In this document: one piece after another, positions 1-64,000 of the stretch
Layout of the letters: every line of letters begins with the position of its first letter
Numbering within the stretch: position 1 is the stretch's first letter
Origin: an uncultured Gemmatimonadaceae bacterium
GTDB lineage: Bacteria; Gemmatimonadota; Gemmatimonadetes; Gemmatimonadales; Gemmatimonadaceae
Reading direction: 5' to 3'
Assembly: GCA_963781585.1 (NCBI GenBank)
Contig: CAWAGQ010000014.1
Coordinates: 1-64,000 of the forward strand
Length of the DNA: 64,000 bases
Notes under the pieces: generated by a model
What the model saw: the letters and a program-made list of their open reading frames with translations, nothing else
Told to the model about the DNA's origin: nothing
Database searches by the model: none
Made by a program: the position numbers and the translations under genes

Positions 1-1
1 T

Positions 2-1378
2 CCCCACGTTCAGGTCCTTCACGATTTGCGGCGCCGAAGGCAGCAGCGTGGCAACAGACGAACCGGACAGCGACAGGTAGGCCACGGTCAGCTCTCCGGC
101 GACGATCCCGGAGAAGGCTGCCGCGGTGCTGACGAGCGGACGCCGGCCGAGGCTGAGCAGCAGGGCGGGGAAGAGCTGCGTGACGAAGTTGTACCCCATC
201 AGCAGCAGGTTCACGATCGCGGAGCCGCCGCGCAGCGTCAGGATGACGGCCAGCACCGTGATCACCGGCACGAGTCCGCGGGCCAGAAACGCGACGATCC
301 GGTCGGTCGTTCCCGGCACCAGCGGGCGGTACACGTTCTGCGCGAAGATCGTGGCGGCGGAAATGAGGATCATCGACCCCGGCACGAGCGCGGTCAGCAA
401 GCCGGCGGTGCCGATGAGACCGAGCATCGGCGCTCCGAAGGTCTGCCGTGAGATGCGCAGCAGTGACAGGTCCGCGTCGCTGCCCTGCAGTCCCGGGACC
501 ACGCGAATTGCCGCGAACCCTACGAAGAAGACGAACAGAATGATGAGCTGGTAGAGCGGCAGATAGATTGCGTTCTTGCGGAACACGTTCTCGTTGGTCG
601 CCGTGTACGTGCTCGCGAAGCTGTGCGGCCACATGAAGAAGCCGAGCGCCGTGAGCATCACGGTGGAGATGAACCAGGCCGGACTCATTCCCGCCGACGG
701 CAGCGTGAGAAACGTCGGATTGGCCGACTCGATGGCGGTGAACATCGCGTCATAGCCGCCGTAGTAGTGCAGCGGCAGGTAGATCCCGAGCCCGACCGCC
801 ACGCCGAGGATCATCACGTCCTTGAGCGCCGCCGTCCACGCCGATCCACGCACGCCCGAGACCACCACGTACCCCATGAGTGCGATCGAACCGGTCCACA
901 CGGCGGTGGTCGCGGTGATGTGGCCATACGATGCTTCCGATACGATGATCCCCAGTCCCTTGAGTTGGAGCACCAGATAGGGAACCAGCGCGATCACGCT
1001 CACCACCGCGACCAGGATGCCGAGAGCGCGGCTGTCGTACTTGACCGCGAAGAAGTCCGCCTGCGAGACGAGTCGTCGGGCCTGCGCGAATCGCCAGACG
1101 ACCGGCAGCAGGAAATACGAGATGCTGTAGGCGAGCGCACCGTAGCACAGGATGTAGAGCGCCGGAGCGCCCTTACCGTAGGCCCACCCGCTTCCGCCGA
1201 GGAAGGTGAAGGTGGTGTAGATCTCGCCCGCCATCAGCAGGAAGACGAAGATCGACCCGAACCCGCGTCCTCCGACACTCCACTGTTCGAGGTTCATCTC
1301 GTGGCCGCGGCGCGCCAGGAGGCCCAGCGAGATGGCGACCGCAAAGCCCGCCGCGAGGATCAGGAGGGCGGCGTTCAC
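2..1378 (-). CDS. Sodium:solute symporter family protein (YhjB-like); runs off the left edge of the window
   Basis: Absent from the ORF track. Manual translation from GTG at 1378 gives MNAALLILAAGFAVAISLGLLARRGHEMNLEQWSVGGRGFGSIFVFLLMAGEIYTTFTFLGGSGWAYGKG, a typical SSS N-terminus. GTGA overlap with the upstream DUF3311 gene. Confidence 0.9.
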   Translation of the reverse strand, partial: MNAALLILAAGFAVAISLGLLARRGHEMNLEQWSVGGRGFGSIFVFLLMAGEIYTTFTFLGGSGWAYGKGAPALYILCYGALAYSISYFLLPVVWRFAQARRLVSQADFFAVKYDSRALGILVAVVSVIALVPYLVLQLKGLGIIVSEASYGHITATTAVWTGSIALMGYVVVSGVRGSAWTAALKDVMILGVAVGLGIYLPLHYYGGYDAMFTAIESANPTFLTLPSAGMSPAWFISTVMLTALGFFMWPHSFASTYTATNENVFRKNAIYLPLYQLIILFVFFVGFAAIRVVPGLQGSDADLSLLRISRQTFGAPMLGLIGTAGLLTALVPGSMILISAATIFAQNVYRPLVPGTTDRIVAFLARGLVPVITVLAVILTLRGGSAIVNLLLMGYNFVTQLFPALLLSLGRRPLVSTAAAFSGIVAGELTVAYLSLSGSSVATLLPSAPQIVKDLNVG

Positions 1379-1572
1379 GGCTCGTTGTGGCGCCGGTCGA
1401 GGTAGTTGAGCAGGGCCATGCACCCCGATGTGACGATCACCCAGCCCAGGATCCAGAAGAGGAGGAAGGGGAGGCCCAGCACCCGCGCCCGGATGTGGTT
1501 GGCCCAGGGAACGCCGCCGAGCATCCCGATGGCCGGTACGAGGGCCAGCAGGTGGTAGGCGCGAAGCCTCAC
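1375..1572 (-). CDS. DUF3311 small membrane protein (YhjC-like partner of the symporter)
   Basis: 65 aa with two hydrophobic segments and the motif PWAN...VLGLPFLLFWILGW; directly upstream of the SSS gene. Confidence 0.85.
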   Translation of the reverse strand: MRLRAYHLLALVPAIGMLGGVPWANHIRARVLGLPFLLFWILGWVIVTSGCMALLNYLDRRHNEP

Positions 1573-2765
1573 GCGGGCGTCTCGGCCCCCAGGAATTCCA
1601 GCGCCGCCGCGACGAAGATCCGGGTGCCGTGATCGAGCGCACGCTCGTCGAGATCGAATCGTTCGTGGTGATGGGGAAACACCTTGCCGGTGGCCTCGTC
1701 GCGGGCGCCGATGAAGAAGAACGACCCCGGTGCGCGCTGCTGGTAGGCCGAGAAGTCCTCGCCGCCCATCGTGGGCAGCGCTTCGACCAGCATTTCCCTG
1801 CCTAACGCGCGGACTACCGCGCGTCGCAGGAGCGCGCTCGCCGTGGCGTCGTTGATGACCGGACGATACCCCTCCTCGTACACGAGCGTGAACGTGGCGC
1901 CGTGGGCGCTGGTGACGCCCTCCAGGATGCGGCGCATGAGCCCAGGCACCTTCACCCGCAGCGCCGGGTCGACCGTGCGCACCGTGCCCTCCAGCTCCAC
2001 GGACTCGGGAATCACGTTGTTCGTCGTGCCCCCCTGAATCCGGGTCACCGACACCACCGCCGGGGCGAACGGATCCAGGTTCCGGGAAACGATGTGCTGC
2101 AGGTTGATCACCGCCTCGGCGGCCACGACCACCGGGTCCACCGTGAACTGCGGCGCCGCCGCGTGCCCGCCGCTGCCGCGAACGGTGATCAGGAAGCGAT
2201 CAGGTGCGGCCATCAAGGGTCCGTCCTTTACGCCAACCTGGCCCACCGGGGAGAAGAGCCAGAGGTGCGCCCCGATCACCAGATCCACGCCGTCCATCAC
2301 ACCGGCCCGCACCAGTTCCTCGGCGCCGCCGGGCGCCAGCTCCTCGGCGTGCTGGAATATGAACCGCACTTCACCGTCCAGCTCATCGCGCCGGCCCACC
2401 AGCACTTTCACGGCGCCGAGCAGCATCGCCGTGTGACCGTCGTGTCCGCAGGCGTGCATCACGCCGTCGTTGTGGGAGACGAACGCGTGGGTGTTCTTCT
2501 CCTGAATGGGCAGCGCATCCATGTCGGCGCGGATCGCGAGCACGCGCCCTGGGCCCCGACCCCCTGAGAGACGCGCGACCACGCTCGTCGGGGTCGGTCG
2601 AGTGATCTCAAGTCCCCCGAATTCGGCGAGGGTGTCGGCGACGAACTGGGCGGTGCGCTCCTCGTGGAACGACAGCTCGGGGTATTCGTGCAGGTGGCGG
2701 CGCCAGCCGATGACCGTGTCGCGGACCGAATCGACCGTGGCGTGCGGAGAAATGGCGGTGGACAC
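1569..2765 (-). CDS. M20D family amidohydrolase (N-acyl-amino acid amidohydrolase/hippurate hydrolase-like)
   Basis: Motifs WRRHLHEYPELSF, RADMDALP, MHACGHDGH, FQHAEE, MGGEDFS, PHHH. Confidence 0.92.
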   Translation of the reverse strand: MSTAISPHATVDSVRDTVIGWRRHLHEYPELSFHEERTAQFVADTLAEFGGLEITRPTPTSVVARLSGGRGPGRVLAIRADMDALPIQEKNTHAFVSHNDGVMHACGHDGHTAMLLGAVKVLVGRRDELDGEVRFIFQHAEELAPGGAEELVRAGVMDGVDLVIGAHLWLFSPVGQVGVKDGPLMAAPDRFLITVRGSGGHAAAPQFTVDPVVVAAEAVINLQHIVSRNLDPFAPAVVSVTRIQGGTTNNVIPESVELEGTVRTVDPALRVKVPGLMRRILEGVTSAHGATFTLVYEEGYRPVINDATASALLRRAVVRALGREMLVEALPTMGGEDFSAYQQRAPGSFFFIGARDEATGKVFPHHHERFDLDERALDHGTRIFVAAALEFLGAETPA

Positions 2766-2928
2766 GCGGGCTCCGGTTGAAGCGAACGCAGGGTGAGACG
2801 CGAAGAGTCGGAGGGGACGGTTGCGTCCTCCCGCCGGCCAGCGGTTCCATGGGCGCGTCCCGTCTCGGCCTGGCGAAATGATGTGGTGCGAACCGCGGCC
2901 CCGGAACCCGACGGAGCCAATCCGAGGC

Positions 2929-3051
2929 GAGAAAATGGGGTCGGATTCTGAGAAAATCGGGGTCAGACCCGGATCATCGGTGCTCTCGCGAGCAGCGAAT
3001 CGGTCGGACTCGAATTATCCCTGCCTGTCGAAGGGAATCAGGGTCAGGCTC
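2929..3051. repeat. Degenerate REP-like cluster, four copies of roughly AAT(C)GGGGTCAGAC
   Basis: GAGAAAATGGGGTCGGA (2929), GAGAAAATCGGGGTCAGACCC (2950), AATCGGTCGGACTC (2998), AATCAGGGTCAGGCTC (3036), in a divergent intergenic region. Confidence 0.45.
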
Positions 3052-3203
3052 CACTCGTCACCGTCCGGGCTCAGCCTTCCACCCTGGCCCAGGTGTCCCG
3101 TCTTGACCTCCTGCCGCGACGACCCCACGTTCTCGCGCGACCACGCGGGTTCGTCGCGGTTTCACACGGTTCGCCTGGCGAGCCGCATCGAGACGGAGGT
3201 GCG

Positions 3204-3764
3204 ATGACGGGTCTCACTTCGCTACTGCTTCCCATCCTGCTCTCGGCGGTCATCGTCTTCGTGGCGAGTTCCATCATCCACATGGCGCTCCCGTGGCACA
3301 AGACTGACTACGGGAAGCTTCCGGAAGAACAGCGAGCCATGGACGCCCTGCGGCCGCTGGGCATTCCGCCGGGAGACTACATGGTCCCGCGTCCCGCGAG
3401 CATGGCCGACATGGGGTCGCCCGAATTCAAGGAGAGGATGGCCAAGGGTCCGGTCATGGTTGTCACGGTGCTGCCCAATGGCGGGATGGGGATGGGGCAG
3501 AATCTCGTCCTCTGGTTTCTGTATTCGGTGGTAATCGGGGTGTTCGCGGCGTACGTGGCCGGCCGGGCGCTCCCGCACGGCGCTCCGTACCTGAGCGTCT
3601 TCCGGTTCGCCGGCGTGACCGCGTTCGCGGGATACGCGCTCGGCCTGTGGCAGATGTCGATCTGGTATCGCCGCTCGTGGGCCATCACTGTCAAGTCCAC
3701 CATCGACGGCCTGATCTATGCTCTGCTCACCGCCGGCACGTTTGGTTGGCTCTGGCCACGATAG
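3204..3764 (+). CDS. Hypothetical multi-pass membrane protein
   Basis: GGAGG RBS before ATG 3204; about 4 hydrophobic helices; motif [11 protein letters not shown]. Confidence 0.75.
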
Positions 3765-3783
3765 TCACGATCTGGAGTTGACG

Positions 3784-4173
3784 ATGAAGATCCCGGGAGT
3801 ATTGGCCAGGCGCTGTATGCCGCTGGCGCTTGTCGCGCTCTTCACCACCGCGGCGTGGCAGGGTGCGAAGTTCCCCGTCGGGACGTTCGGCGCCACCGAT
3901 CCGGACGGGAATGTGATCGATCTGACCTTCGACACCGCCGGCGTGATCACCGCCTACGTCAATGACGAGGCATTCGCGCGCATGACCTATACGGTGCGCG
4001 GTGAGGAGTTTGGAGTCCTCGAGAGCAGCGCCCCTGCGGACTATTCCTGTTCCGACCTGAAGGGGACGTACAAATGGAAGCTCGACAACGACCATCTGAT
4101 CTTCACGATCGTTACCGACACGTGCGAGGTACGCGCGCGGTACTTCACCGGTCTGACCTGGGTACGGCGCTGA
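3784..4173 (+). CDS. Hypothetical secreted small beta-rich protein
   Basis: GGAG RBS, signal-peptide-like N-terminus, Cys pair (YSC...DTC), GTYKW motif. Confidence 0.65.
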   Translation: MKIPGVLARRCMPLALVALFTTAAWQGAKFPVGTFGATDPDGNVIDLTFDTAGVITAYVNDEAFARMTYTVRGEEFGVLESSAPADYSCSDLKGTYKWKLDNDHLIFTIVTDTCEVRARYFTGLTWVRR

Positions 4174-4207
4174 GCAGGCGGGACCGACCGGCTGCAGATA
4201 CGACGGC

Positions 4208-6385
4208 ATGAGATCGCGGGCTGTCGCCGCGGCCCTGTCCGCGCTGGCCGGAAGCGCCCCGCTGGCGCGGCTGAACGCGCCGGCTCCCGAGCTGTGGCGC
4301 CAGGTGGAGATCGTGCGCACTGCGCACGGCGTTCCGCACATCCGCGCCGAGAACCTGCGCGCGGCCGGCTATGCGCTGGCGTGGCTCCAGCTGGAGGACT
4401 ACGGCCCGCGGACGGCGCTGAACGTGCTGCGCGCGCACGGAGAAATGGCGGCGGTGTTCGGCCACGACAGCATCGAGTCGGACTTCGTATTCCAGCGGGC
4501 GCGTGCGCGCGCAATCGAGACGTATCACCTGCTCGATCAGGAAACGCGCGATCTGTACGACGGATTCGCGGCCGGCGTCAATCGTTATGTGGAGCTCCAC
4601 GGCGGGGAGTTTCCCGCCGGCATGCCGACGGACTTCACCGGATACGACGTCGCCACGCTCGATGTGGGGCTGCCCGGGTTCGCCGCGGCGCGTCGGTTTC
4701 TGGCGCGCATGCAGGGAGGGAGGGCCCGGGGCGATACCAGCCGAGGGAGCGGCGCCACCGAGGATCTGTCGGGCTCGACCGCGTGGCCCGACGTCGGATC
4801 GAACGCCTGGGCATTCGCGCCCAGCCGGACGAAATCGGGCAAGGCCATCCTGCTGCGCAACCCGCACCTGGCCTGGAGCGCGGGCTACTACGAGGCCCAG
4901 ATGACCGTGCCGGGGGTCGTCGATTTCTACGGCGACTTCCGCATCGGCGGCCCGTTCGCGGTGGTCGGAGGATTCAATCGGTATCTCGGGTGGGCCACCA
5001 CCAACAACGCGCAGCTGCGCGACGAGATCTACGCGCTCGACGTGGATTCGGGCGCCACCGATCACATCCTGCTCGACGGCGCCTCGCTTCCCCTCACCCG
5101 CGAGCTGGTGACGGTGGCGTTCCGGAACGGCCCGGGGTTGTCGACCGAGACGCGCGAGGTCTGGTCGACGCCGCTTGGCCCCGTGATTCTCCGGGCCAAT
5201 GGAAAGGTCTACATCGTCCGGACGGCGGGCGACGGCGACTTTCGCGGCGGTGAGCAGTTCCTGCGCATGATGCGCGCCACGTCCCTGGCGGAATGGAAGG
5301 ATGCGATGCGGATGCGCGCCCGCGTGACCTCGAACTTCACCTACGCGGACCGCGCCGGGAACATTCTCTTCCTCTGGAACGCCGCCCTGCCGCTGCTCCC
5401 GCATCCCTCGGGCGGCGACACGATCGCCATTCCCGTGCACGCGACCGGCGATGCCTGGACGCGATACGTGCCGTTCGACTCGCTGCCGCAGTTTCTCAAT
5501 CCCCGCGGCGGGTACGTGCATAACGAGAACAACTCCCCGCATTTCACCAACGTCCGGGAGCCGATCGACACCACCAACGCCTATCCGAACCTGCAGCCGC
5601 CCGACCTGTCGCTCCGGGCGCAGCTGGCCCTCCAGCTGGTGGGAGGGACGAACAAGCTGAGCCTCGAGGACGTGGTGCGGCTCAAGTTCAACTACCGCAT
5701 GCTGCTGGCGGATCGCGTGAAGCCCGATCTGGTGGCCGCGGTGAAGGCCACCGCGCCGGCCGGTGACGTGGCCGCGGCCCTGGCGCTGCTGGAACGCTGG
5801 GACAATACGGCGGCGCCGGACCGCAAGGGCGCCACGTTGTTCGAGGTGTGGTGGCAGCGATACGCGCAGCGGCAGGCCGATTCGCTCAGCTTCGCGACCG
5901 TGTGGTCGGCGGCCGATCCGTTGCGGACGCCGCGCGGCCTGGCCGACCCGGCGCGTGCGGCCGATGCCTTCGCCTGGGCGGTGCAGGAGACGGCGCGCCG
6001 CTACGGCAGCTGGGACGTGGCCTGGGGGGACGTGCACCGGGTGCGGCGTGGATCGGTGGACGTTCCGGTTGGCGGGTGCTCAGGCGCGTTAGGCTGCTTC
6101 CGGGTCCTGAACTTCGCCCGGGACCCCGACGGGAAACTGGAGGCTAATGGCGGCGACGGATGGATTCTGGCCGTCGAATTCGGCGACCTGCCACGCGCCT
6201 ACTCGGTGCTGGCCTACGGAGAGAGTCCGCGCCCGGACTCGCCGTGGCATTCGGATCAGGCCGAAATGTTCGCCCGCGGTGAGCTCAAACCCGTGGCCTT
6301 CACGGCGGCCGATGTGGATGCACAGACGGTGCTGCGGTACCGCCCGGGAGCAGCACCATCATCCGCGCCCGACCATCAGCAGTGA
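4208..6385 (+). CDS. Penicillin acylase family Ntn-hydrolase (PvdQ/AHL acylase-like)
   Basis: IVRTAHGVPHI, GSNAWA (catalytic Ser of the beta subunit), LLRNPHL, NFTYADRAGNI, WGDVHR. Confidence 0.9.
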   Translation: MRSRAVAAALSALAGSAPLARLNAPAPELWRQVEIVRTAHGVPHIRAENLRAAGYALAWLQLEDYGPRTALNVLRAHGEMAAVFGHDSIESDFVFQRARARAIETYHLLDQETRDLYDGFAAGVNRYVELHGGEFPAGMPTDFTGYDVATLDVGLPGFAAARRFLARMQGGRARGDTSRGSGATEDLSGSTAWPDVGSNAWAFAPSRTKSGKAILLRNPHLAWSAGYYEAQMTVPGVVDFYGDFRIGGPFAVVGGFNRYLGWATTNNAQLRDEIYALDVDSGATDHILLDGASLPLTRELVTVAFRNGPGLSTETREVWSTPLGPVILRANGKVYIVRTAGDGDFRGGEQFLRMMRATSLAEWKDAMRMRARVTSNFTYADRAGNILFLWNAALPLLPHPSGGDTIAIPVHATGDAWTRYVPFDSLPQFLNPRGGYVHNENNSPHFTNVREPIDTTNAYPNLQPPDLSLRAQLALQLVGGTNKLSLEDVVRLKFNYRMLLADRVKPDLVAAVKATAPAGDVAAALALLERWDNTAAPDRKGATLFEVWWQRYAQRQADSLSFATVWSAADPLRTPRGLADPARAADAFAWAVQETARRYGSWDVAWGDVHRVRRGSVDVPVGGCSGALGCFRVLNFARDPDGKLEANGGDGWILAVEFGDLPRAYSVLAYGESPRPDSPWHSDQAEMFARGELKPVAFTAADVDAQTVLRYRPGAAPSSAPDHQQ

Positions 6386-6431
6386 GTGCGCAGGCGCTGA
6401 GGCTTGGGGTTGTGACGAAGTAACTGAGTTC

Positions 6432-7725
6432 GAGAGCGTAAATCAATAACTGATTGATTCTGGTCACGACGCATTGTATGTTCATGGTCCATGGACCACA
6501 GCACGTTGCGTGCGAAGTTCAAGGGAATGCAGCCAACCTTTACAGAGCGGTCGCGCCGACTGTGGGCGGCCACCGAGGCGCGGGCGTTGGGCCATGGTGG
6601 AATTGCGGCCGTCGAAGCAGCAACCGGGATTTCGCGTTCGACGATTCAGCGCGGCCTGCGAGAACTCGAGTCGGGTGCTCACGTTGCGCTGGCCGCCGAT
6701 CGCACGCGTCGTGCCGGCGCCGGCCGAAAGCCCATCTATGAGACAGACCCGACGGTCTTCGACGAGCTGGAAGCCTTGATTGCTCCCGGGACCCGGGGGG
6801 ATCCGGAGTCGCCGCTGCGATGGACGACGAAGAGTGTGCGCGAGCTCGCGCAGGCGTTGACCGACCGAGGCCATCCCATCAGTCACACCCTGGTCGATCA
6901 GGTGTTGCACGATCTGAACTACAGCCTCCAAGCAAATGCCAAGACGCGCGAAGGCGAGCAGCATGAGGATCGGGATGCACAGTTCCGCTACATCAATGAG
7001 CTGGCGGAGAGCTATCAGCGCCGCCGTCAACCGGTGATCTCGGTCGATACGAAGAAGAAAGAGCTCGTCGGCGACTTCAAGAATGCCGGTCGAGAGTGGG
7101 AGCCCCAGGGGCGGCCGGCTCGCGTGCGCGTCCATGACTTTGAGGTGCCCGACCTCGGGAAGGCGATTCCATATGGCGCGTACGATCTGCAACGCAATCA
7201 AGGATGGGTGAGTGTCGGCATTGATCACGATACCGCGAGTTTTGCGGTCAACACGATTCGCCGCTGGTGGGCGGCCATGGGCCGCGCGGCCTATCCCGCC
7301 GCGAAATCCCTCCTCATTACTGCGGATGCGGGCGGCAGCAATGCGTCACGGTCCCACTTGTGGAAGTGGGAACTACATCGGTTTGCGATGCGCACGGGCT
7401 TGGAGGTGACCGTCTGTCATTTTCCGCCCGGAACGAGCAAGTGGAATAAGATCGAGCATCGCCTGTTCTCATTCATCGCCATGAACTGGCGGGGGAAGCC
7501 GCTCGAAAGCATCAGCACGATCCTCAGTCTGATTGCCGCGACGCACAGCCGAACGGGCCTCCGCGTGCGATCCGAGATCGACCACCGGCGGTATCCGAAA
7601 GGCGTGCGGATCAGCGAGGAGCAACTGGCGGCGTTACGTCTCACCGCACATCGCTTTCACGGCGAGTGGAACTACACGCTCCGCCCCCGATAGATCAAAT
7701 AAGCCACTTATATATTTACGACCTC
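6432..7725 (+). mobile_element. ISAzo13-family insertion sequence
   Basis: Imperfect terminal inverted repeats GAGAGCGTAAATCAATAACTG (6432) and GAGGTCGTAAATATATAAGTG (reverse complement ending 7725) around an ISAzo13-type transposase; no clear target duplication. Confidence 0.8.
6491..7693 (+). CDS. ISAzo13 family (Rhodopirellula-type) DDE transposase
   Basis: GDPESPLRWTTKS, ISVDTKKKELVG, VHDF, ITADAGGSN, HFPPGTSKWNKIEHRLFS, FHGEWNY. Confidence 0.95.
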   Translation: MDHSTLRAKFKGMQPTFTERSRRLWAATEARALGHGGIAAVEAATGISRSTIQRGLRELESGAHVALAADRTRRAGAGRKPIYETDPTVFDELEALIAPGTRGDPESPLRWTTKSVRELAQALTDRGHPISHTLVDQVLHDLNYSLQANAKTREGEQHEDRDAQFRYINELAESYQRRRQPVISVDTKKKELVGDFKNAGREWEPQGRPARVRVHDFEVPDLGKAIPYGAYDLQRNQGWVSVGIDHDTASFAVNTIRRWWAAMGRAAYPAAKSLLITADAGGSNASRSHLWKWELHRFAMRTGLEVTVCHFPPGTSKWNKIEHRLFSFIAMNWRGKPLESISTILSLIAATHSRTGLRVRSEIDHRRYPKGVRISEEQLAALRLTAHRFHGEWNYTLRPR

Positions 7726-7727
7726 TC

Positions 7728-7920
7728 AGGCCTGTTTGGTCCGCGGTTGCCCGCCGTTCCGACAGGCTCGCGGCAGTCATCGCCTCGCGGACCGCTGCCC
7801 GCCGCCCAGCCACGTCCCGAGGCGTTTGCCGGCAGGTCCTTCAAGAGCTGGATGTTCAGGCCGTCGATCGCGACCATGCGCTTTCGCTGGTCTTCTCCTC
7901 TTCCAGGCCACGCTCATCGC
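7728..7920 (-). pseudogene. Decayed IS3/IS407-type transposase remnant spanning the orfA end and orfB start
   Basis: Frameshifted fragments LEEE..KRMVA..LNIQLLKDL and VAGRRAAVREAMTAASLSERRA..TGL resemble an IS407 OrfA C-terminus and OrfB N-terminus; cut at the ISAzo13 right end. Confidence 0.6.
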
Positions 7921-8149
7921 CCCGTGGGGCGCGTGACCTTGACCGTCAACAGACGACCCTCACCAACGCCGGCGATCTGACTCTTGGGTGTCTGGCGCAC
8001 TAGGTCGAGAGCGGTTTGCCAGTCCGGATTAATTGGGCGTTTCGCAGCCAGTCCTGTCTTCCCTGTTCGCACCTGTGACTTCCGGATGGTTATGAGTGAA
8101 GATGATCTAGGATCTCCCGGGAGCCGGTCGTGCGTCCTTATCGCGAGTC

Positions 8150-8593
8150 TCAGCCCTTCTCCCAAGGTTTCCGATGTCGCAGCTGCTTCAGGGACGAGAA
8201 GAAGCGGGATACCTTCGTCTCCCGGACGGCGTAGGACGGCGGCAATGTCATCTGGTTGCTTAAGCTCATCATCGAAACAAGGATCCCGAGCAACCGCGCA
8301 ACCTCCGGATCTCTAGCGGCTCTCGGCATCGCCTTGCGGGTGCTGAGCAACTCTTGTAGTTGGACGCGGTCGGTGTCGGGAACAAGCTGAAGGATGCGTT
8401 CTATAGCCTCTCGCTCCGCTTTCGCCCGGGCTTCTGGCAAGAGCCTAGCCGCGTAGGATGCATCGACAACGACTGGATACGTCATGGCAGCCTGTCCGTT
8501 TCGAGCGCTGCTTAGTGGGGTGTAGTCGGAACACGCGACGGTAGCGGCAAGCACGAGGATGCCAAATACGGTCGCGGCATTGAGCCTCTACAT
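8150..8593 (-). pseudogene. Hypothetical lipoprotein with premature TAG at codon 2
   Basis: GGAGG (8606-8602), 8 nt spacer, then ATG TAG AGG CTC AAT..., giving M*RLNAATVFGILVLAATVA-C; in frame with ORF 8150..8554. Confidence 0.55.
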
Positions 8594-8785
8594 GGTGCAA
8601 ACCTCCCGCGCGGCGGCCCAGGTGGAATGCGTGGTGCACTGGCGATCTGCCACATCGCTATCTTCTGCCCCTGATCTACTGCGCGTACCACTCACCGTTC
8701 ATCGCGCATATCTGCCAGCCAGCCGGTCGCTCGTCATAAATGAAGCCACTCTCCTCACCATACTCGATTACGTAGACCTCGTAAC

Positions 8786-8877
8786 TGAGCTTGCCCCGAT
8801 TTAGTGGACGCGTAAGTGATAGGAATTACGCTGCCGCCCGCAACTGCTCTTCGTACGCCGCGGGGCTCACGTAACCC
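8786..8877 (-). mobile_element. Right-end remnant of an IS3-family element
   Basis: IR-like TGAGCTTGCCCCGATTTAGTGGACGC at 8786; 8876-8826 translates GYVSPAAYEEQLRAAA*, a typical IS3 OrfB C-terminal tail. Confidence 0.7.
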
Positions 8878-8891
8878 GGTAAGCTTCCCCG

Positions 8892-9749
8892 TCAAGGAGA
8901 CCACTCGTAATTAGACTCGGTGGGGAGAGTGGGCCTCGGGAGAAAGCTGCGCGGCGGCACCCGCCCGAGGCTGTCGTGGGGCCGCTGCGTGTTGTAGGTC
9001 GTGAGCCACTGCGCGGTGAGGTCGCGCACTTCCGCGATGGACGTGAAGACGCAGGCATCCAGCACTTCGGTGCGATAGGTCCGGTTGAAGCGTTCGATAT
9101 ACGCGTTCTGCTGCGGCTTCCCCGGCTGGATGTAGAGCAGCGCGATGCCGCGCTGGGCGCACCACCGGGTGATCGCGATTGAGGTCAGCTCCGGGCCGTT
9201 GTCGAGACGCAGGCCACTGGGCTGGCCGTGGACCGCGACGAGATCATCGAGCACCCCGATGACCCGAATGCTCGGGAGCGAGCGCGCCACCTCGATGGCG
9301 AGGCCTTCCCGATTCCCCTCATCCAGGATGTTGCACGTCCGAAAGCTGCGGCCGTCGTAGAGGGCATCCGTCATGAAGTCGAGCGCCCAGATGTGATTGA
9401 GCTGGGCTGGGGCCGCCAAGGGATGCGGCACCCGCTTCGGACGCCGACGCCGCGTGCGCCGCGGCAGATTGAGGCGGAGCGCGCAGTAGACGCGGTGGGC
9501 GCGCTTGTGATTCCAGGCGTGGCCGGTGTTCCGCAACCGATCAAAGCACTTCCAGAATCCCCAGCGGCTATTCACGGCGACCACCGCCTGCAACGCGTCG
9601 ATCACCGGCGCGTCGTGGAGCACGCGCTCTGTGGGCGGGCGGTAGTAGGCCGCCCGCGCCAGTCGGACCAGCCGGCAGGCACCCCGCACGGAGAGGCCGT
9701 GCGTGCCGGCGAGGATCTCGACTGCCTCCCGCTTCGCGGACGGCGTCAC
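8892..9749 (-). CDS. IS3 family transposase OrfB (DDE integrase core), probably expressed as an OrfAB fusion by -1 frameshift
   Basis: WALDFMTD, RLDNGPEL, IQPGKPQQNAYIERFNRTYR, YNTQRPHDSLG. Confidence 0.92.
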   Translation of the reverse strand: MTPSAKREAVEILAGTHGLSVRGACRLVRLARAAYYRPPTERVLHDAPVIDALQAVVAVNSRWGFWKCFDRLRNTGHAWNHKRAHRVYCALRLNLPRRTRRRRPKRVPHPLAAPAQLNHIWALDFMTDALYDGRSFRTCNILDEGNREGLAIEVARSLPSIRVIGVLDDLVAVHGQPSGLRLDNGPELTSIAITRWCAQRGIALLYIQPGKPQQNAYIERFNRTYRTEVLDACVFTSIAEVRDLTAQWLTTYNTQRPHDSLGRVPPRSFLPRPTLPTESNYEWSP

Positions 9750-10012
9750 AACTTTCGGCTCAGGACGTCTTTGATCGCCGCATTCTCCAGCGCGAGCTCG
9801 GCGTACATGCGTTTGAGCTTCGCGTTCTCCTGCTCCAGTTCCTTGAGGCGAGCCAGATCCTTCACGCTGGCCCCACCGTACTTCGACTTCCACAGAAAGT
9901 AGGTCGGTCGGCTGATGCCGTGCTTCCGCACAATCTCCGGCACCGGAACGCCGGCCTCGCCTTCCTTCAGAATCGCGACGATCTGCGACTCCGTGAATCG
10001 GGACTTCCGCAT
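9746..10012 (-). CDS. IS3 family transposase OrfA (HTH)
   Basis: MRKSRFTESQIVAILKEGEAG...WKSKYGG...LKELEQENAKLKRMYA; GGAGG RBS. Confidence 0.92.
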   Translation of the reverse strand: MRKSRFTESQIVAILKEGEAGVPVPEIVRKHGISRPTYFLWKSKYGGASVKDLARLKELEQENAKLKRMYAELALENAAIKDVLSRKL

Positions 10013-10276
10013 GGATGATGCCTCCTGTAGGCACCTCGGAAAGTCCAACTACGAACGGTCTGCGCGGAAGGGGAGCTTACCAATGAAGATCGATTTTTTC
10101 GAGCAAATGGCCGCATGAACACCCCGAAAGACCGGCATCCGACCACTTGAGACAGCCGGGTCAATTCCAGCCCGCTCCCAACCACACCAGCCTTCTGCCC
10201 TCTTCTGGCGAGAGACCAGTACTGACTGCGGTGGGCGGAGGTCATCGGACGAACCGCTCGATGGTCGCGAGCCAGT

Positions 10277-11809
10277 TCACCCCAACCCGAGCTTCTGCGC
10301 CAGCCCGATCCGCTGCAGCTTCCCGGTCGCGCCCACCGGGATCTCCTTCAGGATGAGGATCTTCTTCGGCACCTTGAAGTCGGCCAGGCGGCCGGCGACG
10401 AACTGACGCAGTTCGCGGTCGTCGCACTGCGCCCCCTCACGCAATACGATTGCCGCTGCCACCTCCTCGCCCAGCAGCTCGTGTGGCATCGCGAACGTGA
10501 CGCACTGGTGTACCGCTGGATGCGTCAGGATGATCTCGTCGACCTCGCGCGGTGAGATCTTCTCACCGCCCCGATTGATGATCTCCTTCAAGCGTCCCGT
10601 GATCGTCAGGTATCCGTCGGCGTCCATCGCGCCTTGATCACCGGTACGGAACCAGCCGTCGACGAACCCGTCCGCGTTGGCGCTCGGATTGTTCTCGTAG
10701 GCGGCCATGACGTTGCGGCCGCGAATCACGATCTCCCCCCGCTCTCCCGCCGGCACCGTCCTGCCCTGGTCGTCCACTACCCGCACCTCAGGGCCAGCGG
10801 CGCACCCCACCGTCCCCGGCTTTCGCGCGCTCGGAGGCAGCGGATTGCTCGCCATCTGGTGCGCGGCTTCGGTCATGCCGTACGCCTCGATTACCGGCAC
10901 GCCGAAGGTCCGCTCGAGATCGGCGATGACGGTGGGTGGCAGTGCCGCGGACGACGAACGGATGAAGCGCAGCCGGTTCGCCGCCGTCACGTCGGCGTTC
11001 TTCGCCGCGCGCATCAGAATGGCCTGATGCATGGTCGGCACCGCGGTGTACCAGGTTGGCCGCACCTGCGCCATCCACGAAAAGAACCTGAGTGCGTTGA
11101 AGCCCGGCGTGCAGCACACCGCGCCGCCGGCCGAGAGTGGCGCCAGCAGTGCGGCAATGAGCCCATGGATGTGGAAGAGCGGCATCACGCAGAGCCCGAC
11201 GTCGTCCGAGGTGAGGGCCAGGGACTCACGGATGTGGATGGCCGACGCGCACACGTTCCGCTGCAGCAGCGGGACGATCTTCGGTCGCGACGTGGTCCCC
11301 GAGGTGTGGAGCACGAGCGCGACGTCGTCCGGTCCGGCGAATCGCAGCGGTGCGGAGCGCTGGACGGCCATCTCCTCGGGAAACTGCAGCGTGAACGTGC
11401 CCGCCCCGTGCTCGGCCTGCGGAACCAGGCGCGCGACCGGAATTCCGAGACGGTTCGCCACCTCGACTGCCGGCGAGACCTTCTCCTGTGCCACGATCAG
11501 CAGCTTCGCCCGGAGATCGGTGAGATAGAACTCGAATTCCTCCGCGCGATATGAGGGATTGAGGGGTGCGGCGGTCGTGCCCGCGCCGACACCGAGAAAG
11601 GCCGTCGCCATTTCCGGGCCGTTGTCGAGGACTATCGCGACGCGATCGCCCGAGCTGACGCCGCGCACATTCAGGGCCCCGGTGATGTCCGCCATCAGAG
11701 TCCGCAGTGCCGCATAACGAAGCGGCACTCCACCGGGAGACGTGAGCGCAGCCTCGTCCGCCGCGCCGGCGTCCAGCAGGTCCTTCATGGTGGTTGCTGC
11801 GTGGGTCAT
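10277..11809 (-). CDS. Acyl-CoA synthetase, probable oxalate--CoA ligase (AAE3/Pcs60-like)
   Basis: LHTSGTTSRPKIVPL, MPLFHIHGL, WYTAVPTMHQ, EAYGMTEAAHQMASNPLP, GRLKEIINRGGEKISP, TGKLQR; co-oriented with oxlT. Confidence 0.85.
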   Translation of the reverse strand: MTHAATTMKDLLDAGAADEAALTSPGGVPLRYAALRTLMADITGALNVRGVSSGDRVAIVLDNGPEMATAFLGVGAGTTAAPLNPSYRAEEFEFYLTDLRAKLLIVAQEKVSPAVEVANRLGIPVARLVPQAEHGAGTFTLQFPEEMAVQRSAPLRFAGPDDVALVLHTSGTTSRPKIVPLLQRNVCASAIHIRESLALTSDDVGLCVMPLFHIHGLIAALLAPLSAGGAVCCTPGFNALRFFSWMAQVRPTWYTAVPTMHQAILMRAAKNADVTAANRLRFIRSSSAALPPTVIADLERTFGVPVIEAYGMTEAAHQMASNPLPPSARKPGTVGCAAGPEVRVVDDQGRTVPAGERGEIVIRGRNVMAAYENNPSANADGFVDGWFRTGDQGAMDADGYLTITGRLKEIINRGGEKISPREVDEIILTHPAVHQCVTFAMPHELLGEEVAAAIVLREGAQCDDRELRQFVAGRLADFKVPKKILILKEIPVGATGKLQRIGLAQKLGLG

Positions 11810-11828
11810 GGGAGTCGTTGGTCGTCGG

Positions 11829-12833
11829 TCACGTTGACATCGTCAGGCGGCCCTTGTGCTCGAGCAGCGTCCTCGCCAGCAGGCTGGTACACGCGTACAC
11901 CGCGTCGATGTGGGGCGTTGGCGTCCCGGTCAGCTTCCCCAGTTCCACCACCGCCCCCACCAGCGCCTCGATTTCCAGCGGCTTGCCCTGTTCCACGTCG
12001 TGCAGCATTGACGTCTTGTGCGCGCCCACTCGCTCGGCCCCCGCGATGCGACGATCACGGTCGACCCGAATGGTGATGCCGAGCTTGCCGGCGATGATCT
12101 CGGCCTCGCGCATCATCTCCACGCACAGCGCGCGGGTCAGAGGGAACCGGATGAGGTCAACGAGCGTCGCGTGAGTCAGCGCGCTGATCGGATTGAAGCT
12201 GAGGTTGCCCCACACCTTGAGCCAGATTTCCGAACGGATGTCACTGGTGACGGGCGCCTTGAAACCGGCGCCCACCAGCGCGGCGGAGATCGCCTGGATG
12301 CGCGGTGTGGTGACGCCGTCGAGCTCACCCAGCGAAAAGCGCCGGCCCTCCACAACGTGAACTGTGCCCGCCGCTACCAGCGTTGCGGCGGGATACACCA
12401 CCGATCCGATCACCCGCGCCGGGTCGATCGTGCGTGAGATTGTTCCGTCGGGATCCGCGGCGTGCACCGGCGTCCCGTCGCGAGGTCCTCCGTGACGCTG
12501 GAAGTACCACCAGGGAATGCCGTTCTGCATCGTGACGATGCTCGTCTCAGGCGCGCAGAGGTGGTGAAGGTCCGGCGCTACGACGGACACCTGATTCGCC
12601 TTGACCGTCAGCATCACCACGTCCTGTGGCCCGGCATCGCTCATCCGTTCGAACGCGGCCACCGCGTTCGCCGACACTTCGCGGCCGTCTTCGAGGACGA
12701 CGGTCATTCCCCGCGATCGGATTGCCTCGAGATTGGGGCCCCGGGCGATGAAGGTGACGTCCTCACCGGCCGCGGCCAGCATGCCGCCGACGTATCCGCC
12801 AATCGCGCCCGCGCCGACGATCGCGATCTTCAC
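11829..12833 (-). CDS. panE: Ketopantoate reductase family protein, probable oxalyl-CoA reductase (PanE2-like)
   Basis: MKIAIVGAGAIGG, MQNGIPWWYF, WLKVWGNLSFNPISALT, VGAHKTSMLHD; lies between oxlT and the acyl-CoA ligase. Confidence 0.8.
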   Translation of the reverse strand: MKIAIVGAGAIGGYVGGMLAAAGEDVTFIARGPNLEAIRSRGMTVVLEDGREVSANAVAAFERMSDAGPQDVVMLTVKANQVSVVAPDLHHLCAPETSIVTMQNGIPWWYFQRHGGPRDGTPVHAADPDGTISRTIDPARVIGSVVYPAATLVAAGTVHVVEGRRFSLGELDGVTTPRIQAISAALVGAGFKAPVTSDIRSEIWLKVWGNLSFNPISALTHATLVDLIRFPLTRALCVEMMREAEIIAGKLGITIRVDRDRRIAGAERVGAHKTSMLHDVEQGKPLEIEALVGAVVELGKLTGTPTPHIDAVYACTSLLARTLLEHKGRLTMST

Positions 12834-12989
12834 GACGGATCAGCCCCAGTCGGGACCCCGCCGCGGATCACAACCATCCGGTGAGAAGCGCCTTCGAACG
12901 CGACGGCCATCGCGATGTGCACCACGACACGGTGCCCCGGCATGCCGCAGATCGCCATTCTCAACGCTTCACCTCCCCGTCGCTGGTCG

Positions 12990-14339
12990 TCATTCGCGCG
13001 TGATGACGGCGTCCGGCACCTCCACCGCTGGGCCGATGCGCAGCCCGAGCGACGACGCCGGGACCGGCATGCGGCGGCGAATCGGCTTGAGCACCACCAC
13101 GGCGATGATCGCCGCGACAATGTTCATGACCGATGCCGCCACGAATACCGTATGCCAACCGCTCGCCGAGCCCGCGATCTTGTTGGCGAACGGCACCAGC
13201 AGCGCCGCCGTCCCCTTGGCCGTGTAGAGCAGACCGGCGTTGGCCGCCGCGAACTTGCGGCCATAGGTGTCGGCGCAGGTCGCGGGGAAGAGGCTGTAGA
13301 TCTCGCCCCACGCAAAGAACACGAGACCGGAAAGAATTACGAACGACGTCGGGTCGCGGCCGAACCGGCTCAGCAGCAGAATGCCGATTCCCTCGACGAG
13401 GAACGCCATGAACATCGTGTTCTCTCGCCCGATGTGGTCCGAGATCCATCCGAAGAAGGGTCGAGTGAGACCGTTCAACACCCGGTCGATCGAGAGCGCG
13501 AACGTCAGCGCCGGAAGCGTCAGCCCGATCAGGCTCACCGGAACATCGGCCACCTGGAAATCCCGGGCGATCGGCGCGAGCTGGGCCGTGGCCATCAGGC
13601 CGCCGGAAGCCATCAGCACGAACATCAGGTACATCACCCAGAACGCCGGCGTGCGTACCATACTGAGCGGATTCTGATCGGGGGCGGGTGGCTCGGCCAG
13701 GTTCACGGTCCACCGCGCCTCGGCCGCCGGCGTCGGCGAGGGCTGTTTCAGGAACCAGCCGAGCAGAAAAACGACGATGCCCTGCACCAGACCGAAGCGG
13801 AGAAAGGTCGCCTCGTAGCCCGACGACTTGATCATCGTGGCAATCGGGACGATGGTCAGCGCCGATCCCGCCCCGAAGCCCATGGCCGTGAGTCCCGCCG
13901 CGAGGCCACGTCGCTCGCCGAACCACTTGAGCGCGTTACCCACACAGGTGCCGTACACGGCACCGGCACCGACTCCGCCGATCGCCGCCGCCAGGTAGAG
14001 CATCGGAAGCGAATGAGCCATGGAGTTCAGCACCCACGACGTACCCACCAGCAGCGAGGCGCTCACCACCACCACGCGGGGGCCGAACCGGTCGACGAGG
14101 TACCCCTCAACCGGAACGAGCCACGTCTCGAGCAGCACGAAAATCGTGAACGCCACCTGGATCGACGCGCGCCCCCAGTGATACTTGTCGTCGATCGGGT
14201 TGACGAACAGCGTCCACCCGTACTGGAGGTTGGCGATCATCGACATGCAGATGACGCCGAGGATGAGTTGCCACCAGCGTCCCTCGCCTGCTGACGGTGG
14301 GCGCGCTCCACTCCCGGTGCCTGCCGCGAGTCCTGTCAT
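12990..14339 (-). CDS. oxlT: Oxalate/formate MFS antiporter
   Basis: MIANLQYGWTLFVNP, YGTCVGNALKWF, NGLTRPFFGWISD, WGEIYSLFP, LYTAKG; start placed at ATG 14339. Confidence 0.9.
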   Translation of the reverse strand: MTGLAAGTGSGARPPSAGEGRWWQLILGVICMSMIANLQYGWTLFVNPIDDKYHWGRASIQVAFTIFVLLETWLVPVEGYLVDRFGPRVVVVSASLLVGTSWVLNSMAHSLPMLYLAAAIGGVGAGAVYGTCVGNALKWFGERRGLAAGLTAMGFGAGSALTIVPIATMIKSSGYEATFLRFGLVQGIVVFLLGWFLKQPSPTPAAEARWTVNLAEPPAPDQNPLSMVRTPAFWVMYLMFVLMASGGLMATAQLAPIARDFQVADVPVSLIGLTLPALTFALSIDRVLNGLTRPFFGWISDHIGRENTMFMAFLVEGIGILLLSRFGRDPTSFVILSGLVFFAWGEIYSLFPATCADTYGRKFAAANAGLLYTAKGTAALLVPFANKIAGSASGWHTVFVAASVMNIVAAIIAVVVLKPIRRRMPVPASSLGLRIGPAVEVPDAVITRE

Positions 14340-14579
14340 CTCCCTGGGGTCCTCACCGCGCCGCGGTGGTGGGTTCGTCAGTGACGGTGGCCGGGACGTC
14401 GTCCCGTACCGCCCGCTGTCTCGTCCCGGGCGACCGCCAGGACGGTTGCACGCCGGCGTGCAGACTCGGCGCACCAATATGGACCAGGGGAACGGCACTC
14501 AGCCAGAAACGGGAGCCGCTGCCCAACTGGACGCCATCCCGTGCCTCTGGTAGGTTGACGCGTTTCCGGAACGAGGCCC

Positions 14580-15194
14580 ATGGCGGGGACGAACGAGAGT
14601 GCGCTTGGCAGGCGAGACTTTGTCGCAGCGATGGGATCCTTCGCCGCGGCGTGGGTGTTCGCCGACGGGTCCGCGCGCCGGGCCGCGGTCGATCATGCGC
14701 GTGATCAGATGGCGCAGTCCGGGCAGCAGAAGCTGTTGTTCTTTTCGCCGGAACAGGCCGCCGAGATCGATGCGATCGCGTCGCGCATCATTCCCACCGA
14801 CGACACACCCGGCGCGCACGAAGCCGGGGTCGTGTACTTCCTCGACCATGCCCTGACGAGTTTCGCGGAGAACCAGCGATCGGTCTTCGTGGAAGGGCTG
14901 CGCAAGCTGCCTGACGACGTGGCGGCGAAGGTTCCTGGAGCAGCCCGGTTTTCGACCCTGACCCCGGCCCGGCAGGACGACGTGCTGCGGGGCATCGAGC
15001 AGACGCCCTTCTTCGGCGCCATGCGCTTTGCGACGCTCGCCGGCATGTTCTCGCTTCCTTCCTACGGCGGAAACCGCGACTGGATCGGTTGGAAGCTGGT
15101 GGGGCAGGATCTGGCGCAGGATTTCGCGCCGCCGTTCGGCTGGTACGATGATCCGAGACATCGACCGCGCGCCGCGGGTGGCAGCCCAGGATGA
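14580..15194 (+). CDS. Gluconate 2-dehydrogenase subunit 3 family protein (Tat-exported)
   Basis: Twin-arginine RRDF, RIIPTDDTPGAHEAGVVYFLD, PSYGGNRDWIGW. Confidence 0.88.
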   Translation: MAGTNESALGRRDFVAAMGSFAAAWVFADGSARRAAVDHARDQMAQSGQQKLLFFSPEQAAEIDAIASRIIPTDDTPGAHEAGVVYFLDHALTSFAENQRSVFVEGLRKLPDDVAAKVPGAARFSTLTPARQDDVLRGIEQTPFFGAMRFATLAGMFSLPSYGGNRDWIGWKLVGQDLAQDFAPPFGWYDDPRHRPRAAGGSPG

Positions 15195-16876
15195 TGACCG
15201 ACGCGCAGCAGGGCGGGGGGCGGCGCTACGCCCCGAGCGACGAAGTGGACTTCGTGGTGATCGGCTCGGGCACCGCCGGCGGTTCGGTGGCCCGCGAACT
15301 CTCCCGTCGGGGGTTCGGCGTCGTGCTCCTCGAGCAGGGGAAGTGGTACACGCGCGACGATTTTCACCACGACGAGCTGGGCGTCCTGTTCAACAACAAG
15401 TACACGGAGACGGCGGAGCTGCATCCGCAGACTTATCGCAAGACGCCTGACGAGAAGGCCGAGCCGCGCCTCTATTTGCAGTACGCACACGCCGTCGGCG
15501 GCAGCAGTATCCATTTCGCCGCCAACTATTGGCGCTTCCGGCCGATCGACTTCGTTGAATTCAGCACTCGCGGCGGCGTGCCTGGCGCCGCGCTGGCCGA
15601 TTGGCCCATCACCTACGACGAACTCGAGCCGTACTACACCGCGGTGGAGTGGGCCATCGGCGTATCCGGACAGGCAGGAGTGGATCCAGGCGAACCGCGG
15701 CGATCGAAACCGTATCCCCTTCCGCCGCTGCCGCTCACTGGCCCGGGCGCGCTGCTCGACATCGGCGCGCGCAAGATCGGGTGGCATCCGATTCCGGCCC
15801 CCATGGCGATCATCTCGCGGCCGTACAACGGCCGCGAGCCGTGCCACAACTGCGGCTTCTGCTGGTTCTTCCCCTGTGAATGGGGGGCCAAGTCCGGGAC
15901 CAACTTCAGCATGGTGCCCGACGCTGTGCGCACGGGACGCTGCGAGGTGCGCACCGAGTGCAAGACGCGCAGGATCGAAACCGATGACAGCGGCCGCGCC
16001 ACGGGGGTTGTGTATTTCGACCGGAACCGGCGCGAGGTCGTGCAGCGGGCCAGGGCGGTCTTCCTCTGCGCCAATGGCGCGGAGTCGCCGCGGCTGCTGT
16101 TGATGTCGAAGTCCAGCCGCTTTCCCGACGGACTGGCCAACTCGAGCGGCGTCGTGGGGAAGCACCTCATGTTCAACGGCGGGTCGGAGTCCAGCGGCGA
16201 GTTCGAGCACCCGGTGAACGGGCAGCGCGGCGCACCGGTGACGCGCGTTGTGCTCGACACCTACGAGCTGGATCCGTCGCTCGACCTCTGGGGTGGCGGC
16301 GGATTCGATTTCCGGCAGCCGTTTCCCCCGATCCTGTCCGCGCTCAGCATGCCCACCGACGGCCCGCAATGGGGCTCGGAGTACAAGTCGCTCCTGCGTC
16401 ATCTCCACACGCACTATGCGCAGGCCTGGGGACACACGTCGTCGCTGCCGGTCGAGACCAATCGCGTTGACCTCGACCCGGCTCTCACCGATGCCTGGGG
16501 CCTGCCGGCGATCCGGGTCACGTTCAAGGAGCACGAGCAGGATCTGCGGCTGTACAAGTACTTCGACGACCGTGGCAAGGATCTTCTCCGGGCGGCCGGG
16601 GCCACGCGGGTCTGGGGCGGCGGCGACGCGCCGGACGAGCCCGGCGGTTCCGTACACTTGTTAGGTACCTGCCGCATGGGGAACGACCCGCGGACCTCGG
16701 TCGTGGACCGCACCAACCGCGCCCACGACGTGCCCAATCTCTTCATCGTGGACGGGAGTTCTCTGGTCACCTGCGGACGGGGCCAGCCCACTCTGACCAT
16801 CCAGGCGCTTGCCTTCCGCGCGGCCGACCACGCTGCCCGGATGGCCAGGAGCGGCGAACTCTCCCGCCCGGGCTAG
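15191..16876 (+). CDS. GMC family flavoprotein oxidoreductase
   Basis: VVIGSGTAGG, VGGSSIHF, WPITYDELEPYY, CHNCGFC, HLLGTCRMG, QPTLTIQAL; ATGA overlap with subunit 3. Confidence 0.92.
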   Translation: MMTDAQQGGGRRYAPSDEVDFVVIGSGTAGGSVARELSRRGFGVVLLEQGKWYTRDDFHHDELGVLFNNKYTETAELHPQTYRKTPDEKAEPRLYLQYAHAVGGSSIHFAANYWRFRPIDFVEFSTRGGVPGAALADWPITYDELEPYYTAVEWAIGVSGQAGVDPGEPRRSKPYPLPPLPLTGPGALLDIGARKIGWHPIPAPMAIISRPYNGREPCHNCGFCWFFPCEWGAKSGTNFSMVPDAVRTGRCEVRTECKTRRIETDDSGRATGVVYFDRNRREVVQRARAVFLCANGAESPRLLLMSKSSRFPDGLANSSGVVGKHLMFNGGSESSGEFEHPVNGQRGAPVTRVVLDTYELDPSLDLWGGGGFDFRQPFPPILSALSMPTDGPQWGSEYKSLLRHLHTHYAQAWGHTSSLPVETNRVDLDPALTDAWGLPAIRVTFKEHEQDLRLYKYFDDRGKDLLRAAGATRVWGGGDAPDEPGGSVHLLGTCRMGNDPRTSVVDRTNRAHDVPNLFIVDGSSLVTCGRGQPTLTIQALAFRAADHAARMARSGELSRPG

Positions 16877-16887
16877 TCTAAATCCGG

Positions 16888-16910
16888 CCCTGCCGGTTGC
16901 CTGGGCAGGG
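16888..16910 (+). terminator. GC-rich hairpin after the GMC gene
   Basis: CCCTGCC-9nt-GGCAGGG just downstream of the stop; no U-tract. Confidence 0.3.
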
Positions 16911-16970
16911 GTTGCATGGTCTGGCACGTAGATTGAGTGTGGATTGCACCACGCTCCCACTCCCCCACAG

Positions 16971-17561
16971 ATGCGTCGTTCCCGGATCCTGCCGTTTCTG
17001 GTCAACCTGTTGGTGATTACAGGCTTGGCGTCAGCGTGCTCCAAGGACTCGCAACCACGCAGGCGCGCCCGAATCGCCGCGGCGCTGCAGGGCCAGCAGG
17101 GTGCGACACCGGGGGGCGGCCGCAAGGCGGGCGGTGCCGCCCGCGGCGATCCCGCCTCTGCCACGGATGGCTTGCCGTCCGCCGGGATTGACGCTGCCGC
17201 GCCGGCCGGCCGACGTCGTGCGCCCCTCGAGAGCGACGTTTCCGAATTCCGCGGGCTCTACCTTCGCACCAGCGACTCCAGCCTCTTTCAGCCGTGCGGG
17301 GCGTCTCGCTACTACGGAGTCGTCGGCACGCCCGAGGCGGTCTACCTGCTGCGGGAGCGATTCCGATTCACCGCGGTGCTCATGGGTCGCCCGTTGTTTG
17401 GGGTTTTCCAGGGTGCCTTGATGAAGGACGCCCCGGGCTTGCGAGGAAAGAGCGGAGACACCACCGCGGCCTCGCAAGCGCCCACGCGCTTCTTCCTGGT
17501 TCACCTGGATACGCTGCGCGCCCCTCTGGGCTCCGATTGCCGGGCAGTCGCCCGTCCGTGA
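16971..17561 (+). CDS. Hypothetical lipoprotein
   Basis: MRRSRILPFLVNLLVITGLASA-C lipobox; C-terminal FRGLY...FQPCG segment reminiscent of an NlpE-like C-terminal domain. Confidence 0.6.
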   Translation: MRRSRILPFLVNLLVITGLASACSKDSQPRRRARIAAALQGQQGATPGGGRKAGGAARGDPASATDGLPSAGIDAAAPAGRRRAPLESDVSEFRGLYLRTSDSSLFQPCGASRYYGVVGTPEAVYLLRERFRFTAVLMGRPLFGVFQGALMKDAPGLRGKSGDTTAASQAPTRFFLVHLDTLRAPLGSDCRAVARP

Positions 17562-17567
17562 CGGGAC

Positions 17568-18476
17568 ATGGCTGACGCGGCGCCGTCGTTCCTCGCCGGC
17601 GAGTCTCCATTTCGCGGTGCGCGCCCGCTGCTGACCGACCACGTGCGGGTTGCCGCCATCGCCGCGGCCGGGGTGGCGTGGCTCGTGCTCTTCGCGCAGC
17701 CTCTCGTCAACACCGTCCAGACCTGGTGGACGAGTCCCGAGGCCGGTCACGGATTGCTCCTTGCGCCGATCGCGCTCTGGCTTGCCTGGCGACGCGGCGT
17801 GGGTTCCGACGCGCGTCCCAACGTGGTGCTGGGAGCATCGATGCTCGTGGCGTCGGTGGTGCTCCGCTATGTGTCGGCCGTGGCCGCCGAGGTCTTCATC
17901 GGCCGGGTCTCGATGTTCCTCGCGATTGCCGGCCTGGTGGTGTATGCCTGGGGAGCGCGTCAGCTGCTCCGGTGGTGGCTCCCGGCGCTGCTGCTGGCCC
18001 TCTCGGTGCCGCTTCCCGAGATCATCATGAGCTCCCTCGCGCTGCCCCTTCAACTCAAGGCGTCCAGACTGGGCGCGGCTCTGCTGGCCGCGCGCGGCGT
18101 CCCGGTGCGGCTCGACGGCAACGTCATCCGGTTGCCGGGGCACGATCTGTTCGTGACCGAGGCATGCAGTGGCCTGCGCTCGCTCACCGCCCTGCTCAGC
18201 CTCGGCGTGTTGTTAGGCGGAACCGCGCTGCGCCATCCGGTCTCCCGCATCGCGCTGGTCGCGCTGTCGATTCCGGTCGCGGTCGTGATCAACGGCGTAC
18301 GCGTCTTTCTCACCGGATTCCTGGTGGCGTTCGTGGATCCCTCGCTGGCCGAAGGGTTCACGCATCTCACCGAAGGATGGCTCCTGTTCCTGGTGGCATT
18401 CGGGGTGCTGGGCGTCATCGCCTGGGCGGCGCGTCTGGTCGAGCGCCGCCTGGGAGGCGCGTCGTCCGATGCGTGA
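17568..18476 (+). CDS. Exosortase (EpsH/Xrt family)
   Basis: Multi-TM protein; HGLL, PLQL, VTEACSGLRSL (catalytic Cys), INGVRV (Arg), FTHLTEG (His). Confidence 0.92.
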   Translation: MADAAPSFLAGESPFRGARPLLTDHVRVAAIAAAGVAWLVLFAQPLVNTVQTWWTSPEAGHGLLLAPIALWLAWRRGVGSDARPNVVLGASMLVASVVLRYVSAVAAEVFIGRVSMFLAIAGLVVYAWGARQLLRWWLPALLLALSVPLPEIIMSSLALPLQLKASRLGAALLAARGVPVRLDGNVIRLPGHDLFVTEACSGLRSLTALLSLGVLLGGTALRHPVSRIALVALSIPVAVVINGVRVFLTGFLVAFVDPSLAEGFTHLTEGWLLFLVAFGVLGVIAWAARLVERRLGGASSDA

Positions 18477-19161
18477 GATCCGACTCTTTGTTCCAGCGGC
18501 GCTGCTCGGCGCCGGATGCGTGCTGCTGTTTGGCGTCCATCGGCAGCATCCGACGCGGCTGGCGCAACCGCTACGGACCATGCCGCTCGAGGTGGCCGGA
18601 TACACCGGAGTCGAACGCACGGTGAGTGAGCCCGAGCAGCGGGTCGCCGGCATGTCCGACTACGTGTACCGGATCTTCGGTCGCGATTCGGCCGCGTTTT
18701 CGGTCTACGTGGGCTACTACGAGAGCCAGACCACCGGGCGCACCATTCATTCACCCAAGAACTGCCTGCCCGGCGCCGGGTGGGAAGCGTTGCAATCAGG
18801 CACGGAGTCGCTGGATGCCGGGGAAGCCGCAGGAGCCGGTGGGGCCCGCGTCACCGTGAATCGCTATCTGCTGGCCAACGGCGCCAGTCAGGCCCTCGTG
18901 CTGTACTGGTATCAAGGGCGCGGCCGGGTGGCGTACAGCGAGTACCGCGTGAAGTGGGATCTGCTCCGCGACGCCATGCGGTTCGGACGCACGGAAGAGG
19001 CCCTGGTGCGGGTGGTGGTTCCGATCGCGCCTGGAACGGCCGCGACACGCGCCGCGCGCGAGTCGGCTGCCGACTCGCTGGCGCGGGCTGCGGCGATCGA
19101 TCTCATCCCGAGGCTGGACGCCGCGCTGCCCGCCTGGTCGAATCGCGGGCCCCGCGCCTGA
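18469..19161 (+). CDS. epsI: EpsI family protein
   Basis: VYVGYYESQ, IHSPKNCLPGAGW, VLYWYQGRGR, ALVRV; overlaps the exosortase gene. Confidence 0.9.
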   Translation: MREIRLFVPAALLGAGCVLLFGVHRQHPTRLAQPLRTMPLEVAGYTGVERTVSEPEQRVAGMSDYVYRIFGRDSAAFSVYVGYYESQTTGRTIHSPKNCLPGAGWEALQSGTESLDAGEAAGAGGARVTVNRYLLANGASQALVLYWYQGRGRVAYSEYRVKWDLLRDAMRFGRTEEALVRVVVPIAPGTAATRAARESAADSLARAAAIDLIPRLDAALPAWSNRGPRA

Positions 19162-19221
19162 CCGATCGCCGACTGGCGACCGAAGACTGACTGGAGACCG
19201 CTGACGGCTGAACGCCGACCC
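19158..19221. repeat. Degenerate 7-nt periodic tract (CTGACCG-like) between convergent genes
   Basis: CTGACCGA TCGCCGA CTGGCGA CCGAAGA CTGACTG GAGACCG CTGACGG CTGAACG CCGACCC. Confidence 0.4.
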
Positions 19222-19233
19222 CGGCCCCTGTCG

Positions 19234-20061
19234 TCAGTCGCCGTACAGCCGCTTCCGCTCCGCGAGAATGACCGCCGGGTCGTTCGAGATGATCCCGTGG
19301 ACCCCTCGGCCCCAGAGACGTCCCGCCGTCGACGGGTCGTCGACCGTCCAGATGTGCACCAGGACTCCCGCGCCGCCTAACGCGCGGGCCAGCGCGCCCA
19401 CCGGCAGCGGGATGCCATGAAACACTTCTGGAATGCAGACCGTGTCCACGCCGGGCGTGCGGATCGGGAACCCCAGACCGGCCGTCACCAGCAGCCGCAT
19501 CAGGTCGCGGCGCGACGCGCCGATCGCGATTCCGGATCCCAGGAAGGGAACGAGCGCGCGGTGATCGAAGGCGGCCACCACGCAGCGATCCTGGGCGCGA
19601 TGCCGCTCGATGAGGGACCGTGTCCCCGACGAGGCGCGAGGGGTCTTGATCTCGATGAGCAGCGGGGTCGCGGGTAATGCGCCGAGCACCTCGTCCAGCG
19701 AGGGAACCGCGATGCCCAGGCCCGCGTAGGGAGTCGAAGCCCCGCCATCGGGAGAGAATCGTGCTCCCGCGTCGAGCCGGCTCAGGTCGTCGAACCTCAT
19801 CGTGGCCACCGCACCTCGGCCGCTGGTGGTGCGCTCCACCGTGGGGTCGTGAATGACGACGATCTGACCGTCGGCCGTGGCATGTACGTCGAATTCCAGC
19901 GCATCGACGCCTGACGCCAGCGCCTGCCGGAATGATTCGAGCGTGTTCTCGGGGGCGTGCGCGGCGTTGCCCCGATGGCCCACCACCGGACGCCGCGCGG
20001 AGTCGAGTAGGGGGTGTGTGCGTACACCCGCCGTGGGCCGGCGGTCACGGGACAGGGCCAT
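19234..20061 (-). CDS. Glycerophosphodiester phosphodiesterase
   Basis: VVGHRG, APENTLESF, LEFDVHATADG, VIHDPTVERTT, IEIK, HIWTVDD, GIISNDP; start placed at ATG 20061. Confidence 0.9.
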   Translation of the reverse strand: MALSRDRRPTAGVRTHPLLDSARRPVVGHRGNAAHAPENTLESFRQALASGVDALEFDVHATADGQIVVIHDPTVERTTSGRGAVATMRFDDLSRLDAGARFSPDGGASTPYAGLGIAVPSLDEVLGALPATPLLIEIKTPRASSGTRSLIERHRAQDRCVVAAFDHRALVPFLGSGIAIGASRRDLMRLLVTAGLGFPIRTPGVDTVCIPEVFHGIPLPVGALARALGGAGVLVHIWTVDDPSTAGRLWGRGVHGIISNDPAVILAERKRLYGD

Positions 20062-20069
20062 GCGGTTTT

Positions 20070-20118
20070 CCTCTTGCCTCTGGCCTTTGACCTCTGGCCT
20101 CTGGCCTCTGACCTCTAA
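20070..20118. repeat. Tandem heptamer array, 7 x CCTCTG(G/A)
   Basis: CCTCTTG CCTCTGG CCTTTGA CCTCTGG CCTCTGG CCTCTGA CCTCTAA fills the TBDR-glpQ junction. Confidence 0.85.
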
Positions 20119-23021
20119 AACTGATACTGCAGCCGCGTGACGACCATCCTCCCCAGCAGCGGCGTTCCCGGCATCGTCCGGTAGCCGTGATTCAGCAGGT
20201 TCTCCGCGTTCAGGGACCACAGCATTGAACCGCGCTTCGTGCGAAAGCGCTTGTTCACGCTGGCATCGACCAGGGTGGATGTGTGCACCCCTTCGTACCG
20301 GTAGTAGCCCGCGGTGCCCGGTTTCGGGAAATCGAAGTCCGACGCGAATACGCCCGAGTTCACCGGATAGGCGTTGATGTAGCGCCCCCGCACCTCGAAT
20401 CCCCAGCCCCGCGGTTCGTCCCGGAACTGCGCGCTCAGCGTGGCCTTGTCGTCCGGCGCATTGAGCATCAGCGGCAGCGAATTGCTGCTCACGACGCCGG
20501 GGAAGATCAGGTCGCTGACCCAGCTGTACGATCCCGAGAACGTCCAGTTGCTGTTGGCGACCAGGTCGGCCGCCAGGTCCACCCCCTTGACGGTGATCGT
20601 CTTGTTGTAGCTGGTGTACGTGGCGTACACATCGCGCGCGCTGGCGAACTGGTCGCTGTTGAAGCTCACGATGCCTAACGGGAGGGGGCCGAGGCCGCCG
20701 CTCCCGGCGATCGCGCCCGCGATCTGCGGCGCGAACACCTGCGCCGTGCCCTGGGCCTGCGCGGGGGACATGTTGAACGGCGGCTGCTGCAGCGCCCCGG
20801 TGATTGCCGGAATCAGCGCCGTCTGCATGAAGTTGTGCAGCGAGGTGGAGTCGAAGAACACGTTCGGGGTCGCCAGACCGGCCGGATTACCCACGTCACC
20901 GCGCTTCTCGCTCCAGGCGTCGATCGCCAGCCGCAGGTTGCGCCCGATGATTCCCTTGTAGCCCACTTCGTACGTGTTGTTGAACGAGGCCTTGATCGGG
21001 CCGATGTCGGTGATCTCGTCAGGCGACAGGTTGTGCGTCGACGCCAGGTAGTGCAGTTTCGTGTCGAGTTGCGCCGGCGTGGGCTGCAACTGCCCGAGGA
21101 AGGTCACCAGCTGCTGCGCCACTCCCTGGGCCGTCGCCGCCGGAACGCCCAACCCCGCCTGGATCCTGGGCGCCAGGCCGGCCACGATCGTGCTGGCGTT
21201 GCTCTGGATCGCCCCCTGATACGCGATCGCTGCCGACGCCGGCTGCCAGACCGTTTCCCCCGCCGGCCCGGTGAAGATCGTGCGCATGCAGAGGTTCCCG
21301 GCCGAGCCGCTACAGTCGCGGCGGAAGGTCCATCCCGTCTTCGGCGGATTGCCTAACGCCCTGATGTTGTACGGCGTCCCGAGGATGTTGCGGGCCTGAA
21401 TCAGATCGAGGAACCAGGTGAAGTTCGCCGGCGTCGAGAACGCACGGTTGTAGGTGAACCGCAGGTTGTGGTTCTCGGTCGGCTTGAAGACGATCGCGGC
21501 CCGCGGCGAGACCTGCTCGCCGTCGATCTGATCGTTGTTGTCCACCCGGAGGGCGGCCACCAGGTCCCACTTCGCCCCGAGATTCGTGGTCGACTGCACG
21601 TAGCCGCCGATCTCCCGGACGTTGTCGATACCCTCGTTCCGCCCGTTGATCGTGTTCCCCGTCCGCGGATTGGTGTAGATGTAGTCCAGGCCGTAGATGA
21701 AGTCCTGTCTGGTGCCAAGCGAGAGCCCGTGCTGGATCTGTGCCGCGTACACCCGCGACTGGTCCACGATCGGCTGCCCGCTGCGAAGCAGATAGGTGCC
21801 CTTCAGACTCAGGCTGTCCGGGTTCCCGGCGTCGCTGAAATTGGCGAACACCTGCGCGAACAGCCGCCCCACCCGCATCCGCTGCTGCGCGCTCACATAC
21901 CTCCAGTTCTTGGCCAGCGCGGTGCCGTTGGCGCCCGTGTATTCGAGGCCGCTCCCGATGTGCGAGAGGCCGACCGTCGTCACGTACTCGGCATTGGCCG
22001 CCGGACGCACGTCCATCCGCGCCTCCCCCGTATAACGCCTGAGCGCGAAATCGCGCACGTCGGGCTGGCCGCGGCGGCCCGGCGGCGCCGCATCCGGAAA
22101 TACCGCCGGCTCACCGGGATCGTGATACTCCCAGTCGGACGCCGTGAGGAACTCCCCCGAGAGCTTGAACGCCACCTTCGGCGTCACGATCGTCGCGAAC
22201 CGCGCCGAGCCGCGCAGCAGCGACCGGTTCCCCCCGTCGATCGTGAGCGTCGTTCCCTCCGACTCGAACGGGGACTTGGTGATGACGTGCAGGACCCCGT
22301 GCGAGCTGTTGGGGCCGTAGAGCGCCGACGCCGGCCCGAGCAGCACCTCCACCCGCTCGATGTCCTCGTTCGAGGCCGTGAACAGGAGGGGTACGTTCAC
22401 GCGCAGCGATGGCACCGCCGCGAACCGATAGTCCTGCAGGGTGAGAATCGATCCCGAGAACGCGTTGTTGAACCCGCGCGCCACGATGTTGGACTGCGCG
22501 ATGCCGCCGCGGCTGATGTCCACCCCGGCCAGTCCCTCGAGATGGTCGGCTACCGTCACCGACGGCTGCTCCTCGATCTTCCGCACGTCCACCACCGACA
22601 CCGACGCCGGCGCCGACAGCGCCTTCTCCTCCCTGCGCGATGCTGTGGTCACGACCGGATTCAGTTCGGTGACCGTCTCGCGCATCTGCAGGTTCACCGT
22701 CGCGCTGCCGCCGGCCGTCACCGAAACCCTTTCCTGCCGCTGGGGGACGAAGCCGATCCGCAGCGCCACCACCTCGTAGGTACCCACCGGAACGTTCGTT
22801 AGGCGATAGGCGCCGTCGTCGGCCGTGAGCGCCGACGCGGCCACGGAGGTGCCCGACAGCGCGCGCACCTGGGCGCCCGCCACCGGCATGCCCGACTGCA
22901 GGTCGGTCACCGTGCCCGTGATCGTCCCCGTCTGCTGGGCTCCGATCGGGACGGCCGTCGCCGCGACCAGCAATGCCGGCGCCAGCAACAGGAGACCGCG
23001 GATACGCGAGAAGGGCGACAT
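20115..23021 (-). CDS. TonB-dependent receptor with N-terminal carboxypeptidase-regulatory-like domain
   Basis: Signal peptide, GTITGTVTD, VVTTASRREE, IERVEVLLGPASALYG plug motif, ENLLN, C-terminal YQF. Confidence 0.92.
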   Translation of the reverse strand: MSPFSRIRGLLLLAPALLVAATAVPIGAQQTGTITGTVTDLQSGMPVAGAQVRALSGTSVAASALTADDGAYRLTNVPVGTYEVVALRIGFVPQRQERVSVTAGGSATVNLQMRETVTELNPVVTTASRREEKALSAPASVSVVDVRKIEEQPSVTVADHLEGLAGVDISRGGIAQSNIVARGFNNAFSGSILTLQDYRFAAVPSLRVNVPLLFTASNEDIERVEVLLGPASALYGPNSSHGVLHVITKSPFESEGTTLTIDGGNRSLLRGSARFATIVTPKVAFKLSGEFLTASDWEYHDPGEPAVFPDAAPPGRRGQPDVRDFALRRYTGEARMDVRPAANAEYVTTVGLSHIGSGLEYTGANGTALAKNWRYVSAQQRMRVGRLFAQVFANFSDAGNPDSLSLKGTYLLRSGQPIVDQSRVYAAQIQHGLSLGTRQDFIYGLDYIYTNPRTGNTINGRNEGIDNVREIGGYVQSTTNLGAKWDLVAALRVDNNDQIDGEQVSPRAAIVFKPTENHNLRFTYNRAFSTPANFTWFLDLIQARNILGTPYNIRALGNPPKTGWTFRRDCSGSAGNLCMRTIFTGPAGETVWQPASAAIAYQGAIQSNASTIVAGLAPRIQAGLGVPAATAQGVAQQLVTFLGQLQPTPAQLDTKLHYLASTHNLSPDEITDIGPIKASFNNTYEVGYKGIIGRNLRLAIDAWSEKRGDVGNPAGLATPNVFFDSTSLHNFMQTALIPAITGALQQPPFNMSPAQAQGTAQVFAPQIAGAIAGSGGLGPLPLGIVSFNSDQFASARDVYATYTSYNKTITVKGVDLAADLVANSNWTFSGSYSWVSDLIFPGVVSSNSLPLMLNAPDDKATLSAQFRDEPRGWGFEVRGRYINAYPVNSGVFASDFDFPKPGTAGYYRYEGVHTSTLVDASVNKRFRTKRGSMLWSLNAENLLNHGYRTMPGTPLLGRMVVTRLQYQF

Positions 23022-23158
23022 CGTGACCTCGGCGTGAAAAGAGGGAATTCGCTCAGCGGCGACGAAGATACGGTTGCGCCGACAGCCTCCGCCATATCAA
23101 CTATCCGGACAGGCCAGAATAGCGGAGCGCCGCATTCGGCATTGTCGAAACTCGTGCG

Positions 23159-23689
23159 ATGTCACCCCTGTTCGACACCGGTAACCGTTCCCTCCGTCTT
23201 GTCGCCGCCAGCCTCGGCGCCACGCTCTTCGCGTTCGTTTCGTCACGCGCCAGCGCGCAGCCTGCCCAACAGGTCCTCCTTCGTCAGCTCTACAACGACC
23301 TGGCGGTCGAGGTGACCACCGCTGACGCGGGTGGCCTTCACGTAGCAGCGGCCGACTCAGCCCGGTCCATTGCCCTGTCCCTTCTGGCACGCGATCTGAC
23401 ACGCTGGACCGACTCCGCCAGTCGCATCCTCGCTGCGCGACCACGCCGGGGAAAGCCAACCACGCACCTGAGGGCGGCAATCGAAGAACCGGGTGTCAGA
23501 TCCGGATCCCTCACGCTATCACGCGACCTGGGCACCGAAGAGAACGCCATCGTCCTGTTCGTGGCCGATGGCGACCTCCATAGCGTCCAGACGGCGCTCG
23601 ATCCGGCGCAGGCGCGCGCCCTTGTCGGAGCGCTCCGGCGCGCCGCGCAGACCGTGCAGCGAGCGGCGCGCGCGAAGAAACCAGACTAG
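23159..23689 (+). CDS. Hypothetical exported protein
   Basis: 176-aa ORF with a signal-peptide-like N-terminus (ASA-Q); no family recognised. Confidence 0.5.
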   Translation: MSPLFDTGNRSLRLVAASLGATLFAFVSSRASAQPAQQVLLRQLYNDLAVEVTTADAGGLHVAAADSARSIALSLLARDLTRWTDSASRILAARPRRGKPTTHLRAAIEEPGVRSGSLTLSRDLGTEENAIVLFVADGDLHSVQTALDPAQARALVGALRRAAQTVQRAARAKKPD

Positions 23690-23880
23690 TCCTGCAGGAT
23701 CGTCAGCAGCGCGACCGCGACAAAGGTCGCCACTACACCGAGGAGCAGCCAAAGCTGGCGGCGGGAGACCGGAGTACGACGCTCCCGCGTGCGGACGCTC
23801 TGGTCCAGAATCGGCGCGCCGCCTCCCGCGCCGAGGGGGCGGGGAAGCTCAGGTCGTCGCTGACGGCGAAAATGGGCCAA
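23686..23880 (-). CDS. Small hypothetical protein with a C-terminal TM helix (start uncertain)
   Basis: RRQLWLLLGVVATFVAVALLTILQD; the frame stays open upstream of TTG 23880. Confidence 0.35.
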   Translation of the reverse strand: MAHFRRQRRPELPRPLGAGGGAPILDQSVRTRERRTPVSRRQLWLLLGVVATFVAVALLTILQD

Positions 23881-23977
23881 GGCTTTGCCGGGTGAGGATA
23901 GGCGGCCACCGACCAGCTTCGGGGCCGCTTCGCAGTCCGAATCATCAAGGAGTAGCTCGGGAACCAGCGTGATCCGC

Positions 23978-24035
23978 CAGCGCCGGCGATTCCGTCGGTC
24001 TTCCTTCAGCGCGGGCGATTCCGTCGACCTTCCTT
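23978..24035. repeat. 29-bp tandem duplication (26/29 identical)
   Basis: CAGCGCCGGCGATTCCGTCGGTCTTCCTT followed by CAGCGCGGGCGATTCCGTCGACCTTCCTT. Confidence 0.85.
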
Positions 24036-24132
24036 TCCTCCGGACTGCGGAACAGGGCCCGAGGTTTCTGCTTGTGCTGTGGCGCGAACCCCACGCTCGC
24101 GCCCCGGGTGCTCCACTGTAGTTTCACCGCGC

Positions 24133-25461
24133 ATGCCACCATCCGGACGTCCGCCCCCGCCTTCTTCCACATCCCCAGCCTCGCCGTCGTCTCACCGGCC
24201 CCCAATCCCCCACCTTTCGGGCCCGCGGCACAATCCATACGCGGCGCTCAGTCAGCGAGCCTTCCGCTGGTTCCTGGTGAGCCTGCTCACAATGACCGTT
24301 GGCACGCAGGTGCAGGCGGTGGTGGTGGGGTGGCAAGTCTACCAGATCACGCACGACCCGTTTGCGCTGGGCCTGATCGGATTGGCCGAAGTGGTGCCTT
24401 ACGTGAGCGTGGCACTGTTCGCGGGCTACCTGGTGGACCGGAACGACCGCCGCGCCGTGTCGCTCGCGGCCCTCGGTGTCCTCGTGGTCGCGGGGATCGC
24501 CCTCTTCGCGATCAACCTGCCGAGCGGTCCGCCACATCGGGTGTGGCCGTACTACGTCGTGATCGCGACGTGCGGCGTCGCCAGAAGCTTTCTCCAGACG
24601 TCCCGGAGCGCGCTGATCGCCGAGATTGTGCCGCGCGAGCACTTCGCCAACGCGGCCACCTGGCGCAGCTCCACCTGGCAGCTCGGCACGGTGCTGGGTC
24701 CGGCACTGGGCGGACTGCTGTTCGGGGCGTTCGGAGCGCGCGTGGCGTTCGGGGTCAACATTGTCATTTCGGGCTCCGCGCTCGGTGCGATGACCCTGCT
24801 GCGCCACACCCCGACGCCGATCGCCATGAGTGCCGCGTCGCTCCGGCGGAACCTGGCCGATGGGGTGCGCTTCGTGCTTCGCGAGCGCGTGATTCTCGGC
24901 GCCATCACGCTCGACCTGCTGGCGGTGTTCTTCGGGGGCGCAGTGGCCATGCTGCCGGTCTATGCGTCCGACATTCTGCGCGTCGGCCCGCAGGGACTGG
25001 GCGTGCTCCAGGCTGCGCCGGGGATGGGCGCCGTAGTCATGGCTGTCTACATCGCGCATCGCCGTCCGTTCAGACATGCCGGTCCAACACTCCTCGTCGC
25101 GGTGGCCGTCTTCGGTGTGGCCATGGTCTCATTCGCCGTGTCGAAGACTTTCCTCTTCTCGGTTGCGATGCTGGCGTTGAGCGGCGCTGCGGACAATATC
25201 AGTGCGGTGATCCGCTCCACACTCCTGCAGGTCCTGGTGCCCGCGGAGATGCTGGGCCGCGTCTCGGCGGTGAACGCCATGTTCATCGGCAGCTCGAACG
25301 AGCTGGGGGCGTTCGAGAGCGGCGTGGCCGCACGACTCTTCGGCGTCGTGCCGTCCGTGCTGATCGGAGGGACGATGACGCTCGTGACCGTGGCGGTGAT
25401 CTCGTGGAAGGTGCGGGAAGTGCGGGCGCTGGGCGAGATAGGCCGGTCGGGCGACAGTTGA
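24133..25461 (+). CDS. MFS transporter (EntS/DHA3-like)
   Basis: About 12 TM segments; ALFAGYLVDRNDRR, LGPALGG, LDLLAVFFGG, IGSSNELGAFESG. Confidence 0.88.
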   Translation: MPPSGRPPPPSSTSPASPSSHRPPIPHLSGPRHNPYAALSQRAFRWFLVSLLTMTVGTQVQAVVVGWQVYQITHDPFALGLIGLAEVVPYVSVALFAGYLVDRNDRRAVSLAALGVLVVAGIALFAINLPSGPPHRVWPYYVVIATCGVARSFLQTSRSALIAEIVPREHFANAATWRSSTWQLGTVLGPALGGLLFGAFGARVAFGVNIVISGSALGAMTLLRHTPTPIAMSAASLRRNLADGVRFVLRERVILGAITLDLLAVFFGGAVAMLPVYASDILRVGPQGLGVLQAAPGMGAVVMAVYIAHRRPFRHAGPTLLVAVAVFGVAMVSFAVSKTFLFSVAMLALSGAADNISAVIRSTLLQVLVPAEMLGRVSAVNAMFIGSSNELGAFESGVAARLFGVVPSVLIGGTMTLVTVAVISWKVREVRALGEIGRSGDS

Positions 25462-25563
25462 CGCGTTTGCGCCCCCGACCATCGGCTCACCGGGGTCGCT
25501 GCTCGCCGATAGCCGCCTGCTGACTACCGCCGGATCTACGTGCCAGCGGTCGACTGCAAACCG

Positions 25564-26952
25564 TCAACTCGCCGCCCTCGGCGACTCCATGCCCGTGATC
25601 GCAATACGCTCTCCCCTGGGCAGCCGCAGGCGCGCCACGCACCCGCGTCCCTCGCCGCGATCCTCCAGCGTCACCATGCCGCCGTGGGCTTCGGCAATCT
25701 GGCGGCAGAGCACCAGTCCGATGCCGGAGCCTTCGGGCTTCGTCGTGAAGAACGGCACGAAGAGGTTGGTCGTGTTTGGCAAGCCCGGTCCTTCGTCCCA
25801 GACTCGCACCTGCACGCTCCCCTCGTCGGCGATCCAGTCGATGTCCACGCCACCATCGGTCGTCAGCGCGGCGTCGGCCGCGTTGCGCACGAGGTTGATG
25901 AGCGCCTGATCGAGCTGATCGCCGTCGGCGCGGATGGTCATTTCCGGGCCGCCTCGTACGTTCACGGCCAGCCGCGTCTCGAGGGCGGCCACGCGTCGCA
26001 CCCAGGGCCCAACGGCCACGTTCTGCCGCCGCGGTGCCGGGAGCCGGGCCAGTCGTGCATACGATGACATGAAGCGGGACAGGGCCTCGGAGCGGGTTCC
26101 GATCACGCCCAGTCCGCGGCGCAGATCGTCGAGCGCGTCCGCGCCCGGCGCGGCACGCTCCACCAGCGCCTGAAGGCTCCCCGCGATGGACTTGATGGGA
26201 GCGAGCGAGTTGTTGATCTCGTGGCTCAGAACGCGCACCAGCCGCTGCCAGGCGATCAGCTCCTCCTCGCGCAGCGTCTTGCTCACGTCGGACACGACCA
26301 ACATGGTGTGCGGCCGACCGTCCTGCCGGAACGTCGCGCGACGGACCTCCCACCGCCCGCTTCCCCCGGGGAACACGGAGTCGTACACGCGCGGGGAGCT
26401 CTCCGACAGCATCGGCGCCAGGCCGAGTGCCTTGGCCGAGCGTCCGGCGAGGCGCTCGAAGGGCTGGCCGAGCAAACGCACGCCGGCGCGGTTGGCGAGG
26501 CGGAGCGAATCCTGACCGTCGAACGCAAAGATCGCCACGTCGATTTCGGCCATCACGGCGCGCAGGAGGGCCGTGGCTTCCATCGCCCCAAGGCGCTGCG
26601 AGCGGAGGGTATCGCCCAGCAGGTTGATCTCGAGCAGCGCCAGCCCGAGGGCATCGTCGGACCGGTCCATCCGGGCGCGCAGCGAAAAATCTCCTTCGCG
26701 CAGGGCAGCCAGCATGTTGGACAGGGTTTGCAACGGGCGGATCACCCGTTCGCGCAGCGACAGCGCCACGATCAGCCACGCGCCAGCCACCAGCACGCCC
26801 ACGGTCCACACCACCTTCGCGCTGTGCTGTCCCCTCAGCAGCAGCACGAACGTGGCCACCACGCCGGGCAAGCCGGCGCCTAACGCCAGCAGAAAGACGC
26901 GGCGTTCATGCGCCAGCCGGTGGCGGGTGGGCCGGTCCTCCGGCGGCGTCAT
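25564..26952 (-). CDS. Sensor histidine kinase (NtrY-like; TM-HAMP-PAS-HisKA-HATPase)
   Basis: LSHEINNSLAPI, LINLVRNA, DEGPG, FVPFFTTKPEGSGIGL. Confidence 0.93.
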   Translation of the reverse strand: MTPPEDRPTRHRLAHERRVFLLALGAGLPGVVATFVLLLRGQHSAKVVWTVGVLVAGAWLIVALSLRERVIRPLQTLSNMLAALREGDFSLRARMDRSDDALGLALLEINLLGDTLRSQRLGAMEATALLRAVMAEIDVAIFAFDGQDSLRLANRAGVRLLGQPFERLAGRSAKALGLAPMLSESSPRVYDSVFPGGSGRWEVRRATFRQDGRPHTMLVVSDVSKTLREEELIAWQRLVRVLSHEINNSLAPIKSIAGSLQALVERAAPGADALDDLRRGLGVIGTRSEALSRFMSSYARLARLPAPRRQNVAVGPWVRRVAALETRLAVNVRGGPEMTIRADGDQLDQALINLVRNAADAALTTDGGVDIDWIADEGSVQVRVWDEGPGLPNTTNLFVPFFTTKPEGSGIGLVLCRQIAEAHGGMVTLEDRGEGRGCVARLRLPRGERIAITGMESPRAAS

Positions 26953-28304
26953 TCGACCTTCAGGCCTTCCAGGCGGCGGTAGAGGGCGCTCCGGCTCAAT
27001 CCCAGGGCGCGGGCCGCGTGCGAGACGTTTCCGCCGAAGCGGTCGAGGGCCCGGCGGATGAGCAGCTTCTCGGCCTCATCGAGCGTCATATCCTCGAAAC
27101 GTGGCGCCGCCGTCGCGCCGTCGCGAAGACCGAGATCGATCGGACGGACCTGCTCCCCCTGCGCCAGCAGCACAGCGCGTTCGATGGCGTGTCCGAGCTC
27201 CCTCACGTTGCCCGGCCACGAATGCTCCAGCATCGCCTGCATCGCCGGCGGATCGAAACCAGCCACGCGCTTCCGGTACCGGCCGGCGAAGTGGTGCAGA
27301 TACTCCTGGGCCAGCGCGGCGATGTCCTCGCGGCGTTCACGGAGCGGGGGCAGATGGATGTGGATCGTATTGAGCCGGAACAGCAGGTCCTCGCGGAACC
27401 GTCCCGACTGTATCTCCTCCTGCACATCGGCGTTGGTGGCGGAGAGCACGCGCACGTTCACACGGTGGATGCGTGACGACCCCACCCGTTCCACTTCGCC
27501 CGATTGCAGCACCCGCAGGAGCTTGGCCTGCTGTGCCGACGTGATGTTCGCGATCTCGTCCAGGAACAGGGTGCCGGCGTCGGCCAGCTCGAAACGGCCG
27601 ATCCGGTCCATCTTGGCGTCGGTGAATGCCCCCTTCACGTGGCCGAACAGCTCGCTCTCGAACACGCCCTCGCTCAGTCCGCCCATGTTCACCGCCACGA
27701 ACGGGCGCGACGCGCGGGGCGACGAGGCGTGCAGCCGCTGCGCCACCAGCTCCTTGCCCGTCCCGTGCTCCCCGGTGATCAGGACGTTGGCGTCCGACGG
27801 TCCCACGCGCTCGATCAACTGCAGCACCGGCCGCATGCGGGGCGACTCGGCGATCATCTTCGGGAGCGCCCCGCCGCGCAGGGCCTGATTCTCGCTCTCC
27901 AGACGCTGGCTGCGGCGGAGGGCGCGCCCGAGTTCCACCGCGTTGCGTACGATGGCGAGCAGGCGCGCGTTGTCCCACGGTTTTTCGACATAATCGTATG
28001 CGCCACGCCGCATCGCCTCGACTGCCGTGTCGATGCTCGCCCATGCGGTCATGACCACCACCTGGAGCGTCGAGTCGAGTACCGGGATCTTCTGGAGCAG
28101 GTCAAGGCCTTCCCGGCCGGATGTCGTGTCGCGCGCGTAATTGAGGTCCATCACCAGGGCGTCGAAATCCTTCGCCTGCAGCGCGGACAACACTTCGTTC
28201 GGCGATCGTGCGGTCTCCAGCTCGTATCCCTCGCCCTTGAGGAGGAGGCGCAGGGCCTCCAGCACGTCCGCCTGATCGTCGGCGAGCAGGAGGCGCGACG
28301 GCAC
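26949..28304 (-). CDS. Sigma-54-dependent response regulator (NtrC family)
   Basis: REC domain (LLADD, MDLN), [31 protein letters not shown], Fis-type HTH. Confidence 0.95.
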
Positions 28305-28329
28305 GATCAGACTCGTCGGTGCGCGCCCG

Positions 28330-29070
28330 TCATCGCGTTCTCCGGTCTTCCACGATCCAGCCGTCGCGCAGGGTGATGATGCGGCTCCCGGCCGCCGCGT
28401 TCTCCTCGGAGTGCGTCACCTGCACGATCGTGGTCCCCTGCGTGTTGAGCGCCGTGAACAGCTCCATGATCTCGCGGGCCTGCGACGAGTGCAGGTTGCC
28501 CGTGGGCTCGTCCGCGAGCAGCAGGGTGGGCCGCGCGATCACGGCCCGGGCAACGCCGACCAGCTGCTGCTGGCCTCCCGACAGCTGGCGCGGGTACAGG
28601 TCCTTCTTGCCCACGATCTGGAATCGGTCGAGGGCGTCGGCCACGATCGACGCCCGTTCTTCCTTGGGCACGTTGCGGTACGAGAGGGGCACGTCCAGGT
28701 TCTCGGCCACCGTGAGGTCGTCGAGCAGATGGTACTGCTGGAAGACGAAACCGATGTGACGGCGGTTGAGGGCGAGCCGCTCCTTGTTGGCCAGGCGGTG
28801 GACCAGACTGCCCCGGAAGACGTATTCGCCGGTCCACGCGCCGTCGAACATCCCGAGGATGGCGAGGAGGGTGGACTTGCCCGCACCCGACGGGCCCATG
28901 ATGGTGATGAACTCCCCGGGCGATACGTCGAAGGTGATGCGCCGCAGGATGTAGATCCGGCCGGCGGGGGAATCGAGGAACTTCTCCATGCCGCGCAGCG
29001 ACGCCACCGGACCGGTGAGCGGGGCTTCGTTAGGTTCGGCGAGCGCGGCGGACGTCTTGAATGGCCACAT
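28330..29070 (-). CDS. ABC transporter ATP-binding protein (MacB/LolD-like), copy 2
   Basis: [29 protein letters not shown]; start ATG 29070 (the ORF-track extension is repeat-derived). Confidence 0.92.
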
Positions 29071-29077
29071 GACGGCA

Positions 29078-29141
29078 GGTCGGAGATCGGGAAACCACAG
29101 GTCAGAGGTCGGAGGCCAGAGGTCGGAGACCAGAGGCCGGA
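29078..29141. repeat. Tandem heptamer array, GG(T/C)C(A/G)GA
   Basis: GGTCAGA GGTCGGA GGCCAGA GGTCGGA GACCAGA GGCCGGA (29100-29141) plus degenerate units from 29078; reverse complement of the 20070 array consensus. Confidence 0.85.
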
Positions 29142-29265
29142 TCGCTATGGGAACTTGCCCCCACACCACTGCATTTGCCATCCCGGGTGACGACTTCCGG
29201 GCAGGCGCCGCTGTGTCGGTGCCCCGGCAATGGCACGAGGGACCGGAGCAGCCACGTCGCCATTG

Positions 29266-31689
29266 TCATTCCGCCCGCATCGCCTCCACCGGATTGACCG
29301 AGAGCGCGCGCCGGGCCGGCACCAGGGTGGCGATCATCGCCACCGCCACCAGCACAACCGTCACCCCGCCCAGCACCACCGGATCGGTGGGGCTGGTGCC
29401 GAACAGCATCTGTCGCAGGGCGCGGGTGAGGCCGAACGCGCCCAGCAGGCCCAGGGCGGCGCCCGCGGCCCCCAGGAGCAACCCGTGTCCGACCACCAGA
29501 CGCAGGATCCGGCGCGACGAGGCGCCTAACGCCACCCGCACCCCGATTTCGTGGGTCCGCTGCGCGACCACGTAGGATACCACGCCATAGATGCCGACCG
29601 CCGCCAGCGCCAGCGCCAGCACCGCCAACGCGCCCAGCAGCCGAACAAAGAAACTCACCGGCGCGATCCAGTCGGCGAGGAATGACTCCATCGTGCCCAC
29701 CGACGTCAGGGGCTGACCGGGATCGACCGCCGTCACCGCCTGGCGCAGGGTGGGGATGAAGCCGGCCGGTGCACCGTGCGTGCGGACGAGAATCGAAATC
29801 GGCTGCGACGGCGACTGCGCGAACGATGTATAGATCAGCGGAGTCGGGCCCCGGCGTCCGAACGGACTGCCGACCGTGTTGACCACAATGCCCACCACCG
29901 TGAGCCACGGCGCGGTTTCGTCGCCGAGCCGCACGCGCTTCCCGATGGCGTTCTCGCCCGGCCACAGCGCCTCGGCTGCCGCGTCGTTCAGCACGGCCAC
30001 GCCGGCGGCGCCCGCGCCGTCGGCATCGGTGAACAGCCGGCCCGCGCGCAGGGGAATGCGCAGCACGTCGAAGTACCGCGGGGTCACGCCATGCGCAAAG
30101 CGCGGGACGACATTATCGGGCACAGGGGTCGACGAGCCTTCGCGGGTCACGGCCGACGCCGAGCCGACAAAGGTGCCGAGGAAACGCGTCGTTTCCAGCG
30201 CCGCCGCGTCGGCGTCGGGGGTGCGGCCTACCGCCGCCATGAGCTCCGTGCCGAACAGCCCGATCTGGTCGGCGCGCTGATAGCGCACCTGCACCAGGTC
30301 GGCGTTGGCCATCAGCACGCCGCGGGGGTCGTAGCCGAGATCGTCGGTCCGGCGCGACCGGAGGTACGTCTTGATCATGAGGCCCGCTCCGGCCAGGAGC
30401 ACCAGCGCCATCGCAAACTCCGAAACCACCAGGGCGCTGCGCAGCCGACCGCGCGACGCTGATGCGGAGGCATTCCGCTGCCCTTCCTTCAGCCGCTCGC
30501 GCAAGTCAGGACGCGAGATGCGCAGCGCCGGCACGATGCCGAAGGCCAGGCCCGTCACGATCGACGCGGTCAGCGTGAACAGCGCAACCCGCCAGTCCAC
30601 GCGGATGTCAATCCAGAATGGAATCTGCCCGGGGATCAGCGCCTTCACCACGTCCACCCCCCAGAGCGCCAGCAGCATGCCCAGTCCGCCACCCACCAGC
30701 GCCAGCAGGAGGCTCTCGGTGAGGAGCTGCCGCGCCACCCGCGCCCGCGACGCGCCTAACGCGGAGCGGACCGCAAAGTCCCGGGAGCGGCGCATCGCGC
30801 GCGCCAGCAGCAGGTTTGCCAGATTCGCGCACGCGATCAGCAGGACGAACGCCGAGGCGCCCAGCAGCAGCACGAACGGCGGTCCCGAGTCGGCATTCAG
30901 GTCGTCGCGGAGCGCGGTCGCTCCCGCCGTCCAGTTGGTGAACTCCCCGGGGTGCTCGGCCGCCAGCCCGGCGGCGAGGCTTGCCATTTCCCGATCGCCC
31001 TGGGCCACCGTCACTCCGGCCTTGAGGCGGGCGAGCACGCCAATGCTGCGGTCATCGCGGGATGCCGTGGTCGCGGTGGTCGCGATCGGCGTCCACAGTT
31101 CGGCGAATTCCGGAAATTTGAAGCCGGGCGGCATCACCCCCACCACCGTCGTCGCCGTCCCGTTCAGCACGATGGTGCGGCCCACCAGCGACGAATCGGC
31201 ACCGAACTGCCGCTGCCAGAGCGCGTGACTCAGCAGGACAACCGGGGCACCGCCGACGCGATCCTCGTCGGCCGCCATGGGTCGCCCCAGCACTGGGGCC
31301 ACGCCCAGAAGGGGGAAGAGGTCGGCAGACACGCGTCCCCCCTGGACCCGCTCCGGGCGTTCCGGTCCGACGACCGCGAACACGTCCTCGCGGTACGCCC
31401 CCATCTTCTCGAACGAGGTGGCGGCGGCGCGCCAGTCCAGGAACGTGGCATAGGAAGCGCCGACCGCACATCCTGCGCACAGGTCGTGGGGATTCAGTTC
31501 GTGCAGGTCGACGAGCCGGCCAGCGTCCCGGTAGGGCAGCGGCCGGAAGTGCACGGCGCTCACCAGGGAGAAGATCGTGCTGTTCACGCCGATGCCCAAT
31601 GTGATGGACAGGAGGGCGACCGCGGTGAAGCCGGGGGCCCGGCGCAGCGCGCGCACGGCGTAGCGAAAATCCTGGCGGAACGTGTCCAT
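29266..31689 (-). CDS. ADOP-type duplicated ABC permease (MacB-PCD/FtsX x2)
   Basis: MDTFRQDFRYAVRALRRAPGFT, LGIGVNSTIFS, VLLIACANLANLLLAR, GIYGVVSYVVAQRTHEIGVRVALGA, VPARRA. Confidence 0.95.
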   Translation of the reverse strand: MDTFRQDFRYAVRALRRAPGFTAVALLSITLGIGVNSTIFSLVSAVHFRPLPYRDAGRLVDLHELNPHDLCAGCAVGASYATFLDWRAAATSFEKMGAYREDVFAVVGPERPERVQGGRVSADLFPLLGVAPVLGRPMAADEDRVGGAPVVLLSHALWQRQFGADSSLVGRTIVLNGTATTVVGVMPPGFKFPEFAELWTPIATTATTASRDDRSIGVLARLKAGVTVAQGDREMASLAAGLAAEHPGEFTNWTAGATALRDDLNADSGPPFVLLLGASAFVLLIACANLANLLLARAMRRSRDFAVRSALGASRARVARQLLTESLLLALVGGGLGMLLALWGVDVVKALIPGQIPFWIDIRVDWRVALFTLTASIVTGLAFGIVPALRISRPDLRERLKEGQRNASASASRGRLRSALVVSEFAMALVLLAGAGLMIKTYLRSRRTDDLGYDPRGVLMANADLVQVRYQRADQIGLFGTELMAAVGRTPDADAAALETTRFLGTFVGSASAVTREGSSTPVPDNVVPRFAHGVTPRYFDVLRIPLRAGRLFTDADGAGAAGVAVLNDAAAEALWPGENAIGKRVRLGDETAPWLTVVGIVVNTVGSPFGRRGPTPLIYTSFAQSPSQPISILVRTHGAPAGFIPTLRQAVTAVDPGQPLTSVGTMESFLADWIAPVSFFVRLLGALAVLALALAAVGIYGVVSYVVAQRTHEIGVRVALGASSRRILRLVVGHGLLLGAAGAALGLLGAFGLTRALRQMLFGTSPTDPVVLGGVTVVLVAVAMIATLVPARRALSVNPVEAMRAE

Positions 31690-31750
31690 GGGCAGGCCCC
31701 TGGCCGTCACGCCAGTGACGGCCACTGATACATCCGGGAAATGTGGGAGT

Positions 31751-32491
<741 letters not shown>

Positions 32492-32601
32492 GGTTCGATG
32501 CTCGTAGGTCGAGGGACGGAAACGGTCAGGGATCCAGTGCTATCGAATTGGTCTCGTCTTTGGTCCGGGCGTTCGCGCTGCGATCCCCGACCTCCGACCC
32601 A

Positions 32602-33846
32602 TCAGTTGATTCTCACCTTGTTCGAATTGTCGAAGGGCGACATGTCGGAGATGATCACCTTGTCGCCCGGCTGCAGGCCCGCGACGACCTCGATCTGATT
32701 CACCGACGCCTTGCCGAGCTGCACGTTCGTGCGAATGGCGGTCTTGCCGTCGGATTCCAGCTTGAACAGCCCGACTGTACTCTCCGCCTGACCGTAGGCC
32801 GGCCGGCCAACGTACATCACGTTCGCGAGTCGGTCGATCTCGATGGTGCCGTCCACGGTCAGGTCGGCGCGGGCGCCAGGAGGCATGTCCCCTTCGAGCG
32901 CCACGTCCACCGCCACCGTCCCGGCGTTCGACACCGGGTCGACGCGAATCACGTGACCCGGGATGATCGCCGGACGCGTGTCCACATCCACCCTCTGCCC
33001 CACCACCACGTCCTTGGCCTGCGTGTCGGGAACGTGCAGCACCGCCTTGAAGCGTCCCGGCTGCGCCACCCGCGCCAGCTCCTGACCGGGCACCACCCAT
33101 TGTCCGTCCTCGAGACTGAGCGTCTGGAGCACCCCGTCGAGACCAGCGGTCACGTGCAGCGACGCGAGGCGCTCCTGGTGGAAGGCCGCCACCGCCTTGA
33201 GCCGGTCGACGTTGGCCGCGGCCATCTTGAGCTGTTCGCCGGCGGCGGTGGTCATGCCGTCCAGCCGCCGCTGCTCGATGTCGAGCCGCGTGCTCAACTC
33301 GTCGGCGGTCTCCCGCGCGCTCTTCGCCTCGTTAGGCGACGTGAGGTGTTTGGGCAGCAGGCTGTCCTGCAGCGCTACGTTGCGCAGGGCAGCGCTGTAC
33401 TGCGTCTTCAGCGTGGCGATGGCGCCTTCCTGCGCGAGGCGGTTCGACTCGAGGTTGGTGCGGAGCGTGACCTGATCCTGTTCGGCCTGGGTCACGTTGC
33501 GCTGGGCCTCGAGCATCTGCAGTTGCTCGTCGGGATTGCTCAGTTCCAGGATGACCGTCGACTTCGTCACCTGCGATCCCGGGCGCAGCGGACGCGCCTC
33601 GACACGCCCGGCGGTTACCGCGGCGACGTAGCGCATGTTCTCCGAGACCAGGGTACCCGAGGCACGCACCTGTCTGATCAGCTCTCCCCGACGCACGGAA
33701 TCGATGATGACCTCGCCGCGAGCGACACTGGGAGGACGCGCTTCCAGTCTGCTCAACGCGACCGTGACTCCCGTGGCGGCTACGATCGCGCCCGCGATGA
33801 GGATGTTTCGCTTGGTTTTCTTGGGTGGTGCTCGCTTGACGTCCAC
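32602..33846 (-). CDS. Efflux periplasmic adaptor subunit (HlyD/MacA-like)
   Basis: N-terminal TM segment, VRRGELIRQVRASGTLV, coiled-coil hairpin, GLQPGDKVIISD. Confidence 0.9.
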   Translation of the reverse strand: MDVKRAPPKKTKRNILIAGAIVAATGVTVALSRLEARPPSVARGEVIIDSVRRGELIRQVRASGTLVSENMRYVAAVTAGRVEARPLRPGSQVTKSTVILELSNPDEQLQMLEAQRNVTQAEQDQVTLRTNLESNRLAQEGAIATLKTQYSAALRNVALQDSLLPKHLTSPNEAKSARETADELSTRLDIEQRRLDGMTTAAGEQLKMAAANVDRLKAVAAFHQERLASLHVTAGLDGVLQTLSLEDGQWVVPGQELARVAQPGRFKAVLHVPDTQAKDVVVGQRVDVDTRPAIIPGHVIRVDPVSNAGTVAVDVALEGDMPPGARADLTVDGTIEIDRLANVMYVGRPAYGQAESTVGLFKLESDGKTAIRTNVQLGKASVNQIEVVAGLQPGDKVIISDMSPFDNSNKVRIN

Positions 33847-33912
33847 GCGGACAGACCTTTCAACCGGGGTGAGACACTCTTTCTACGGCATAGCGTTGGC
33901 ACCATGTTTCAA

Positions 33913-33928
33913 TGAAAGGATTGTGCCC
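33913..33928 (-). promoter_or_regulatory. Possible sigma-54 -24/-12 promoter for the efflux/ADOP operon
   Basis: GGGCAC-N5-TTTCA on the minus strand about 70 nt upstream of the adaptor gene. Good -24 box, but -12 reads TTTC instead of TTGC. The operon encodes an NtrC-type activator. Confidence 0.3.
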
Positions 33929-34065
33929 TCGCGTTGATTCGTCGCAACGCGTTGTCGCGCATTGTGTTGGGCGGCCTCATGAGATGCCTGACCGGCACAT
34001 GGCTGTGCGCCGGTGGGACTCGACGTCCCGGAACCGGACAGCGCCCTGGGGACCTCGGCTGTGAC

Positions 34066-34749
34066 CTATCGCCCTTTCCCCGCCGTGTCCACCGCGGCGA
34101 GCAGACGCCGAGCGCCCAGCCAGTGGCGCGTGTACCACGACCCGCGCTCGCCGATAATCGACTCCACCACCTGGCGTCGGGTGGTGCTGGCGTGCACGAA
34201 GTGTCCGTCACCCACGTAGATGCCAACGTGCGTCACCCCCTTCCCGGCGCCGAACGTCAGCAGATCCCCGGGGCGCAGCCGGGAGGTGTCGCGCTCGACC
34301 GCGCGCCCCACCAACGACTGGCTTCTCGCCGTGCGTGGCACGTCGAGGCGCAACAGCGACAGGACGAACCGAACGAGCCCGCTGCAATCGAAGCCGCGCG
34401 CGGGACTCTCGGCCCCCCACCGATAGTGTATTCCCAGCTGGGCGCGAACCAGCGTGACGATGGAATCCTGCAGTTCTTCCGCGTCCAGCGACTCGCCCGG
34501 CGCAGCAGCCGAGTCCGCGGCGGCAGCGGCGATCGCGACTGCCGCGCGGGAGCCCGCCACGATCGGCAGCGAACCAACAACCGAGTGGAGCCTGGCCGAA
34601 GCGGAGTCACGGAGTCGCTCAGCCGATGCGCTGAAGGCTTCGAACGGTTTTCGTCGCGCCAATCCGCTCGATGGCGAGAACTGTCCGGCGACCATCGAGG
34701 GTCCGGCCAGCATGAGCGAGGCGGCAACAACGAGGACGCGACGCAGCAA
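34066..34749 (-). CDS. NlpC/P60 (C40) peptidoglycan endopeptidase
   Basis: Signal peptide, GIHYRWGA, GFDCSGLV, PGDLLTF, THVGIYVGDGHFVHAS. Confidence 0.93.
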   Translation of the reverse strand: MLRRVLVVAASLMLAGPSMVAGQFSPSSGLARRKPFEAFSASAERLRDSASARLHSVVGSLPIVAGSRAAVAIAAAAADSAAAPGESLDAEELQDSIVTLVRAQLGIHYRWGAESPARGFDCSGLVRFVLSLLRLDVPRTARSQSLVGRAVERDTSRLRPGDLLTFGAGKGVTHVGIYVGDGHFVHASTTRRQVVESIIGERGSWYTRHWLGARRLLAAVDTAGKGR

Positions 34750-34923
34750 GAAGTGTCGTTTCGCTATCGGTGGGTCGACCCCGGCGCATGCCGGACGATC
34801 GAGGCGAGCACGACTGAACTGCGCTTCAAGCTACGCGGACCCGCGTTCCGCGGTAGGGGTCGCCCCCGGGGGGCACGCCACGCTGGTGCCGATCTCGCTC
34901 CTGATTGCAACCATCACGTGCCG

Positions 34924-34944
34924 ATATGTTGTCTCATGATATAT
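34924..34944 (+). promoter_or_regulatory. Candidate PadR autoregulatory operator overlapping the padR start
   Basis: AT-rich imperfect palindrome ATATGT-N9-ATATAT in GC-rich surroundings. Confidence 0.35.
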
Positions 34945-35287
34945 GATCCTCGACTTCTTCGGGCGCGAAGTGAAGCGCGGCAGTGCGGAACTGCTCATCC
35001 TGGCGCTACTCGAACACGAGCCGCGTCACGGATATGAGATCGCGAAGCTCATCGAGCGGCGCTCTCGAGGCGCGATCTCGTTTCATCTGGGCTCACTCTA
35101 TCCGTCGCTCTACCGCCTCGAGGGGCGCGGCCTGATCGAGGGACGGTGGGTGGAGCGCGCAGGTGAACGACGACGTCGCTACTACCGGATTTCCGCCGAG
35201 GGCCGACGCGCTCTCGCCGAGCAGCGCAGCCGCTGGCGTGAATTCATCGACGGCCTGGAGCGGGCCGCCGGTCTCCGGCCCGCCTGA
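34943..35287 (+). CDS. PadR family transcriptional regulator
   Basis: GSAELLILALL, PRHGYEIAK, GSLYPSLYRLE, RRRYYRISAEGR. Confidence 0.93.
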   Translation: MILDFFGREVKRGSAELLILALLEHEPRHGYEIAKLIERRSRGAISFHLGSLYPSLYRLEGRGLIEGRWVERAGERRRRYYRISAEGRRALAEQRSRWREFIDGLERAAGLRPA

Positions 35288-38043
35288 TGACAGTGGATTG
35301 GCGCGGTCAGGTCAGAGCGGTACTCCGGGACATCACCGGCGACCCGGCTCGCGATGAGGAGATCGTCGAGGAGCTCGCCGAGTATCTGGCCGAGCGGTAC
35401 GCCGAACACGTGGCGTCGGGAGCGACCCCGACCGACGCGCTCGCGCGGACCACCGCGGAACTCCGGGAAAACGAACGCCTGTCGCCTGCCTTGCGGCGCG
35501 CCGATCGGCCCAGGTCGGTCCATCCGATTCCACCACCGCAAACGGAGGAAAAATCCGTGTTCAGGGACTTCCGGCAGGACATCGGATACGCCGCCCGCCT
35601 GTTGTGGCGCAGCAAGGGGTTCACAATCGCGGCCGTGCTCACCCTTGGGCTGGGAATCGGCGCCACCACCGCGATCGTGAGCGTGGTGGATCGCGTTCTC
35701 CTGCGTCCCACGCCACTGGCCGACCCCGGCCGGTTGATGATGGTGTGGGAAACGGACCGGAACAGCGGCACGACGCGCGAGCCGTCGTCGCTCCCCGACT
35801 ACCTGGACTTCGTGAACCGAAGCCGACAGTTCGCCAGCCTGGCGGCGTTCATGGGAGGGGAGGCTACCCTCTCGCCTAACGATGGAGATCCGATGCGGCT
35901 GGCGGGTCTGGCCGTGACGCACGGTTTCCTCTCCACGCTGGGCATCCGGCCGCTGGTCGGACGGGCGTTCTCGCCGGACGAAGACCGGCCCGGCGGGCCG
36001 GCGGTGGTGCTGATCAGCGAGGGGCTCTGGGAGCGTCTGTTTCAGCGACGCCCCGATGTGATAGGTCAGACGATCCGGATCAACGACCGCGATCAGACCG
36101 TCGTCGGGGTCATGGCGCGCGACGCGGACTTCGGCGTGATGCAGGTATTGGGTGAAGCGGCCTACAGTCGCGCGTTCGCGGACCGCGACCTGCGAAGTCG
36201 CGTGGATGTCTGGATACCGCTGGCGGGCGATCCCGCGAGCCTGCCGAGGGAGACGCATCCCATCTTCGTGATCGGCCGCCTCGCGTCCGGAGCCACACGG
36301 ACCACCGCTCAGAGTGAGATGACCGCGATCGCGGCCGATCTGGAGCGCGCGTACCCCTCGAATCGGGCACGGGGCGCCTTCATCGAGCCGGTCCCCGACG
36401 TCGTCTTCGGTCGGGTACGCCCGGCGCTCCGCGTGCTGCTCGCCGCGGTCGCTGCCGTGCTGCTCATCGCCTGTGTCAACGTGGCCAACCTGCTGCTCGC
36501 CCGCGGCACCGTGCGAGCCAGAGAAGTCGCGCTGCGAACCGCACTCGGTGCCGCCACGTCAAGACTGCTGCGGCAATTCGTCGCCGAGAGCCTGGTGCTC
36601 ACGCTCGTCGCGGTGCTGCTTGGCGTGGCGCTGGCCGCAGCGGGCCTGCGCGCACTGCTGACCCTGGCGCCAGCCGACATTCCCCGCCTGACGTCGGTGG
36701 CGATTGACCTGCGCGTCTTCGGCATCGCACTCGCGATCGCGGTCGTGACCGGACTGGTGTTCGGCCTCGTGCCCGTGTGGCAGGCACGGCGGCTCGACGT
36801 TCAGGGTGCCCTCAAGTCCGACGACGACCGCGGCGCTTCCGCGGGGCGCGGCGGCGCCGCGGTGCGTTCTTCGCTGGTGGTGGGAGAAATCGCGTTGTCG
36901 GTTGTGCTGGTGATTGCCACCGGACTGCTGATCAAGAGTTTCTGGCGGGTCGAGCACGTGGACGCCGGCTTCGATGCCCGGCAGGTTGTGAAGGCGGAGT
37001 TCCAGCTGCCACCCAGCCGCTATCCCGCGGAGATGCGTCTGTGGCCCAATTTCGTGGCGGCGCGCCAGTTCAATGACGAACTCCTGAGACGCGTGCGGTC
37101 GCTGCCGGGAGTCGAGACAGCGGCCATCGCCGGCAACCATCCGCTCGACGCCGGCTTCACGAATTCCTTCCAGCTGGTGGGACGCGAGAGCGAGGCGCGA
37201 GACTGGCCGGAGATCTCGGTGCGACGGATGACGCCCGACTACTTCAGCACGGTGCGGCTCGCCCTGCGCCGGGGGCGACTGTTTGCTGATCGCGACAACG
37301 CCGAGGCTCCCCCGGTTGCCGTCATCAACGAGGCCGCTTCACGACGGTTCTTCGCGGGGAGGGAGGCGCTGGGGCAGCAGATCCGCTTCTGGGGATTCAC
37401 GCGAGCCATCATCGGCGTGGTGGCGGACGAGCGCTTTCACGGGCTGACCACCGCGAGCCCGCCTGCCGTCTACATTCCGCTGGCCCAGGCTCCATCGATC
37501 GACGGATCCGAAGTGCTGCTGGTGCGAGGGGCCACCCCTCCGGCCTCGCTCGAAGCCGCCGTCCGCGAGTCGATCACGGCGATCGATCCTCAGCTGGCGG
37601 TGTTCGGGATGGAGGCGCTCGAGGCCACAGTCTCTGAATCCATCGGACAGCGGCGCTTTCTTGTGCTGCTGCTGGCGGTCTTCGCCGCGCTCGCGCTGGC
37701 CCTGGCTGCGATCGGGATTCATGGGGTACTCAGCTACGCCGTCGCAAACCGGCGTCGCGAGATCGGCATCCGGATGGCGTTAGGCGCATCGCCGGACCGG
37801 GTCACGCGTCTGGTGCTCGGCCAGGGCCTGCGGCTCACCATCGTGGGGGTCACGATCGGGCTGGCCGGCACCCTGGCCGTGCGGCGACTGTTCGTCGCGC
37901 TCCTGTTCGACGTCGCGGCGACCGATGTGGCGACCATCGCAATCACACTCCCGGTGCTGACCGGGGTGGCATTGCTGGCGGCCTACGTGCCGGCACGGCG
38001 CGCCGTGCGGGTTGACCCCCTGGCGTCGCTCCGGCAGGAGTGA
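35287..38043 (+). CDS. ADOP-type duplicated ABC permease with N-terminal helical prefix domain
   Basis: Prefix EEIVEELAEYL...G, then QDIGYAARLL, LGIGATTAI, VLLIACVNVANLLLARG, REIGIRMALGA, VPARRAVRVDP; coupled to padR (TGATG). Confidence 0.95.
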   Translation: MTVDWRGQVRAVLRDITGDPARDEEIVEELAEYLAERYAEHVASGATPTDALARTTAELRENERLSPALRRADRPRSVHPIPPPQTEEKSVFRDFRQDIGYAARLLWRSKGFTIAAVLTLGLGIGATTAIVSVVDRVLLRPTPLADPGRLMMVWETDRNSGTTREPSSLPDYLDFVNRSRQFASLAAFMGGEATLSPNDGDPMRLAGLAVTHGFLSTLGIRPLVGRAFSPDEDRPGGPAVVLISEGLWERLFQRRPDVIGQTIRINDRDQTVVGVMARDADFGVMQVLGEAAYSRAFADRDLRSRVDVWIPLAGDPASLPRETHPIFVIGRLASGATRTTAQSEMTAIAADLERAYPSNRARGAFIEPVPDVVFGRVRPALRVLLAAVAAVLLIACVNVANLLLARGTVRAREVALRTALGAATSRLLRQFVAESLVLTLVAVLLGVALAAAGLRALLTLAPADIPRLTSVAIDLRVFGIALAIAVVTGLVFGLVPVWQARRLDVQGALKSDDDRGASAGRGGAAVRSSLVVGEIALSVVLVIATGLLIKSFWRVEHVDAGFDARQVVKAEFQLPPSRYPAEMRLWPNFVAARQFNDELLRRVRSLPGVETAAIAGNHPLDAGFTNSFQLVGRESEARDWPEISVRRMTPDYFSTVRLALRRGRLFADRDNAEAPPVAVINEAASRRFFAGREALGQQIRFWGFTRAIIGVVADERFHGLTTASPPAVYIPLAQAPSIDGSEVLLVRGATPPASLEAAVRESITAIDPQLAVFGMEALEATVSESIGQRRFLVLLLAVFAALALALAAIGIHGVLSYAVANRRREIGIRMALGASPDRVTRLVLGQGLRLTIVGVTIGLAGTLAVRRLFVALLFDVAATDVATIAITLPVLTGVALLAAYVPARRAVRVDPLASLRQE

Positions 38044-38059
38044 GGGGACACACGCCGGG

Positions 38060-38087
38060 GGTCAGTCGCCAAGGGTCAAAGGCCAAG
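38060..38087. repeat. Short degenerate heptamer array after the ADOP stop
   Basis: GGTCAGT CGCCAAG GGTCAAA GGCCAAG. Confidence 0.45.
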
Positions 38088-38143
38088 TGGCCGGGCAACC
38101 CGTTCCGAGGTTAGAGCCTGCTCATACAGGAAGGAATTCCCCC

Positions 38144-38172
38144 TCAAGCCGGCGCGGACCCCAGTCGAGACT
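38144..38172 (+). promoter_or_regulatory. Bipartite motif TCAAGCCG-N12-GTCGAGACT (sigma-28-like)
   Basis: A near-identical motif occurs at 54352-54323 on the minus strand, upstream of the other c-di-GMP operon. Confidence 0.45.
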
Positions 38173-38245
38173 CTGTTGAGAGGTTGCGGAAGCGCCCGTC
38201 GGGCGCTGTGTTGCCGCGCCGCCGGCCGTCAACAAACAGGGTCTC

Positions 38246-39070
38246 GTGAACCGACAGATACTCAGTACCGTCGCAGCAGCAGTCAGTGGGTTGTTCTGCA
38301 TGGCGGGCGCCGCGCAGGCGCAAGTCGACCTCGCGGTCGATGCCGGCGTGTCGAACGCCTACGTGTGGCGCGGGGTCACGTCGACCAATCGACCCGTGAT
38401 TCAGGCCGAGGCGATGGCCAGTGCACCGGTCGCCGGCGGATCGCTGCAGCTCGGCGCCTGGACGAACATCGAACCGCGGCGCTACAACGGCGTTGGTGAC
38501 ATCAGCTCGGTCTACGGCCGCCTCTCGTCCCCCGCGTTCACACAATACAGCGCGTGGCTGGAGCTGTCGCACGATGTGGCGGGCGCCACGCTGGTGGGCG
38601 GAACCACGGCGTATCTGTATCCGGCGGTAGCGGACCTGGCTTCGACGTACAATACCGTCGAGGCGTACGCATCGCTGGAGCTTCCTTTCCCGCTGGCGCC
38701 GAAGGTCGCGATCTACCAGGATCTGGTGGCGGTACGCGGGACCTACTTCGAGGGATCGTTCTCCGGCGATATCGCGCTTCACGGCGGCCATGCGCTCAGC
38801 GTCGGTGTGCTGGCCGCGGCGAGTCTGGCTCAGGGGCCTGATGCGAACGGCCGCGACGCCACCTACTTCGACCGCAACGGGATGACGCACCTGGACTTCT
38901 CGCTGTCGACGGACCTGCGCATTGGTGGGCTGTCGCTCACGCCCGAAGCGCACCTGATTCGCGGATTCGATCCTGAGACACGAATCACGGCGCCCGACGC
39001 CAACCGCGCCATCAAGGTCTGGGCCGGTGCCACGCTGCACTGGACCCACCGACTGGGTGTGTCACACTGA
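38246..39070 (+). CDS. Small outer-membrane beta-barrel protein (TorF/Gcw_chp-like)
   Basis: Signal peptide AQA-Q, SNAYVWRGVT...PVIQ motif, alternating beta-strand pattern. Confidence 0.7.
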   Translation: MNRQILSTVAAAVSGLFCMAGAAQAQVDLAVDAGVSNAYVWRGVTSTNRPVIQAEAMASAPVAGGSLQLGAWTNIEPRRYNGVGDISSVYGRLSSPAFTQYSAWLELSHDVAGATLVGGTTAYLYPAVADLASTYNTVEAYASLELPFPLAPKVAIYQDLVAVRGTYFEGSFSGDIALHGGHALSVGVLAAASLAQGPDANGRDATYFDRNGMTHLDFSLSTDLRIGGLSLTPEAHLIRGFDPETRITAPDANRAIKVWAGATLHWTHRLGVSH

Positions 39071-41835
39071 TGACCGCGAAACCGGCGATGCGCACGCGCG
39101 CGGATGGCGCGATTCGCGAACTGCGGGCATGGCTGCGCGACACCAATGGCACGGTCGTGGTCGCGGTGGTTTCGGTGCTGGCGGCGTACCTGCTGTGGCT
39201 CGTACTCACCCCCCGCGGACCGCACCGCTCGCTCATCGCCAACGTGGCAAACGTGCCGCTCGACGTGGCGGCGGGCATCTCGGCGCTGCTGACGTCGCGG
39301 GCGCGATCACTGAACGCACGGACCCGGCAGGCCTGGTTGTGGTGTGCGCTGGCCTTCTTCGCCGACGGCACGGGAAACCTGGGGTGGCTCATCCAGGAGA
39401 ACATCCGGGCCGCGGTCCCGTCGCCCTCGTGGGCGGACATCGGCTATCTGGCGTTTTACCCGCTCTGCCTGTATGCGCTGCTGCGCTTCCCGCGGTGGCG
39501 CCGTGGCTGGGAAGAGTCGCTCAAGTTCTGGCTTGACGTGGGGATCGTGATGGTGGCGGGCGGCACGGTGATCTGGTACGTGCTGGTCGCACCCGCCCTC
39601 GAGTCGCCGTCGGCCGGGCTGCTGGACACCATCCTGTCTCTCGCCTATCCGTTAGGCGATCTGGTGCTGGTATTCGGGTGCGCGGTGGTGTTGATGCGGA
39701 GATCGCCGCCCGAGAGCAGGCTCCCGATCATGCTGCTGGGCGCTGGCGGACTGGCGTTGCTTCTTGCCGACCTCCTCTATGGGTGGGCGGAGATGCGGGG
39801 CAACGGCTACCACAGCGGAACGTGGATCGACATCTGGTTCCAGCTGTCAGGCTTCCTCTGGTTCGTCTCCGCGCAATACCAGCGCTGGCGCGCGCGGCGC
39901 CCGGCGCTGGCGACAGCCGGAAGTCAGGAAGCATCACCGGACGTCAGTCCGCTTCCCTACGTCGCCATCCCGACGGGGTATGCGGTCCTGTTGCTGGTGG
40001 CGCTGCCGCACTGGTCACGCACTCTGGCGGGGGTGGTGCTCGCTGTCCTGGCGCTCACCGCGCTGGTGGTGATGCGTCAATTCACCGCGGTACACGAGAA
40101 TCAGCGGCTGCTGGCCGAGCGCGCGGCACGGGAAGCGAGATTCCGTTCACTGGTGCAGAACTCGTCGGACGTGATCATCGTCATCGACGGCGCGGGCGTC
40201 ATCCAGTTCTGCAGCCCCGCGGTCACACGGGTGTTCGGCTGGGATTCCGACGCGCTCACCGGCAAGAAGGTGTTCGACGTGAGCCACGCCGACGACGAGA
40301 CGCTGCTGCGCAACTTCCTGGCGCAGGTGAGCGCCCACGAAGGTGCGACGGCCTCGGCGGTCTGGCGACTGCGTCATGCGGCCGGCGACTGGCGGTACGT
40401 CGAGACCGTCGCCACCTGTCTGCTCGAGGATCCCGCGGTGGGCGGCATCGTCATGAATACCAGAGACGTGTCCGAGCGCACCGCACTGGAGCAGGAGCTG
40501 ACGCACCAGGCGTATCACGACGCACTGACGGGTCTCGTGAACCGGGTGCGCTTCCGCTCTCAGGTGGAGCGCGCCCTGCAGCAGGCCGGAGCGGTTCAGG
40601 CGAGCGTGGCGGTACTGTTCCTCGACCTCGACAACTTCAAGACCGTGAACGACAGCCTCGGACACGCCGAAGGAGACCGGCTGCTCCGCGAAGTCGCGAC
40701 CCGGCTCCTCAGTGCCACGCGCGGATCCGACATCGTGGCGCGGCTGGGCGGCGATGAGTTCGCGCTGCTGCTGGAGAAAGTGACGTCCGATGAGCAGGCC
40801 GTGGTCGTGGCCGAGCGCATCATCTCCGGCCTGCGGCGTCCGTTCACGCTCGACGCCGCGGAGGTGAACGTCGGTGCCAGCATCGGGATCGCCCGCGGTC
40901 GAGAGGGGCAGGGGACAACCGAACTGCTGCGCAATGCCGACGTGGCGATGTACGTCGCGAAGCGCCATCGCACCGGGCGCTACATGATCTTCGAGCCCGA
41001 GATGCACTCGGAGATTCGCGACCGGATGGCCCTCGAGGCGGATCTGCGCCACGCGGTCGAGCGGGCGGAGTTCACGGTGGAGTACCAGCCAATTGTGAAC
41101 CTGGGCACGGGCGAGATCGCGGGAGCCGAAGCGCTGGTGCGCTGGCAGCATCCGACGCGGGGAGCAATCTCGCCGGCCGAATTCATCCCGATCGCGGAGG
41201 ACAGCGGACTGATCATCCCACTGGGCCGCATCGTCCTGACGATGGCGTGCCGCGATGCGGCACGCTGGGTGGCGAGCGATTCGCGGCCGTTCAGCCTCAC
41301 GGTGAACATCTCCGGCAAGCAGTTGCAGTCGTCGCTGGCCGACGATCTGGCGCTCGCGCTCGACGACTCCGGCCTGCCAGCGGCGTCGCTGCTCCTCGAG
41401 ATCACCGAGAGCGTGGTCATGCGGAACACCGAGAGCATGCTGGCCAAGCTGCACGCGTTGAAGGGCCTTGGCGTGCAGCTGGCGATCGACGACTTCGGGA
41501 CGGGATACTCGTCGCTGGCGTATCTGCAACGCTTCCCGATCGACGTGCTCAAGATCGACAAGACGTTCGTGGACCACATGGGGAGCGACGACAGCGGCGG
41601 GTCGCTGTCGCGCACGGTCGTGGCGCTGGGGAACGCGCTGGGGCTGCGCACGGTGGCCGAAGGGGTCGAGCGGGTGGAGCAGGTGGCCGCGCTGCGCGCG
41701 ATCGGGTGCGACTACGCGCAAGGGTATTACTTCTCGGTTCCGGTGCGCGCGGCCGAGATGGACGCGCTGCTGACGGCGAACCGCAGTCGGAGTCCCGCCG
41801 CGCGGAAGCTGGCGATGTCGGCCGAGGCCGCCTGA
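39070..41835 (+). CDS. Membrane-bound diguanylate cyclase/phosphodiesterase (multi-TM + PAS + GGDEF + EAL)
   Basis: About 9-10 TM segments, RFRSLVQNSSD PAS, RGSD I-site + RLGGDEF, GAEALVRW, DDFGTGYSSL, VAEGVE. Confidence 0.95.
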   Translation: MTAKPAMRTRADGAIRELRAWLRDTNGTVVVAVVSVLAAYLLWLVLTPRGPHRSLIANVANVPLDVAAGISALLTSRARSLNARTRQAWLWCALAFFADGTGNLGWLIQENIRAAVPSPSWADIGYLAFYPLCLYALLRFPRWRRGWEESLKFWLDVGIVMVAGGTVIWYVLVAPALESPSAGLLDTILSLAYPLGDLVLVFGCAVVLMRRSPPESRLPIMLLGAGGLALLLADLLYGWAEMRGNGYHSGTWIDIWFQLSGFLWFVSAQYQRWRARRPALATAGSQEASPDVSPLPYVAIPTGYAVLLLVALPHWSRTLAGVVLAVLALTALVVMRQFTAVHENQRLLAERAAREARFRSLVQNSSDVIIVIDGAGVIQFCSPAVTRVFGWDSDALTGKKVFDVSHADDETLLRNFLAQVSAHEGATASAVWRLRHAAGDWRYVETVATCLLEDPAVGGIVMNTRDVSERTALEQELTHQAYHDALTGLVNRVRFRSQVERALQQAGAVQASVAVLFLDLDNFKTVNDSLGHAEGDRLLREVATRLLSATRGSDIVARLGGDEFALLLEKVTSDEQAVVVAERIISGLRRPFTLDAAEVNVGASIGIARGREGQGTTELLRNADVAMYVAKRHRTGRYMIFEPEMHSEIRDRMALEADLRHAVERAEFTVEYQPIVNLGTGEIAGAEALVRWQHPTRGAISPAEFIPIAEDSGLIIPLGRIVLTMACRDAARWVASDSRPFSLTVNISGKQLQSSLADDLALALDDSGLPAASLLLEITESVVMRNTESMLAKLHALKGLGVQLAIDDFGTGYSSLAYLQRFPIDVLKIDKTFVDHMGSDDSGGSLSRTVVALGNALGLRTVAEGVERVEQVAALRAIGCDYAQGYYFSVPVRAAEMDALLTANRSRSPAARKLAMSAEAA

Positions 41836-41845
41836 CGCGTACCGC

Positions 41846-42490
41846 CTAACGGGATTCCGCGCGGCAGGCCACGAGCACGCCGTCCCGGATCGGCACGATC
41901 GACGAGATCCAGCGCGGGCGGTTCGTCACCAGCGCCGTGAAGTCCCGCACCCCCCGGGTCGCTGCTGACGTGTCGGCGTCATCGAAGACGCGACCGCTCC
42001 ACAGCAGATTATCGACCAGCAGGAGACCGCCGGTGCGCAGCTTCTGCTCGATCACCGGGAGCGACGCGGGGTAGCCCTCCTTGTTGATGTCATTGAAGAT
42101 CACGTCGAAGCTTCCTGACGACGCGCCCAGCGCGGCCACCGCCTCGCTCACCTGGAAAGTGACCTGATCGGCGAGGCCGAGGCGGCCCAGGTAGTCGCGT
42201 GCCTTGGCCGAGAGGGTCTCGTCCCAGACCACATGGTGGACCTTTCCTCCACCATTCTCCTTCACCGCCCGGGCGAACCAGGCCGTGGAGTAGCCGAAGC
42301 CCGATCCCATCTCGAACACCTGGCGGGCGCCCGTCATCCGCGTGAGCAGATAGCACAGGTGACCAGAGGCGGGTCCGATGATCGGAAAATCCGTGGCCGC
42401 CGCCTCGGCCTCCATTTCGGCGAGCACGGCATGGCGAGGCGGAACAAGGCGGTCGAGGTACGACGCGACCTGAGGGGCGATGAGGTCCAT
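41846..42490 (-). CDS. Class I SAM-dependent O-methyltransferase
   Basis: FPIIGP, VFEMGSGFGYS, FDVIFNDINKEGY, GGLLLVDNLLWSG; start ATG 42490. Confidence 0.9.
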   Translation of the reverse strand: MDLIAPQVASYLDRLVPPRHAVLAEMEAEAAATDFPIIGPASGHLCYLLTRMTGARQVFEMGSGFGYSTAWFARAVKENGGGKVHHVVWDETLSAKARDYLGRLGLADQVTFQVSEAVAALGASSGSFDVIFNDINKEGYPASLPVIEQKLRTGGLLLVDNLLWSGRVFDDADTSAATRGVRDFTALVTNRPRWISSIVPIRDGVLVACRAESR

Positions 42491-42649
42491 GCTCGAAGAA
42501 GCGCGGTACGCCGGGCCTGGGCAAGAGGACGAGCAGCGCCCGCGGAGCCCAGCCGATCGTGACAGCGGACCGGCACCGCTCTTGACGCCGCTTGCCGTCG
42601 GGTCAATCGTCGGGGCGGACGCTGCGTGCGTCCGCGACCGGGAGGCAGC

Positions 42650-44008
42650 ATGGCTTCTCTGCACGTCGCTCAGAGCGCGCATCCTGATACGCAAGGGGCG
42701 GCTGGTTCGCCCACGTTCGTCGGCGCCGGCATCAGCGTACCGCACGCTGGTCGCCCCATCGTGCGTCTGCCCGCCCGATGCATTGTCGCCGCACTCGCGT
42801 TTGCCGTGGAGCCATTGCATGCCCAGGCCGCGCGCGACAGCGCCGGCATCCAGATCGTCGAGAACAGCCAGCCGGCGCTCTCCGGCGCCCGTGCCTGGCG
42901 CCTGTCGCCGAAGCCGTTCCTGGAAATCGGATCCCGAGCCTCGGACGTCGGTGCTGCGCAGGATTCGCTCTACGGGCTGCTCCGCGTGAACGGCATCGCG
43001 CGGCTCAGCGACGGGCGCGTGGCGGTGGCGAACGACGGCTCGCTGACGATCCGGTTCTTCGACCAGGCGGGGAAGTTCGTCTCGTATGCTGGCCGCGAGG
43101 GACAGGGGCCCGGCGAATTCCAGCAGCTCCTGCGGATGACCCAGCGGGCGGGCGACACGCTTGTCATCACCGATCTGGGCGAGGTGGAGTACTTCTCGGG
43201 GGACGGCAAGTTCGTGCGTCGGGGCGTGCATCGCGGCGCCGAGCAGCCGCAATTCCACTTTCCACAGGCCTGGTTTCGCGACGGCTCGTTCCTGGCGGCC
43301 GACTACGCACCCACCGCGCCGCCCCCGGACGGACGCACCCTGATACGCGTCCCCCTGCTCAGGGTGTCGGCGGATGGCGCGCGGGTGGACACGTTAGGCA
43401 CATTCCCGCTGTGGGAGCAGATCTTCGATGGACGGACGCCGTACGGGAAGGGAATTGTCTTCAGTCCCACCGGGCAGCTGGCGTGCGACGGGGAGCGGGT
43501 GTACGTCGGGCTCCCGGATCGCTACCAGATCAGCGTCTACAGCGGCCTGGGCCGGTTGGAGCGCATTGTCCGGCGGTCCTGGCAACCGATCGTGGTCCGC
43601 GATGAGGACAAGGCGGCCTATCGGAAGCACACGCTCGACGGGAGCGGCGAGAACGGACGGCCATGGCCGCCGGAGGTCCGCGCCCGGCTTGAGAAATCGC
43701 TCGAATCCACTGTGTATGCCGACCGGTTTCCCGCGTTCTCGACCATGACGGCCGACCGTGCCGGGAACCTCTGGGTCCGGCAGTACGACTACCGCGCCGA
43801 GTTCCGGACCGCTGGTCGCGTACGCATGGAAACGCCGGTGGTCGCGACCCACTGGGATGTCTTCGATGGACAAGGGGGCTGGCTGACCACCCTCACAGTG
43901 CCAGCGCGATTCGCGCCGCTCGAGATCGGGGATGACTACATGGCCGGCCTTTCGCGGGATGACGACGATGTGGAGCACGTCCAGCTCTATCGTCTCATGA
44001 AGCCCTAG
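42650..44008 (+). CDS. Exported beta-propeller protein (6-bladed type)
   Basis: RDSAGIQIVEN, GREGQGPGEF, ADRAGNLWVR, WDVFDGQG, DDDDVEHVQLYRL; GGAGG RBS. Confidence 0.8.
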   Translation: MASLHVAQSAHPDTQGAAGSPTFVGAGISVPHAGRPIVRLPARCIVAALAFAVEPLHAQAARDSAGIQIVENSQPALSGARAWRLSPKPFLEIGSRASDVGAAQDSLYGLLRVNGIARLSDGRVAVANDGSLTIRFFDQAGKFVSYAGREGQGPGEFQQLLRMTQRAGDTLVITDLGEVEYFSGDGKFVRRGVHRGAEQPQFHFPQAWFRDGSFLAADYAPTAPPPDGRTLIRVPLLRVSADGARVDTLGTFPLWEQIFDGRTPYGKGIVFSPTGQLACDGERVYVGLPDRYQISVYSGLGRLERIVRRSWQPIVVRDEDKAAYRKHTLDGSGENGRPWPPEVRARLEKSLESTVYADRFPAFSTMTADRAGNLWVRQYDYRAEFRTAGRVRMETPVVATHWDVFDGQGGWLTTLTVPARFAPLEIGDDYMAGLSRDDDDVEHVQLYRLMKP

Positions 44009-44162
44009 CCGCGGGGACACGCAGCACGGGTCGGGCGATTCCACGAACAAGCCTCCACCGGTCCGGCACGGGCTCCCCAGCGAAGTGCGCGCGGATATCG
44101 TTAACAGCTCAGAGTGCTGGCCGGGCCGGTTGGGCCCGTCCATTCCCGTTTGCCGCCATCCC

Positions 44163-47100
44163 ATGCCACGCTTCGCAAGAACGTTCCTCGCCTCGTGCGC
44201 TCCAGCTCTCTTGCTCGCATTCCCTGTCGCGGCGCAACCGCGGGCGACGCGCCCGCCTTCGCCGGCCGCTGACGGCACGCCCCGCTCGACCACCGCGCTG
44301 GCCAGGAGCAGTGCGGCCGCGGTTGCCGACCTCCCTCCCGATTCCGTTCTGGTCCGTTCGCTCGAGTTCCGCTCCATTGGACCGGCATTCATGGGCGGCC
44401 GGATTGTCGACATCGCCGTGGCGGAGAATCGATCGCCCGCAGGTGGGGGCGGCCCGGGGACGGTGATCTTCATCGGCGCCGCGACCGGGGGCGTCTACAA
44501 GTCCACCAACGCCGGCGTATCGTGGAACGCCGTGTTCGATTCGGTCCGTGCCGGCTCGATCGGAGCGGTGGCGGTGGCGCCGTCGAACGGTGACGTGGTC
44601 TGGGTGGGGACGGGCGAGGCGAACAACATGCGCAGCTCGTCGTGGGGTGTTGGCGTCTTCAAATCGACCGACGGCGGGGAAACGTGGTCAGGTCCCATGC
44701 TCCCGAAGTCACAGCACATCGGACGCATCGTCATCGATCCGCGCGATCCGAACGTGGTGTACGTCGCCGCGATGGGGCCGCTCTGGGCCGCGGGCGGCGA
44801 GCGCGGCCTATTCAAGACCACGGACGGCGGCAAGACGTGGACCAACACGAATCAGATCAGCGAGCACACCGGCTTCATCGATCTGGCCATGGACCCGTCC
44901 GATCCGGACGTGCTCTACGGCGCGGCGATGGAACGGGAGCGGCGTGAATACGGATTCCTCCCGGCCGGTCCCGAGAGCGGGATCTTCAAGACGGCCGATG
45001 CAGGGCGGACCTGGACCCGCCTGACGAAGGGCCTCCCAACCGGCGACCTCGGACGCATCGGCCTCAGCGTGTGCCGGTCGAAGCCGAGTACCGTGTACGC
45101 GATCGTCCACGCGCGCGGGAATACCGGAGGCACGTTCCGCAGCGACGACGCGGGAGCGTCGTGGCGGCAGGTGAATGCGGTGAACGGCACAGCGTGGTAC
45201 TACAGTCAGATCCGCTGCGACCCCACCGATCCCGAGCACATCGTGAGGCTCAACGCGAGCTCGCAGGAATCATGGGACGGCGGCAAGACCTGGAGCGCCT
45301 TCGCGCAGGGCGGGGGCGTGCACGGCGACCATCACGCACTCTGGATCAATCCCGACGCGCCAGAGCAGATGATCCTCGGCAACGACGGCGGGCTGAACAT
45401 CTCGTGGGATCGCGGGCAAACGTGGGACCATGTCGAGAACTTCGTGGCCGCGCAGTTCTACGCGATCGCGGTCGATGACGCGCAGCCGTTCTACAACGTG
45501 TGTGGCGGGTTGCAGGACAACTTCTCCTGGTGCGGCCCCAGCCGCACGCGGAACGCCTATGGGCCAACGGCCGCCGAGTGGTATCGCACGCACGGCGGCG
45601 ACGGGTTCTTCGCGGTGCCCGATCAGTGGGACAACAACTTCGTCTACGCCGAGATGCAGAGCGGCGGCGTGGTGCGGTATGATGCGCGCACCGGGCTGAG
45701 CAAGAACATCAAGCCGGTACCGAAGGCTGGTGAGCGCCATCGCTACAACTGGAGCGCGCCTATCCTGCCGTCGCGTCACGAGCCGAAGACGATCTACATG
45801 GCGGCGAACTACCTGTTCCGGAGTCCCGATCGCGGCGACACGTGGGAGACGATCAGCCCGGATCTTACGCGCAACATCGATCGCAACACGCTGCCGCTCC
45901 GGGGATCGGTGCCCGACAGCAACGCGCTCGGACGCAACGAGGGAACCGCCGAATTCAGCAACATCACGACGATCGACGAATCCCCGGTTCGCGCGGGGCT
46001 GCTGGTGGTGGGCACCGACGACGGGCTGATCCAGGTCACGCGCGATGGTGGCAGGACCTGGGTGAAGACGGAGCGGTTCCCGACCGTTCCCGAGACGACG
46101 TACGTGAGCCGCGTGGCGTTCTCCCGATTCAACGAGGGGACGATCTACGCCACGCTGGACGGCCACCGCAGCAACGACTTCAAGCCGTATGTGGTGCTGA
46201 GCACGGACTACGGCCGGACGTGGGCGGCGATGACTGGCGACCTGCCCGACGGCGGCCCGGTGTACGTGGTACGGGAGGACGTGCGCGAGGCGGGTCTGCT
46301 GTTCGCGGGAACGGAGCACGGGGTGTTCTTCACGATCGATCGCGGGCAGCACTGGACGCAGCTCAGGAGCGGCATTCCCGGAGTGCCCGTGCACGATCTG
46401 CAGATCCAGGCGCGGGCAAACGACCTGGTGGTGGGGACGCACGGTCGCGGGATCTTCATTCTCGACGACCTCACCCCGCTGCAGCAGCTCGCGGCCGCGA
46501 AGCAGGCGGCGGTTGCCTACCTGTACCCGGTGCGCGACGCGCTGCTCTTCCAGCCTAACGCGAGCCGGAACTCGGGAATGGGCACGAGCGGCTGGAGCGG
46601 TGAGAACCCACCGCCCGGGGCGAGCATCGCCTACCTGTTACGCACCGTGCCCGCCGACGCGAAGCCGACCTTGTCCATTGTCGACGCGTCAGGCACCGTG
46701 GTTCGTGAATTGAGCGGCGAGAAGGAGCCGGGCCTGTATCGCACGACCTGGGACATGCGCGTGGGTCCGCCACTCACGGGTCCTGTCGACACGATGCCGC
46801 CGGGTCGCGGCGGTCGCGGTGGACGCGGGCAGCTCGCCGGTGGACAGGCGGGACGCGGTGGTGCGGTGGGCGGGCGTGGCGCTCAGGGTGCGCGCGGAGC
46901 CGCGCGCGGAGCCGCGCGCGGGGGCGGGGGCGGGGGCGGGGCGGGCTTTGGCGGCGGATTCGGCGGCCGGGGGAATGGCGAGATCACGTTCCTCGCACTC
47001 CCGGGTCCGTACCGGGCGCGCCTGACGATCGCCTCGCCGCACGGCGCGCCGACGGTGTTCGAGCGGCAGTTCACTCTGCTCAGGGATCCGATGGTGCTGC

Positions 47101-47696
47101 TCACCGACGCCGAGCTCCGCCAGCTCAACCAGTACCGTCTTGGCGTGGCGCGATTGCAGCGCGATCTGCGGGAGCAGGCGGCGCGAGCCGATACGGTGCA
47201 GCGCGCACTGGCGGAACTGAAGCGCGCCGCTGACAGCGCTGGCGCGAAGGTGCCGGAGTCAGTCCACCAGGAGATTGCGGCCGCCGACAAGGAACTCGCG
47301 GACATCGTGGCCCAGCTGGGCGCGGCCGGCGGGGGGCGGGGCGGTCGCGGTGGCCGCGGCGGGGGCGGGTTTGGCGCGCCCGCCGGAGCGGGCAGAGGCG
47401 GGGGCGGAGCCGGGAACGGAGCCGCAGGCGGAGGCAGTGACGATGATCAGAATGCGGCGGTGGCGGTCCCGCCCAGCCAGACCATACAGGCGCGTCTCGG
47501 CTCCACGACCGAACTGCTGAACGTTCCGTTCAGTCCAAGCGCGGACCAGCGAGCGACGCTGCAGGCATTGCCCGCCGAATTGCAGAAGCAGGCGGATCGT
47601 CTGCGGCGCCTGACGAGCGAACGGATGCCGGCTCTCGTCAAGACACTTCGAACCGCCGGTATCGACCTCAAGACGGGAGGCGGTTCGGCAGGGTAG
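44163..47696 (+). CDS. Secreted VPS10/BNR-repeat glycosyl hydrolase-like protein with Gly/Arg-rich inserts
   Basis: FRSIGPAFMGGRIVDIAV and many Asp-box repeats (KSTDGGETW, KTTDGGKTW, RSDDAGASW, TRDGGRTW), GTHGRG. Confidence 0.9.
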   Translation: MPRFARTFLASCAPALLLAFPVAAQPRATRPPSPAADGTPRSTTALARSSAAAVADLPPDSVLVRSLEFRSIGPAFMGGRIVDIAVAENRSPAGGGGPGTVIFIGAATGGVYKSTNAGVSWNAVFDSVRAGSIGAVAVAPSNGDVVWVGTGEANNMRSSSWGVGVFKSTDGGETWSGPMLPKSQHIGRIVIDPRDPNVVYVAAMGPLWAAGGERGLFKTTDGGKTWTNTNQISEHTGFIDLAMDPSDPDVLYGAAMERERREYGFLPAGPESGIFKTADAGRTWTRLTKGLPTGDLGRIGLSVCRSKPSTVYAIVHARGNTGGTFRSDDAGASWRQVNAVNGTAWYYSQIRCDPTDPEHIVRLNASSQESWDGGKTWSAFAQGGGVHGDHHALWINPDAPEQMILGNDGGLNISWDRGQTWDHVENFVAAQFYAIAVDDAQPFYNVCGGLQDNFSWCGPSRTRNAYGPTAAEWYRTHGGDGFFAVPDQWDNNFVYAEMQSGGVVRYDARTGLSKNIKPVPKAGERHRYNWSAPILPSRHEPKTIYMAANYLFRSPDRGDTWETISPDLTRNIDRNTLPLRGSVPDSNALGRNEGTAEFSNITTIDESPVRAGLLVVGTDDGLIQVTRDGGRTWVKTERFPTVPETTYVSRVAFSRFNEGTIYATLDGHRSNDFKPYVVLSTDYGRTWAAMTGDLPDGGPVYVVREDVREAGLLFAGTEHGVFFTIDRGQHWTQLRSGIPGVPVHDLQIQARANDLVVGTHGRGIFILDDLTPLQQLAAAKQAAVAYLYPVRDALLFQPNASRNSGMGTSGWSGENPPPGASIAYLLRTVPADAKPTLSIVDASGTVVRELSGEKEPGLYRTTWDMRVGPPLTGPVDTMPPGRGGRGGRGQLAGGQAGRGGAVGGRGAQGARGAARGAARGGGGGGGAGFGGGFGGRGNGEITFLALPGPYRARLTIASPHGAPTVFERQFTLLRDPMVLLTDAELRQLNQYRLGVARLQRDLREQAARADTVQRALAELKRAADSAGAKVPESVHQEIAAADKELADIVAQLGAAGGGRGGRGGRGGGGFGAPAGAGRGGGGAGNGAAGGGSDDDQNAAVAVPPSQTIQARLGSTTELLNVPFSPSADQRATLQALPAELQKQADRLRRLTSERMPALVKTLRTAGIDLKTGGGSAG

Positions 47697-47712
47697 TCGG
47701 CATCGCGACCGG

Positions 47713-47736
47713 GCCGCCGACTGACGGGTCGGCGGC
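47713..47736. terminator. Perfect 9-bp hairpin between convergent genes
   Basis: GCCGCCGAC-TGACGG-GTCGGCGGC. Confidence 0.45.
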
Positions 47737-47830
47737 GTGGAGCACCGCCCTCATCGGCGGCAAAGGGCCGGTTCAATCAGGCGGAGCGCGCCGTGCGTCC
47801 TCCGTGCCTGTCCTCGTGGCGGTCAGCCGG

Positions 47831-49849
47831 CTAGAAGCGGTGTCTGATGGTCACCCGCAGCGAGCGCCCGTCGCGCGGGAGCAGGATCTGCAGATGCTCC
47901 TCACCGCCCGGGTCGGCGTAGCGCGCGTCGAACAGGTTGCGAATGCTCACCGACATTTCGGTGCCCTGGCCTGGCCCCGCGACGTGGAGCGTGAGATTGG
48001 CGACCGTATACGCCGGGTCCGTGCCACCGCTGAGCGTGGGCCGCGAGCCGAGGTGGCGCACTTCGAGCGCCAGGTGGCCGCGCCCGTCGAGCAGCGGAAC
48101 CGACGCGCCGCCGTGCACGATGGTCCGAGGTGAATTCGCCGGCGTGGTCGACGAATCGCCGATGGCATGCTGGTACGCGTACGAGACCCTGCCCTCGATC
48201 GCCGGCAGGTGGCCAGCGATCTCGAACTCCACTCCGCGGCCCGTGGGTTGACCGCCGTTCGCGAATACGAGGAGCGAATCGGACGGGTCGGTGACGAGGT
48301 TGATCAGGTCACGCGTGCGGATGCGGTATGCCGACACTGAAGCGAAGAGTGTCGACCCGATCGCCTGCTCGATGGAGAGTTCCTCCGTCTGCACTCGTTC
48401 GGGTTTCAGCGAGGGCGGTGCCTTCTGGGTCTCGCCGCCATCCTGGTAGTAGAGTTCGTACAGATTGGGCGCCCGGAAGGCCTGGCCGTACAGGGCCTTG
48501 ATGCTCGTGGCGGAGAAGGGGTGCAGCACGAGCGCAGCGCGGGGATTTGTGGTTCCGCCGATTCCCTCGTACTGGTCATGACGCAGCCCGGCGTATGCAA
48601 CGGCGCGGGCGCTGAATCGCCATTCCAGCTGGCCGTAGGCCGCACCGGCCATCCGTGAACGATTCAGGTCCAGGTACGTGACCCGGGGATCGACGTCGTA
48701 CCCACCGATCTGGCCACTGCTCAGCCACTGCGTCTCGCCCCCAAAGGTCAGCTTGTGGCCGGATCCGAAGTACCGCAGGTACTCGCCCTGCAGCGACCAG
48801 GCCTGGCTGTGGTTGTAGTCGCGGAACAGAACGTCGGTGTATGGATACTGCCCGTCGTAGCGGTAGCTGTCGAAGGCCGCGGTGGCGAAGGCGCGCGAGA
48901 GATCCTCGAACGCATGTTCATAGCTCAGCGTGGCCGTGGCGGTCCGGTCGTGCGTGCGGAAGCGGGGATCGTCGAACACAGTCGAGTACGAGGCCGTGGG
49001 GACGTCGCGCTCCCGGGCGCTGTAGGCCGCGAGCGCCGAGAAATCACCCATCGATCCCTTCGCAAGACCGCGGTACGTCTGCTCGCTGTCCATCCCGCGC
49101 ACCACGCCGTTGTTGGTCTGCGGCGAATCGAACTCGGGATAGTAGAGGTTCTGTCCGCCCCGACGTTCGGCCGATCCGCTGAACAGCATCTCGTGCGATC
49201 CACGCACCCGCTTGCCCAGCGACAGCGCCCCGCGGGCATAGCCGAAACTCCCGGCCTCCGCCGTTCCCTGCAGGCCCGGGAGTTGCCGGCCACGCTTGGT
49301 CACCAGGTTCACCACGCCGAACAGGGCATTGGTGCCGAACAGCGCGGACCCCGGACCCATGATCACTTCGACGTGGTCGATCAGGTCCACGTCCACCAGG
49401 GCGTCCGTCCCGATCCCGGTGGCGTCGGTGGCCGCATCGTTGATGCGGTGGCCGTCGACGAGCAGCAGGATTCGGGTGTTGAAGTCACTCTGCCGCGACA
49501 TGCCGCGAATGGTCGCGTACGCGTACTCGCGATCGTAGTAGGTGAAGATGCCGCGCACTGCGCCCAGGATGTCGGCCAGCGTGCGATAACCCTGCCGGCG
49601 AATCTCATCGGCGGTGATGATCGTGACCGACGCCGGCGCCTCGCTCGCATCCTGCGCATAACGCGAAGCGCTGAAGACGAGACGCTGGCCGGCGAACGCC
49701 GGCGCGCTGTCCGCGGCAGGCGGAGCGGCGGCCTGCGCGGCGAGTGAGCCCGCAGCCGGCCTCAGCGTCGACGCGACCGCGAGGGCCACGAGTGCGCGAC
49801 GCCAGCCGCGCGCCGAGCCGCGTTGCCGGGAGGTCAATTGCGTCTTCAT
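47831..49849 (-). CDS. TonB-dependent receptor (signalling-operon associated)
   Basis: SASRYAQ...APASVTIITADEI, ILLLVDG, IDHVEVIMGPGSALFG, RNLFD, C-terminal F. Confidence 0.9.
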   Translation of the reverse strand: MKTQLTSRQRGSARGWRRALVALAVASTLRPAAGSLAAQAAAPPAADSAPAFAGQRLVFSASRYAQDASEAPASVTIITADEIRRQGYRTLADILGAVRGIFTYYDREYAYATIRGMSRQSDFNTRILLLVDGHRINDAATDATGIGTDALVDVDLIDHVEVIMGPGSALFGTNALFGVVNLVTKRGRQLPGLQGTAEAGSFGYARGALSLGKRVRGSHEMLFSGSAERRGGQNLYYPEFDSPQTNNGVVRGMDSEQTYRGLAKGSMGDFSALAAYSARERDVPTASYSTVFDDPRFRTHDRTATATLSYEHAFEDLSRAFATAAFDSYRYDGQYPYTDVLFRDYNHSQAWSLQGEYLRYFGSGHKLTFGGETQWLSSGQIGGYDVDPRVTYLDLNRSRMAGAAYGQLEWRFSARAVAYAGLRHDQYEGIGGTTNPRAALVLHPFSATSIKALYGQAFRAPNLYELYYQDGGETQKAPPSLKPERVQTEELSIEQAIGSTLFASVSAYRIRTRDLINLVTDPSDSLLVFANGGQPTGRGVEFEIAGHLPAIEGRVSYAYQHAIGDSSTTPANSPRTIVHGGASVPLLDGRGHLALEVRHLGSRPTLSGGTDPAYTVANLTLHVAGPGQGTEMSVSIRNLFDARYADPGGEEHLQILLPRDGRSLRVTIRHRF

Positions 49850-50361
49850 GGCGTCACCGCCACGTCATGCACCGTGCCATTCACCACGGCGGCCGCCGCG
49901 ACGTAGCCGATGGCTCCGGGTGTGCTGCTCACGTAGGCCACGATCGCGGCGTCGGTGTTCTTGACCGGTGGCGGCTCCGATCGGCCGGCGAAGATCTCCT
50001 GGACCCAGTACGCCGACACCGCGCCCGGTGTCCGATGGAGGATCTGCCGCGAAAACGTGTCTCGCACCGCGGTCTCGGCCGGCAGGTCCACCGGCGCGAC
50101 CGGACCGCCGTCGGGCCATGAGGTGCGGCGACGCAGGAAGTAAGCCGCCACGTCCTCGCGGCTCAGCGATCTGACGGGATTGGAGGCGTTGACGATCACG
50201 CGAAACTCTGTCGACAAGGGAGATGGCGCGGCCGCGCCGACCGCGAACGCCGACACGGCGAACGGAGTCAGAAGGACGAACACCGCCGCCAGCCAGCGAG
50301 CCCGCCTGGCTGGTCGGAACGGGAGCGTTCCGCCGCGCGCGAACAACGGACGAGAGGCCAC
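49846..50361 (-). CDS. Small periplasmic binding protein-like (PstS-related single domain)
   Basis: Signal peptide, VIVNASNPV, FLRRRTSWPDG, YWVQEIFAG, YVSSTPGAIGYV. Confidence 0.8.
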   Translation of the reverse strand: MASRPLFARGGTLPFRPARRARWLAAVFVLLTPFAVSAFAVGAAAPSPLSTEFRVIVNASNPVRSLSREDVAAYFLRRRTSWPDGGPVAPVDLPAETAVRDTFSRQILHRTPGAVSAYWVQEIFAGRSEPPPVKNTDAAIVAYVSSTPGAIGYVAAAAVVNGTVHDVAVTP

Positions 50362-51476
50362 TATGCGAACGCGGGTATTCCGGCCACGGGCAATTCCGGC
50401 ACGGCGTCATCGGCCAGGCGCTCGCGCGCCTCGAGCACCGCGCCCCACTGCGCGAGGAAGGCGTCCACACAGACCGGATCGAAGTGCTTGCGCGAGCCCT
50501 GCTGGATCAACGCGCGGGCGTCGGCCAGCGGCCAGGCGGCCTTGTAGGGACGCCGTGAGGTGAGCGCATCGAACACGTCGGCCACGGCGACGATGCGTCC
50601 GGCCATCGGAATCGCCTCGCCGGCGAGCGCCCGCGGGTAACCGCTCCCGTCGAACTTCTCGTGATGCGTGAGCGCGATCTCGGCACCGAGCTGCAACAGC
50701 CGAGAATTGCTGTCGCGGAGGATCTCGTGACCGATCACGGTGTGCCGTTGCATCAGCGCGTATTCCTCCGGATCCAGGCGATCCGGCTTGCGGAGGATGA
50801 AGTCGGGGATGCCGATCTTGCCGATGTCGTGGAGCGGAGCGGCGAGCACCACTTCCTCGGCGAAATCCGGCGACAGCGTGAGCTCGCCGGTGATGAGCCG
50901 CGTGTACTCGACGATGCGCAGGATGTGCTGCCCTGTCTCCCAGTCCCGATATTCCGCCGCGCGTGCCAGCCTGATGATGGTCTCCCGCTCGCGATTCGCG
51001 ATGGTGGTGGTGGCGCGACGCACTTCGTCAGCCAGCCATTTCGACTTGTCCGCCAGCTTCCTCTTGGCGCGCGCCAGCGTCACCATGTTGCGTGTCCGAG
51101 CCCGGATCTCGTCGGCGTCCAGCGGCTTGGTGAGAAAGTCGATGGCGCCGAGCATCAGCGCGCGCTGGCGCAGCTCGCGCTCCGTGGATGCGGTGACCAC
51201 CATGATCGGGGCGTCGCCGCCGCGATCGTCCATCGTGCAGGCCTGGATCAGCTGCAGCCCGTCCATCACGGGCATCTGCAGATCGGTAATGAGCAGGTCG
51301 CAGGGACCCTCGCGGTACGCGGCGAGCGCCTCTTCCGGATTCTCGAACGCCCGCACCTGAACGTCATTCAGGCCGGCCAGGGCATGCTCGAGCAGCTTGA
51401 GGCTGATTACCGAGTCGTCAACAATGATGACGATGGCTCGTTCGTCGGAGTCGGGCGTAAGGGGAGTGCTGATCAT
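50361..51476 (-). CDS. REC + HD-GYP cyclic-di-GMP phosphodiesterase (RpfG-like)
   Basis: IVDDS, ITDLQMP, ETGQH, LHDIGKIGIPD, HHEKFDGSGYP, ADVFDAL, RPYK; start ATG 51476. Confidence 0.93.
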   Translation of the reverse strand: MISTPLTPDSDERAIVIIVDDSVISLKLLEHALAGLNDVQVRAFENPEEALAAYREGPCDLLITDLQMPVMDGLQLIQACTMDDRGGDAPIMVVTASTERELRQRALMLGAIDFLTKPLDADEIRARTRNMVTLARAKRKLADKSKWLADEVRRATTTIANRERETIIRLARAAEYRDWETGQHILRIVEYTRLITGELTLSPDFAEEVVLAAPLHDIGKIGIPDFILRKPDRLDPEEYALMQRHTVIGHEILRDSNSRLLQLGAEIALTHHEKFDGSGYPRALAGEAIPMAGRIVAVADVFDALTSRRPYKAAWPLADARALIQQGSRKHFDPVCVDAFLAQWGAVLEARERLADDAVPELPVAGIPAFA

Positions 51477-54202
51477 GAGAGCGCTCGTACGAAGGTGGTG
51501 GCGCGCTCGAAGGCGTCGCCCAGGCGCTCGCGAATTGGTTCGACGAGCTCCCATTGCTCCTGCTTTGCTGCGTGTTCCAGTTCACGCGCGAGTTCGGCTA
51601 CTTCCCGGGACCCGACGGACGCCGCCGATCCCTTGAGGCTGTGCGACGCACTCTGCAGCGCCTTCGCTTCGCGCGACGCGATGGCGCCATCGACCTGTTG
51701 AAGAACCGGCCCGCTGCTCTCGACGAACAGATCGAGGAACTGCCGCACGGTGTCGGCGTCGTCGCCGACCAGCGACTGCAGCTGCGTCAGGTCGATCGCG
51801 GCCGGCGGCTCGGCGGCCTCGCCGCTACCGGCGGCTGGCGCGTCGCGAACTGCGGGGGCGAGCAGGCCGGGGGGATCGGCTGTCCGCGCGGGGTCAGGGC
51901 GGATCCAGCGGGCGAGCGTCGTCCGCAGCACTTCGCGACGCAGGGGCTTCGCCATGAAATCATCCATCCCGGCGCTGAGACAGGCGTGCCGGTCGTCCTC
52001 CGTCGCGCTGGCGGTGAGCGCGACGATCGGCAGGCGATCCGAGGTGAACCCCAGTCGCCGCATCGCCGCTGTGGCCTGGAAGCCGTCGAGGTTTGGCATC
52101 CGGCAGTCCATGAGCACCAGGTCGTAGGACGCCTGCAATACCATGTCGACCGCGCGCTGGCCGTCGGCCGCGACTTCGGCATCGTAGCCGAGCCGGCGCA
52201 GCAGCTCGAGCGCGACCTGCTGGTTCACCGTATTGTCCTCGGCCAGCAGCACGCGGCCGCGCACGCCACCGACCGTCGCATCCGCACCCAGGTCCGCGAT
52301 GGCGAACGCATTTGGCGTGAGCCGTCTCACGGATCCGGAGCGTCCGGCGCCGAACAGGGCGTCGGTTGCCTGCAGCAACTGCGAACGGCGAACCGGCTTC
52401 AGGATCACGGCGCAGTCGTAGAGACTCGCGGCGTGACGCGCGTCCTCCCGACGGCGCAGCGTGCTCAGAAGCAGAATGGGGACTCCGGAATGCTTCGAGT
52501 CGCCCCGGATCTTCCCGGCGAGTTCGATTCCGTCGGTCCCCGGCATCTCGATGTCGCTGATGATCAGGCGCGGCGTATCACCGGCCGCACCCAGCCTGTG
52601 CAAGGCATCGAGCGCCTCGTCCGCGCCGCCGGCTGTCGAGCAGACGGCTCCGTTTCGCGACAGGACGCGCTCGAGCATTCGGCGGCTCTCGTCGCTGTCA
52701 TCCACGATGAGCACGCGGCATCCGTCGAGTCCGATGGACCGCGGCGCGGGCATTGCGTCCTTGGCGTTCCGGAGATGCACGGTGAAGCCGAACGTGCTGC
52801 CGACTCCAAGCTCGCTGCGGACCCAGGCCTGGCCTCCCATCATGGCGGCCAGCTGGCGGGAGATACTGAGCCCCAGCCCGGTGCCGCCGTATCGCCGCGT
52901 GGTCGAGGCATCGGCCTGCGTGAACGGGTGGAACAGGCGCTCCTGATCCTCGGGCGAGAGCCCGATGCCGGTGTCCCGCACCTCGAACTGGAGCTGGACT
53001 TCGCGATCGCTGAGCGACAGCAGATTCGCCTCGATCACGACAGCGCCGGCGCTCGTGAACTTGACGGCGTTGCCGGCCAGGTTGACCAGGATCTGCCGCA
53101 GGCGACCGGGATCGCCGCGCAGCGCGTCAGGGGCGTTGTCGGCGGCGATGCAGACCAGCTCCAGCCCCTTGCTCTCGGCCCGTTCGGCGAGCAGTTCGGT
53201 CACGTCCTCCAGCACGCCACGCAGCGAGAAGTCGATCTCCTCGAGGACCAGCTTGCCGGCCTCGATCTTGGAGAAGTCGAGGATGTCGTCGATGATGCCG
53301 AGCAGCGCTTCGGCGGAGCGGTGCGCTGTGAGGCAGAACTCGTGCTGCTCGGACGTCAGGTGTTCGTGCGCGAGCAGGTCCAGCATGCCGAGGACGCCGT
53401 TCATCGGGGTGCGAATCTCGTGGCTCATCACGGCGAGAAACGCCGACTTGGCCCGGGTGGCGTCGACCGCCGTGTCGCGCGCCGCCGCCAGCTCGCGCGC
53501 CTGATGCGCCAGATCCTCCACCTGGCTCCGGATGCGCTCCACCATGGTGGCGAACGCCGAGGCGAGCGCGCCGATTTCGTCGCTCTCCGCACGAGGGATC
53601 ACCACGTGATACTCCCCGGCAGCCATCCGGTCGGCCGCGCGACGCAACGACACGATCGGACGCACGATGCGACCGGCGATGATGAGCGACAGCAGACCGC
53701 CCACGCCGAACACCAGCAGGCTGACCGTCAGGCCAAGACGGCGTTGACGGGCGATCCGGCGCTGAAGGGGTGCCAGTGACGACCCCACAACCAGCGTTCC
53801 GAGCGTGTCGTCGCGAAAGTGAATTGGCGCTGCCACGAACAGGAGCCCGCGCCATTCATGCATGTCGCTGCGCGAAGCCTCGCGTATCGGATCCACGGGG
53901 AGGCTGTCGCGGTTGAACGCGGCGAACACGTTATCCGAAGTGTCGACCACCGCCAGGTAGGCCAACGCGCTGTCGCGCCGCGCCCAGGCGAACGCTGCCG
54001 CCACCGACGACGGGACGTTGAGACGCAGCGCCACTCCCACGCTCATTGCCACCATCTCGGCGGTGCCCGCCACCTGTTCGCGCCTGGCGCTCAGCGCCTC
54101 CTCGCGGTACTGCGCCGGATAGTAGAAGCCGACGAACAACGAAATCAGAAACGCGACCACGGCACCGCTGGCGGCAACCTTGATCCGAATCGGCCAGCGC
54201 AT
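51473..54202 (-). CDS. Hybrid sensor histidine kinase (TM-periplasmic-HAMP-HisKA-HATPase-2xREC-Hpt)
   Basis: MSHEIRTPMNG, NLAGNAVKFT, GGTGLGL, SDIEMP, MDCRMP, SHSLKGSAASVG; start ATG 54202. Confidence 0.95.
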   Translation of the reverse strand: MRWPIRIKVAASGAVVAFLISLFVGFYYPAQYREEALSARREQVAGTAEMVAMSVGVALRLNVPSSVAAAFAWARRDSALAYLAVVDTSDNVFAAFNRDSLPVDPIREASRSDMHEWRGLLFVAAPIHFRDDTLGTLVVGSSLAPLQRRIARQRRLGLTVSLLVFGVGGLLSLIIAGRIVRPIVSLRRAADRMAAGEYHVVIPRAESDEIGALASAFATMVERIRSQVEDLAHQARELAAARDTAVDATRAKSAFLAVMSHEIRTPMNGVLGMLDLLAHEHLTSEQHEFCLTAHRSAEALLGIIDDILDFSKIEAGKLVLEEIDFSLRGVLEDVTELLAERAESKGLELVCIAADNAPDALRGDPGRLRQILVNLAGNAVKFTSAGAVVIEANLLSLSDREVQLQFEVRDTGIGLSPEDQERLFHPFTQADASTTRRYGGTGLGLSISRQLAAMMGGQAWVRSELGVGSTFGFTVHLRNAKDAMPAPRSIGLDGCRVLIVDDSDESRRMLERVLSRNGAVCSTAGGADEALDALHRLGAAGDTPRLIISDIEMPGTDGIELAGKIRGDSKHSGVPILLLSTLRRREDARHAASLYDCAVILKPVRRSQLLQATDALFGAGRSGSVRRLTPNAFAIADLGADATVGGVRGRVLLAEDNTVNQQVALELLRRLGYDAEVAADGQRAVDMVLQASYDLVLMDCRMPNLDGFQATAAMRRLGFTSDRLPIVALTASATEDDRHACLSAGMDDFMAKPLRREVLRTTLARWIRPDPARTADPPGLLAPAVRDAPAAGSGEAAEPPAAIDLTQLQSLVGDDADTVRQFLDLFVESSGPVLQQVDGAIASREAKALQSASHSLKGSAASVGSREVAELARELEHAAKQEQWELVEPIRERLGDAFERATTFVRALS

Positions 54203-54322
54203 CCTGGCCCGTTGGAACAACACGCACCTCACGGAAAGAGTCCTGTGCGACACCGCATATCGGCGCGGTGACGGCATGCAGTCGCTCACGGCAGACCTGC
54301 CAGTGCTTCGACTGCGCCCTAT

Positions 54323-54367
54323 AGTCTCGACCCACCCGGTTCATCGGCTTAACCCCCTTCCGGATTA
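54323..54367 (-). promoter_or_regulatory. Sigma-28-like promoter region
   Basis: TAAT-N15-GCCGATGA (54367-54341; FliA consensus TAAA-N15-GCCGATAA) overlapping TTAAGCCG-N13-GTCGAGACT (54352-54323). Confidence 0.5.
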
Positions 54368-54566
54368 GGGCTGCCTCATGCGCGCACGGGTTCCGAGCGG
54401 GCCGCTCAGGGTGCGGAATCGGCCATTCTGTCCGGGACTGGCGACCTCGGGGTCCGGTATTCGAGGGTGTTTGAGCCGGATTCGCACCTGGGCCGGCGCT
54501 GTTCTGGAGCGGGGCCGGAACGCGAGGCTGGCGGGACCCGCGACTTTCCTCCATCCTCGGCCCCCA

Positions 54567-55598
54567 ATGACCGCTCTGCGCATCGGCATTCTCGGCTGCG
54601 GCCGGATCGTACGGCTGGCCCACCTCCACGCACTGGCCGCTCTTCCGGACGTGCAGGTGGCGGGCGTCGCTGATCCCGATCCCGAAGCGGCCGCCTTCGT
54701 CGCACGCCTGGCACCCGGCGTCCCGGTGGTTGGTGACTATCGTGAGCTGCTCGACGCCCAGGCGCTCGACGCCGTGGTCATCGCCATGCCGCCACTGCTG
54801 CATCGGGCGGCCGCGGTCGCGGCGTTCGAGCGCGGGCTGCATGTCTACCTCGAGAAGCCCATCGCGCCGTCACTTGCCGACGGCGAGGCGATTGTGTCGG
54901 CGTGGCGAACCGCGGGAACGATTGGAATGATCGGGTTCAACCTCCGCCGCAACCGCCTGTACGCCGACCTGGGTCGGGCACTCGCGAACGGCGCGGCCGG
55001 TCACCCGATCGCGGTGCGCAGCGCGTACACCGCGCTGTGGCCCGACGTCGCGCCCTGGCGTGTCTCGCCCGAAGCCGGCGGGGGCGCGCTGCTCGAACTC
55101 GCGTCGCACCACGTCGATCTGGTTCGCATTCTGCTGCGCGACGAGATAGAGTCGGTGCAGGCGGATACCTGGTCCACTCGTGGCGAAGACGAGGCGGCGA
55201 TGCTGCAGATGCGGCTGAGTGGTGGCGTTCGCGCTCAGACCCTGGTCTGCTATGGCACCGTGGAGGAAGACCGGTTCGAGCTGTATGGCGCGAGCGGAAA
55301 GCTGGTGGTGGACCGATACAATTCACTCGCGGTCGAGCAGGTGCCGACGCACGCGGTGGGCGCCATGACGAAAGTGGCGCAGCACGTGGTGCGCGAGGTG
55401 TCGGCGGCGCGGTACGGCCTGGAGAAGCGGCGCGATCCCGGTCAGGAACCGTCATACGCGGCGGCGCTCGCCGCCTTCGTGGCGGCGGCGCGAACCGGTG
55501 GTGGGGCGGTCGCGCCCGATCTCGATGATGGCCTTCGCGCGCTGCGCGTAATTGACGCGGCGCGGAAGGTGGCGGGCCGGCGCGAGCAAATCCATTGA
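54567..55598 (+). CDS. Gfo/Idh/MocA family oxidoreductase
   Basis: RIGILGCG, HVYLEKP, GFNLR, GGGALLELASHHVD; start ATG 54567. Confidence 0.92.
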   Translation: MTALRIGILGCGRIVRLAHLHALAALPDVQVAGVADPDPEAAAFVARLAPGVPVVGDYRELLDAQALDAVVIAMPPLLHRAAAVAAFERGLHVYLEKPIAPSLADGEAIVSAWRTAGTIGMIGFNLRRNRLYADLGRALANGAAGHPIAVRSAYTALWPDVAPWRVSPEAGGGALLELASHHVDLVRILLRDEIESVQADTWSTRGEDEAAMLQMRLSGGVRAQTLVCYGTVEEDRFELYGASGKLVVDRYNSLAVEQVPTHAVGAMTKVAQHVVREVSAARYGLEKRRDPGQEPSYAAALAAFVAAARTGGGAVAPDLDDGLRALRVIDAARKVAGRREQIH

Positions 55599-56554
55599 CG
55601 GCGGGAATGCAGTCGCAGCCGGCGCTTACCGTGGCACTGCTCACCCCCGACCTGTTCGCCACAGTGGAGCGCACCGTGCGTCAGGTGGCTGCGCAGAACA
55701 TCGCGTCGTGCATTGAACTCCTGATGGTTGCCCCCGCGTCTGTATCGTTATGCATCGATGCCGACCTCGCGCGATCGTTCCAGTCGGTACGAGTGGTGGA
55801 GGGCGACTTCTCGGGCGGGAGCGGCGTAGTGCGGGCCGCCGCGGTTCACGCCGCCGCCGCTCCGATCATCGCGTTCGCCGAGGATCACTGCTTCCCCGAC
55901 CCCGGGTGGGCCGAGGCACTCCTCGCCGCGCATGCCGGACCGTGGTGCGCCGTCGGCCCGGTGGTGCGGAACGCGAACCCGGACACGCTCGTCAGCTGGG
56001 CAGATCTGCTGATGGGCTATGGTCCCTGGCTCGCGCCCGGGTCGTCCGGCGAACGCGACCATCTGCCGGGCCACAACACGAGCTACAAGGTCGAGCCATT
56101 GCGGAAACTCGGAGCACTGCTCGATGAGCTGCTCGAGGCGGAGACACCCCTCCAATGGCGGCTGCGTGCAGCGGGCGGGCGCCTGTATCAGGAGCAACGC
56201 GCGTGCGTGGCCCATACCAACTTCTCGTGGTGGAGCACCTGGGTGCACGTCGTCTATCATGCCGGGCGCGTGTTCGCCGCGACCAGAGCGCTCGACTGGT
56301 CGCGGATGCACCGCCTGGCATTCGCCCTTGCCGCACCGCTGGTGCCCTTCGTACGGATGGCACGTCACGTCGCCCAGGGGTGGCGAGCCGGCCTGCCGCG
56401 GATCCTTCTGGTGCGTATGGTTCCCGTGCTGTTCGCGGGCCTGGCATGCAACGCAGCTGGCGAGGCAGTGGGCGCGCTGACCGGCGCCGGAACGTCGCGC
56501 GCGAAAATGCTGGCCTGGGAGTTCCATCGGAACGCGCCGTCGGGGCGTCGGTAG
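55595..56554 (+). CDS. Glycosyltransferase family 2-like protein
   Basis: IAFAEDHCFPDPGWAEAL, LPGHNTSYK, C-terminal hydrophobic segments. Confidence 0.8.
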   Translation: MTAGMQSQPALTVALLTPDLFATVERTVRQVAAQNIASCIELLMVAPASVSLCIDADLARSFQSVRVVEGDFSGGSGVVRAAAVHAAAAPIIAFAEDHCFPDPGWAEALLAAHAGPWCAVGPVVRNANPDTLVSWADLLMGYGPWLAPGSSGERDHLPGHNTSYKVEPLRKLGALLDELLEAETPLQWRLRAAGGRLYQEQRACVAHTNFSWWSTWVHVVYHAGRVFAATRALDWSRMHRLAFALAAPLVPFVRMARHVAQGWRAGLPRILLVRMVPVLFAGLACNAAGEAVGALTGAGTSRAKMLAWEFHRNAPSGRR

Positions 56555-56565
56555 GTGGAGGGACC

Positions 56566-57486
56566 ATGACCGTGGCGGGCGGCCTCTCCTTTTCGGTGAT
56601 CGTGCCGACGCGCAACCGGCCGGCAGCGCTCGAGCGGTGCCTCGCGTCGCTCGCCGCGCAGTCGTACGCGAGGGACTCCATCGAGGTGGTCGTGGTGGAC
56701 GATGGAAGCGTGCCCCCACTGAGGGCGCCGATCGAGACGGCCGGTCGCCTGTCGCGATGCGTGCTCGTCTCCACTCCTGGTGTGGGGCCCGCCGCCGCGC
56801 GCAACGCCGGAGTCGCCGCGAGCCACGGCGATGCCCTGGCCTTCATCGATGACGACTGCGTCGCCGATCCCGGATGGTTGACGGCGCTGGCCGGGCGCCT
56901 GTGCGCTCAGCCCGGCGCCGCGGTTGGCGGGCGCGTCCGGAACGCGCTGACCGGCAACCGATATGCGCGGGCCAGTCAGTCACTGATTGATTTTCTGTAT
57001 CGATACTACCATGTGGAAGGGCGCGGCAGCGTGCCGTTCTTCACCACCAACAACCTGGCCGTGCGACGCGAGGTGTTCGAGGACGTCGGTCCCTTCGATC
57101 CTTCATTCCCGTTTGCGTCGGAGGATCGCGACTGGAGTGACCGCTGCCGCCACCGCGGCCGGGCACTCTGCTACGCCGGGGAGGCGTTGGTCTTCCACGC
57201 GAACGAGCTTGGCTGGCGCTCGTTCGTGCGGCAGCACTTTCGGTATGGCGAAGGGGCACTGCGGTTTCATCGCGCGCGGTCCCGGCGCCGCCGCGAACCG
57301 GTGGGGATGGAATCGCCGCGCTTCTATGCAAGAATGTTCCGGGAGCCATTCGCGACGCACGACCCGAACGCGCTCCGGCAGGTGGGGCTGCTGCTGATCT
57401 CGCAGGTCGCATCGGCGGCCGGCTTCGCGGACGCCTACCTGCGCGACCCGGCGCATCGCCGGCCTCCACCGACCGTCGGGCGCTAG
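56566..57486 (+). CDS. Glycosyltransferase family 2
   Basis: FSVIVPTRNR, VVVDDGS, GPAAARNAG, AFIDDDC, SEDRDW; GGAGG RBS and ATG 56566. Confidence 0.92.
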   Translation: MTVAGGLSFSVIVPTRNRPAALERCLASLAAQSYARDSIEVVVVDDGSVPPLRAPIETAGRLSRCVLVSTPGVGPAAARNAGVAASHGDALAFIDDDCVADPGWLTALAGRLCAQPGAAVGGRVRNALTGNRYARASQSLIDFLYRYYHVEGRGSVPFFTTNNLAVRREVFEDVGPFDPSFPFASEDRDWSDRCRHRGRALCYAGEALVFHANELGWRSFVRQHFRYGEGALRFHRARSRRRREPVGMESPRFYARMFREPFATHDPNALRQVGLLLISQVASAAGFADAYLRDPAHRRPPPTVGR

Positions 57487-58460
57487 TGGCATTTGCCGCC
57501 GCCGACGTCCCACGGCCGCCCCGTCACGTCGATGAAGGCGCGCTGGTATTCGCCGCCGCCCAGCGTGAGCTTCAGCACACCGAAGTGCCCCTGAATGCGA
57601 GCCACCGAATGCGCCGCCAGCGACCGACGAAAACCTCGGAGCTCGCCGCCGCCCGTTCCGACCACGATCTCGGCAATGCCGCGCAGCGTGTCGAGCGCCC
57701 CGGCCGGAGTCATCGGAAGGAAACGCTCGTAGTCGTGGTCGTGCCCGTTCAGCACGAGGTCGACGTTGGCGTCGTAGAGAACCTGCCAGAGGCTCCGCAG
57801 TCGCGTGTCGCTGCCGTGATACCCCGAGGTGAACCGCGGATGGTGCCAGTAGGCCAGCGTGCAGGCCTTGCGGTGCGCCGCCAAGTCGGCGCGCAGCCAG
57901 TCCTCCTGCGCCTTGCGCTCTTCGGGCAGGAACGCCGGGTCGACGATGATCTCGCTGTTCAGCGAGACGACGTGCCACTCGCCGATGTCGTAGCTGTAGT
58001 AACCCTCCTCAACCTTCCCGGCGCGGGTGCCGAAATAGAGGTAGTAGGGAGCTGCCTCCTCCGTCTCGTGCTCGTGATTCCCCGGCGCGGGATGGATCTC
58101 CTTCATGATGCGCTTCTGGGGATCGCCCCATGACGGCGTGAAGCACTGGTTGAAGTTCTGGATCGAACCTGCCGGGTAGGCGTTGTCCCCCAGCGTGAAG
58201 ACGCCGTCCTTCACATGCGCGGCGCTGTCGGCCCGGATGATGCTGTCCACGATCGCCGCGGTCCCCTCGTCACCGTGCGAGGCGCAGTCGGCGATGTCAC
58301 CAGCGCCGATCAGGACCGACGCGCCCGCCAGCGCCACCAGCTTTGGCGGTGCGTCGGCAGGAGGTGGCGTGGTCTGTACCGGTTGCGCGCAGAGCACCGG
58401 AATGGCCGGCAGCGTCACGATCAGCAGAGCATGGATGGGAGAGCGCATCCGCAGGGCCAC
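57483..58460 (-). CDS. Secreted calcineurin-like metallophosphoesterase
   Basis: Signal peptide; GAGDIA, LGDNAY, PGNHE, YWHHPRF, NGHDHDYERF. Confidence 0.92.
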   Translation of the reverse strand: MALRMRSPIHALLIVTLPAIPVLCAQPVQTTPPPADAPPKLVALAGASVLIGAGDIADCASHGDEGTAAIVDSIIRADSAAHVKDGVFTLGDNAYPAGSIQNFNQCFTPSWGDPQKRIMKEIHPAPGNHEHETEEAAPYYLYFGTRAGKVEEGYYSYDIGEWHVVSLNSEIIVDPAFLPEERKAQEDWLRADLAAHRKACTLAYWHHPRFTSGYHGSDTRLRSLWQVLYDANVDLVLNGHDHDYERFLPMTPAGALDTLRGIAEIVVGTGGGELRGFRRSLAAHSVARIQGHFGVLKLTLGGGEYQRAFIDVTGRPWDVGGGKCH

Positions 58461-58500
58461 GAGAGGTCGGTGAAAACAGAGCGGGGCGACCGCGCCTCAC

Positions 58501-61128
58501 TCAATAGGAGACGCCGAAGCCGAACAGCACTCTTCGGTCGCGGCGATTAGTCAGGGACATGGTGATGCCGGTGGCCGGGCCAAGCACGCCGAGCCAGAAT
58601 CCGGCGCCCGCCGCGCTGTGCCAGCCGCCCGGCGACGCGCCCTGGACGTAGACCCGCCCTGCGTCGAACCAGCCGATCGCGCCAACGTCGAGGGGCAGGA
58701 CGAACGCGAACCGCGCCAGCGGCACCCGCAGTTCCGCACCTCCGAAGACCGATGCATCGCCCAGAACCTGGTGATGGGGAATCGTCCGGACCGTTTCCGA
58801 GCCTCCAATGTAAGCCGCCTCGTAGAACGGATACGCGCCGAACAGCTTCTCCCCGCCGCCGCGCAGGGCGAGTACGGCGTGCGGCGGCAATGACAACGGG
58901 AAGTAGGTCGCCGCCGAGGCCGTGACCTGCTGGAATCCCGTCTTCAGGTTCCAGATGCCCGGATAGGCGGCACCCGATGCATCCACCACCAGCCCGCGAT
59001 GGGGATTCTGCGGGTCGTCTCGCGTGTCATGGTGCACCGCCAGCTCGAGCCCCGCCTGGCCCACGTGTCCCGCACCATACAACTCCTGCTTCGACAGAAA
59101 CCCCTCGGCCGGACCGGAGGTCGATACGTATTTCGCAATTGGTCCGACCGACACGTCGCTGTGCGGGCCGACCGAGACCCCCACCGCGGGATGGAGCACC
59201 CACTGTTGCTGCCTGACCTCGTAGAATGACCCCCGGAGGTCCGGCACGTCGTTGCCCAGCCCATGGAACTCCACCATCTCCAGTTGCGACATGCGCGCTT
59301 CCCCCAGGAGGTGGAGGCGTGACGCTTCGAATCGCCGGTCCCCCTCAACGCCGACATCCCACCCGTTCAAGCCGCTGGAATACGAGGCCTCGGCGCCCAT
59401 CATTGCTGCGTACGGGACTTCACGGAAGCCGTAGACGTACCGGGTGACGGCGATCTTCGGGACGAGGCCAAGACCGCGTCCGGTCCGGATGCCCACAACT
59501 GCCCGGAGCTGCGCGCCGCGGTCCCGGTACGGCGGAACCGCACTGCCGAACGCGAATTGCCACGGACGCCGGTTCCAGGCGGTATCGGGGTCGTAGCTCA
59601 CGCCGTGCACCGTGTCGCCCCGATAGCTCCAGCGCGTCACCGTCCCGGTGTCGTACAGGTGCGTTGGATGGGGACGCCCTGCCACGGTGGAAGAGTCAAC
59701 CAGTGTGTTCGTGCCATTGCCGCCGATGATGCGCACGGTGATGCTCCGGTCCGCGTGCCCCACCACCACCGCGCTGTCGTCACCGTTGTGCAGGTAGAGC
59801 CGGATTTCGCGGGTTGTTCCGGAGTCGAAGTGTCGCGTGAAGTACGGCGCACCGCGGCCGGAGCGGAGCCGCACTTCCACCACTCCGCCATTGCGGCGGA
59901 CCACCGTCGCCTGATCGTCGGCATCGGTGCCGTGGATGTCGGCAACCGCATTGACGACCTGGAAATAATGGAGGGCGGCGACGAGCAGGTGGTCGCGTCG
60001 TGCCCGAAGCGCCCCGCGCAGGGGGGGCGTCGCTGCCCGCTCACCAGGCGGCATGGCTGCGAGGGCGGCGTCGATGACCGAATCCGTGATGACGCGCGTG
60101 AGATGCCTGCCCACCGAATCCCACACGGCCTGGTCGAGGCCGACGAGGAGGCGACGGTCGAAGTCGATCGCGTTGTACGATAGCGCGGCGAGGTTCGGAT
60201 ACGTGCTGGTGAACGCCACCAGTTTCGGAGCCGCGACCCGCACCAGTCGGAGGAGCAGCCCGTCGTACGATTCGAACGCCTTGTCCCGATCCCGCGCGAT
60301 GGGCTCCCAGAGCGCGTCGGGCCCGGGACGCAGCTTGGCCCACTTCCATTGGCCGGGGTGGCGATCGTTGTCATTGATCATCATGTCGACTAGCCGGGCA
60401 GCGAGGAGCGCCCGACGGTCGACACGCGTGCGCGGATCGTGGTTGAGATCCTTGAGCAGGTCATCGCTGCCTATGACCGCCACGGCACCCGCGAACCCCG
60501 GCGCGTCCTCCGGCATGATCGGGTCCTCTTCGATCGTCCCTACCTTGCCCGCGAATTCGTCGCAGAACTTTCCGAGCAGCGAGTCGTCGGGCATCACGAC
60601 CAGTTGAGGAGTGGGATGAAGGACTCCGGCCGCCGCCACGACCGGCGGCGCCATGACCGTCGCGGCCGGGTGCGAGGCGCCCAGCTGGTCGCGGAATACC
60701 GTCTCGAAGACCGTTCCCCTGAATTCCCGATGGATTCCGAGACGCTCCTTGCGCACCGGCCGGAACACGTACTCGACGCCGTTGCGCGCGGCCAAGTGCA
60801 GATTCTTCGTCTGTGCCCCGCCGCCAGTCTTCCGTGGACGAAGCCCACCGGCGAAATGCGACAGATCCAGCAGCGGCACCCGGATCGAAGCCGCCCACGC
60901 GTCGCGATAGTCGTTGCCCAGCAGCAGGCGCCGCAGTCCGCCGGCCTCGAATTCCGGATCCGTTCGAACTACCGTATCGCGCGCGGTCGTGGGGTGCGAG
61001 ACCGGCCGCGCGGTAGCGCACGGCGCCGCCACCGGCGACGGCGGACGCTGGGCGCTCGCCGCGACCGGCCAGATGGCCGTCACAAGCGCGATCGCCCACG
61101 GGCGGACCGGCACGCATCGAGGGCTCAT
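58501..61128 (-). CDS. Omp85/BamA-TamA family outer membrane protein with N-terminal kinase-like domain
   Basis: Signal peptide ASA-Q. N-terminal GGGAQT / YVFR / DMMINDNDRHPGQW / ARDRDKAF. C-terminal barrel with HHDTRDDPQNPHRG, IGGSETVR, AELR, FDAGRVY and terminal FGVSY. Confidence 0.8.
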   Translation of the reverse strand: MSPRCVPVRPWAIALVTAIWPVAASAQRPPSPVAAPCATARPVSHPTTARDTVVRTDPEFEAGGLRRLLLGNDYRDAWAASIRVPLLDLSHFAGGLRPRKTGGGAQTKNLHLAARNGVEYVFRPVRKERLGIHREFRGTVFETVFRDQLGASHPAATVMAPPVVAAAGVLHPTPQLVVMPDDSLLGKFCDEFAGKVGTIEEDPIMPEDAPGFAGAVAVIGSDDLLKDLNHDPRTRVDRRALLAARLVDMMINDNDRHPGQWKWAKLRPGPDALWEPIARDRDKAFESYDGLLLRLVRVAAPKLVAFTSTYPNLAALSYNAIDFDRRLLVGLDQAVWDSVGRHLTRVITDSVIDAALAAMPPGERAATPPLRGALRARRDHLLVAALHYFQVVNAVADIHGTDADDQATVVRRNGGVVEVRLRSGRGAPYFTRHFDSGTTREIRLYLHNGDDSAVVVGHADRSITVRIIGGNGTNTLVDSSTVAGRPHPTHLYDTGTVTRWSYRGDTVHGVSYDPDTAWNRRPWQFAFGSAVPPYRDRGAQLRAVVGIRTGRGLGLVPKIAVTRYVYGFREVPYAAMMGAEASYSSGLNGWDVGVEGDRRFEASRLHLLGEARMSQLEMVEFHGLGNDVPDLRGSFYEVRQQQWVLHPAVGVSVGPHSDVSVGPIAKYVSTSGPAEGFLSKQELYGAGHVGQAGLELAVHHDTRDDPQNPHRGLVVDASGAAYPGIWNLKTGFQQVTASAATYFPLSLPPHAVLALRGGGEKLFGAYPFYEAAYIGGSETVRTIPHHQVLGDASVFGGAELRVPLARFAFVLPLDVGAIGWFDAGRVYVQGASPGGWHSAAGAGFWLGVLGPATGITMSLTNRRDRRVLFGFGVSY

Positions 61129-62063
61129 GAGCGTCGCTCCGGCAGCGGCGGAGGCGGCCAATGGTACAGAGTGATCATCGCCTCGCCGCCGGCTGCCTCG
61201 TCGCTCACGATCAGCACGCGGTCGCGCGTGACCGCGACGCCCTCGGCCTGCGGATGCGAGCCCGGAAGGGCGGTGACCCGCACCACGCCACCGGTCGGGG
61301 TGATTTCGACCAACGCGTGCTCGATCGACGCCACCATGACGTAGTCACCGGTGGCCGGGTCGATGGCAATGTCGGATGGGTGCAGACTGCTCCATCGAGT
61401 GGAGCCGATCAGGCGGCCGAGCGGCACTGTCATCATCGAAATGCGCGGTGACTCGGCCCCTTGCAAATTCCAGCGATAGATCACGAGCTGATCGCGCAAT
61501 GCCTTCTTCCTCACTTTCTTGCACGGAAGCAGCAGCGACTCGGAGCGGGGCTCGAACGCCACGCCCTCGAATTCGCATTCGTGCCCGAGCCGGGTGTCAT
61601 GGATCGCGAACGGCACGTGCGCTCCATCGGCGCCCTCGCGGAACTCGTACAGGGTGCCGTTGCTCTCGATCATGTAGATCGTGCCGTTGGCGATCGTCAG
61701 GCCTTCGAAGTCGCCGTGGATCGCGGTTGCGCCGACCGCGAAGCGCTTGAGAATGGTGCCGCCGCGCGGGTCGATCACGGTGATCAGGCCGCGTTCATCG
61801 CCGTTCGTCAGGAGACGCCCGTCGGCCGTGAGCGCGATGCCGGAGATCTCGCGCAGCGCCTTCGGCAACCACCAGCGCGCCAGCGGGACGGTGTCGTCGG
61901 CGAGCCGGGCGGGAGGCGACATGAGCCGGGTCGCGAACCGCACCCGGCGGGCCGCGCTTTCCGCCATCTGCGCGCGCGCGCTCATGCCGTCGCCCGCTGG
62001 ACGGCATCCCATCCACGCCATCAGCGCACACACCGATCCGATGAGCAGCCGATGGCGCGTCAC
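61125..62063 (-). CDS. SdiA-regulated (YjiK-like) beta-propeller protein, probably a lipoprotein
   Basis: LREISGIA, NGDE, GDFEGLT, EFEGVAF, LHPSDIAI, QAEGVAV, IVSDE; N-terminal ALMAWMG-C; AGGAG RBS before GTG 62063. Confidence 0.8.
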   Translation of the reverse strand: MTRHRLLIGSVCALMAWMGCRPAGDGMSARAQMAESAARRVRFATRLMSPPARLADDTVPLARWWLPKALREISGIALTADGRLLTNGDERGLITVIDPRGGTILKRFAVGATAIHGDFEGLTIANGTIYMIESNGTLYEFREGADGAHVPFAIHDTRLGHECEFEGVAFEPRSESLLLPCKKVRKKALRDQLVIYRWNLQGAESPRISMMTVPLGRLIGSTRWSSLHPSDIAIDPATGDYVMVASIEHALVEITPTGGVVRVTALPGSHPQAEGVAVTRDRVLIVSDEAAGGEAMITLYHWPPPPLPERRS

Positions 62064-63148
62064 GATGTCTCCTGGTGCTTGCGCTGTATCGCCTCCCCCA
62101 GCTCGAGCTCGGCGTTCCCGATGCAATCGACTCCACGCGCCCGGACCGCCGTGATGAGTTCTTCGCGCGACAGCGACTTGCCGATCCGGACCAGGTAATG
62201 GAGCTGCGACGGCTTGCCGACATGCGACACGACTTCATCGAGCAGCCAGCGCTTGGTCATCTTGTCGAGCACTTTCTGAACGGCGACCTGCGCCTCGCCG
62301 ACCTGGTCGGTGGTGACTGTCAGCACGGCGTTGAATCGCGGCTTTTTCGTCCTGGGACCCAGCACCTGGCGCATACGATCGAAGCGTTCGGCGAGCACCT
62401 CGACCTTCTTGGGAGTCAGCGCGAGCATCAGATCGCGATCAGGGACGTGACCGTTCCCGTTGGACCGGGCCAGGCTGTCGAGCGGCTGACTCCACTGGGC
62501 GACCGGCGTCGGCACGAGCACGTTTCGCCCGAAGTCGTAGCGCCAGGTGAGGAGGAGGACGAAGTTGAAGATCATCGATACGAAGGCGCCCAGGGCCAGC
62601 GTCTGCACGCCCGCGGCGAAGCCCACTGCGATCGCGAGGAAGATGAAGACGCTGTCGCGCGCGTCGCGCAGGGTGGTGCGGAATCGCACCGCCGCGACCA
62701 CGCCCGCCAGACTCAGGGCGAGGGCCAGACTGTCCCGCACCACGAAGACCACGCCCGCGATCACCAGCGGGAGGATGATGAGGGCCTGAGCGACCGACTG
62801 GTTATGGCCCGGCGTTTCCCGCGCCGACATGTACACCCAGGACACGGGGAGCATGAGCGCCAGTGTCCCCAGCAGCGACACGAAGGTGGTGATCCCGATT
62901 CCCGGCAGCGAGTCGGACGTGAAGACGGGCAGCTGGGCGCTCGCCGGACTCAGTCCGTCCTGGAGCAGCCGGGTGGGCCCGGCTCCCGCGCCGAGCGTAT
63001 CGCCGAGGAGCAGGTGATTCAGAGGAGGAAACAGCCACAGCAGCAGGGTGGTCACCCCGGCGAGCACCGCGTAGTACGCGAGCAGGCACCGCAGGGGACG
63101 ATCCGAGCCGCGAGTGATGAAACCGATGGTGCGTGAGACGATGGACAT
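62060..63148 (-). CDS. DUF4956 domain (MgtC/SapB-like) membrane protein
   Basis: ALSLAGVVAAVRFRTTLRDARDSVFIFLAIAVGFAAG plus a C-terminal soluble alpha/beta domain; start ATG 63148. Confidence 0.8.
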   Translation of the reverse strand: MSIVSRTIGFITRGSDRPLRCLLAYYAVLAGVTTLLLWLFPPLNHLLLGDTLGAGAGPTRLLQDGLSPASAQLPVFTSDSLPGIGITTFVSLLGTLALMLPVSWVYMSARETPGHNQSVAQALIILPLVIAGVVFVVRDSLALALSLAGVVAAVRFRTTLRDARDSVFIFLAIAVGFAAGVQTLALGAFVSMIFNFVLLLTWRYDFGRNVLVPTPVAQWSQPLDSLARSNGNGHVPDRDLMLALTPKKVEVLAERFDRMRQVLGPRTKKPRFNAVLTVTTDQVGEAQVAVQKVLDKMTKRWLLDEVVSHVGKPSQLHYLVRIGKSLSREELITAVRARGVDCIGNAELELGEAIQRKHQETS

Positions 63149-63450
63149 GCCTGGTTCCGTTGAGAGGGCCGATGAAGGCGCGGACAGGGATCCCATCATA
63201 CCCGTCGTTTCGTCGGGTGAGTTCCGCGGAGGCGCCCTGCTCAGCCATACCGCGTCCGGATGAGCGCGTCGTGTGCCGCGATCGGAGAAGGCCGGTCTGA
63301 TGCCAGCGGGGGATACGGCGGCCTGATCGGGGTTTCGGCGTGCCGCGTCGCGGCCGATCGGCGTGGCCGCCGGAGCGCGCCGTGCGGCCTGTTGGAAAGG
63401 AAGGCGCGCCCGGTCAGCCGGTCGCCGGTGCGCCTAACGAGTGACCGGCG

Positions 63451-63999
63451 TCAGGCGGGGGATGTGGAGGCGCACGGGTCGCTGTTGTGGGCCAGGCAGA
63501 ATTCCGCGGCTGCTTCGATCGAGAGCTGAAACGTGAACGTCGCCGGATTGCCGGTCGGGTAGTAGAGCGAGCCCTGATGCTGCACCAGCGTACAGACGAT
63601 CGCGGCGAACGACGGATCGGTCCACAGCGACGTGTACGTCTTCAGGACCGACGCCGGGTCCTGGGTGGGATCGAACGCCATCGAGAGCTGCCACCCGGCG
63701 GCGATCAGATCCTGCACCATGATCTTCTGGGCGCCCGCGCAGTTGGCAGGCAGCAGCTTCCCCGAGCCTACGGTCTTGAAGCCCTGCGCCCGGGCATAGA
63801 AATAGTAGGGATGATTGGCGGCCAGCACCGGCGTCGTCAGGCCGGACACGATTTCGACCGTGGCCGCCTGGTTGACGCCAAGCGAGACCCCGAACAACTC
63901 GCTGAACACGGTGCGGGCCGGCGCGCCGTAGACCATCAGCGGAATGGAGTAGGCCGGGCTCAACGCGCTCGGGGTCAGCAGCGTCGTGAGCTGCGCCAG
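63451..63999 (-). CDS. Hypothetical protein; 5' part lies beyond the window
   Basis: Frame open to the window edge (LAQLTTLLTPSALSPAYSIP...); GC3-rich codons; no family recognised. Confidence 0.6.
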   Translation of the reverse strand: MAQLTTLLTPSALSPAYSIPLMVYGAPARTVFSELFGVSLGVNQAATVEIVSGLTTPVLAANHPYYFYARAQGFKTVGSGKLLPANCAGAQKIMVQDLIAAGWQLSMAFDPTQDPASVLKTYTSLWTDPSFAAIVCTLVQHQGSLYYPTGNPATFTFQLSIEAAAEFCLAHNSDPCASTSPA

Positions 64000-64000
64000 T

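Follow-up and report, generated by a model that had tools for sequence, protein, structure and literature searches.

An abundant asymmetric octamer of Gemmatimonadota and Verrucomicrobiota coincides with the integron core site: a possible uptake-type DNA signal

Introduction

Among the described genomic words, Chi and KOPS/SRS are polar 8-mers which are read by RecBCD/AddAB or FtsK/SpoIIIE and which are replication-skewed and modestly over-represented. To our knowledge, uptake-type genomic words have been experimentally established in just two proteobacterial families. HIP1 (GCGATCGC) of cyanobacteria was, like CCWGG in E. coli, read in the older view as a by-product of methylation and repair. 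More recently HIP1 has been brought closer to the uptake words: a preprint (10.64898/2026.06.24.733823) links its abundance to pilus and competence proteins, cites transformation experiments, and proposes it as an uptake or transformation signal, and it also describes recognition of HIP1 by two methylases. For integrons, published work gives the attC core sites as RYYYAAC/GTTRRRY (PMC3053210), reports integrons in Gemmatimonadota and Verrucomicrobiota (PMC8618304), and states that genomic insertion sites of IntI require only GWT (10.1101/2022.09.11.507474).

Here we analyzed a non-palindromic octamer, GCCTAACG/CGTTAGGC, in a 64-kb stretch of DNA (the window) and in the genomes of Gemmatimonadota and Verrucomicrobiota.

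Results

A preliminary description of the window had listed 17 octamers and 20 copies of the hexamer core CCTAAC, and every one was found at its given coordinate (Table 1). Dinucleotide-preserving shuffles of the window produced 0.94 octamers (sd 1.0, largest 4; 0 of 100 shuffles reached 17) and 6.0 hexamer cores (largest 13). The rough zero-order figure given earlier, about 2 octamers, agreed with the recomputed value of 216.6 per genome or approximately 2.4 per window. The GC content of the window in 4-kb steps was 0.645 to 0.693. Our own gene calls reproduced the earlier frame tally: 13 copies encode Leu-Gly via TTA-GG, 4 encode Pro-Asn via CCT-AAC and 1 encodes Arg-Leu-Thr via CTA, while one further copy closes a gene (CGT-TAG) and another lies between genes. 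The motif was also said to account for most TTA codons, and 13 of the 17 TTA codons in the window genes indeed lay within GTTAGG.

Table 1. Copies of the octamer and of its hexamer core in the window
Feature	Position	Strand	Context
octamer GCCTAACG	1800..1807	+	minus-strand gene reads GCG-TTA-GGC (Ala-Leu-Gly)
octamer	6087..6094	-	GCG-TTA-GGC (Ala-Leu-Gly), plus-strand gene
hexamer core only (TGTTAGGT)	16660..16665	-	TTG-TTA-GGT (Leu-Leu-Gly)
hexamer core only (TGTTAGGC, variant GCCTAACA)	18212..18217	-	Leu-Leu-Gly
octamer	19375..19382	+	Ala-Leu-Gly via TTA, minus-strand gene
octamer	20673..20680	+	CCG-TTA-GGC (Pro-Leu-Gly), gene 20115-23021 (-)
octamer	21351..21358	+	Ala-Leu-Gly, gene 20115-23021 (-); word at same site in genus g9 (G009)
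octamer	22797..22804	-	CGC-CTA-ACG (Arg-Leu-Thr), gene 20115-23021 (-)
octamer	26878..26885	+	Ala-Leu-Gly, gene 25564-26952 (-)
hexamer core only (CGTTAGGT, variant ACCTAACG)	29029..29034	-	CCT-AAC-GAA (Pro-Asn-Glu)
octamer	29524..29531	+	Ala-Leu-Gly, gene 29266-31725 (-); site common to G009
octamer	30754..30761	+	Ala-Leu-Gly, gene 29266-31725 (-)
octamer	33330..33337	-	CCT-AAC-GAG (Pro-Asn-Glu), gene 32602-33846 (-)
octamer	35874..35881	+	CCT-AAC-GAT (Pro-Asn-Asp), gene 35293-38043 (+)
octamer	37778..37785	-	Ala-Leu-Gly, gene 35293-38043 (+); site common to G009
octamer	39650..39657	-	Pro-Leu-Gly, gene 39070-41835 (+)
octamer	41844..41851	+	end of minus-strand gene, CGT-TAG; TAG is its stop codon
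octamer	43392..43399	-	ACG-TTA-GGC (Thr-Leu-Gly), gene 42761-44008 (+)
octamer	46553..46560	+	CCT-AAC-GCG (Pro-Asn-Ala), gene 44391-47696 (+)
octamer	63432..63439	+	spacer between two minus-strand genes

The enrichment extended well outside the window. The 5.7-Mb Gemmatimonadota genome (G000) contained 1442 octamers, with a density of 1.9 to 3.4 per 10 kb on each of its 17 contigs. Markov models of orders 1, 2 and 3 predicted 89, 44 and 51 copies, and the word ranked first among the 29,958 octamers that occurred 100 times or more. The excess was gone at Markov orders 5 and 6, because the 6- and 7-mers already contain it. When synonymous codons were shuffled within genes (30 shuffles), 48.8 +/- 6.2 copies (largest 65) were obtained in coding sequences compared with the 1124 present, so that 96% of the coding copies were eliminated by shuffles which preserved codons and amino acids. 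The excess was thus 28- to 33-fold under Markov orders 2 and 3, and 23-fold under the codon shuffle. The finding withstood both of the refuting conditions named in the preliminary description.

The word occupies permissive places: (Ala/Ser/Thr/Pro)-Leu-Gly via the rare TTA codon, Pro-Asn, stop codons and spacers. Among the coding frames in G000, NCG-TTA-GGC was used 761 times, CCT-AAC-G 268, CTA-ACG 65 and GTT-AGG 30 times, and the word contained 761 of the 1374 TTA codons and the stop codons of 116 genes, which is relevant to annotation. Between 13 and 17% of [ASPT]LG tripeptides and between 14 and 28% of PN[VADEG] tripeptides were written as the word. Non-coding DNA was 1.7 times denser in the word than coding DNA, convergent spacers having the highest density, and the orientation in spacers was not tied to gene starts (109 versus 80). 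The codon shuffles, the dense non-coding DNA, the stop codons, and the enrichment of both orientations and several frames all upheld the earlier suggestion that the signal acts on DNA rather than on protein.

The two strands were used equally. The window had 11 octamers on the plus strand and 6 on the minus strand (hexamers, 11 and 9), and G000 had 718 forward and 724 reverse copies, in line with the lack of strand bias noted previously. Sorted by the sign of GC skew, the copies numbered 396 versus 415 and 263 versus 240, showing no replication-strand bias, and no inverted word pairs were seen at terminators. Copies avoided each other within approximately 500 bp: gaps below 300 bp numbered 29 in G000 (106 expected), and gaps below 200 bp numbered 27 in G009 (68 expected). 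The word was denser in genes with native codon usage, climbing from 1.07 to 3.01 per 10 kb as codon typicality increased. Low-GC windows had a density of 1.1, compared with 2.6.

Comparison of G000 with G001 (338 kb aligned, 87.6% identity) showed 61 shared sites, with 19 and 9 private ones. Of 67 sites in coding sequences, 53 were kept between the two species, compared with 38 to 47% (about 39%) of phase-matched 8-mers. Orthologous sites differed through substitutions only, and the copies are therefore not insertion scars. Position 1 of the word tolerated A, giving R, and the variant GCCTGACG, in which the AAC triplet is broken, was enriched 3-fold.

The phylogenetic distribution was patchy. 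Using an abundance of at least 1.5 times that of the reversed-word control, we found the word to be abundant in only 17 of the 401 Gemmatimonadota genomes surveyed, all 17 within one order. In an RpoB tree, G009, G015, G016 and G000 formed one clade (support, 99). The word was also abundant in some Chthoniobacterales (Verrucomicrobiota), reaching one copy per 0.7 kb. In the order to which G411, the densest Verrucomicrobium, belongs, 7 of 121 genomes passed the same threshold. The Verrucomicrobial word was a 9-mer, 94% of the copies being followed by an extra A. Alternative "dialect" words were not found in 100-kb samples of four word-poor relatives. Temperate phage genomes contained the word as well; one phage (100% complete by CheckV) had 35 copies in 45.6 kb, at a host-like density and inside structural genes.

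The word reads C plus GTTAGGC, which is the integron recombination core site (CG|TTAGGC; GTTRRRY) in the cassette arrays of both phyla; GTTAGGC and GCCTAAC fit the core-site consensus GTTRRRY and the inverse core RYYYAAC, respectively. In the cassette arrays of relatives, each attC terminated with the word or with a sequence close to it. Ends reading CGTTAGGC numbered 22 in G021, 7 in G019 and 7 in G371, the other end being TGTTAGGC, and the other-end form GCCTAACA was 3.8-fold enriched. In the Chthoniobacterales genome G488, all 20 attC began with RYCTAACGAG, as predicted beforehand and in agreement with the additional A in the 9-mer of the Verrucomicrobia. The G488 attC ends were mostly ATC- or ACC- (11/20 and 5/20), whereas the genome-wide word was strictly GCC-, only 188 of 2700 RYCTAACG copies in G488 being other than GCC-.

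IntI (TIGR02249 above cut-off) was present in 41 of the 61 genomes searched, including G000, with 22 of 32 word-rich and 19 of 29 word-poor genomes containing it and none found in G411. G000 had 9 attC-like structures, which held 7 of the 1442 copies; the other 1435 lay outside attC-like hairpins. The only intI-adjacent one-strand array was at C7:172-185 kb, and the other copies were dispersed on both strands.

The competence parts encoded in G000 comprised ComEC, DprA, a ComEA-like HHH_3 protein, PilM, about 12 pilins and a PilT-like ATPase. ComEC was found in 47 of 48 genomes, PilM in 59 of 61, and DprA and the ComEA-like protein in 5 of 5 each. Since word-poor genomes were equally served, gene presence cannot explain the patchiness. 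The search for a reader of the word found none, as pilins, four methylase candidates, RecC, ComEC, PilM and IntI were all uncorrelated with the word. In Neisseriaceae the receptor is a ComP-type minor pilin; matches to its domain ComP_DUS (PF16732) were all below cut-off and occurred in word-poor G285 too. BLAST of the C-terminal domains of the G000 pilins against two word-rich Verrucomicrobia gave no match, in a comparison in which loci were available for 30 of the 38 pilin matches.

Discussion

We tentatively propose that GCCTAACG/CGTTAGGC could be an uptake-sequence-like molecular-drive signal, a reading for which the chances are somewhat less than even. A sequence-specific factor would read the word as double-stranded DNA, in a function similar to that of the uptake sequences of Pasteurellaceae and Neisseriaceae, and fragments bearing the word would be favoured in the uptake, retention or recombination of kin DNA. 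Molecular drive would then spread the word to every position permitted by coding and hold it there. Both the bias and the reader are thus postulated. The excess over the codon null, the strand equality, the filling of permissive places, the site conservation, the rarity of short gaps, the density gain in natively coded genes and the occurrence in few lineages of two soil phyla support the proposal. Most measurable features also fit the likeness to uptake sequences and HIP1 drawn in the preliminary description; of the mechanisms listed there, an origin in modification or repair gained no support among the testable candidates. Several observations count against an uptake signal. Competence in Gemmatimonadota or Verrucomicrobiota was not documented in the literature searched, close copies were not avoided on a Verrucomicrobial contig (CV 1.48), and the two longest word-free stretches were ordinary core genes, including recA and ftsK, rather than foreign islands. 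An intracellular process would account for the density in phages no less well than uptake would.

The specificity of the proposed reader would coincide with the integron core site, and one word may occur in two unrelated phyla because that site is identical in the integrons of both. Given this match to the cut site and the occurrence in both phyla, the word resembles a DNA name tag common to the two groups. Alternatively, the copies could be stand-alone R boxes for IntI or a related tyrosine recombinase, selected, for instance, as landing pads for cassettes or as decoys that titrate the enzyme. This is unlikely. The attC ends of relatives, the G488 attC starts, the tolerance of A at position 1, the enrichment of GCCTAACA and the frequency of IntI in phyla with reported integrons all speak for it, but IntI presence does not follow word abundance, nearly all copies are free of hairpins, and orthologous sites differ by substitutions only. 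The genomic word is also stricter at GCC- than the G488 attC ends, the AAC-breaking variant is enriched, spacer orientation is independent of gene starts, and genomic insertion by IntI reportedly requires GWT only. Furthermore, we know of no step by which IntI multiplies its own site.

A Chi-like self mark for a helicase-nuclease or defence system, sparing frequent carriers from degradation, would suit the copy frequency (one per 0.7 to 4 kb), the more even than random spacing and the host-like density over the whole length of phages living in these hosts; the patchy spread would also be in keeping with the passage of such systems from one phylum to another. It is nevertheless improbable, as there is no GC-skew bias, RecC (PF04257), the one component searched for, occurred in 6 of 48 genomes and was not found in G000, and Chi is far less over-represented than this word, which exceeds expectation 23- to 33-fold and uses the rarest codons. 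Still less probable is a by-product of a methyltransferase with coupled short-patch repair or mutation bias. The CCTAAC core is shaped like the asymmetric sites of Type IIG or BREX-type systems, G000 encodes several enzymes of this sort as well as a Dcm-Vsr fusion, and HIP1, with its two methylases, is a precedent. However, none of four candidates tracked the word: the Type IIG-like L264 was in G000 only, the Eco57I-like L262 type was vertical in rich and poor genomes with its C-terminal part unshifted, and the TaqI-like enzyme, like the Dcm-Vsr fusion, was absent from word-rich genomes. Only 43 proteins passed the motif filter and 13 methylase candidates entered the scan, so that some methylases could have escaped notice. 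Avoidance of close copies is also unexpected from a process acting on each site alone, and the depleted neighbour words were not restricted to transitions. That composition, codon pairs or some frequent peptide created the excess has a negligible chance: most copies do encode Ala/Ser/Thr/Pro-Leu-Gly, a common tripeptide, but the codon shuffles retained peptides and codon usage, genes were less dense than spacers, and close relatives of equal composition held 2 to 65 copies. The shuffles and these relatives refuted it.

A further reading, which we regard as distinctly unlikely, is that the DNA-selecting machinery of a few lineages in the two soil phyla is tuned to the integron core site, the one sequence common to the whole pool of mobile gene cassettes. 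Such cells would favour the import or retention of DNA from kin and of DNA bearing cassettes, the flooding of their own chromosomes and prophages with the word would follow automatically, and the word would mark a gene-exchange community across phyla. If the integron link is causal, it would tie natural transformation or another DNA-selecting process to the cassette pool, give a sequence handle on the reader, and make word density a simple genomic marker of DNA exchange partners in soil. The preliminary description knew of no reported function for the motif. What is new is that the word coincides with the integron core site; its presence in both Gemmatimonadota and Verrucomicrobiota is a further addition to that description. 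It is unusual for a non-palindromic word to recur across two abundant, mostly uncultured soil phyla and to be the cut site of integrons carried by both; no comparable case was found in the literature searched.

Like Chi and KOPS, the word is an asymmetric 8-mer found chromosome-wide every few kilobases, but it is unskewed, in far greater excess, and present in a genome in which RecC was not found. It shares with HIP1 the octamer length, a frequency of about one copy per kb, conservation at silent sites and a long enigmatic function; HIP1, however, is a palindrome with cognate methylases and is almost phylum-wide, whereas the G000 word is asymmetric and patchy, and is tracked by none of the four methylase candidates. 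Compared with the attC/attI core site (R' box GTTRRRY, inverse core RYYYAAC) and attG, the octamer is the sequence found at cassette junctions in both phyla, and the match extends to the base or bases preceding the cut, but its dispersed copies lack the attC hallmark of an imperfect inverted repeat (57 to 141 nt joining two core sites), lie in conserved core genes away from intI, are independent of IntI presence, and are more sequence-specific than the R box. Like the USS of Pasteurellaceae and the DUS of Neisseriaceae, the word is short and non-palindromic, has thousands of copies equally on both strands, lies in genes where coding permits and more densely between them, is common to related species, and accompanies competence genes. 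It differs from them in that neither a receptor nor a ComP-type pilin was found and no dialects or inverted terminator pairs were seen, in its restriction to a minority of related genera, and in being shared with a second phylum as the core site of integrons.

Overrepresentation of the octamer in the window and in the genome

The preliminary description had counted 17 copies of the octamer GCCTAACG/CGTTAGGC (the word) and 20 copies of its core CCTAAC/GTTAGG in the window, and every one of them was found again at its place. The octamers were divided into 11 on the plus strand and 6 on the minus strand. Dinucleotide-preserving shuffles of the window (GC 0.645-0.693) gave an expectation of 0.94 octamers and 6.0 cores, and the observed counts were reached in none of 100 shuffles. 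The enrichment also held outside the window. The assembly (5.72 Mb, 17 contigs), in which the window is C14:1-64000, contained 1442 copies (718 forward and 724 reverse), with 1.9-3.4 per 10 kb on each contig, versus an expectation of 217 at order 0 and of 89, 44 and 51 at Markov orders 1, 2 and 3. At orders 1-3, the word ranked first among the 29,958 octamers that occur 100 times or more. The full octamer contained 75% of the CCTAAC hexamers of the genome, and its flanks were weakly informative, C or T being favoured before it and G disfavoured after it.

Genes were called with our own codon log-likelihood procedure, which is crude (4707 genes, 85.7% coding), and synonymous codons were shuffled within each gene, so that the protein and the codon usage, including the TTA codons supplied by the word, were kept. 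The coding sequences held 1124 copies of the word versus 48.8 ± 6.2 after shuffling (30 shuffles, maximum 65), and the excess thus persisted under the codon-preserving null.

Writing of the word into genes and spacers

Our gene calls in the window returned the reading frames claimed in the preliminary description: 13 Leu-Gly via TTA-GG, 4 Pro-Asn, 1 Arg-Leu-Thr, 1 gene end (CGT-TAG) and 1 intergenic copy. Its statement that TTA codons are mostly borne by the word was likewise borne out, as it contains 13 of the 17 TTA codons found in window genes. Genome-wide, the word was written as NCG-TTA-GGC (761 copies), nnG-CCT-AAC-Gnn (268), nGC-CTA-ACG (65) and nnC-GTT-AGG-Cnn (30), and 761 of 1374 TTA codons were inside the word. 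It spelled 13-17% of the [ASPT]-Leu-Gly tripeptides and 14-28% of the Pro-Asn-[VADEG] tripeptides. The other 318 copies were outside coding sequences, where the density in spacers was 1.7 times that in genes. Density peaked in convergent spacers, with 80 copies over 100 kb compared with 47 over 231 kb in divergent ones, and the TAG or TAA of the word supplied the stop codon of 116 genes.

Among one-letter variants, ACCTAACG (12-fold), GCCTAACA (3.8-fold), GCCTGACG (3.0-fold) and GCATAACG (2.2-fold) were above the shuffle. Variants changed at position 2 or 7, or with T for C at position 3, were below it (0.04-0.27); these values are upper estimates of depletion, because variants that contain TTA have an inflated null.

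Behaviour along the chromosome and conservation of sites

The orientation of the word was unbiased with respect to the sign of GC skew (396 versus 415; 263 versus 240) and was tied to gene strand via the reading frames only. Counts per 10 kb followed a near-Poisson distribution and never exceeded 9, and hot spots were rejected. Near copies avoided each other: 106 gaps below 300 bp were expected but 29 found, and intervals of 1-5 kb were overrepresented. A similar deficit was found in G009, a genome of genus g9 (27 versus 68 below 200 bp); no such avoidance was found on the Verrucomicrobial contig. Genes of more typical codon usage were richer in the word (1.07 per 10 kb in the lowest quintile, 3.01 in the highest), and its density was lower in low-GC windows.

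Two stretches without the word, the longest in the genome at 38.7 and 38.4 kb, were unexpected; by our own estimate, the mean spacing predicts 0.07 such gaps. One extends from recX, recA and ftsK through tolQRAB, and arginine-synthesis genes, gidA and a parA-like gene lie in the other; with core genes there, foreign islands were ruled out for these two. The word-free stretches on C5 and C8 have a low GC content of 0.62.

The congener G001 (400 kb) was aligned to the genome, and 60 of 70 HSPs were kept (338 kb, 87.6% identity), those below 80% identity, shorter than 500 bp or overlapping being dropped. Word sites were common to both genomes in 61 cases, 19 were private to the genome under study and 9 to G001, and the alternate at private sites was mostly one letter from the word. 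Of the word sites in coding sequences, 53 of 67 were kept in the congener, versus 38-47% for 8-mers as a whole at a matching codon phase. Against G009 (65-71% identity), 3 of 7 aligned word sites in the window were common.

Distribution of the word in Gemmatimonadota

Most of 31 relatives held 2-65 copies. The richest were G009 (6360), G001 (915), G005 (605) and G015 (516), followed by G014 (460), G030 (345), G013 (194) and G016 (173). A 260-kb sample of G009 had one copy per 810 bp, with G>A>C at position 1. An RpoB tree (FastTree) covered 25 of the 31 genomes, the gene being fragmented in G001 and without a match in G002, G005, G010, G011 and G014. It placed G009, G015, G016 and the genome under study in one clade (support 99), and G030 was basal within another family.

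Across 401 Gemmatimonadota genomes surveyed, the word reached at least 1.5 times its reversed-word control in 17: 13 of the 95 genomes of family f1 and 4 of the 166 of family f2, all four of genus g75. No enriched genome was found in the remaining nine families. Of the species of genus g42, three (G232, G289 and G393) carried 3479-4141 copies and one, G285, carried 66; the unpublished genomes G008, G077, G195 and G116 were all poor in the word, and none of the conclusions draws on them. No alternative hyper-abundant dispersed word was found in 100-kb samples of G003, G020, G021 and G285. The AGAAAGCAG signal of G285 was rejected as such a dialect, being a 7-bp tandem array within a repeated spacer element; short arrays of the heptamer AGARAGC occur in this element about 13 times in a stretch of 60 kb.

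The word in Verrucomicrobiota, other phyla and phages

A cross-species scan (one genome per species, two copies within 30 bp) gave at least 125 matches. Among the 80 matches listed, 15 were Chthoniobacterales, 2 were "Verrucomicrobiae" and 11 were Gemmatimonadaceae, Gemmatimonadales or Gemmatimonas. Three genomes from the scan held 4562, 5186 and 1312 copies versus reversed controls of 285, 257 and 272. A 166-kb contig of G411 (Chthoniobacterales) held 252 copies (125 + 127) with A as the next base in 94%, and the Verrucomicrobial form of the word is the 9-mer GCCTAACGA, with the extra A. Since the word was enriched in 7 of 121 genomes of this order, its distribution is patchy there too. The 166-kb contig shared no sequence above 76% identity with the genome under study, and cross-phylum DNA transfer was rejected.

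No enrichment was found in G413 (Pirellulales), G422 (Bacteroidetes), G414 (Acidobacteriota), G423 (Cyclobacteriaceae) or G424 (Lacipirellulaceae), whose matches were tandem or repeat elements; G425 (Thermoanaerobaculia) rose only slightly (575 versus 389). In G413 and G422, the 7-bp unit GCCTAAC is repeated in tandem arrays, at several places in G422 and with up to 20 copies, which were probably picked up only through the two-close-copies criterion of the scan. The octamer pairs of G414 are exactly 25 bp apart, with many repeats over 400 kb, and form a putative repeat family.

A scan of viral contigs for word pairs gave at least 119 loci, 80 with flanks, and most loci among the matches listed held the two seed copies only. 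Four records were filled with the word from end to end (43, 35, 16 and 18 copies in 41, 45.6, 41.7 and 49 kb, respectively; controls 0-4). The 45.6-kb record (CheckV 100% complete) encodes large and small terminase, portal, a protease/major-head fusion, tail proteins and an integrase, and has word copies within these genes. It is a temperate phage, and its copies could therefore stem from residence in a word-rich chromosome. Three word-rich viral contigs had no meaningful match to the genome under study.

The word and the integron core site

Relatives poor in the word have their few copies grouped on a single strand at intervals of about 600 bp. Such groups are arrays of integron cassettes, in which single short ORFs alternate with attC recombination sites of 90-142 nt, as found with a gapped-arm hairpin detector. 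One attC end is CGTTAGGC and the other TGTTAGGC; the former was found in 22 attC of G021, 7 of 9 of G019 and 7 of 7 of G371. The published core site is GTTRRRY with the inverse RYYYAAC (PMC3053210). The attC ends fit this core, which makes the octamer the cassette junction, C-G|TTAGGC. We had predicted beforehand that the extra A of the Verrucomicrobial 9-mer would be present in attC, and 20 of 20 attC of G488 (Chthoniobacterales) begin with RYCTAACGAG. By our own arithmetic, a random octamer contains the exact core heptamer with a chance of about 2x10^-4, and the link between the word and the integron core is therefore taken as real.

In the large Chthoniobacterales arrays, attC are 123 nt long and start with RYCTAACGAG, and some intI genes of this order have one in-frame stop (G454, G488, G506, G459 and G432). 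Cassettes common to both phyla were rejected, as the cross-phylum ORF matches in nine integron regions were recombinases plus one G021-G454 pair (31% identity). The genome under study has its own chromosomal integron. The match of its 303-aa IntI-like recombinase omits profile positions ~181-216, and CGTTAGGC lies ~24 nt beyond both C7 copies; this protein has relatives in G001, G014, G290 and G021 and does not track the abundance of the word.

Coordinates of features in the genome under study (G000) and in compared genomes
Feature	Location	Strand	Remark
intI	G000 C7:185885-186829	-	TIGR02249, 434 bits
Chromosomal integron	G000 C7:170000-187000		outside the window
attC-like hairpins	G000 C7:172172-172266, 174688-174746, 182754-182865, 185287-185345		3 more on C13, 2 on C11
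IntI-like tyrosine recombinase, 303 aa, three copies	G000 C7:172407-173237, C7:183006-183836, C13:309021-309851		identical match scores
Word-free stretches	G000 C4:866742-905435, C8:283862-322251, C5:298151-324259		26-39 kb
C-5 cytosine methylase-Vsr fusion	G000 C7:477213-478676		PF00145 + PF03852, 487 aa
Eco57I/MmeI-type methylase-domain protein	G000 C2:157766-160996		~1075 aa
Large Gemmatimonadota cassette arrays	G021 C95:1-26000, G019 C3:1-9000, G371 C2:1-6000		attC 90-142 nt
Further large cassette arrays	G488 C2:1391000-1405000, G415 C40:52000-58000		
Tandem GCCTAAC arrays	G413 C36:1944-2077, C1:13991-14047, C7:28423-28507		
Octamer pairs	G414 C4:995000-1384000		
AGARAGC tandem arrays	G285 C67:1-60000		

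Candidate readers and possible origins of the word

The preliminary description had looked to a methylase, DNA-binding or competence gene co-occurring with the word across related genomes. The distribution was mapped, but no gene tracking the word was found among the candidates. For the ComP_DUS receptor there were sub-threshold pilin matches only, and no pilin domain common to both phyla was found. Nearly all genomes searched, whether rich or poor in the word, have ComEC, PilM, DprA and a ComEA-like protein.

It is unlikely that the word is a recombinase site, the explanation we rank second. The dispersed copies are not attC sites; the genome has only 9 attC-like hairpins, holding 7 of the 1442 copies, and orthologous word sites differ by substitution, not insertion. 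IntI was above the cut-off in 22 of 32 rich versus 19 of 29 poor genomes, and G411 is without IntI. The genome-wide word is strictly GCC-, and ATC- or ACC- predominates at the attC ends of G488. It is improbable that the word is a self mark for a nuclease; RecC was rare among the genomes searched and was not found in the genome under study. A by-product of methylation or repair is very improbable, and none of four methylase candidates tracks the word.

In one protein of the genome, a C-5 cytosine methylase is fused to a Vsr mismatch endonuclease. Its Eco57I/MmeI-type protein is kept in 20 of 20 Gemmatimonadales relatives fetched (~50% identity within the family, ~36% between families) and looks vertically inherited and housekeeping-like. 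Contigs C2/C6 and C5/C8 carry near-duplicate genes (87-91% identity in the Eco57I-like protein, pilins and peptidases in two copies); in view of these and of a contamination stated as 7.19%, two related genomes may be mixed in the bin.

In the literature on either phylum, no description of this word or of any uptake-type word was found. Searches with both motif strings returned only primers and unrelated sequences among the top-ranked matches, "Gemmatimonad" with "uptake sequence" returned nothing, and "DNA uptake sequence" with "Verrucomicrobi" returned only unrelated work at the level of titles and abstracts. The main text of "Abundant Oligonucleotides Common to Most Bacteria" mentions neither phylum nor the word (PMC2843746).

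The identity with the integron core is probably a causal clue to the specificity of the reader, that is, of a hypothetical factor recognising the word. USS and DUS accumulate through biased uptake and recombination, and to our knowledge uptake sequences are the sole kind of word with an established accumulation mechanism. Since the features of the word are those of this kind, we tentatively prefer, by analogy, an uptake-like molecular drive. According to a 2026 preprint (10.64898/2026.06.24.733823), HIP1 would also accumulate in an uptake-type manner. The excess of the word, the way it is written into genes, its behaviour along the chromosome, its conservation and its distribution match those of uptake sequences.

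Follow-up and report, generated by a model that had tools for sequence, protein, structure and literature searches.

Gram-positive pel clusters carry genes for a DUF4956 protein, a VTC-like polyphosphate polymerase, and a secreted CotH kinase, and the link of DUF4956 to polyphosphate polymerases and CotH that an earlier note on this DNA had named is thus in print (PMC7112168; bioRxiv 10.1101/2024.04.20.589940). The second source describes this set as functionally uncharacterised, with deletion mutants without a clear phenotype. It also describes the membrane protein of the Streptococcus DUF4956 cluster as MgtC-like, with four transmembrane helices plus an ACT domain at its C terminus, placed in the MgtC family by CDD, and it summarises MgtC as a regulator linked to phosphate and ATP homeostasis (bioRxiv 10.1101/2024.04.20.589940). 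The Streptococcus counterpart suggests regulation as much as transport. The type species of the phylum Gemmatimonadota has been described as polyphosphate-accumulating, according to a title in a reference list.

The window analysed here is a 64,000-nucleotide stretch of DNA from an uncultured Gemmatimonadaceae bacterium, in which ORF mapping located four co-oriented ORFs (A, B, C, and D) on the minus strand at 57483–63148 (Table 1). A GTGA overlap joins the stop codon of A and the GTG start of B, an ATGA overlap joins the stop codon of B and the ATG start of C, and C and D are separated by 40 nt; an alternative ATG start of D is present at 58448. The ORF coordinates and junctions confirmed the co-oriented, overlapping arrangement described in the earlier note, and the identities proposed there (DUF4956 protein, propeller lipoprotein, kinase-Omp85 protein, and phosphatase) were borne out by Pfam matches above gathering score and, for the kinase, at the fold level. 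The explanation that we favour, at slightly under an even chance, is that the four genes form one conserved Gemmatimonadota envelope module for phosphoryl chemistry outside the cytoplasm, tied to polyphosphate metabolism. Judging from the parts of the operon and the frequent polyphosphate neighbours in relatives, it may represent an undescribed way of carrying out phosphate chemistry outside the cytoplasm.

Table 1. Features of the four-gene operon and positions in the window.
Feature	Position	Strand	Description or basis
Gene A	62060..63148	-	DUF4956 inner-membrane protein, 362 aa, P0001
DUF4956 core of A, residues 98–200	62549..62857	-	Best Pfam stretch
Soluble C-terminal domain of A, residues ~215–362	62063..62506	-	Secondary structure and pLDDT
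Gene B	61125..62063	-	Lipoprotein beta-propeller, 312 aa, P0002
Gene C	58501..61128	-	Signal peptide, kinase-like domain, beta-rich linker and Omp85 barrel, 875 aa, P0003
Kinase-like domain of C, residues ~55–395	59944..60966	-	AF2 fold and Foldseek
Putative catalytic loop of C, D253-N-D255-R256-H257-P-G-Q260-W261	60346..60372	-	Invariant residues and CtkA alignment
D280-R281-D282 of C, candidate metal-binding (DFG-like) motif	60283..60291	-	Invariant
Beta-rich linker of C, residues ~396–560	59449..59943	-	AF2 strands
Omp85-type beta-barrel of C, residues ~561–875	58504..59448	-	Pfam Omp85
Gene D	57483..58460	-	Purple-acid-phosphatase-like metallophosphoesterase, probably lipoprotein, 325 aa, P0004

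Related loci were retrieved via gene C, and the best 80 of 405 matches were compared, 79 of which belong to records named as Gemmatimonadota-lineage; since all 80 loci were retrieved in this way, the following co-occurrence figures are conditional on C. Of the testable loci, 50 of 55 had A adjacent, 60 of 65 had B, and 58 of 69 had D. In 38 of 48 testable loci, the four genes stood together and in the order A-B-C-D, an arrangement that is not due to chance. Thus, the co-occurrence in other genomes on which the earlier note had staked its reading was found within Gemmatimonadota. The flanks of the cassette vary from locus to locus while the order of the four genes is kept, which shows that the cassette moves as a unit. 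No phosphate transporter was found within the conserved cassette in the comparison of these loci.

Among 8000 scored sequences, 964 relatives of C were found at E ≤ 1e-3; they carry no functional name, most of the named ones being annotated as "hypothetical protein" and one as "surface antigen Omp85-like protein". No Pfam family matched residues 1–509 of C at E ≤ 10. The N-terminal region was modelled by AF2 with a pLDDT of 90.4 and a pTM of 0.91, and in this model the domain has a two-lobe protein-kinase-like fold. Foldseek found 33 PDB matches at E ≤ 1e-3; all those listed at that level were kinase entries, led by CtkA (Helicobacter pylori JHP940; E 4.4e-6, TM-score of ~0.5 on the target), PI4KII-alpha, Fam20C, CotH, and HipA. 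The segment D253–W261 was aligned by profile to the CtkA loop holding the DRH motif (CtkA residue D155). Within 33 C sequences, D253, D255, R256, Q260, W261, and also K127 were invariant and H257 was nearly invariant, and D280-R281-D282 was invariant here and in two further comparisons. The candidate metal-binding role of the latter motif is read from its location after the catalytic loop. The candidate kinase-type residues, D255, D280/D282, and K127, whose roles are assigned only by analogy, are thus all invariant. The earlier proposal that the N-terminal domain is a kinase therefore holds at the level of fold and motif.

The catalytic-loop pattern, with an aligned Asp-Arg-His core, is shared with CtkA and with the HipA-family Ser/Thr kinases (structural match E ~1e-4). 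However, identity to these kinases is 12–14%, C has Gln where the CtkA/HipA loop has its metal-binding Asn, which would be a conservative change, and C is exported and fused to a barrel, whereas CtkA and HipA are cytoplasmic or components of toxin-antitoxin systems. Assignment to the HipA family was rejected, as neither HipA_C nor HipA_2 (PF07804, PF20613) matched in Pfam and the exported barrel fusion has no antitoxin partner. Assignment to the CotH kinases (PF08757) was likewise rejected: the domain matched no Pfam family at E ≤ 10, and CotH was just the tenth fold match (5jda, E 6.4e-5). A protein-atlas lead from the C domain to CotH scored 0.76, a level at which scores are often due to chance. 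Fam20 entries, including Fam20C (Golgi casein kinase), matched the domain at E 5e-5 to 4e-4 and likewise represent a kinase fold outside the cytosol. The Fam20 enzymes are eukaryotic and draw on ATP that is imported into the Golgi; we know of no donor supply route for the bacterial periplasm.

Downstream of this domain, the linker consists of strands only from model residue 346 on (AF2) and had no Pfam match, and it carries conserved peptides that were used for retrieving relatives. The C-terminal part matched Omp85 (PF01103) at residues 693–864 of the long ORF (39.8 bits vs. a gathering score of 24, E 5e-10); the NCBIfam model Omp85_fam gave 73 bits, under its cut-off of 200, and the barrel showed weak matches to BamA barrels in PDB (E 0.12). 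C is thus an exported protein that combines a kinase-like domain with intact catalytic-loop residues and an Omp85 barrel. No POTRA domain was detected in C, as residues 1–509 were without a Pfam match at E ≤ 10 and the modelled linker is all-beta rather than beta-alpha-alpha-beta-beta, and C was therefore not assigned to Omp85 proteins of the BamA, TamA, or TpsB type. PlpD-like type Vd autotransporters are Omp85 superfamily proteins with an N-terminal enzyme domain, a patatin lipase. C has the same order of signal peptide, enzyme-like domain, and C-terminal Omp85 barrel, but has no detected POTRA separating its enzyme-like domain from the barrel, and the fold of this domain is kinase-like.

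In the module that we favour, C would be anchored at the outer membrane as an active kinase, with its kinase domain facing the periplasm by default because Omp85 N-terminal domains do so, and it would phosphorylate an envelope substrate, be it a protein, a glycan, or a lipid. The phosphate on this substrate would be removed or recycled by D and perhaps also by B. A would tie the module to the polyphosphate of the cytoplasm, either by letting a phosphoryl donor (polyphosphate or, with lower probability, ATP) through the inner membrane or by gating the system through its ACT-like domain. The barrel-tethered kinase would then fill the role of the secreted CotH kinase in the Gram-positive sets. 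The earlier note had proposed a machine that moves a phosphate donor across the envelope and adds or removes phosphate on surface substrates; the parts, their co-occurrence, and the link to polyphosphate are supported, whereas donor transport, kinase activity, and the substrate are what we infer.

The cassette resembles the Gram-positive set in encoding a DUF4956 protein with an ACT-like C-terminal domain and an exported protein with an atypical kinase fold, and relatives of the cassette likewise pair DUF4956 with a polyphosphate-making enzyme having a triphosphate-tunnel (CYTH/VTC-type) domain. Unlike in that set, the kinase is not CotH and is fused to an Omp85 barrel, no polymerase is encoded inside the cassette, two lipoprotein hydrolases are added, and the host is diderm and the cassette has no pel link.

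Gene D matched Metallophos with 40.5 bits vs. a gathering score of 21.5 (Pfam), and its best PDB sequence match was a purple acid phosphatase (6git, E 4.1e-5). Seven residues, D55, D92, Y95, N128, H206, H240, and H242, were invariant in 27 sequences and occupy all seven ligand positions of the five purple acid phosphatase motifs. D is thus a purple-acid-phosphatase-type binuclear metallophosphatase by sequence, with all metal ligands, although unlike purple acid phosphatases it lacks the N-terminal fibronectin-like PAP domain in Pfam, is small, and is probably anchored as a lipoprotein. The earlier note regarded it as a secreted phosphatase, but its signal sequence ends in a Cys that is nearly invariant in the alignment of relatives, so D is probably a second lipoprotein rather than an enzyme released in free form. 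The longer D relatives are PKD/Big_2 surface proteins, one of them named acid phosphatase type 7. The existence of Omp85-metallophosphoesterase fusions in Bacteroidota, which had also been stated there, found no support, PF01103 being present in 0 of the 120 longer D relatives listed.

Gene B matched the SdiA-regulated propeller family PF06977 (25.9 bits vs. a gathering score of 21), the match covering only profile positions 26–86 of 249. Among 40 relatives, PF06977 was found in all and the Phytase-like family PF13449 in 32; the lipobox Cys20 was nearly invariant, and two further Cys and many acidic residues were invariant. B is thus a lipoprotein of a phosphohydrolase-like family (phytase-like/SdiA-regulated six-bladed propeller). 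Identification of B as BamB was rejected, as the scores were below the cut-offs (TIGR03300, 15.8 bits vs. 285.2; PQQ_2, 20.7 vs. 27.6).

Polyphosphate genes were frequent near the cassette in relatives. A co-oriented ppx gene (exopolyphosphatase) lies directly 3′ of the cassette in 29 of 64 testable loci, mostly from one clade, and is not beside it in the other 35, and in 26 of 53 loci ppk1 was no more than 3 kb away. The ppx/ppk adjacency corresponds to only two changes on the gene C tree, which indicates essentially one ancestral arrangement and one rearranged locus. In locus L068, a DUF4956 paralogue (34% identity with A in an alignment of 280 residues that takes in part of the C-terminal domain) abuts a CYTH-PPK1 fusion gene, whose start coincides with the last base of the paralogue, and a Hanks kinase gene follows; in L055, DUF4956, Hanks kinase, and CYTH-PPK1 genes lie on the opposite strand, convergent with D. 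The neighbourhood check for polyphosphate genes suggested in the earlier note was thus positive in relatives. In the window itself, ppk and ppx were absent by tblastn, and none of VTC, CYTH, CotH, PPK, and PPX was found among the 37 ORF translations scanned, which came from crude gene calling with gaps. A polyphosphate polymerase next to DUF4956 is therefore a feature of the relatives (ppk1, CYTH-PPK1) but not of the window.

The hydrolase-like genes of the cassette could also indicate a module that scavenges phosphate or degrades polyphosphate, with D and B liberating phosphate from organophosphates or polyphosphate outside the cell, C serving as an anchor in the outer membrane or in uptake and using its kinase-like domain only to bind a phosphorylated ligand, and A being an accessory membrane protein. 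We consider this unlikely. It would account for two of the four genes belonging to phosphohydrolase-like families, for the surface-protein relatives of D, for the adjacent ppx, and for a PHO4 phosphate transporter gene found upstream in L009, but the catalytic-loop and DRD residues that are invariant in the C family would be superfluous in a domain that only binds, DUF4956 recurs with polyphosphate synthases (VTC, CYTH-PPK1) and kinases and not with hydrolases alone, and the conserved cassette is without a transporter for the released phosphate.

Gene A matched DUF4956 (PF16316) with 36.5 bits vs. a gathering score of 30.6 (E 5e-9), all 49 of its relatives matched this family too, and 25 of the 30 nearest clusters in the protein atlas are DUF4956. 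About six predicted transmembrane helices are followed by a soluble domain of ~145 residues, and A is thus a polytopic DUF4956 protein of the inner membrane whose C-terminal domain is soluble. The DUF4956 core holds most of the columns that are invariant in the family alignment (P101, W104, Y106, Q117, Q121, P127, G149, R155, R157, R164, and D165). The AF2 model of A had a low pLDDT of 65.5 (helices 18–39, 81–108, 117–137, 141–155, 163–180, and 184–207) and no match in PDB, so that a channel function is pure analogy. The C-terminal domain, modelled at pLDDT 73–84, matched no Pfam family at E ≤ 10 and is conserved over its full length among relatives; residues 274–350 are modelled as a beta-alpha-beta-beta-alpha-beta (ferredoxin/ACT-like) unit. 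A therefore resembles MgtC in joining a polytopic N-terminal membrane domain to an ACT-like C-terminal domain, but belongs to DUF4956.

This layout, together with the MgtC-like Streptococcus counterpart, would fit a regulatory or signalling module in which A, as an MgtC-like regulator, senses a cytoplasmic metabolite through its ACT-like domain, the envelope state is relayed to polyphosphate or phosphate homeostasis or the reverse, no donor crosses the membrane, and C is a signalling kinase acting on a few envelope proteins. Also in line with this are one Acidobacteriota DUF4956 cluster of the atlas with MgtC on 10% of its members and the Hanks-type kinases that adjoin the cassette or a second DUF4956 gene in L051, L056, L068, and L055. 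We nevertheless judge it as improbable as scavenging: the MgtC model (PF02308) matched only 2 of 49 A relatives, at E ~0.5, a kinase outside the cytoplasm still requires a phosphoryl donor, which a relay leaves unexplained, and two hydrolase-like lipoproteins are unexpected in a pure signalling relay.

That the four genes merely lie side by side and share no function, the kinase-like domain of C being a degenerate fold with a structural role in the periplasmic part of an assembly factor of the BamA type, is disfavoured and very improbable, since beside the Omp85 barrel of C and the sub-threshold BamB-like matches of B that would suit it stand the undetected POTRA, the gene order kept despite varied flanks, the start/stop overlaps that couple the genes, and the invariant catalytic-type residues of C.

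The cassette consists of four co-oriented minus-strand ORFs, in DNA with a G+C content of about 68%: A, a DUF4956 inner-membrane protein; B, a lipoprotein propeller; C, a kinase-like domain with an Omp85 barrel; and D, a metallophosphoesterase. Co-orientation and the coupling of the first three genes by GTGA and ATGA overlaps were seen as described in the earlier note, and the DUF4956, propeller, Omp85 and phosphatase names given there were borne out by Pfam, every match lying above gathering score. A glycosyltransferase gene is convergent with D, head-to-head at the D end, and the operon therefore terminates at D. In keeping with the statement there that the operon holds no VTC or CotH gene, neither these nor PPK or PPX were found among the 37 window ORF translations scanned (gene calls with gaps); no ppx or ppk was detected in the window. 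An Rfam scan of window positions 57000-64000 gave no matches at E ≤ 0.1, and a promoter and terminator scan gave nothing exceeding shuffles.

Coordinates of the cassette, of other features in the window and of features in related loci of species genomes found through gene C (L numbers)
Sequence	Position	Strand	Feature	Remarks
Window	57483-63148	minus	Cassette A-B-C-D	
Window	62060-63148	minus	Gene A	DUF4956 above Pfam gathering score; TGA overlaps GTG start of B (GTGA)
Window	61125-62063	minus	Gene B	SdiA-regulated propeller above gathering score; TGA overlaps ATG of C (ATGA)
Window	58501-61128	minus	Gene C	C-terminal third Omp85, above gathering score
Window	57483-58460	minus	Gene D	Metallophos above gathering score; 40 nt after C
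Window	63451-63963	minus	170-residue ORF	Upstream of A, same strand; third-position G+C 0.88; without Pfam match
Window	51473-54289	minus	Hybrid histidine kinase gene	HAMP, HisKA, HATPase, two receiver stretches, Hpt
Window	47831-50361	minus	TonB-dependent receptor gene	Preceded by a small ORF; ~7 kb from cassette
Window	17568-19161		Exosortase (EpsH) gene, then DUF3485 gene	
Window	9746-10048		HTH_Tnp_1 transposase helix-turn-helix ORF	Few other ORFs called in that stretch
L051	4098-7016		Large Hanks-type kinase gene	Just upstream of cassette; kinases of ~970-1040 aa in L051 and L056
L056	4138-7263		Large Hanks-type kinase gene	Just upstream of cassette
L009	1941-2978	minus	PHO4 phosphate transporter gene	Upstream of cassette
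L050	13457-13963		Histidine-phosphatase-family gene	Directly after D
L061	9407-9913		Histidine-phosphatase-family gene	Directly after D
L068	5918-11210		Second module	DUF4956 paralogue, CYTH-PPK1, Hanks-type Ser/Thr kinase
L055	13270-18547	minus	Second module	DUF4956 paralogue, CYTH-PPK1, Hanks-type Ser/Thr kinase

The N-terminal 509 residues of C matched no Pfam family at E ≤ 10. Residues 50-480, modelled from 62 sequences (pLDDT 90.4, pTM 0.91), gave 33 Foldseek matches in PDB at E ≤ 1e-3, and those listed were all kinase entries, with Helicobacter pylori CtkA at the top (4.4e-6) and PI4KII-alpha, Golgi casein kinase/Fam20, CotH and HipA also present. Identities were 10-14% and TM-scores moderate (about 0.5 normalised on CtkA), so that the modelled likeness to kinases is at superfamily level and does not amount to family membership. 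When PDB sequences were searched with a profile, CtkA again came first, at a non-significant E of 0.23, and in this alignment the invariant stretch of the C family around D255-R256-H257 meets the Asp-Arg-His loop of CtkA. Among 33 full-length relatives K127, D253, D255, R256, Q260, W261 and D280-R281-D282 were invariant; by analogy only, these residues may be read as catalytic base, metal ligands and nucleotide-binding lysine, with Gln standing in the catalytic loop where the usual loop Asn is found. Atlas leads for the domain were CotH, HipA_2 and HipA_C at a low score (0.76), a level often reached by chance. Between the kinase-like domain and the barrel the model places an all-beta linker, in which no POTRA signature was detected by the Pfam scan or in the model. 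The fusion of a kinase-like domain to an Omp85 barrel is a new domain architecture, and a narrow literature search found no publication on it.

The best relatives of C were labelled Gemmatimonadota. Among 8000 candidates scored, 964 relatives were found at E ≤ 1e-3, the named rows being mostly 'hypothetical protein' and one 'surface antigen Omp85-like protein', none of them a functional name. When 1.84 billion proteins were searched with a profile of the N-terminal domain, 3241 representatives (50% identity) were obtained at E ≤ 1e-3 and 1590 at E ≤ 1e-30, and most of the best 150 had the length of the barrel-fused form, about 860 residues. Only 37 shorter relatives with the kinase domain were found; several carry 'partial' in their source names, and many lie on contigs of a few kb, a few on long contigs. 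The C family is large and has neither a Pfam model for its kinase part nor a functional name in any source.

Protein A was predicted to contain about six helices followed by a conserved soluble C-terminal domain of about 145 residues, in which a weak AF2 model (pLDDT 65.5) places a beta-alpha-beta-beta-alpha-beta unit. This model had no match to PDB folds at E ≤ 1e-3, the alignment profile of A gave only chance-level rows against PDB sequences, and the C-terminal 146 residues matched no Pfam family at E ≤ 10. Neither A nor B, searched as single sequences, matched any PDB sequence. The lipobox cysteine of B is nearly invariant, and two other cysteines and many acidic residues are invariant; the SdiA-regulated model was matched by 40/40 relatives. 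Matches of B as a BamB-like protein fell far under the cut-off. For D, purple acid phosphatases were the best solved relatives, and D55, D92, Y95, N128, H206, H240 and H242, which we take to be the seven ligand positions of these enzymes, were invariant in 27 sequences. Because a nearly invariant cysteine closes its signal sequence, D is probably a second lipoprotein rather than a freely secreted enzyme, and of the 'secreted phosphatase' of the earlier note the phosphatase family stands and free secretion probably does not. The longer relatives of D were PKD/Big_2 surface proteins, and PF01103 was absent from all of the best 120 (of 3977), which is weak evidence against fusion of a D-like phosphatase to Omp85, and no literature on Omp85-metallophosphoesterase fusions was found in the partial texts available.

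The related loci comprise the best 80 of 405 matches in species genomes, obtained with two conserved peptides of C; 79 of the loci are named as from Gemmatimonadota-lineage MAGs and one as from an unidentified bacterium. Where the flanking DNA sufficed for the count, A was directly upstream in 50/55, B directly upstream in 60/65 and D directly downstream in 58/69, and all four genes were together in 38/48, all co-occurrence counts being conditional on C because the loci were found through its peptides. Thus, the four families named in the earlier note do co-occur within Gemmatimonadota. Among the exceptions, L023 contained none of A, B and D, L080 and L047 contained D only, an adjacent D was missing in seven loci, and A-B-D lay about 4 kb away from C in L069 and L071. 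Some genomes carry two cassettes on separate contigs (L021/L057, L047/L065 and L051/L055, each pair from a single MAG) and some carry tandem copies, with an extra C upstream of A-B-C in L038, L059 and L074 and a second A after D in L068, L070 and L078.

Clustering of the flanking ORFs and scanning of representatives showed that the nearest downstream family, co-oriented with the cassette, is a Ppx/GppA exopolyphosphatase, and the next, convergent, is the polyphosphate kinase PPK1. A ppx gene directly follows the cassette in 29/64 testable loci, and ppk1 lies within 3 kb in 26/53; a ppk/ppx link, as the earlier note had proposed to look for, is thus found in the relatives and not in the window. 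A quick maximum-likelihood tree was built for the kinase domain (72 rows, 15 of them unlabelled; nine loci with incomplete domains omitted). On it the ppx-adjacency label needed only two changes, and ppx adjacency therefore goes back essentially to a single ancestral arrangement, with L069/L071 as a rearranged locus. Independent evidence comes from L068, which lies in the tree's other main branch. There a second DUF4956 gene comes after the cassette; its product shares 34% identity with A across 280 aligned residues, part of the C-terminal domain among them. One base serves both as the last of this gene and as the first of the gene for a 1055-residue CYTH-PPK1 fusion (CYTH 25.9 bits, cut-off 23.2), and a Hanks-type kinase gene is next. 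In L055 the DUF4956, Hanks kinase and CYTH-PPK1 genes lie on the other strand and converge with D, so that the gene order of this second module differs between the two loci. Its CYTH-PPK1 protein (about 1060 residues) joins CYTH (triphosphate tunnel) to a complete PPK1, a fusion that is itself unusual.

From the observed gene order, coupling, domain families, kinase fold, conserved residues, lipoboxes, synteny and polyphosphate-gene neighbourhood, we tentatively read the cassette as an envelope kinase module, at somewhat less than an even chance. C would be an active kinase that is tethered to the outer membrane and acts on an envelope substrate, D and perhaps B would reverse or recycle the modification, and A would connect the module with the pool of polyphosphate in the cytoplasm, either conducting a donor or regulating. 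The earlier note had proposed an envelope phospho-transfer system with donor transport, kinase and phosphatase; this is partly supported by the parts, their co-occurrence and the polyphosphate neighbourhood, which was not visible to its author. Hydrolytic scavenging of phosphate, in keeping with the family of D and with the 'Phytase-like' model matched by 32/40 relatives of B, is improbable, as is a regulatory module of MgtC type, the MgtC model being touched by 2/49 relatives of A at E of about 0.5 and DUF4956 matched by 49/49; these two readings differ mainly in the roles given to A and to the kinase-like domain, the latter with its invariant putative catalytic residues. The cassette stays intact while the flanks vary among locus groups, and chance neighbourhood of four genes without common function is very unlikely.

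Kinases depend on a phosphoryl donor, and ATP is generally taken to be absent from the periplasm. Since the candidate catalytic residues of C are intact, the fuel of this putative outer-membrane-tethered kinase becomes a sharp and testable question.

Comparable DUF4956 gene sets are described in Gram-positive bacteria. In streptococci, clostridia and bifidobacteria, pel clusters are reported to carry a contiguous accessory set in which a CotH-like kinase and a polyphosphate polymerase are joined by DUF4956 and DUF4832 (PMC7112168). The Streptococcus intermedius set is reported to encode a secreted CotH-like kinase with catalytic residues present and a cytoplasmic VTC-like polyphosphate polymerase, and gene deletions there were without clear phenotype (10.1101/2024.04.20.589940). 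Like these sets, the cassette pairs a DUF4956 protein carrying an ACT-like tail with an exported kinase-fold enzyme, here in a diderm, and its relatives add a polyphosphate enzyme with a triphosphate-tunnel domain. However, its kinase is of another kind and welded to an outer-membrane barrel, it has two extra lipoprotein hydrolases, and no polymerase is present inside the cassette itself. We class it as a variant form of the DUF4956/polyphosphate-polymerase/exported-kinase gene sets, which have barely been described.

The recurrence of DUF4956 beside unrelated polyphosphate-making enzyme families and three kinds of kinase gives a concrete hypothesis for DUF4956 and for bacterial extracytoplasmic phosphorylation. 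DUF4956 proteins might be bacterial polyphosphate conduits that correspond in function to the membrane channel in the VTC complex of eukaryotes and supply polyphosphate made in the cytoplasm to extracytoplasmic kinases (CotH in monoderms, the Omp85-tethered kinase here), a joint reading that we regard as quite unlikely. If it were true, the ATP-free periplasm and the cell surface would use polyphosphate as their currency for phosphoryl groups and energy, and the cassette would be a complete write/erase system for envelope phosphorylation, made of a kinase and a purple-acid-phosphatase lipoprotein, in a phylum whose first description rested on a polyphosphate accumulator; its type species was described as polyphosphate-accumulating. 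The cassette also bears on how an abundant soil phylum cycles phosphorus.

As to the surroundings of the cassette, the 170-residue ORF is not kept upstream of A elsewhere, judging by family strings of the loci, and the hybrid histidine kinase has no visible cassette link in other loci. The small ORF before the TonB-dependent receptor gene gave a borderline match to PBP_like_2 (phosphate-binding-protein-like; 27.4 bits, cut-off 27). The EpsH and DUF3485 genes point to a putative PEP-CTERM-type sorting system in this genome.
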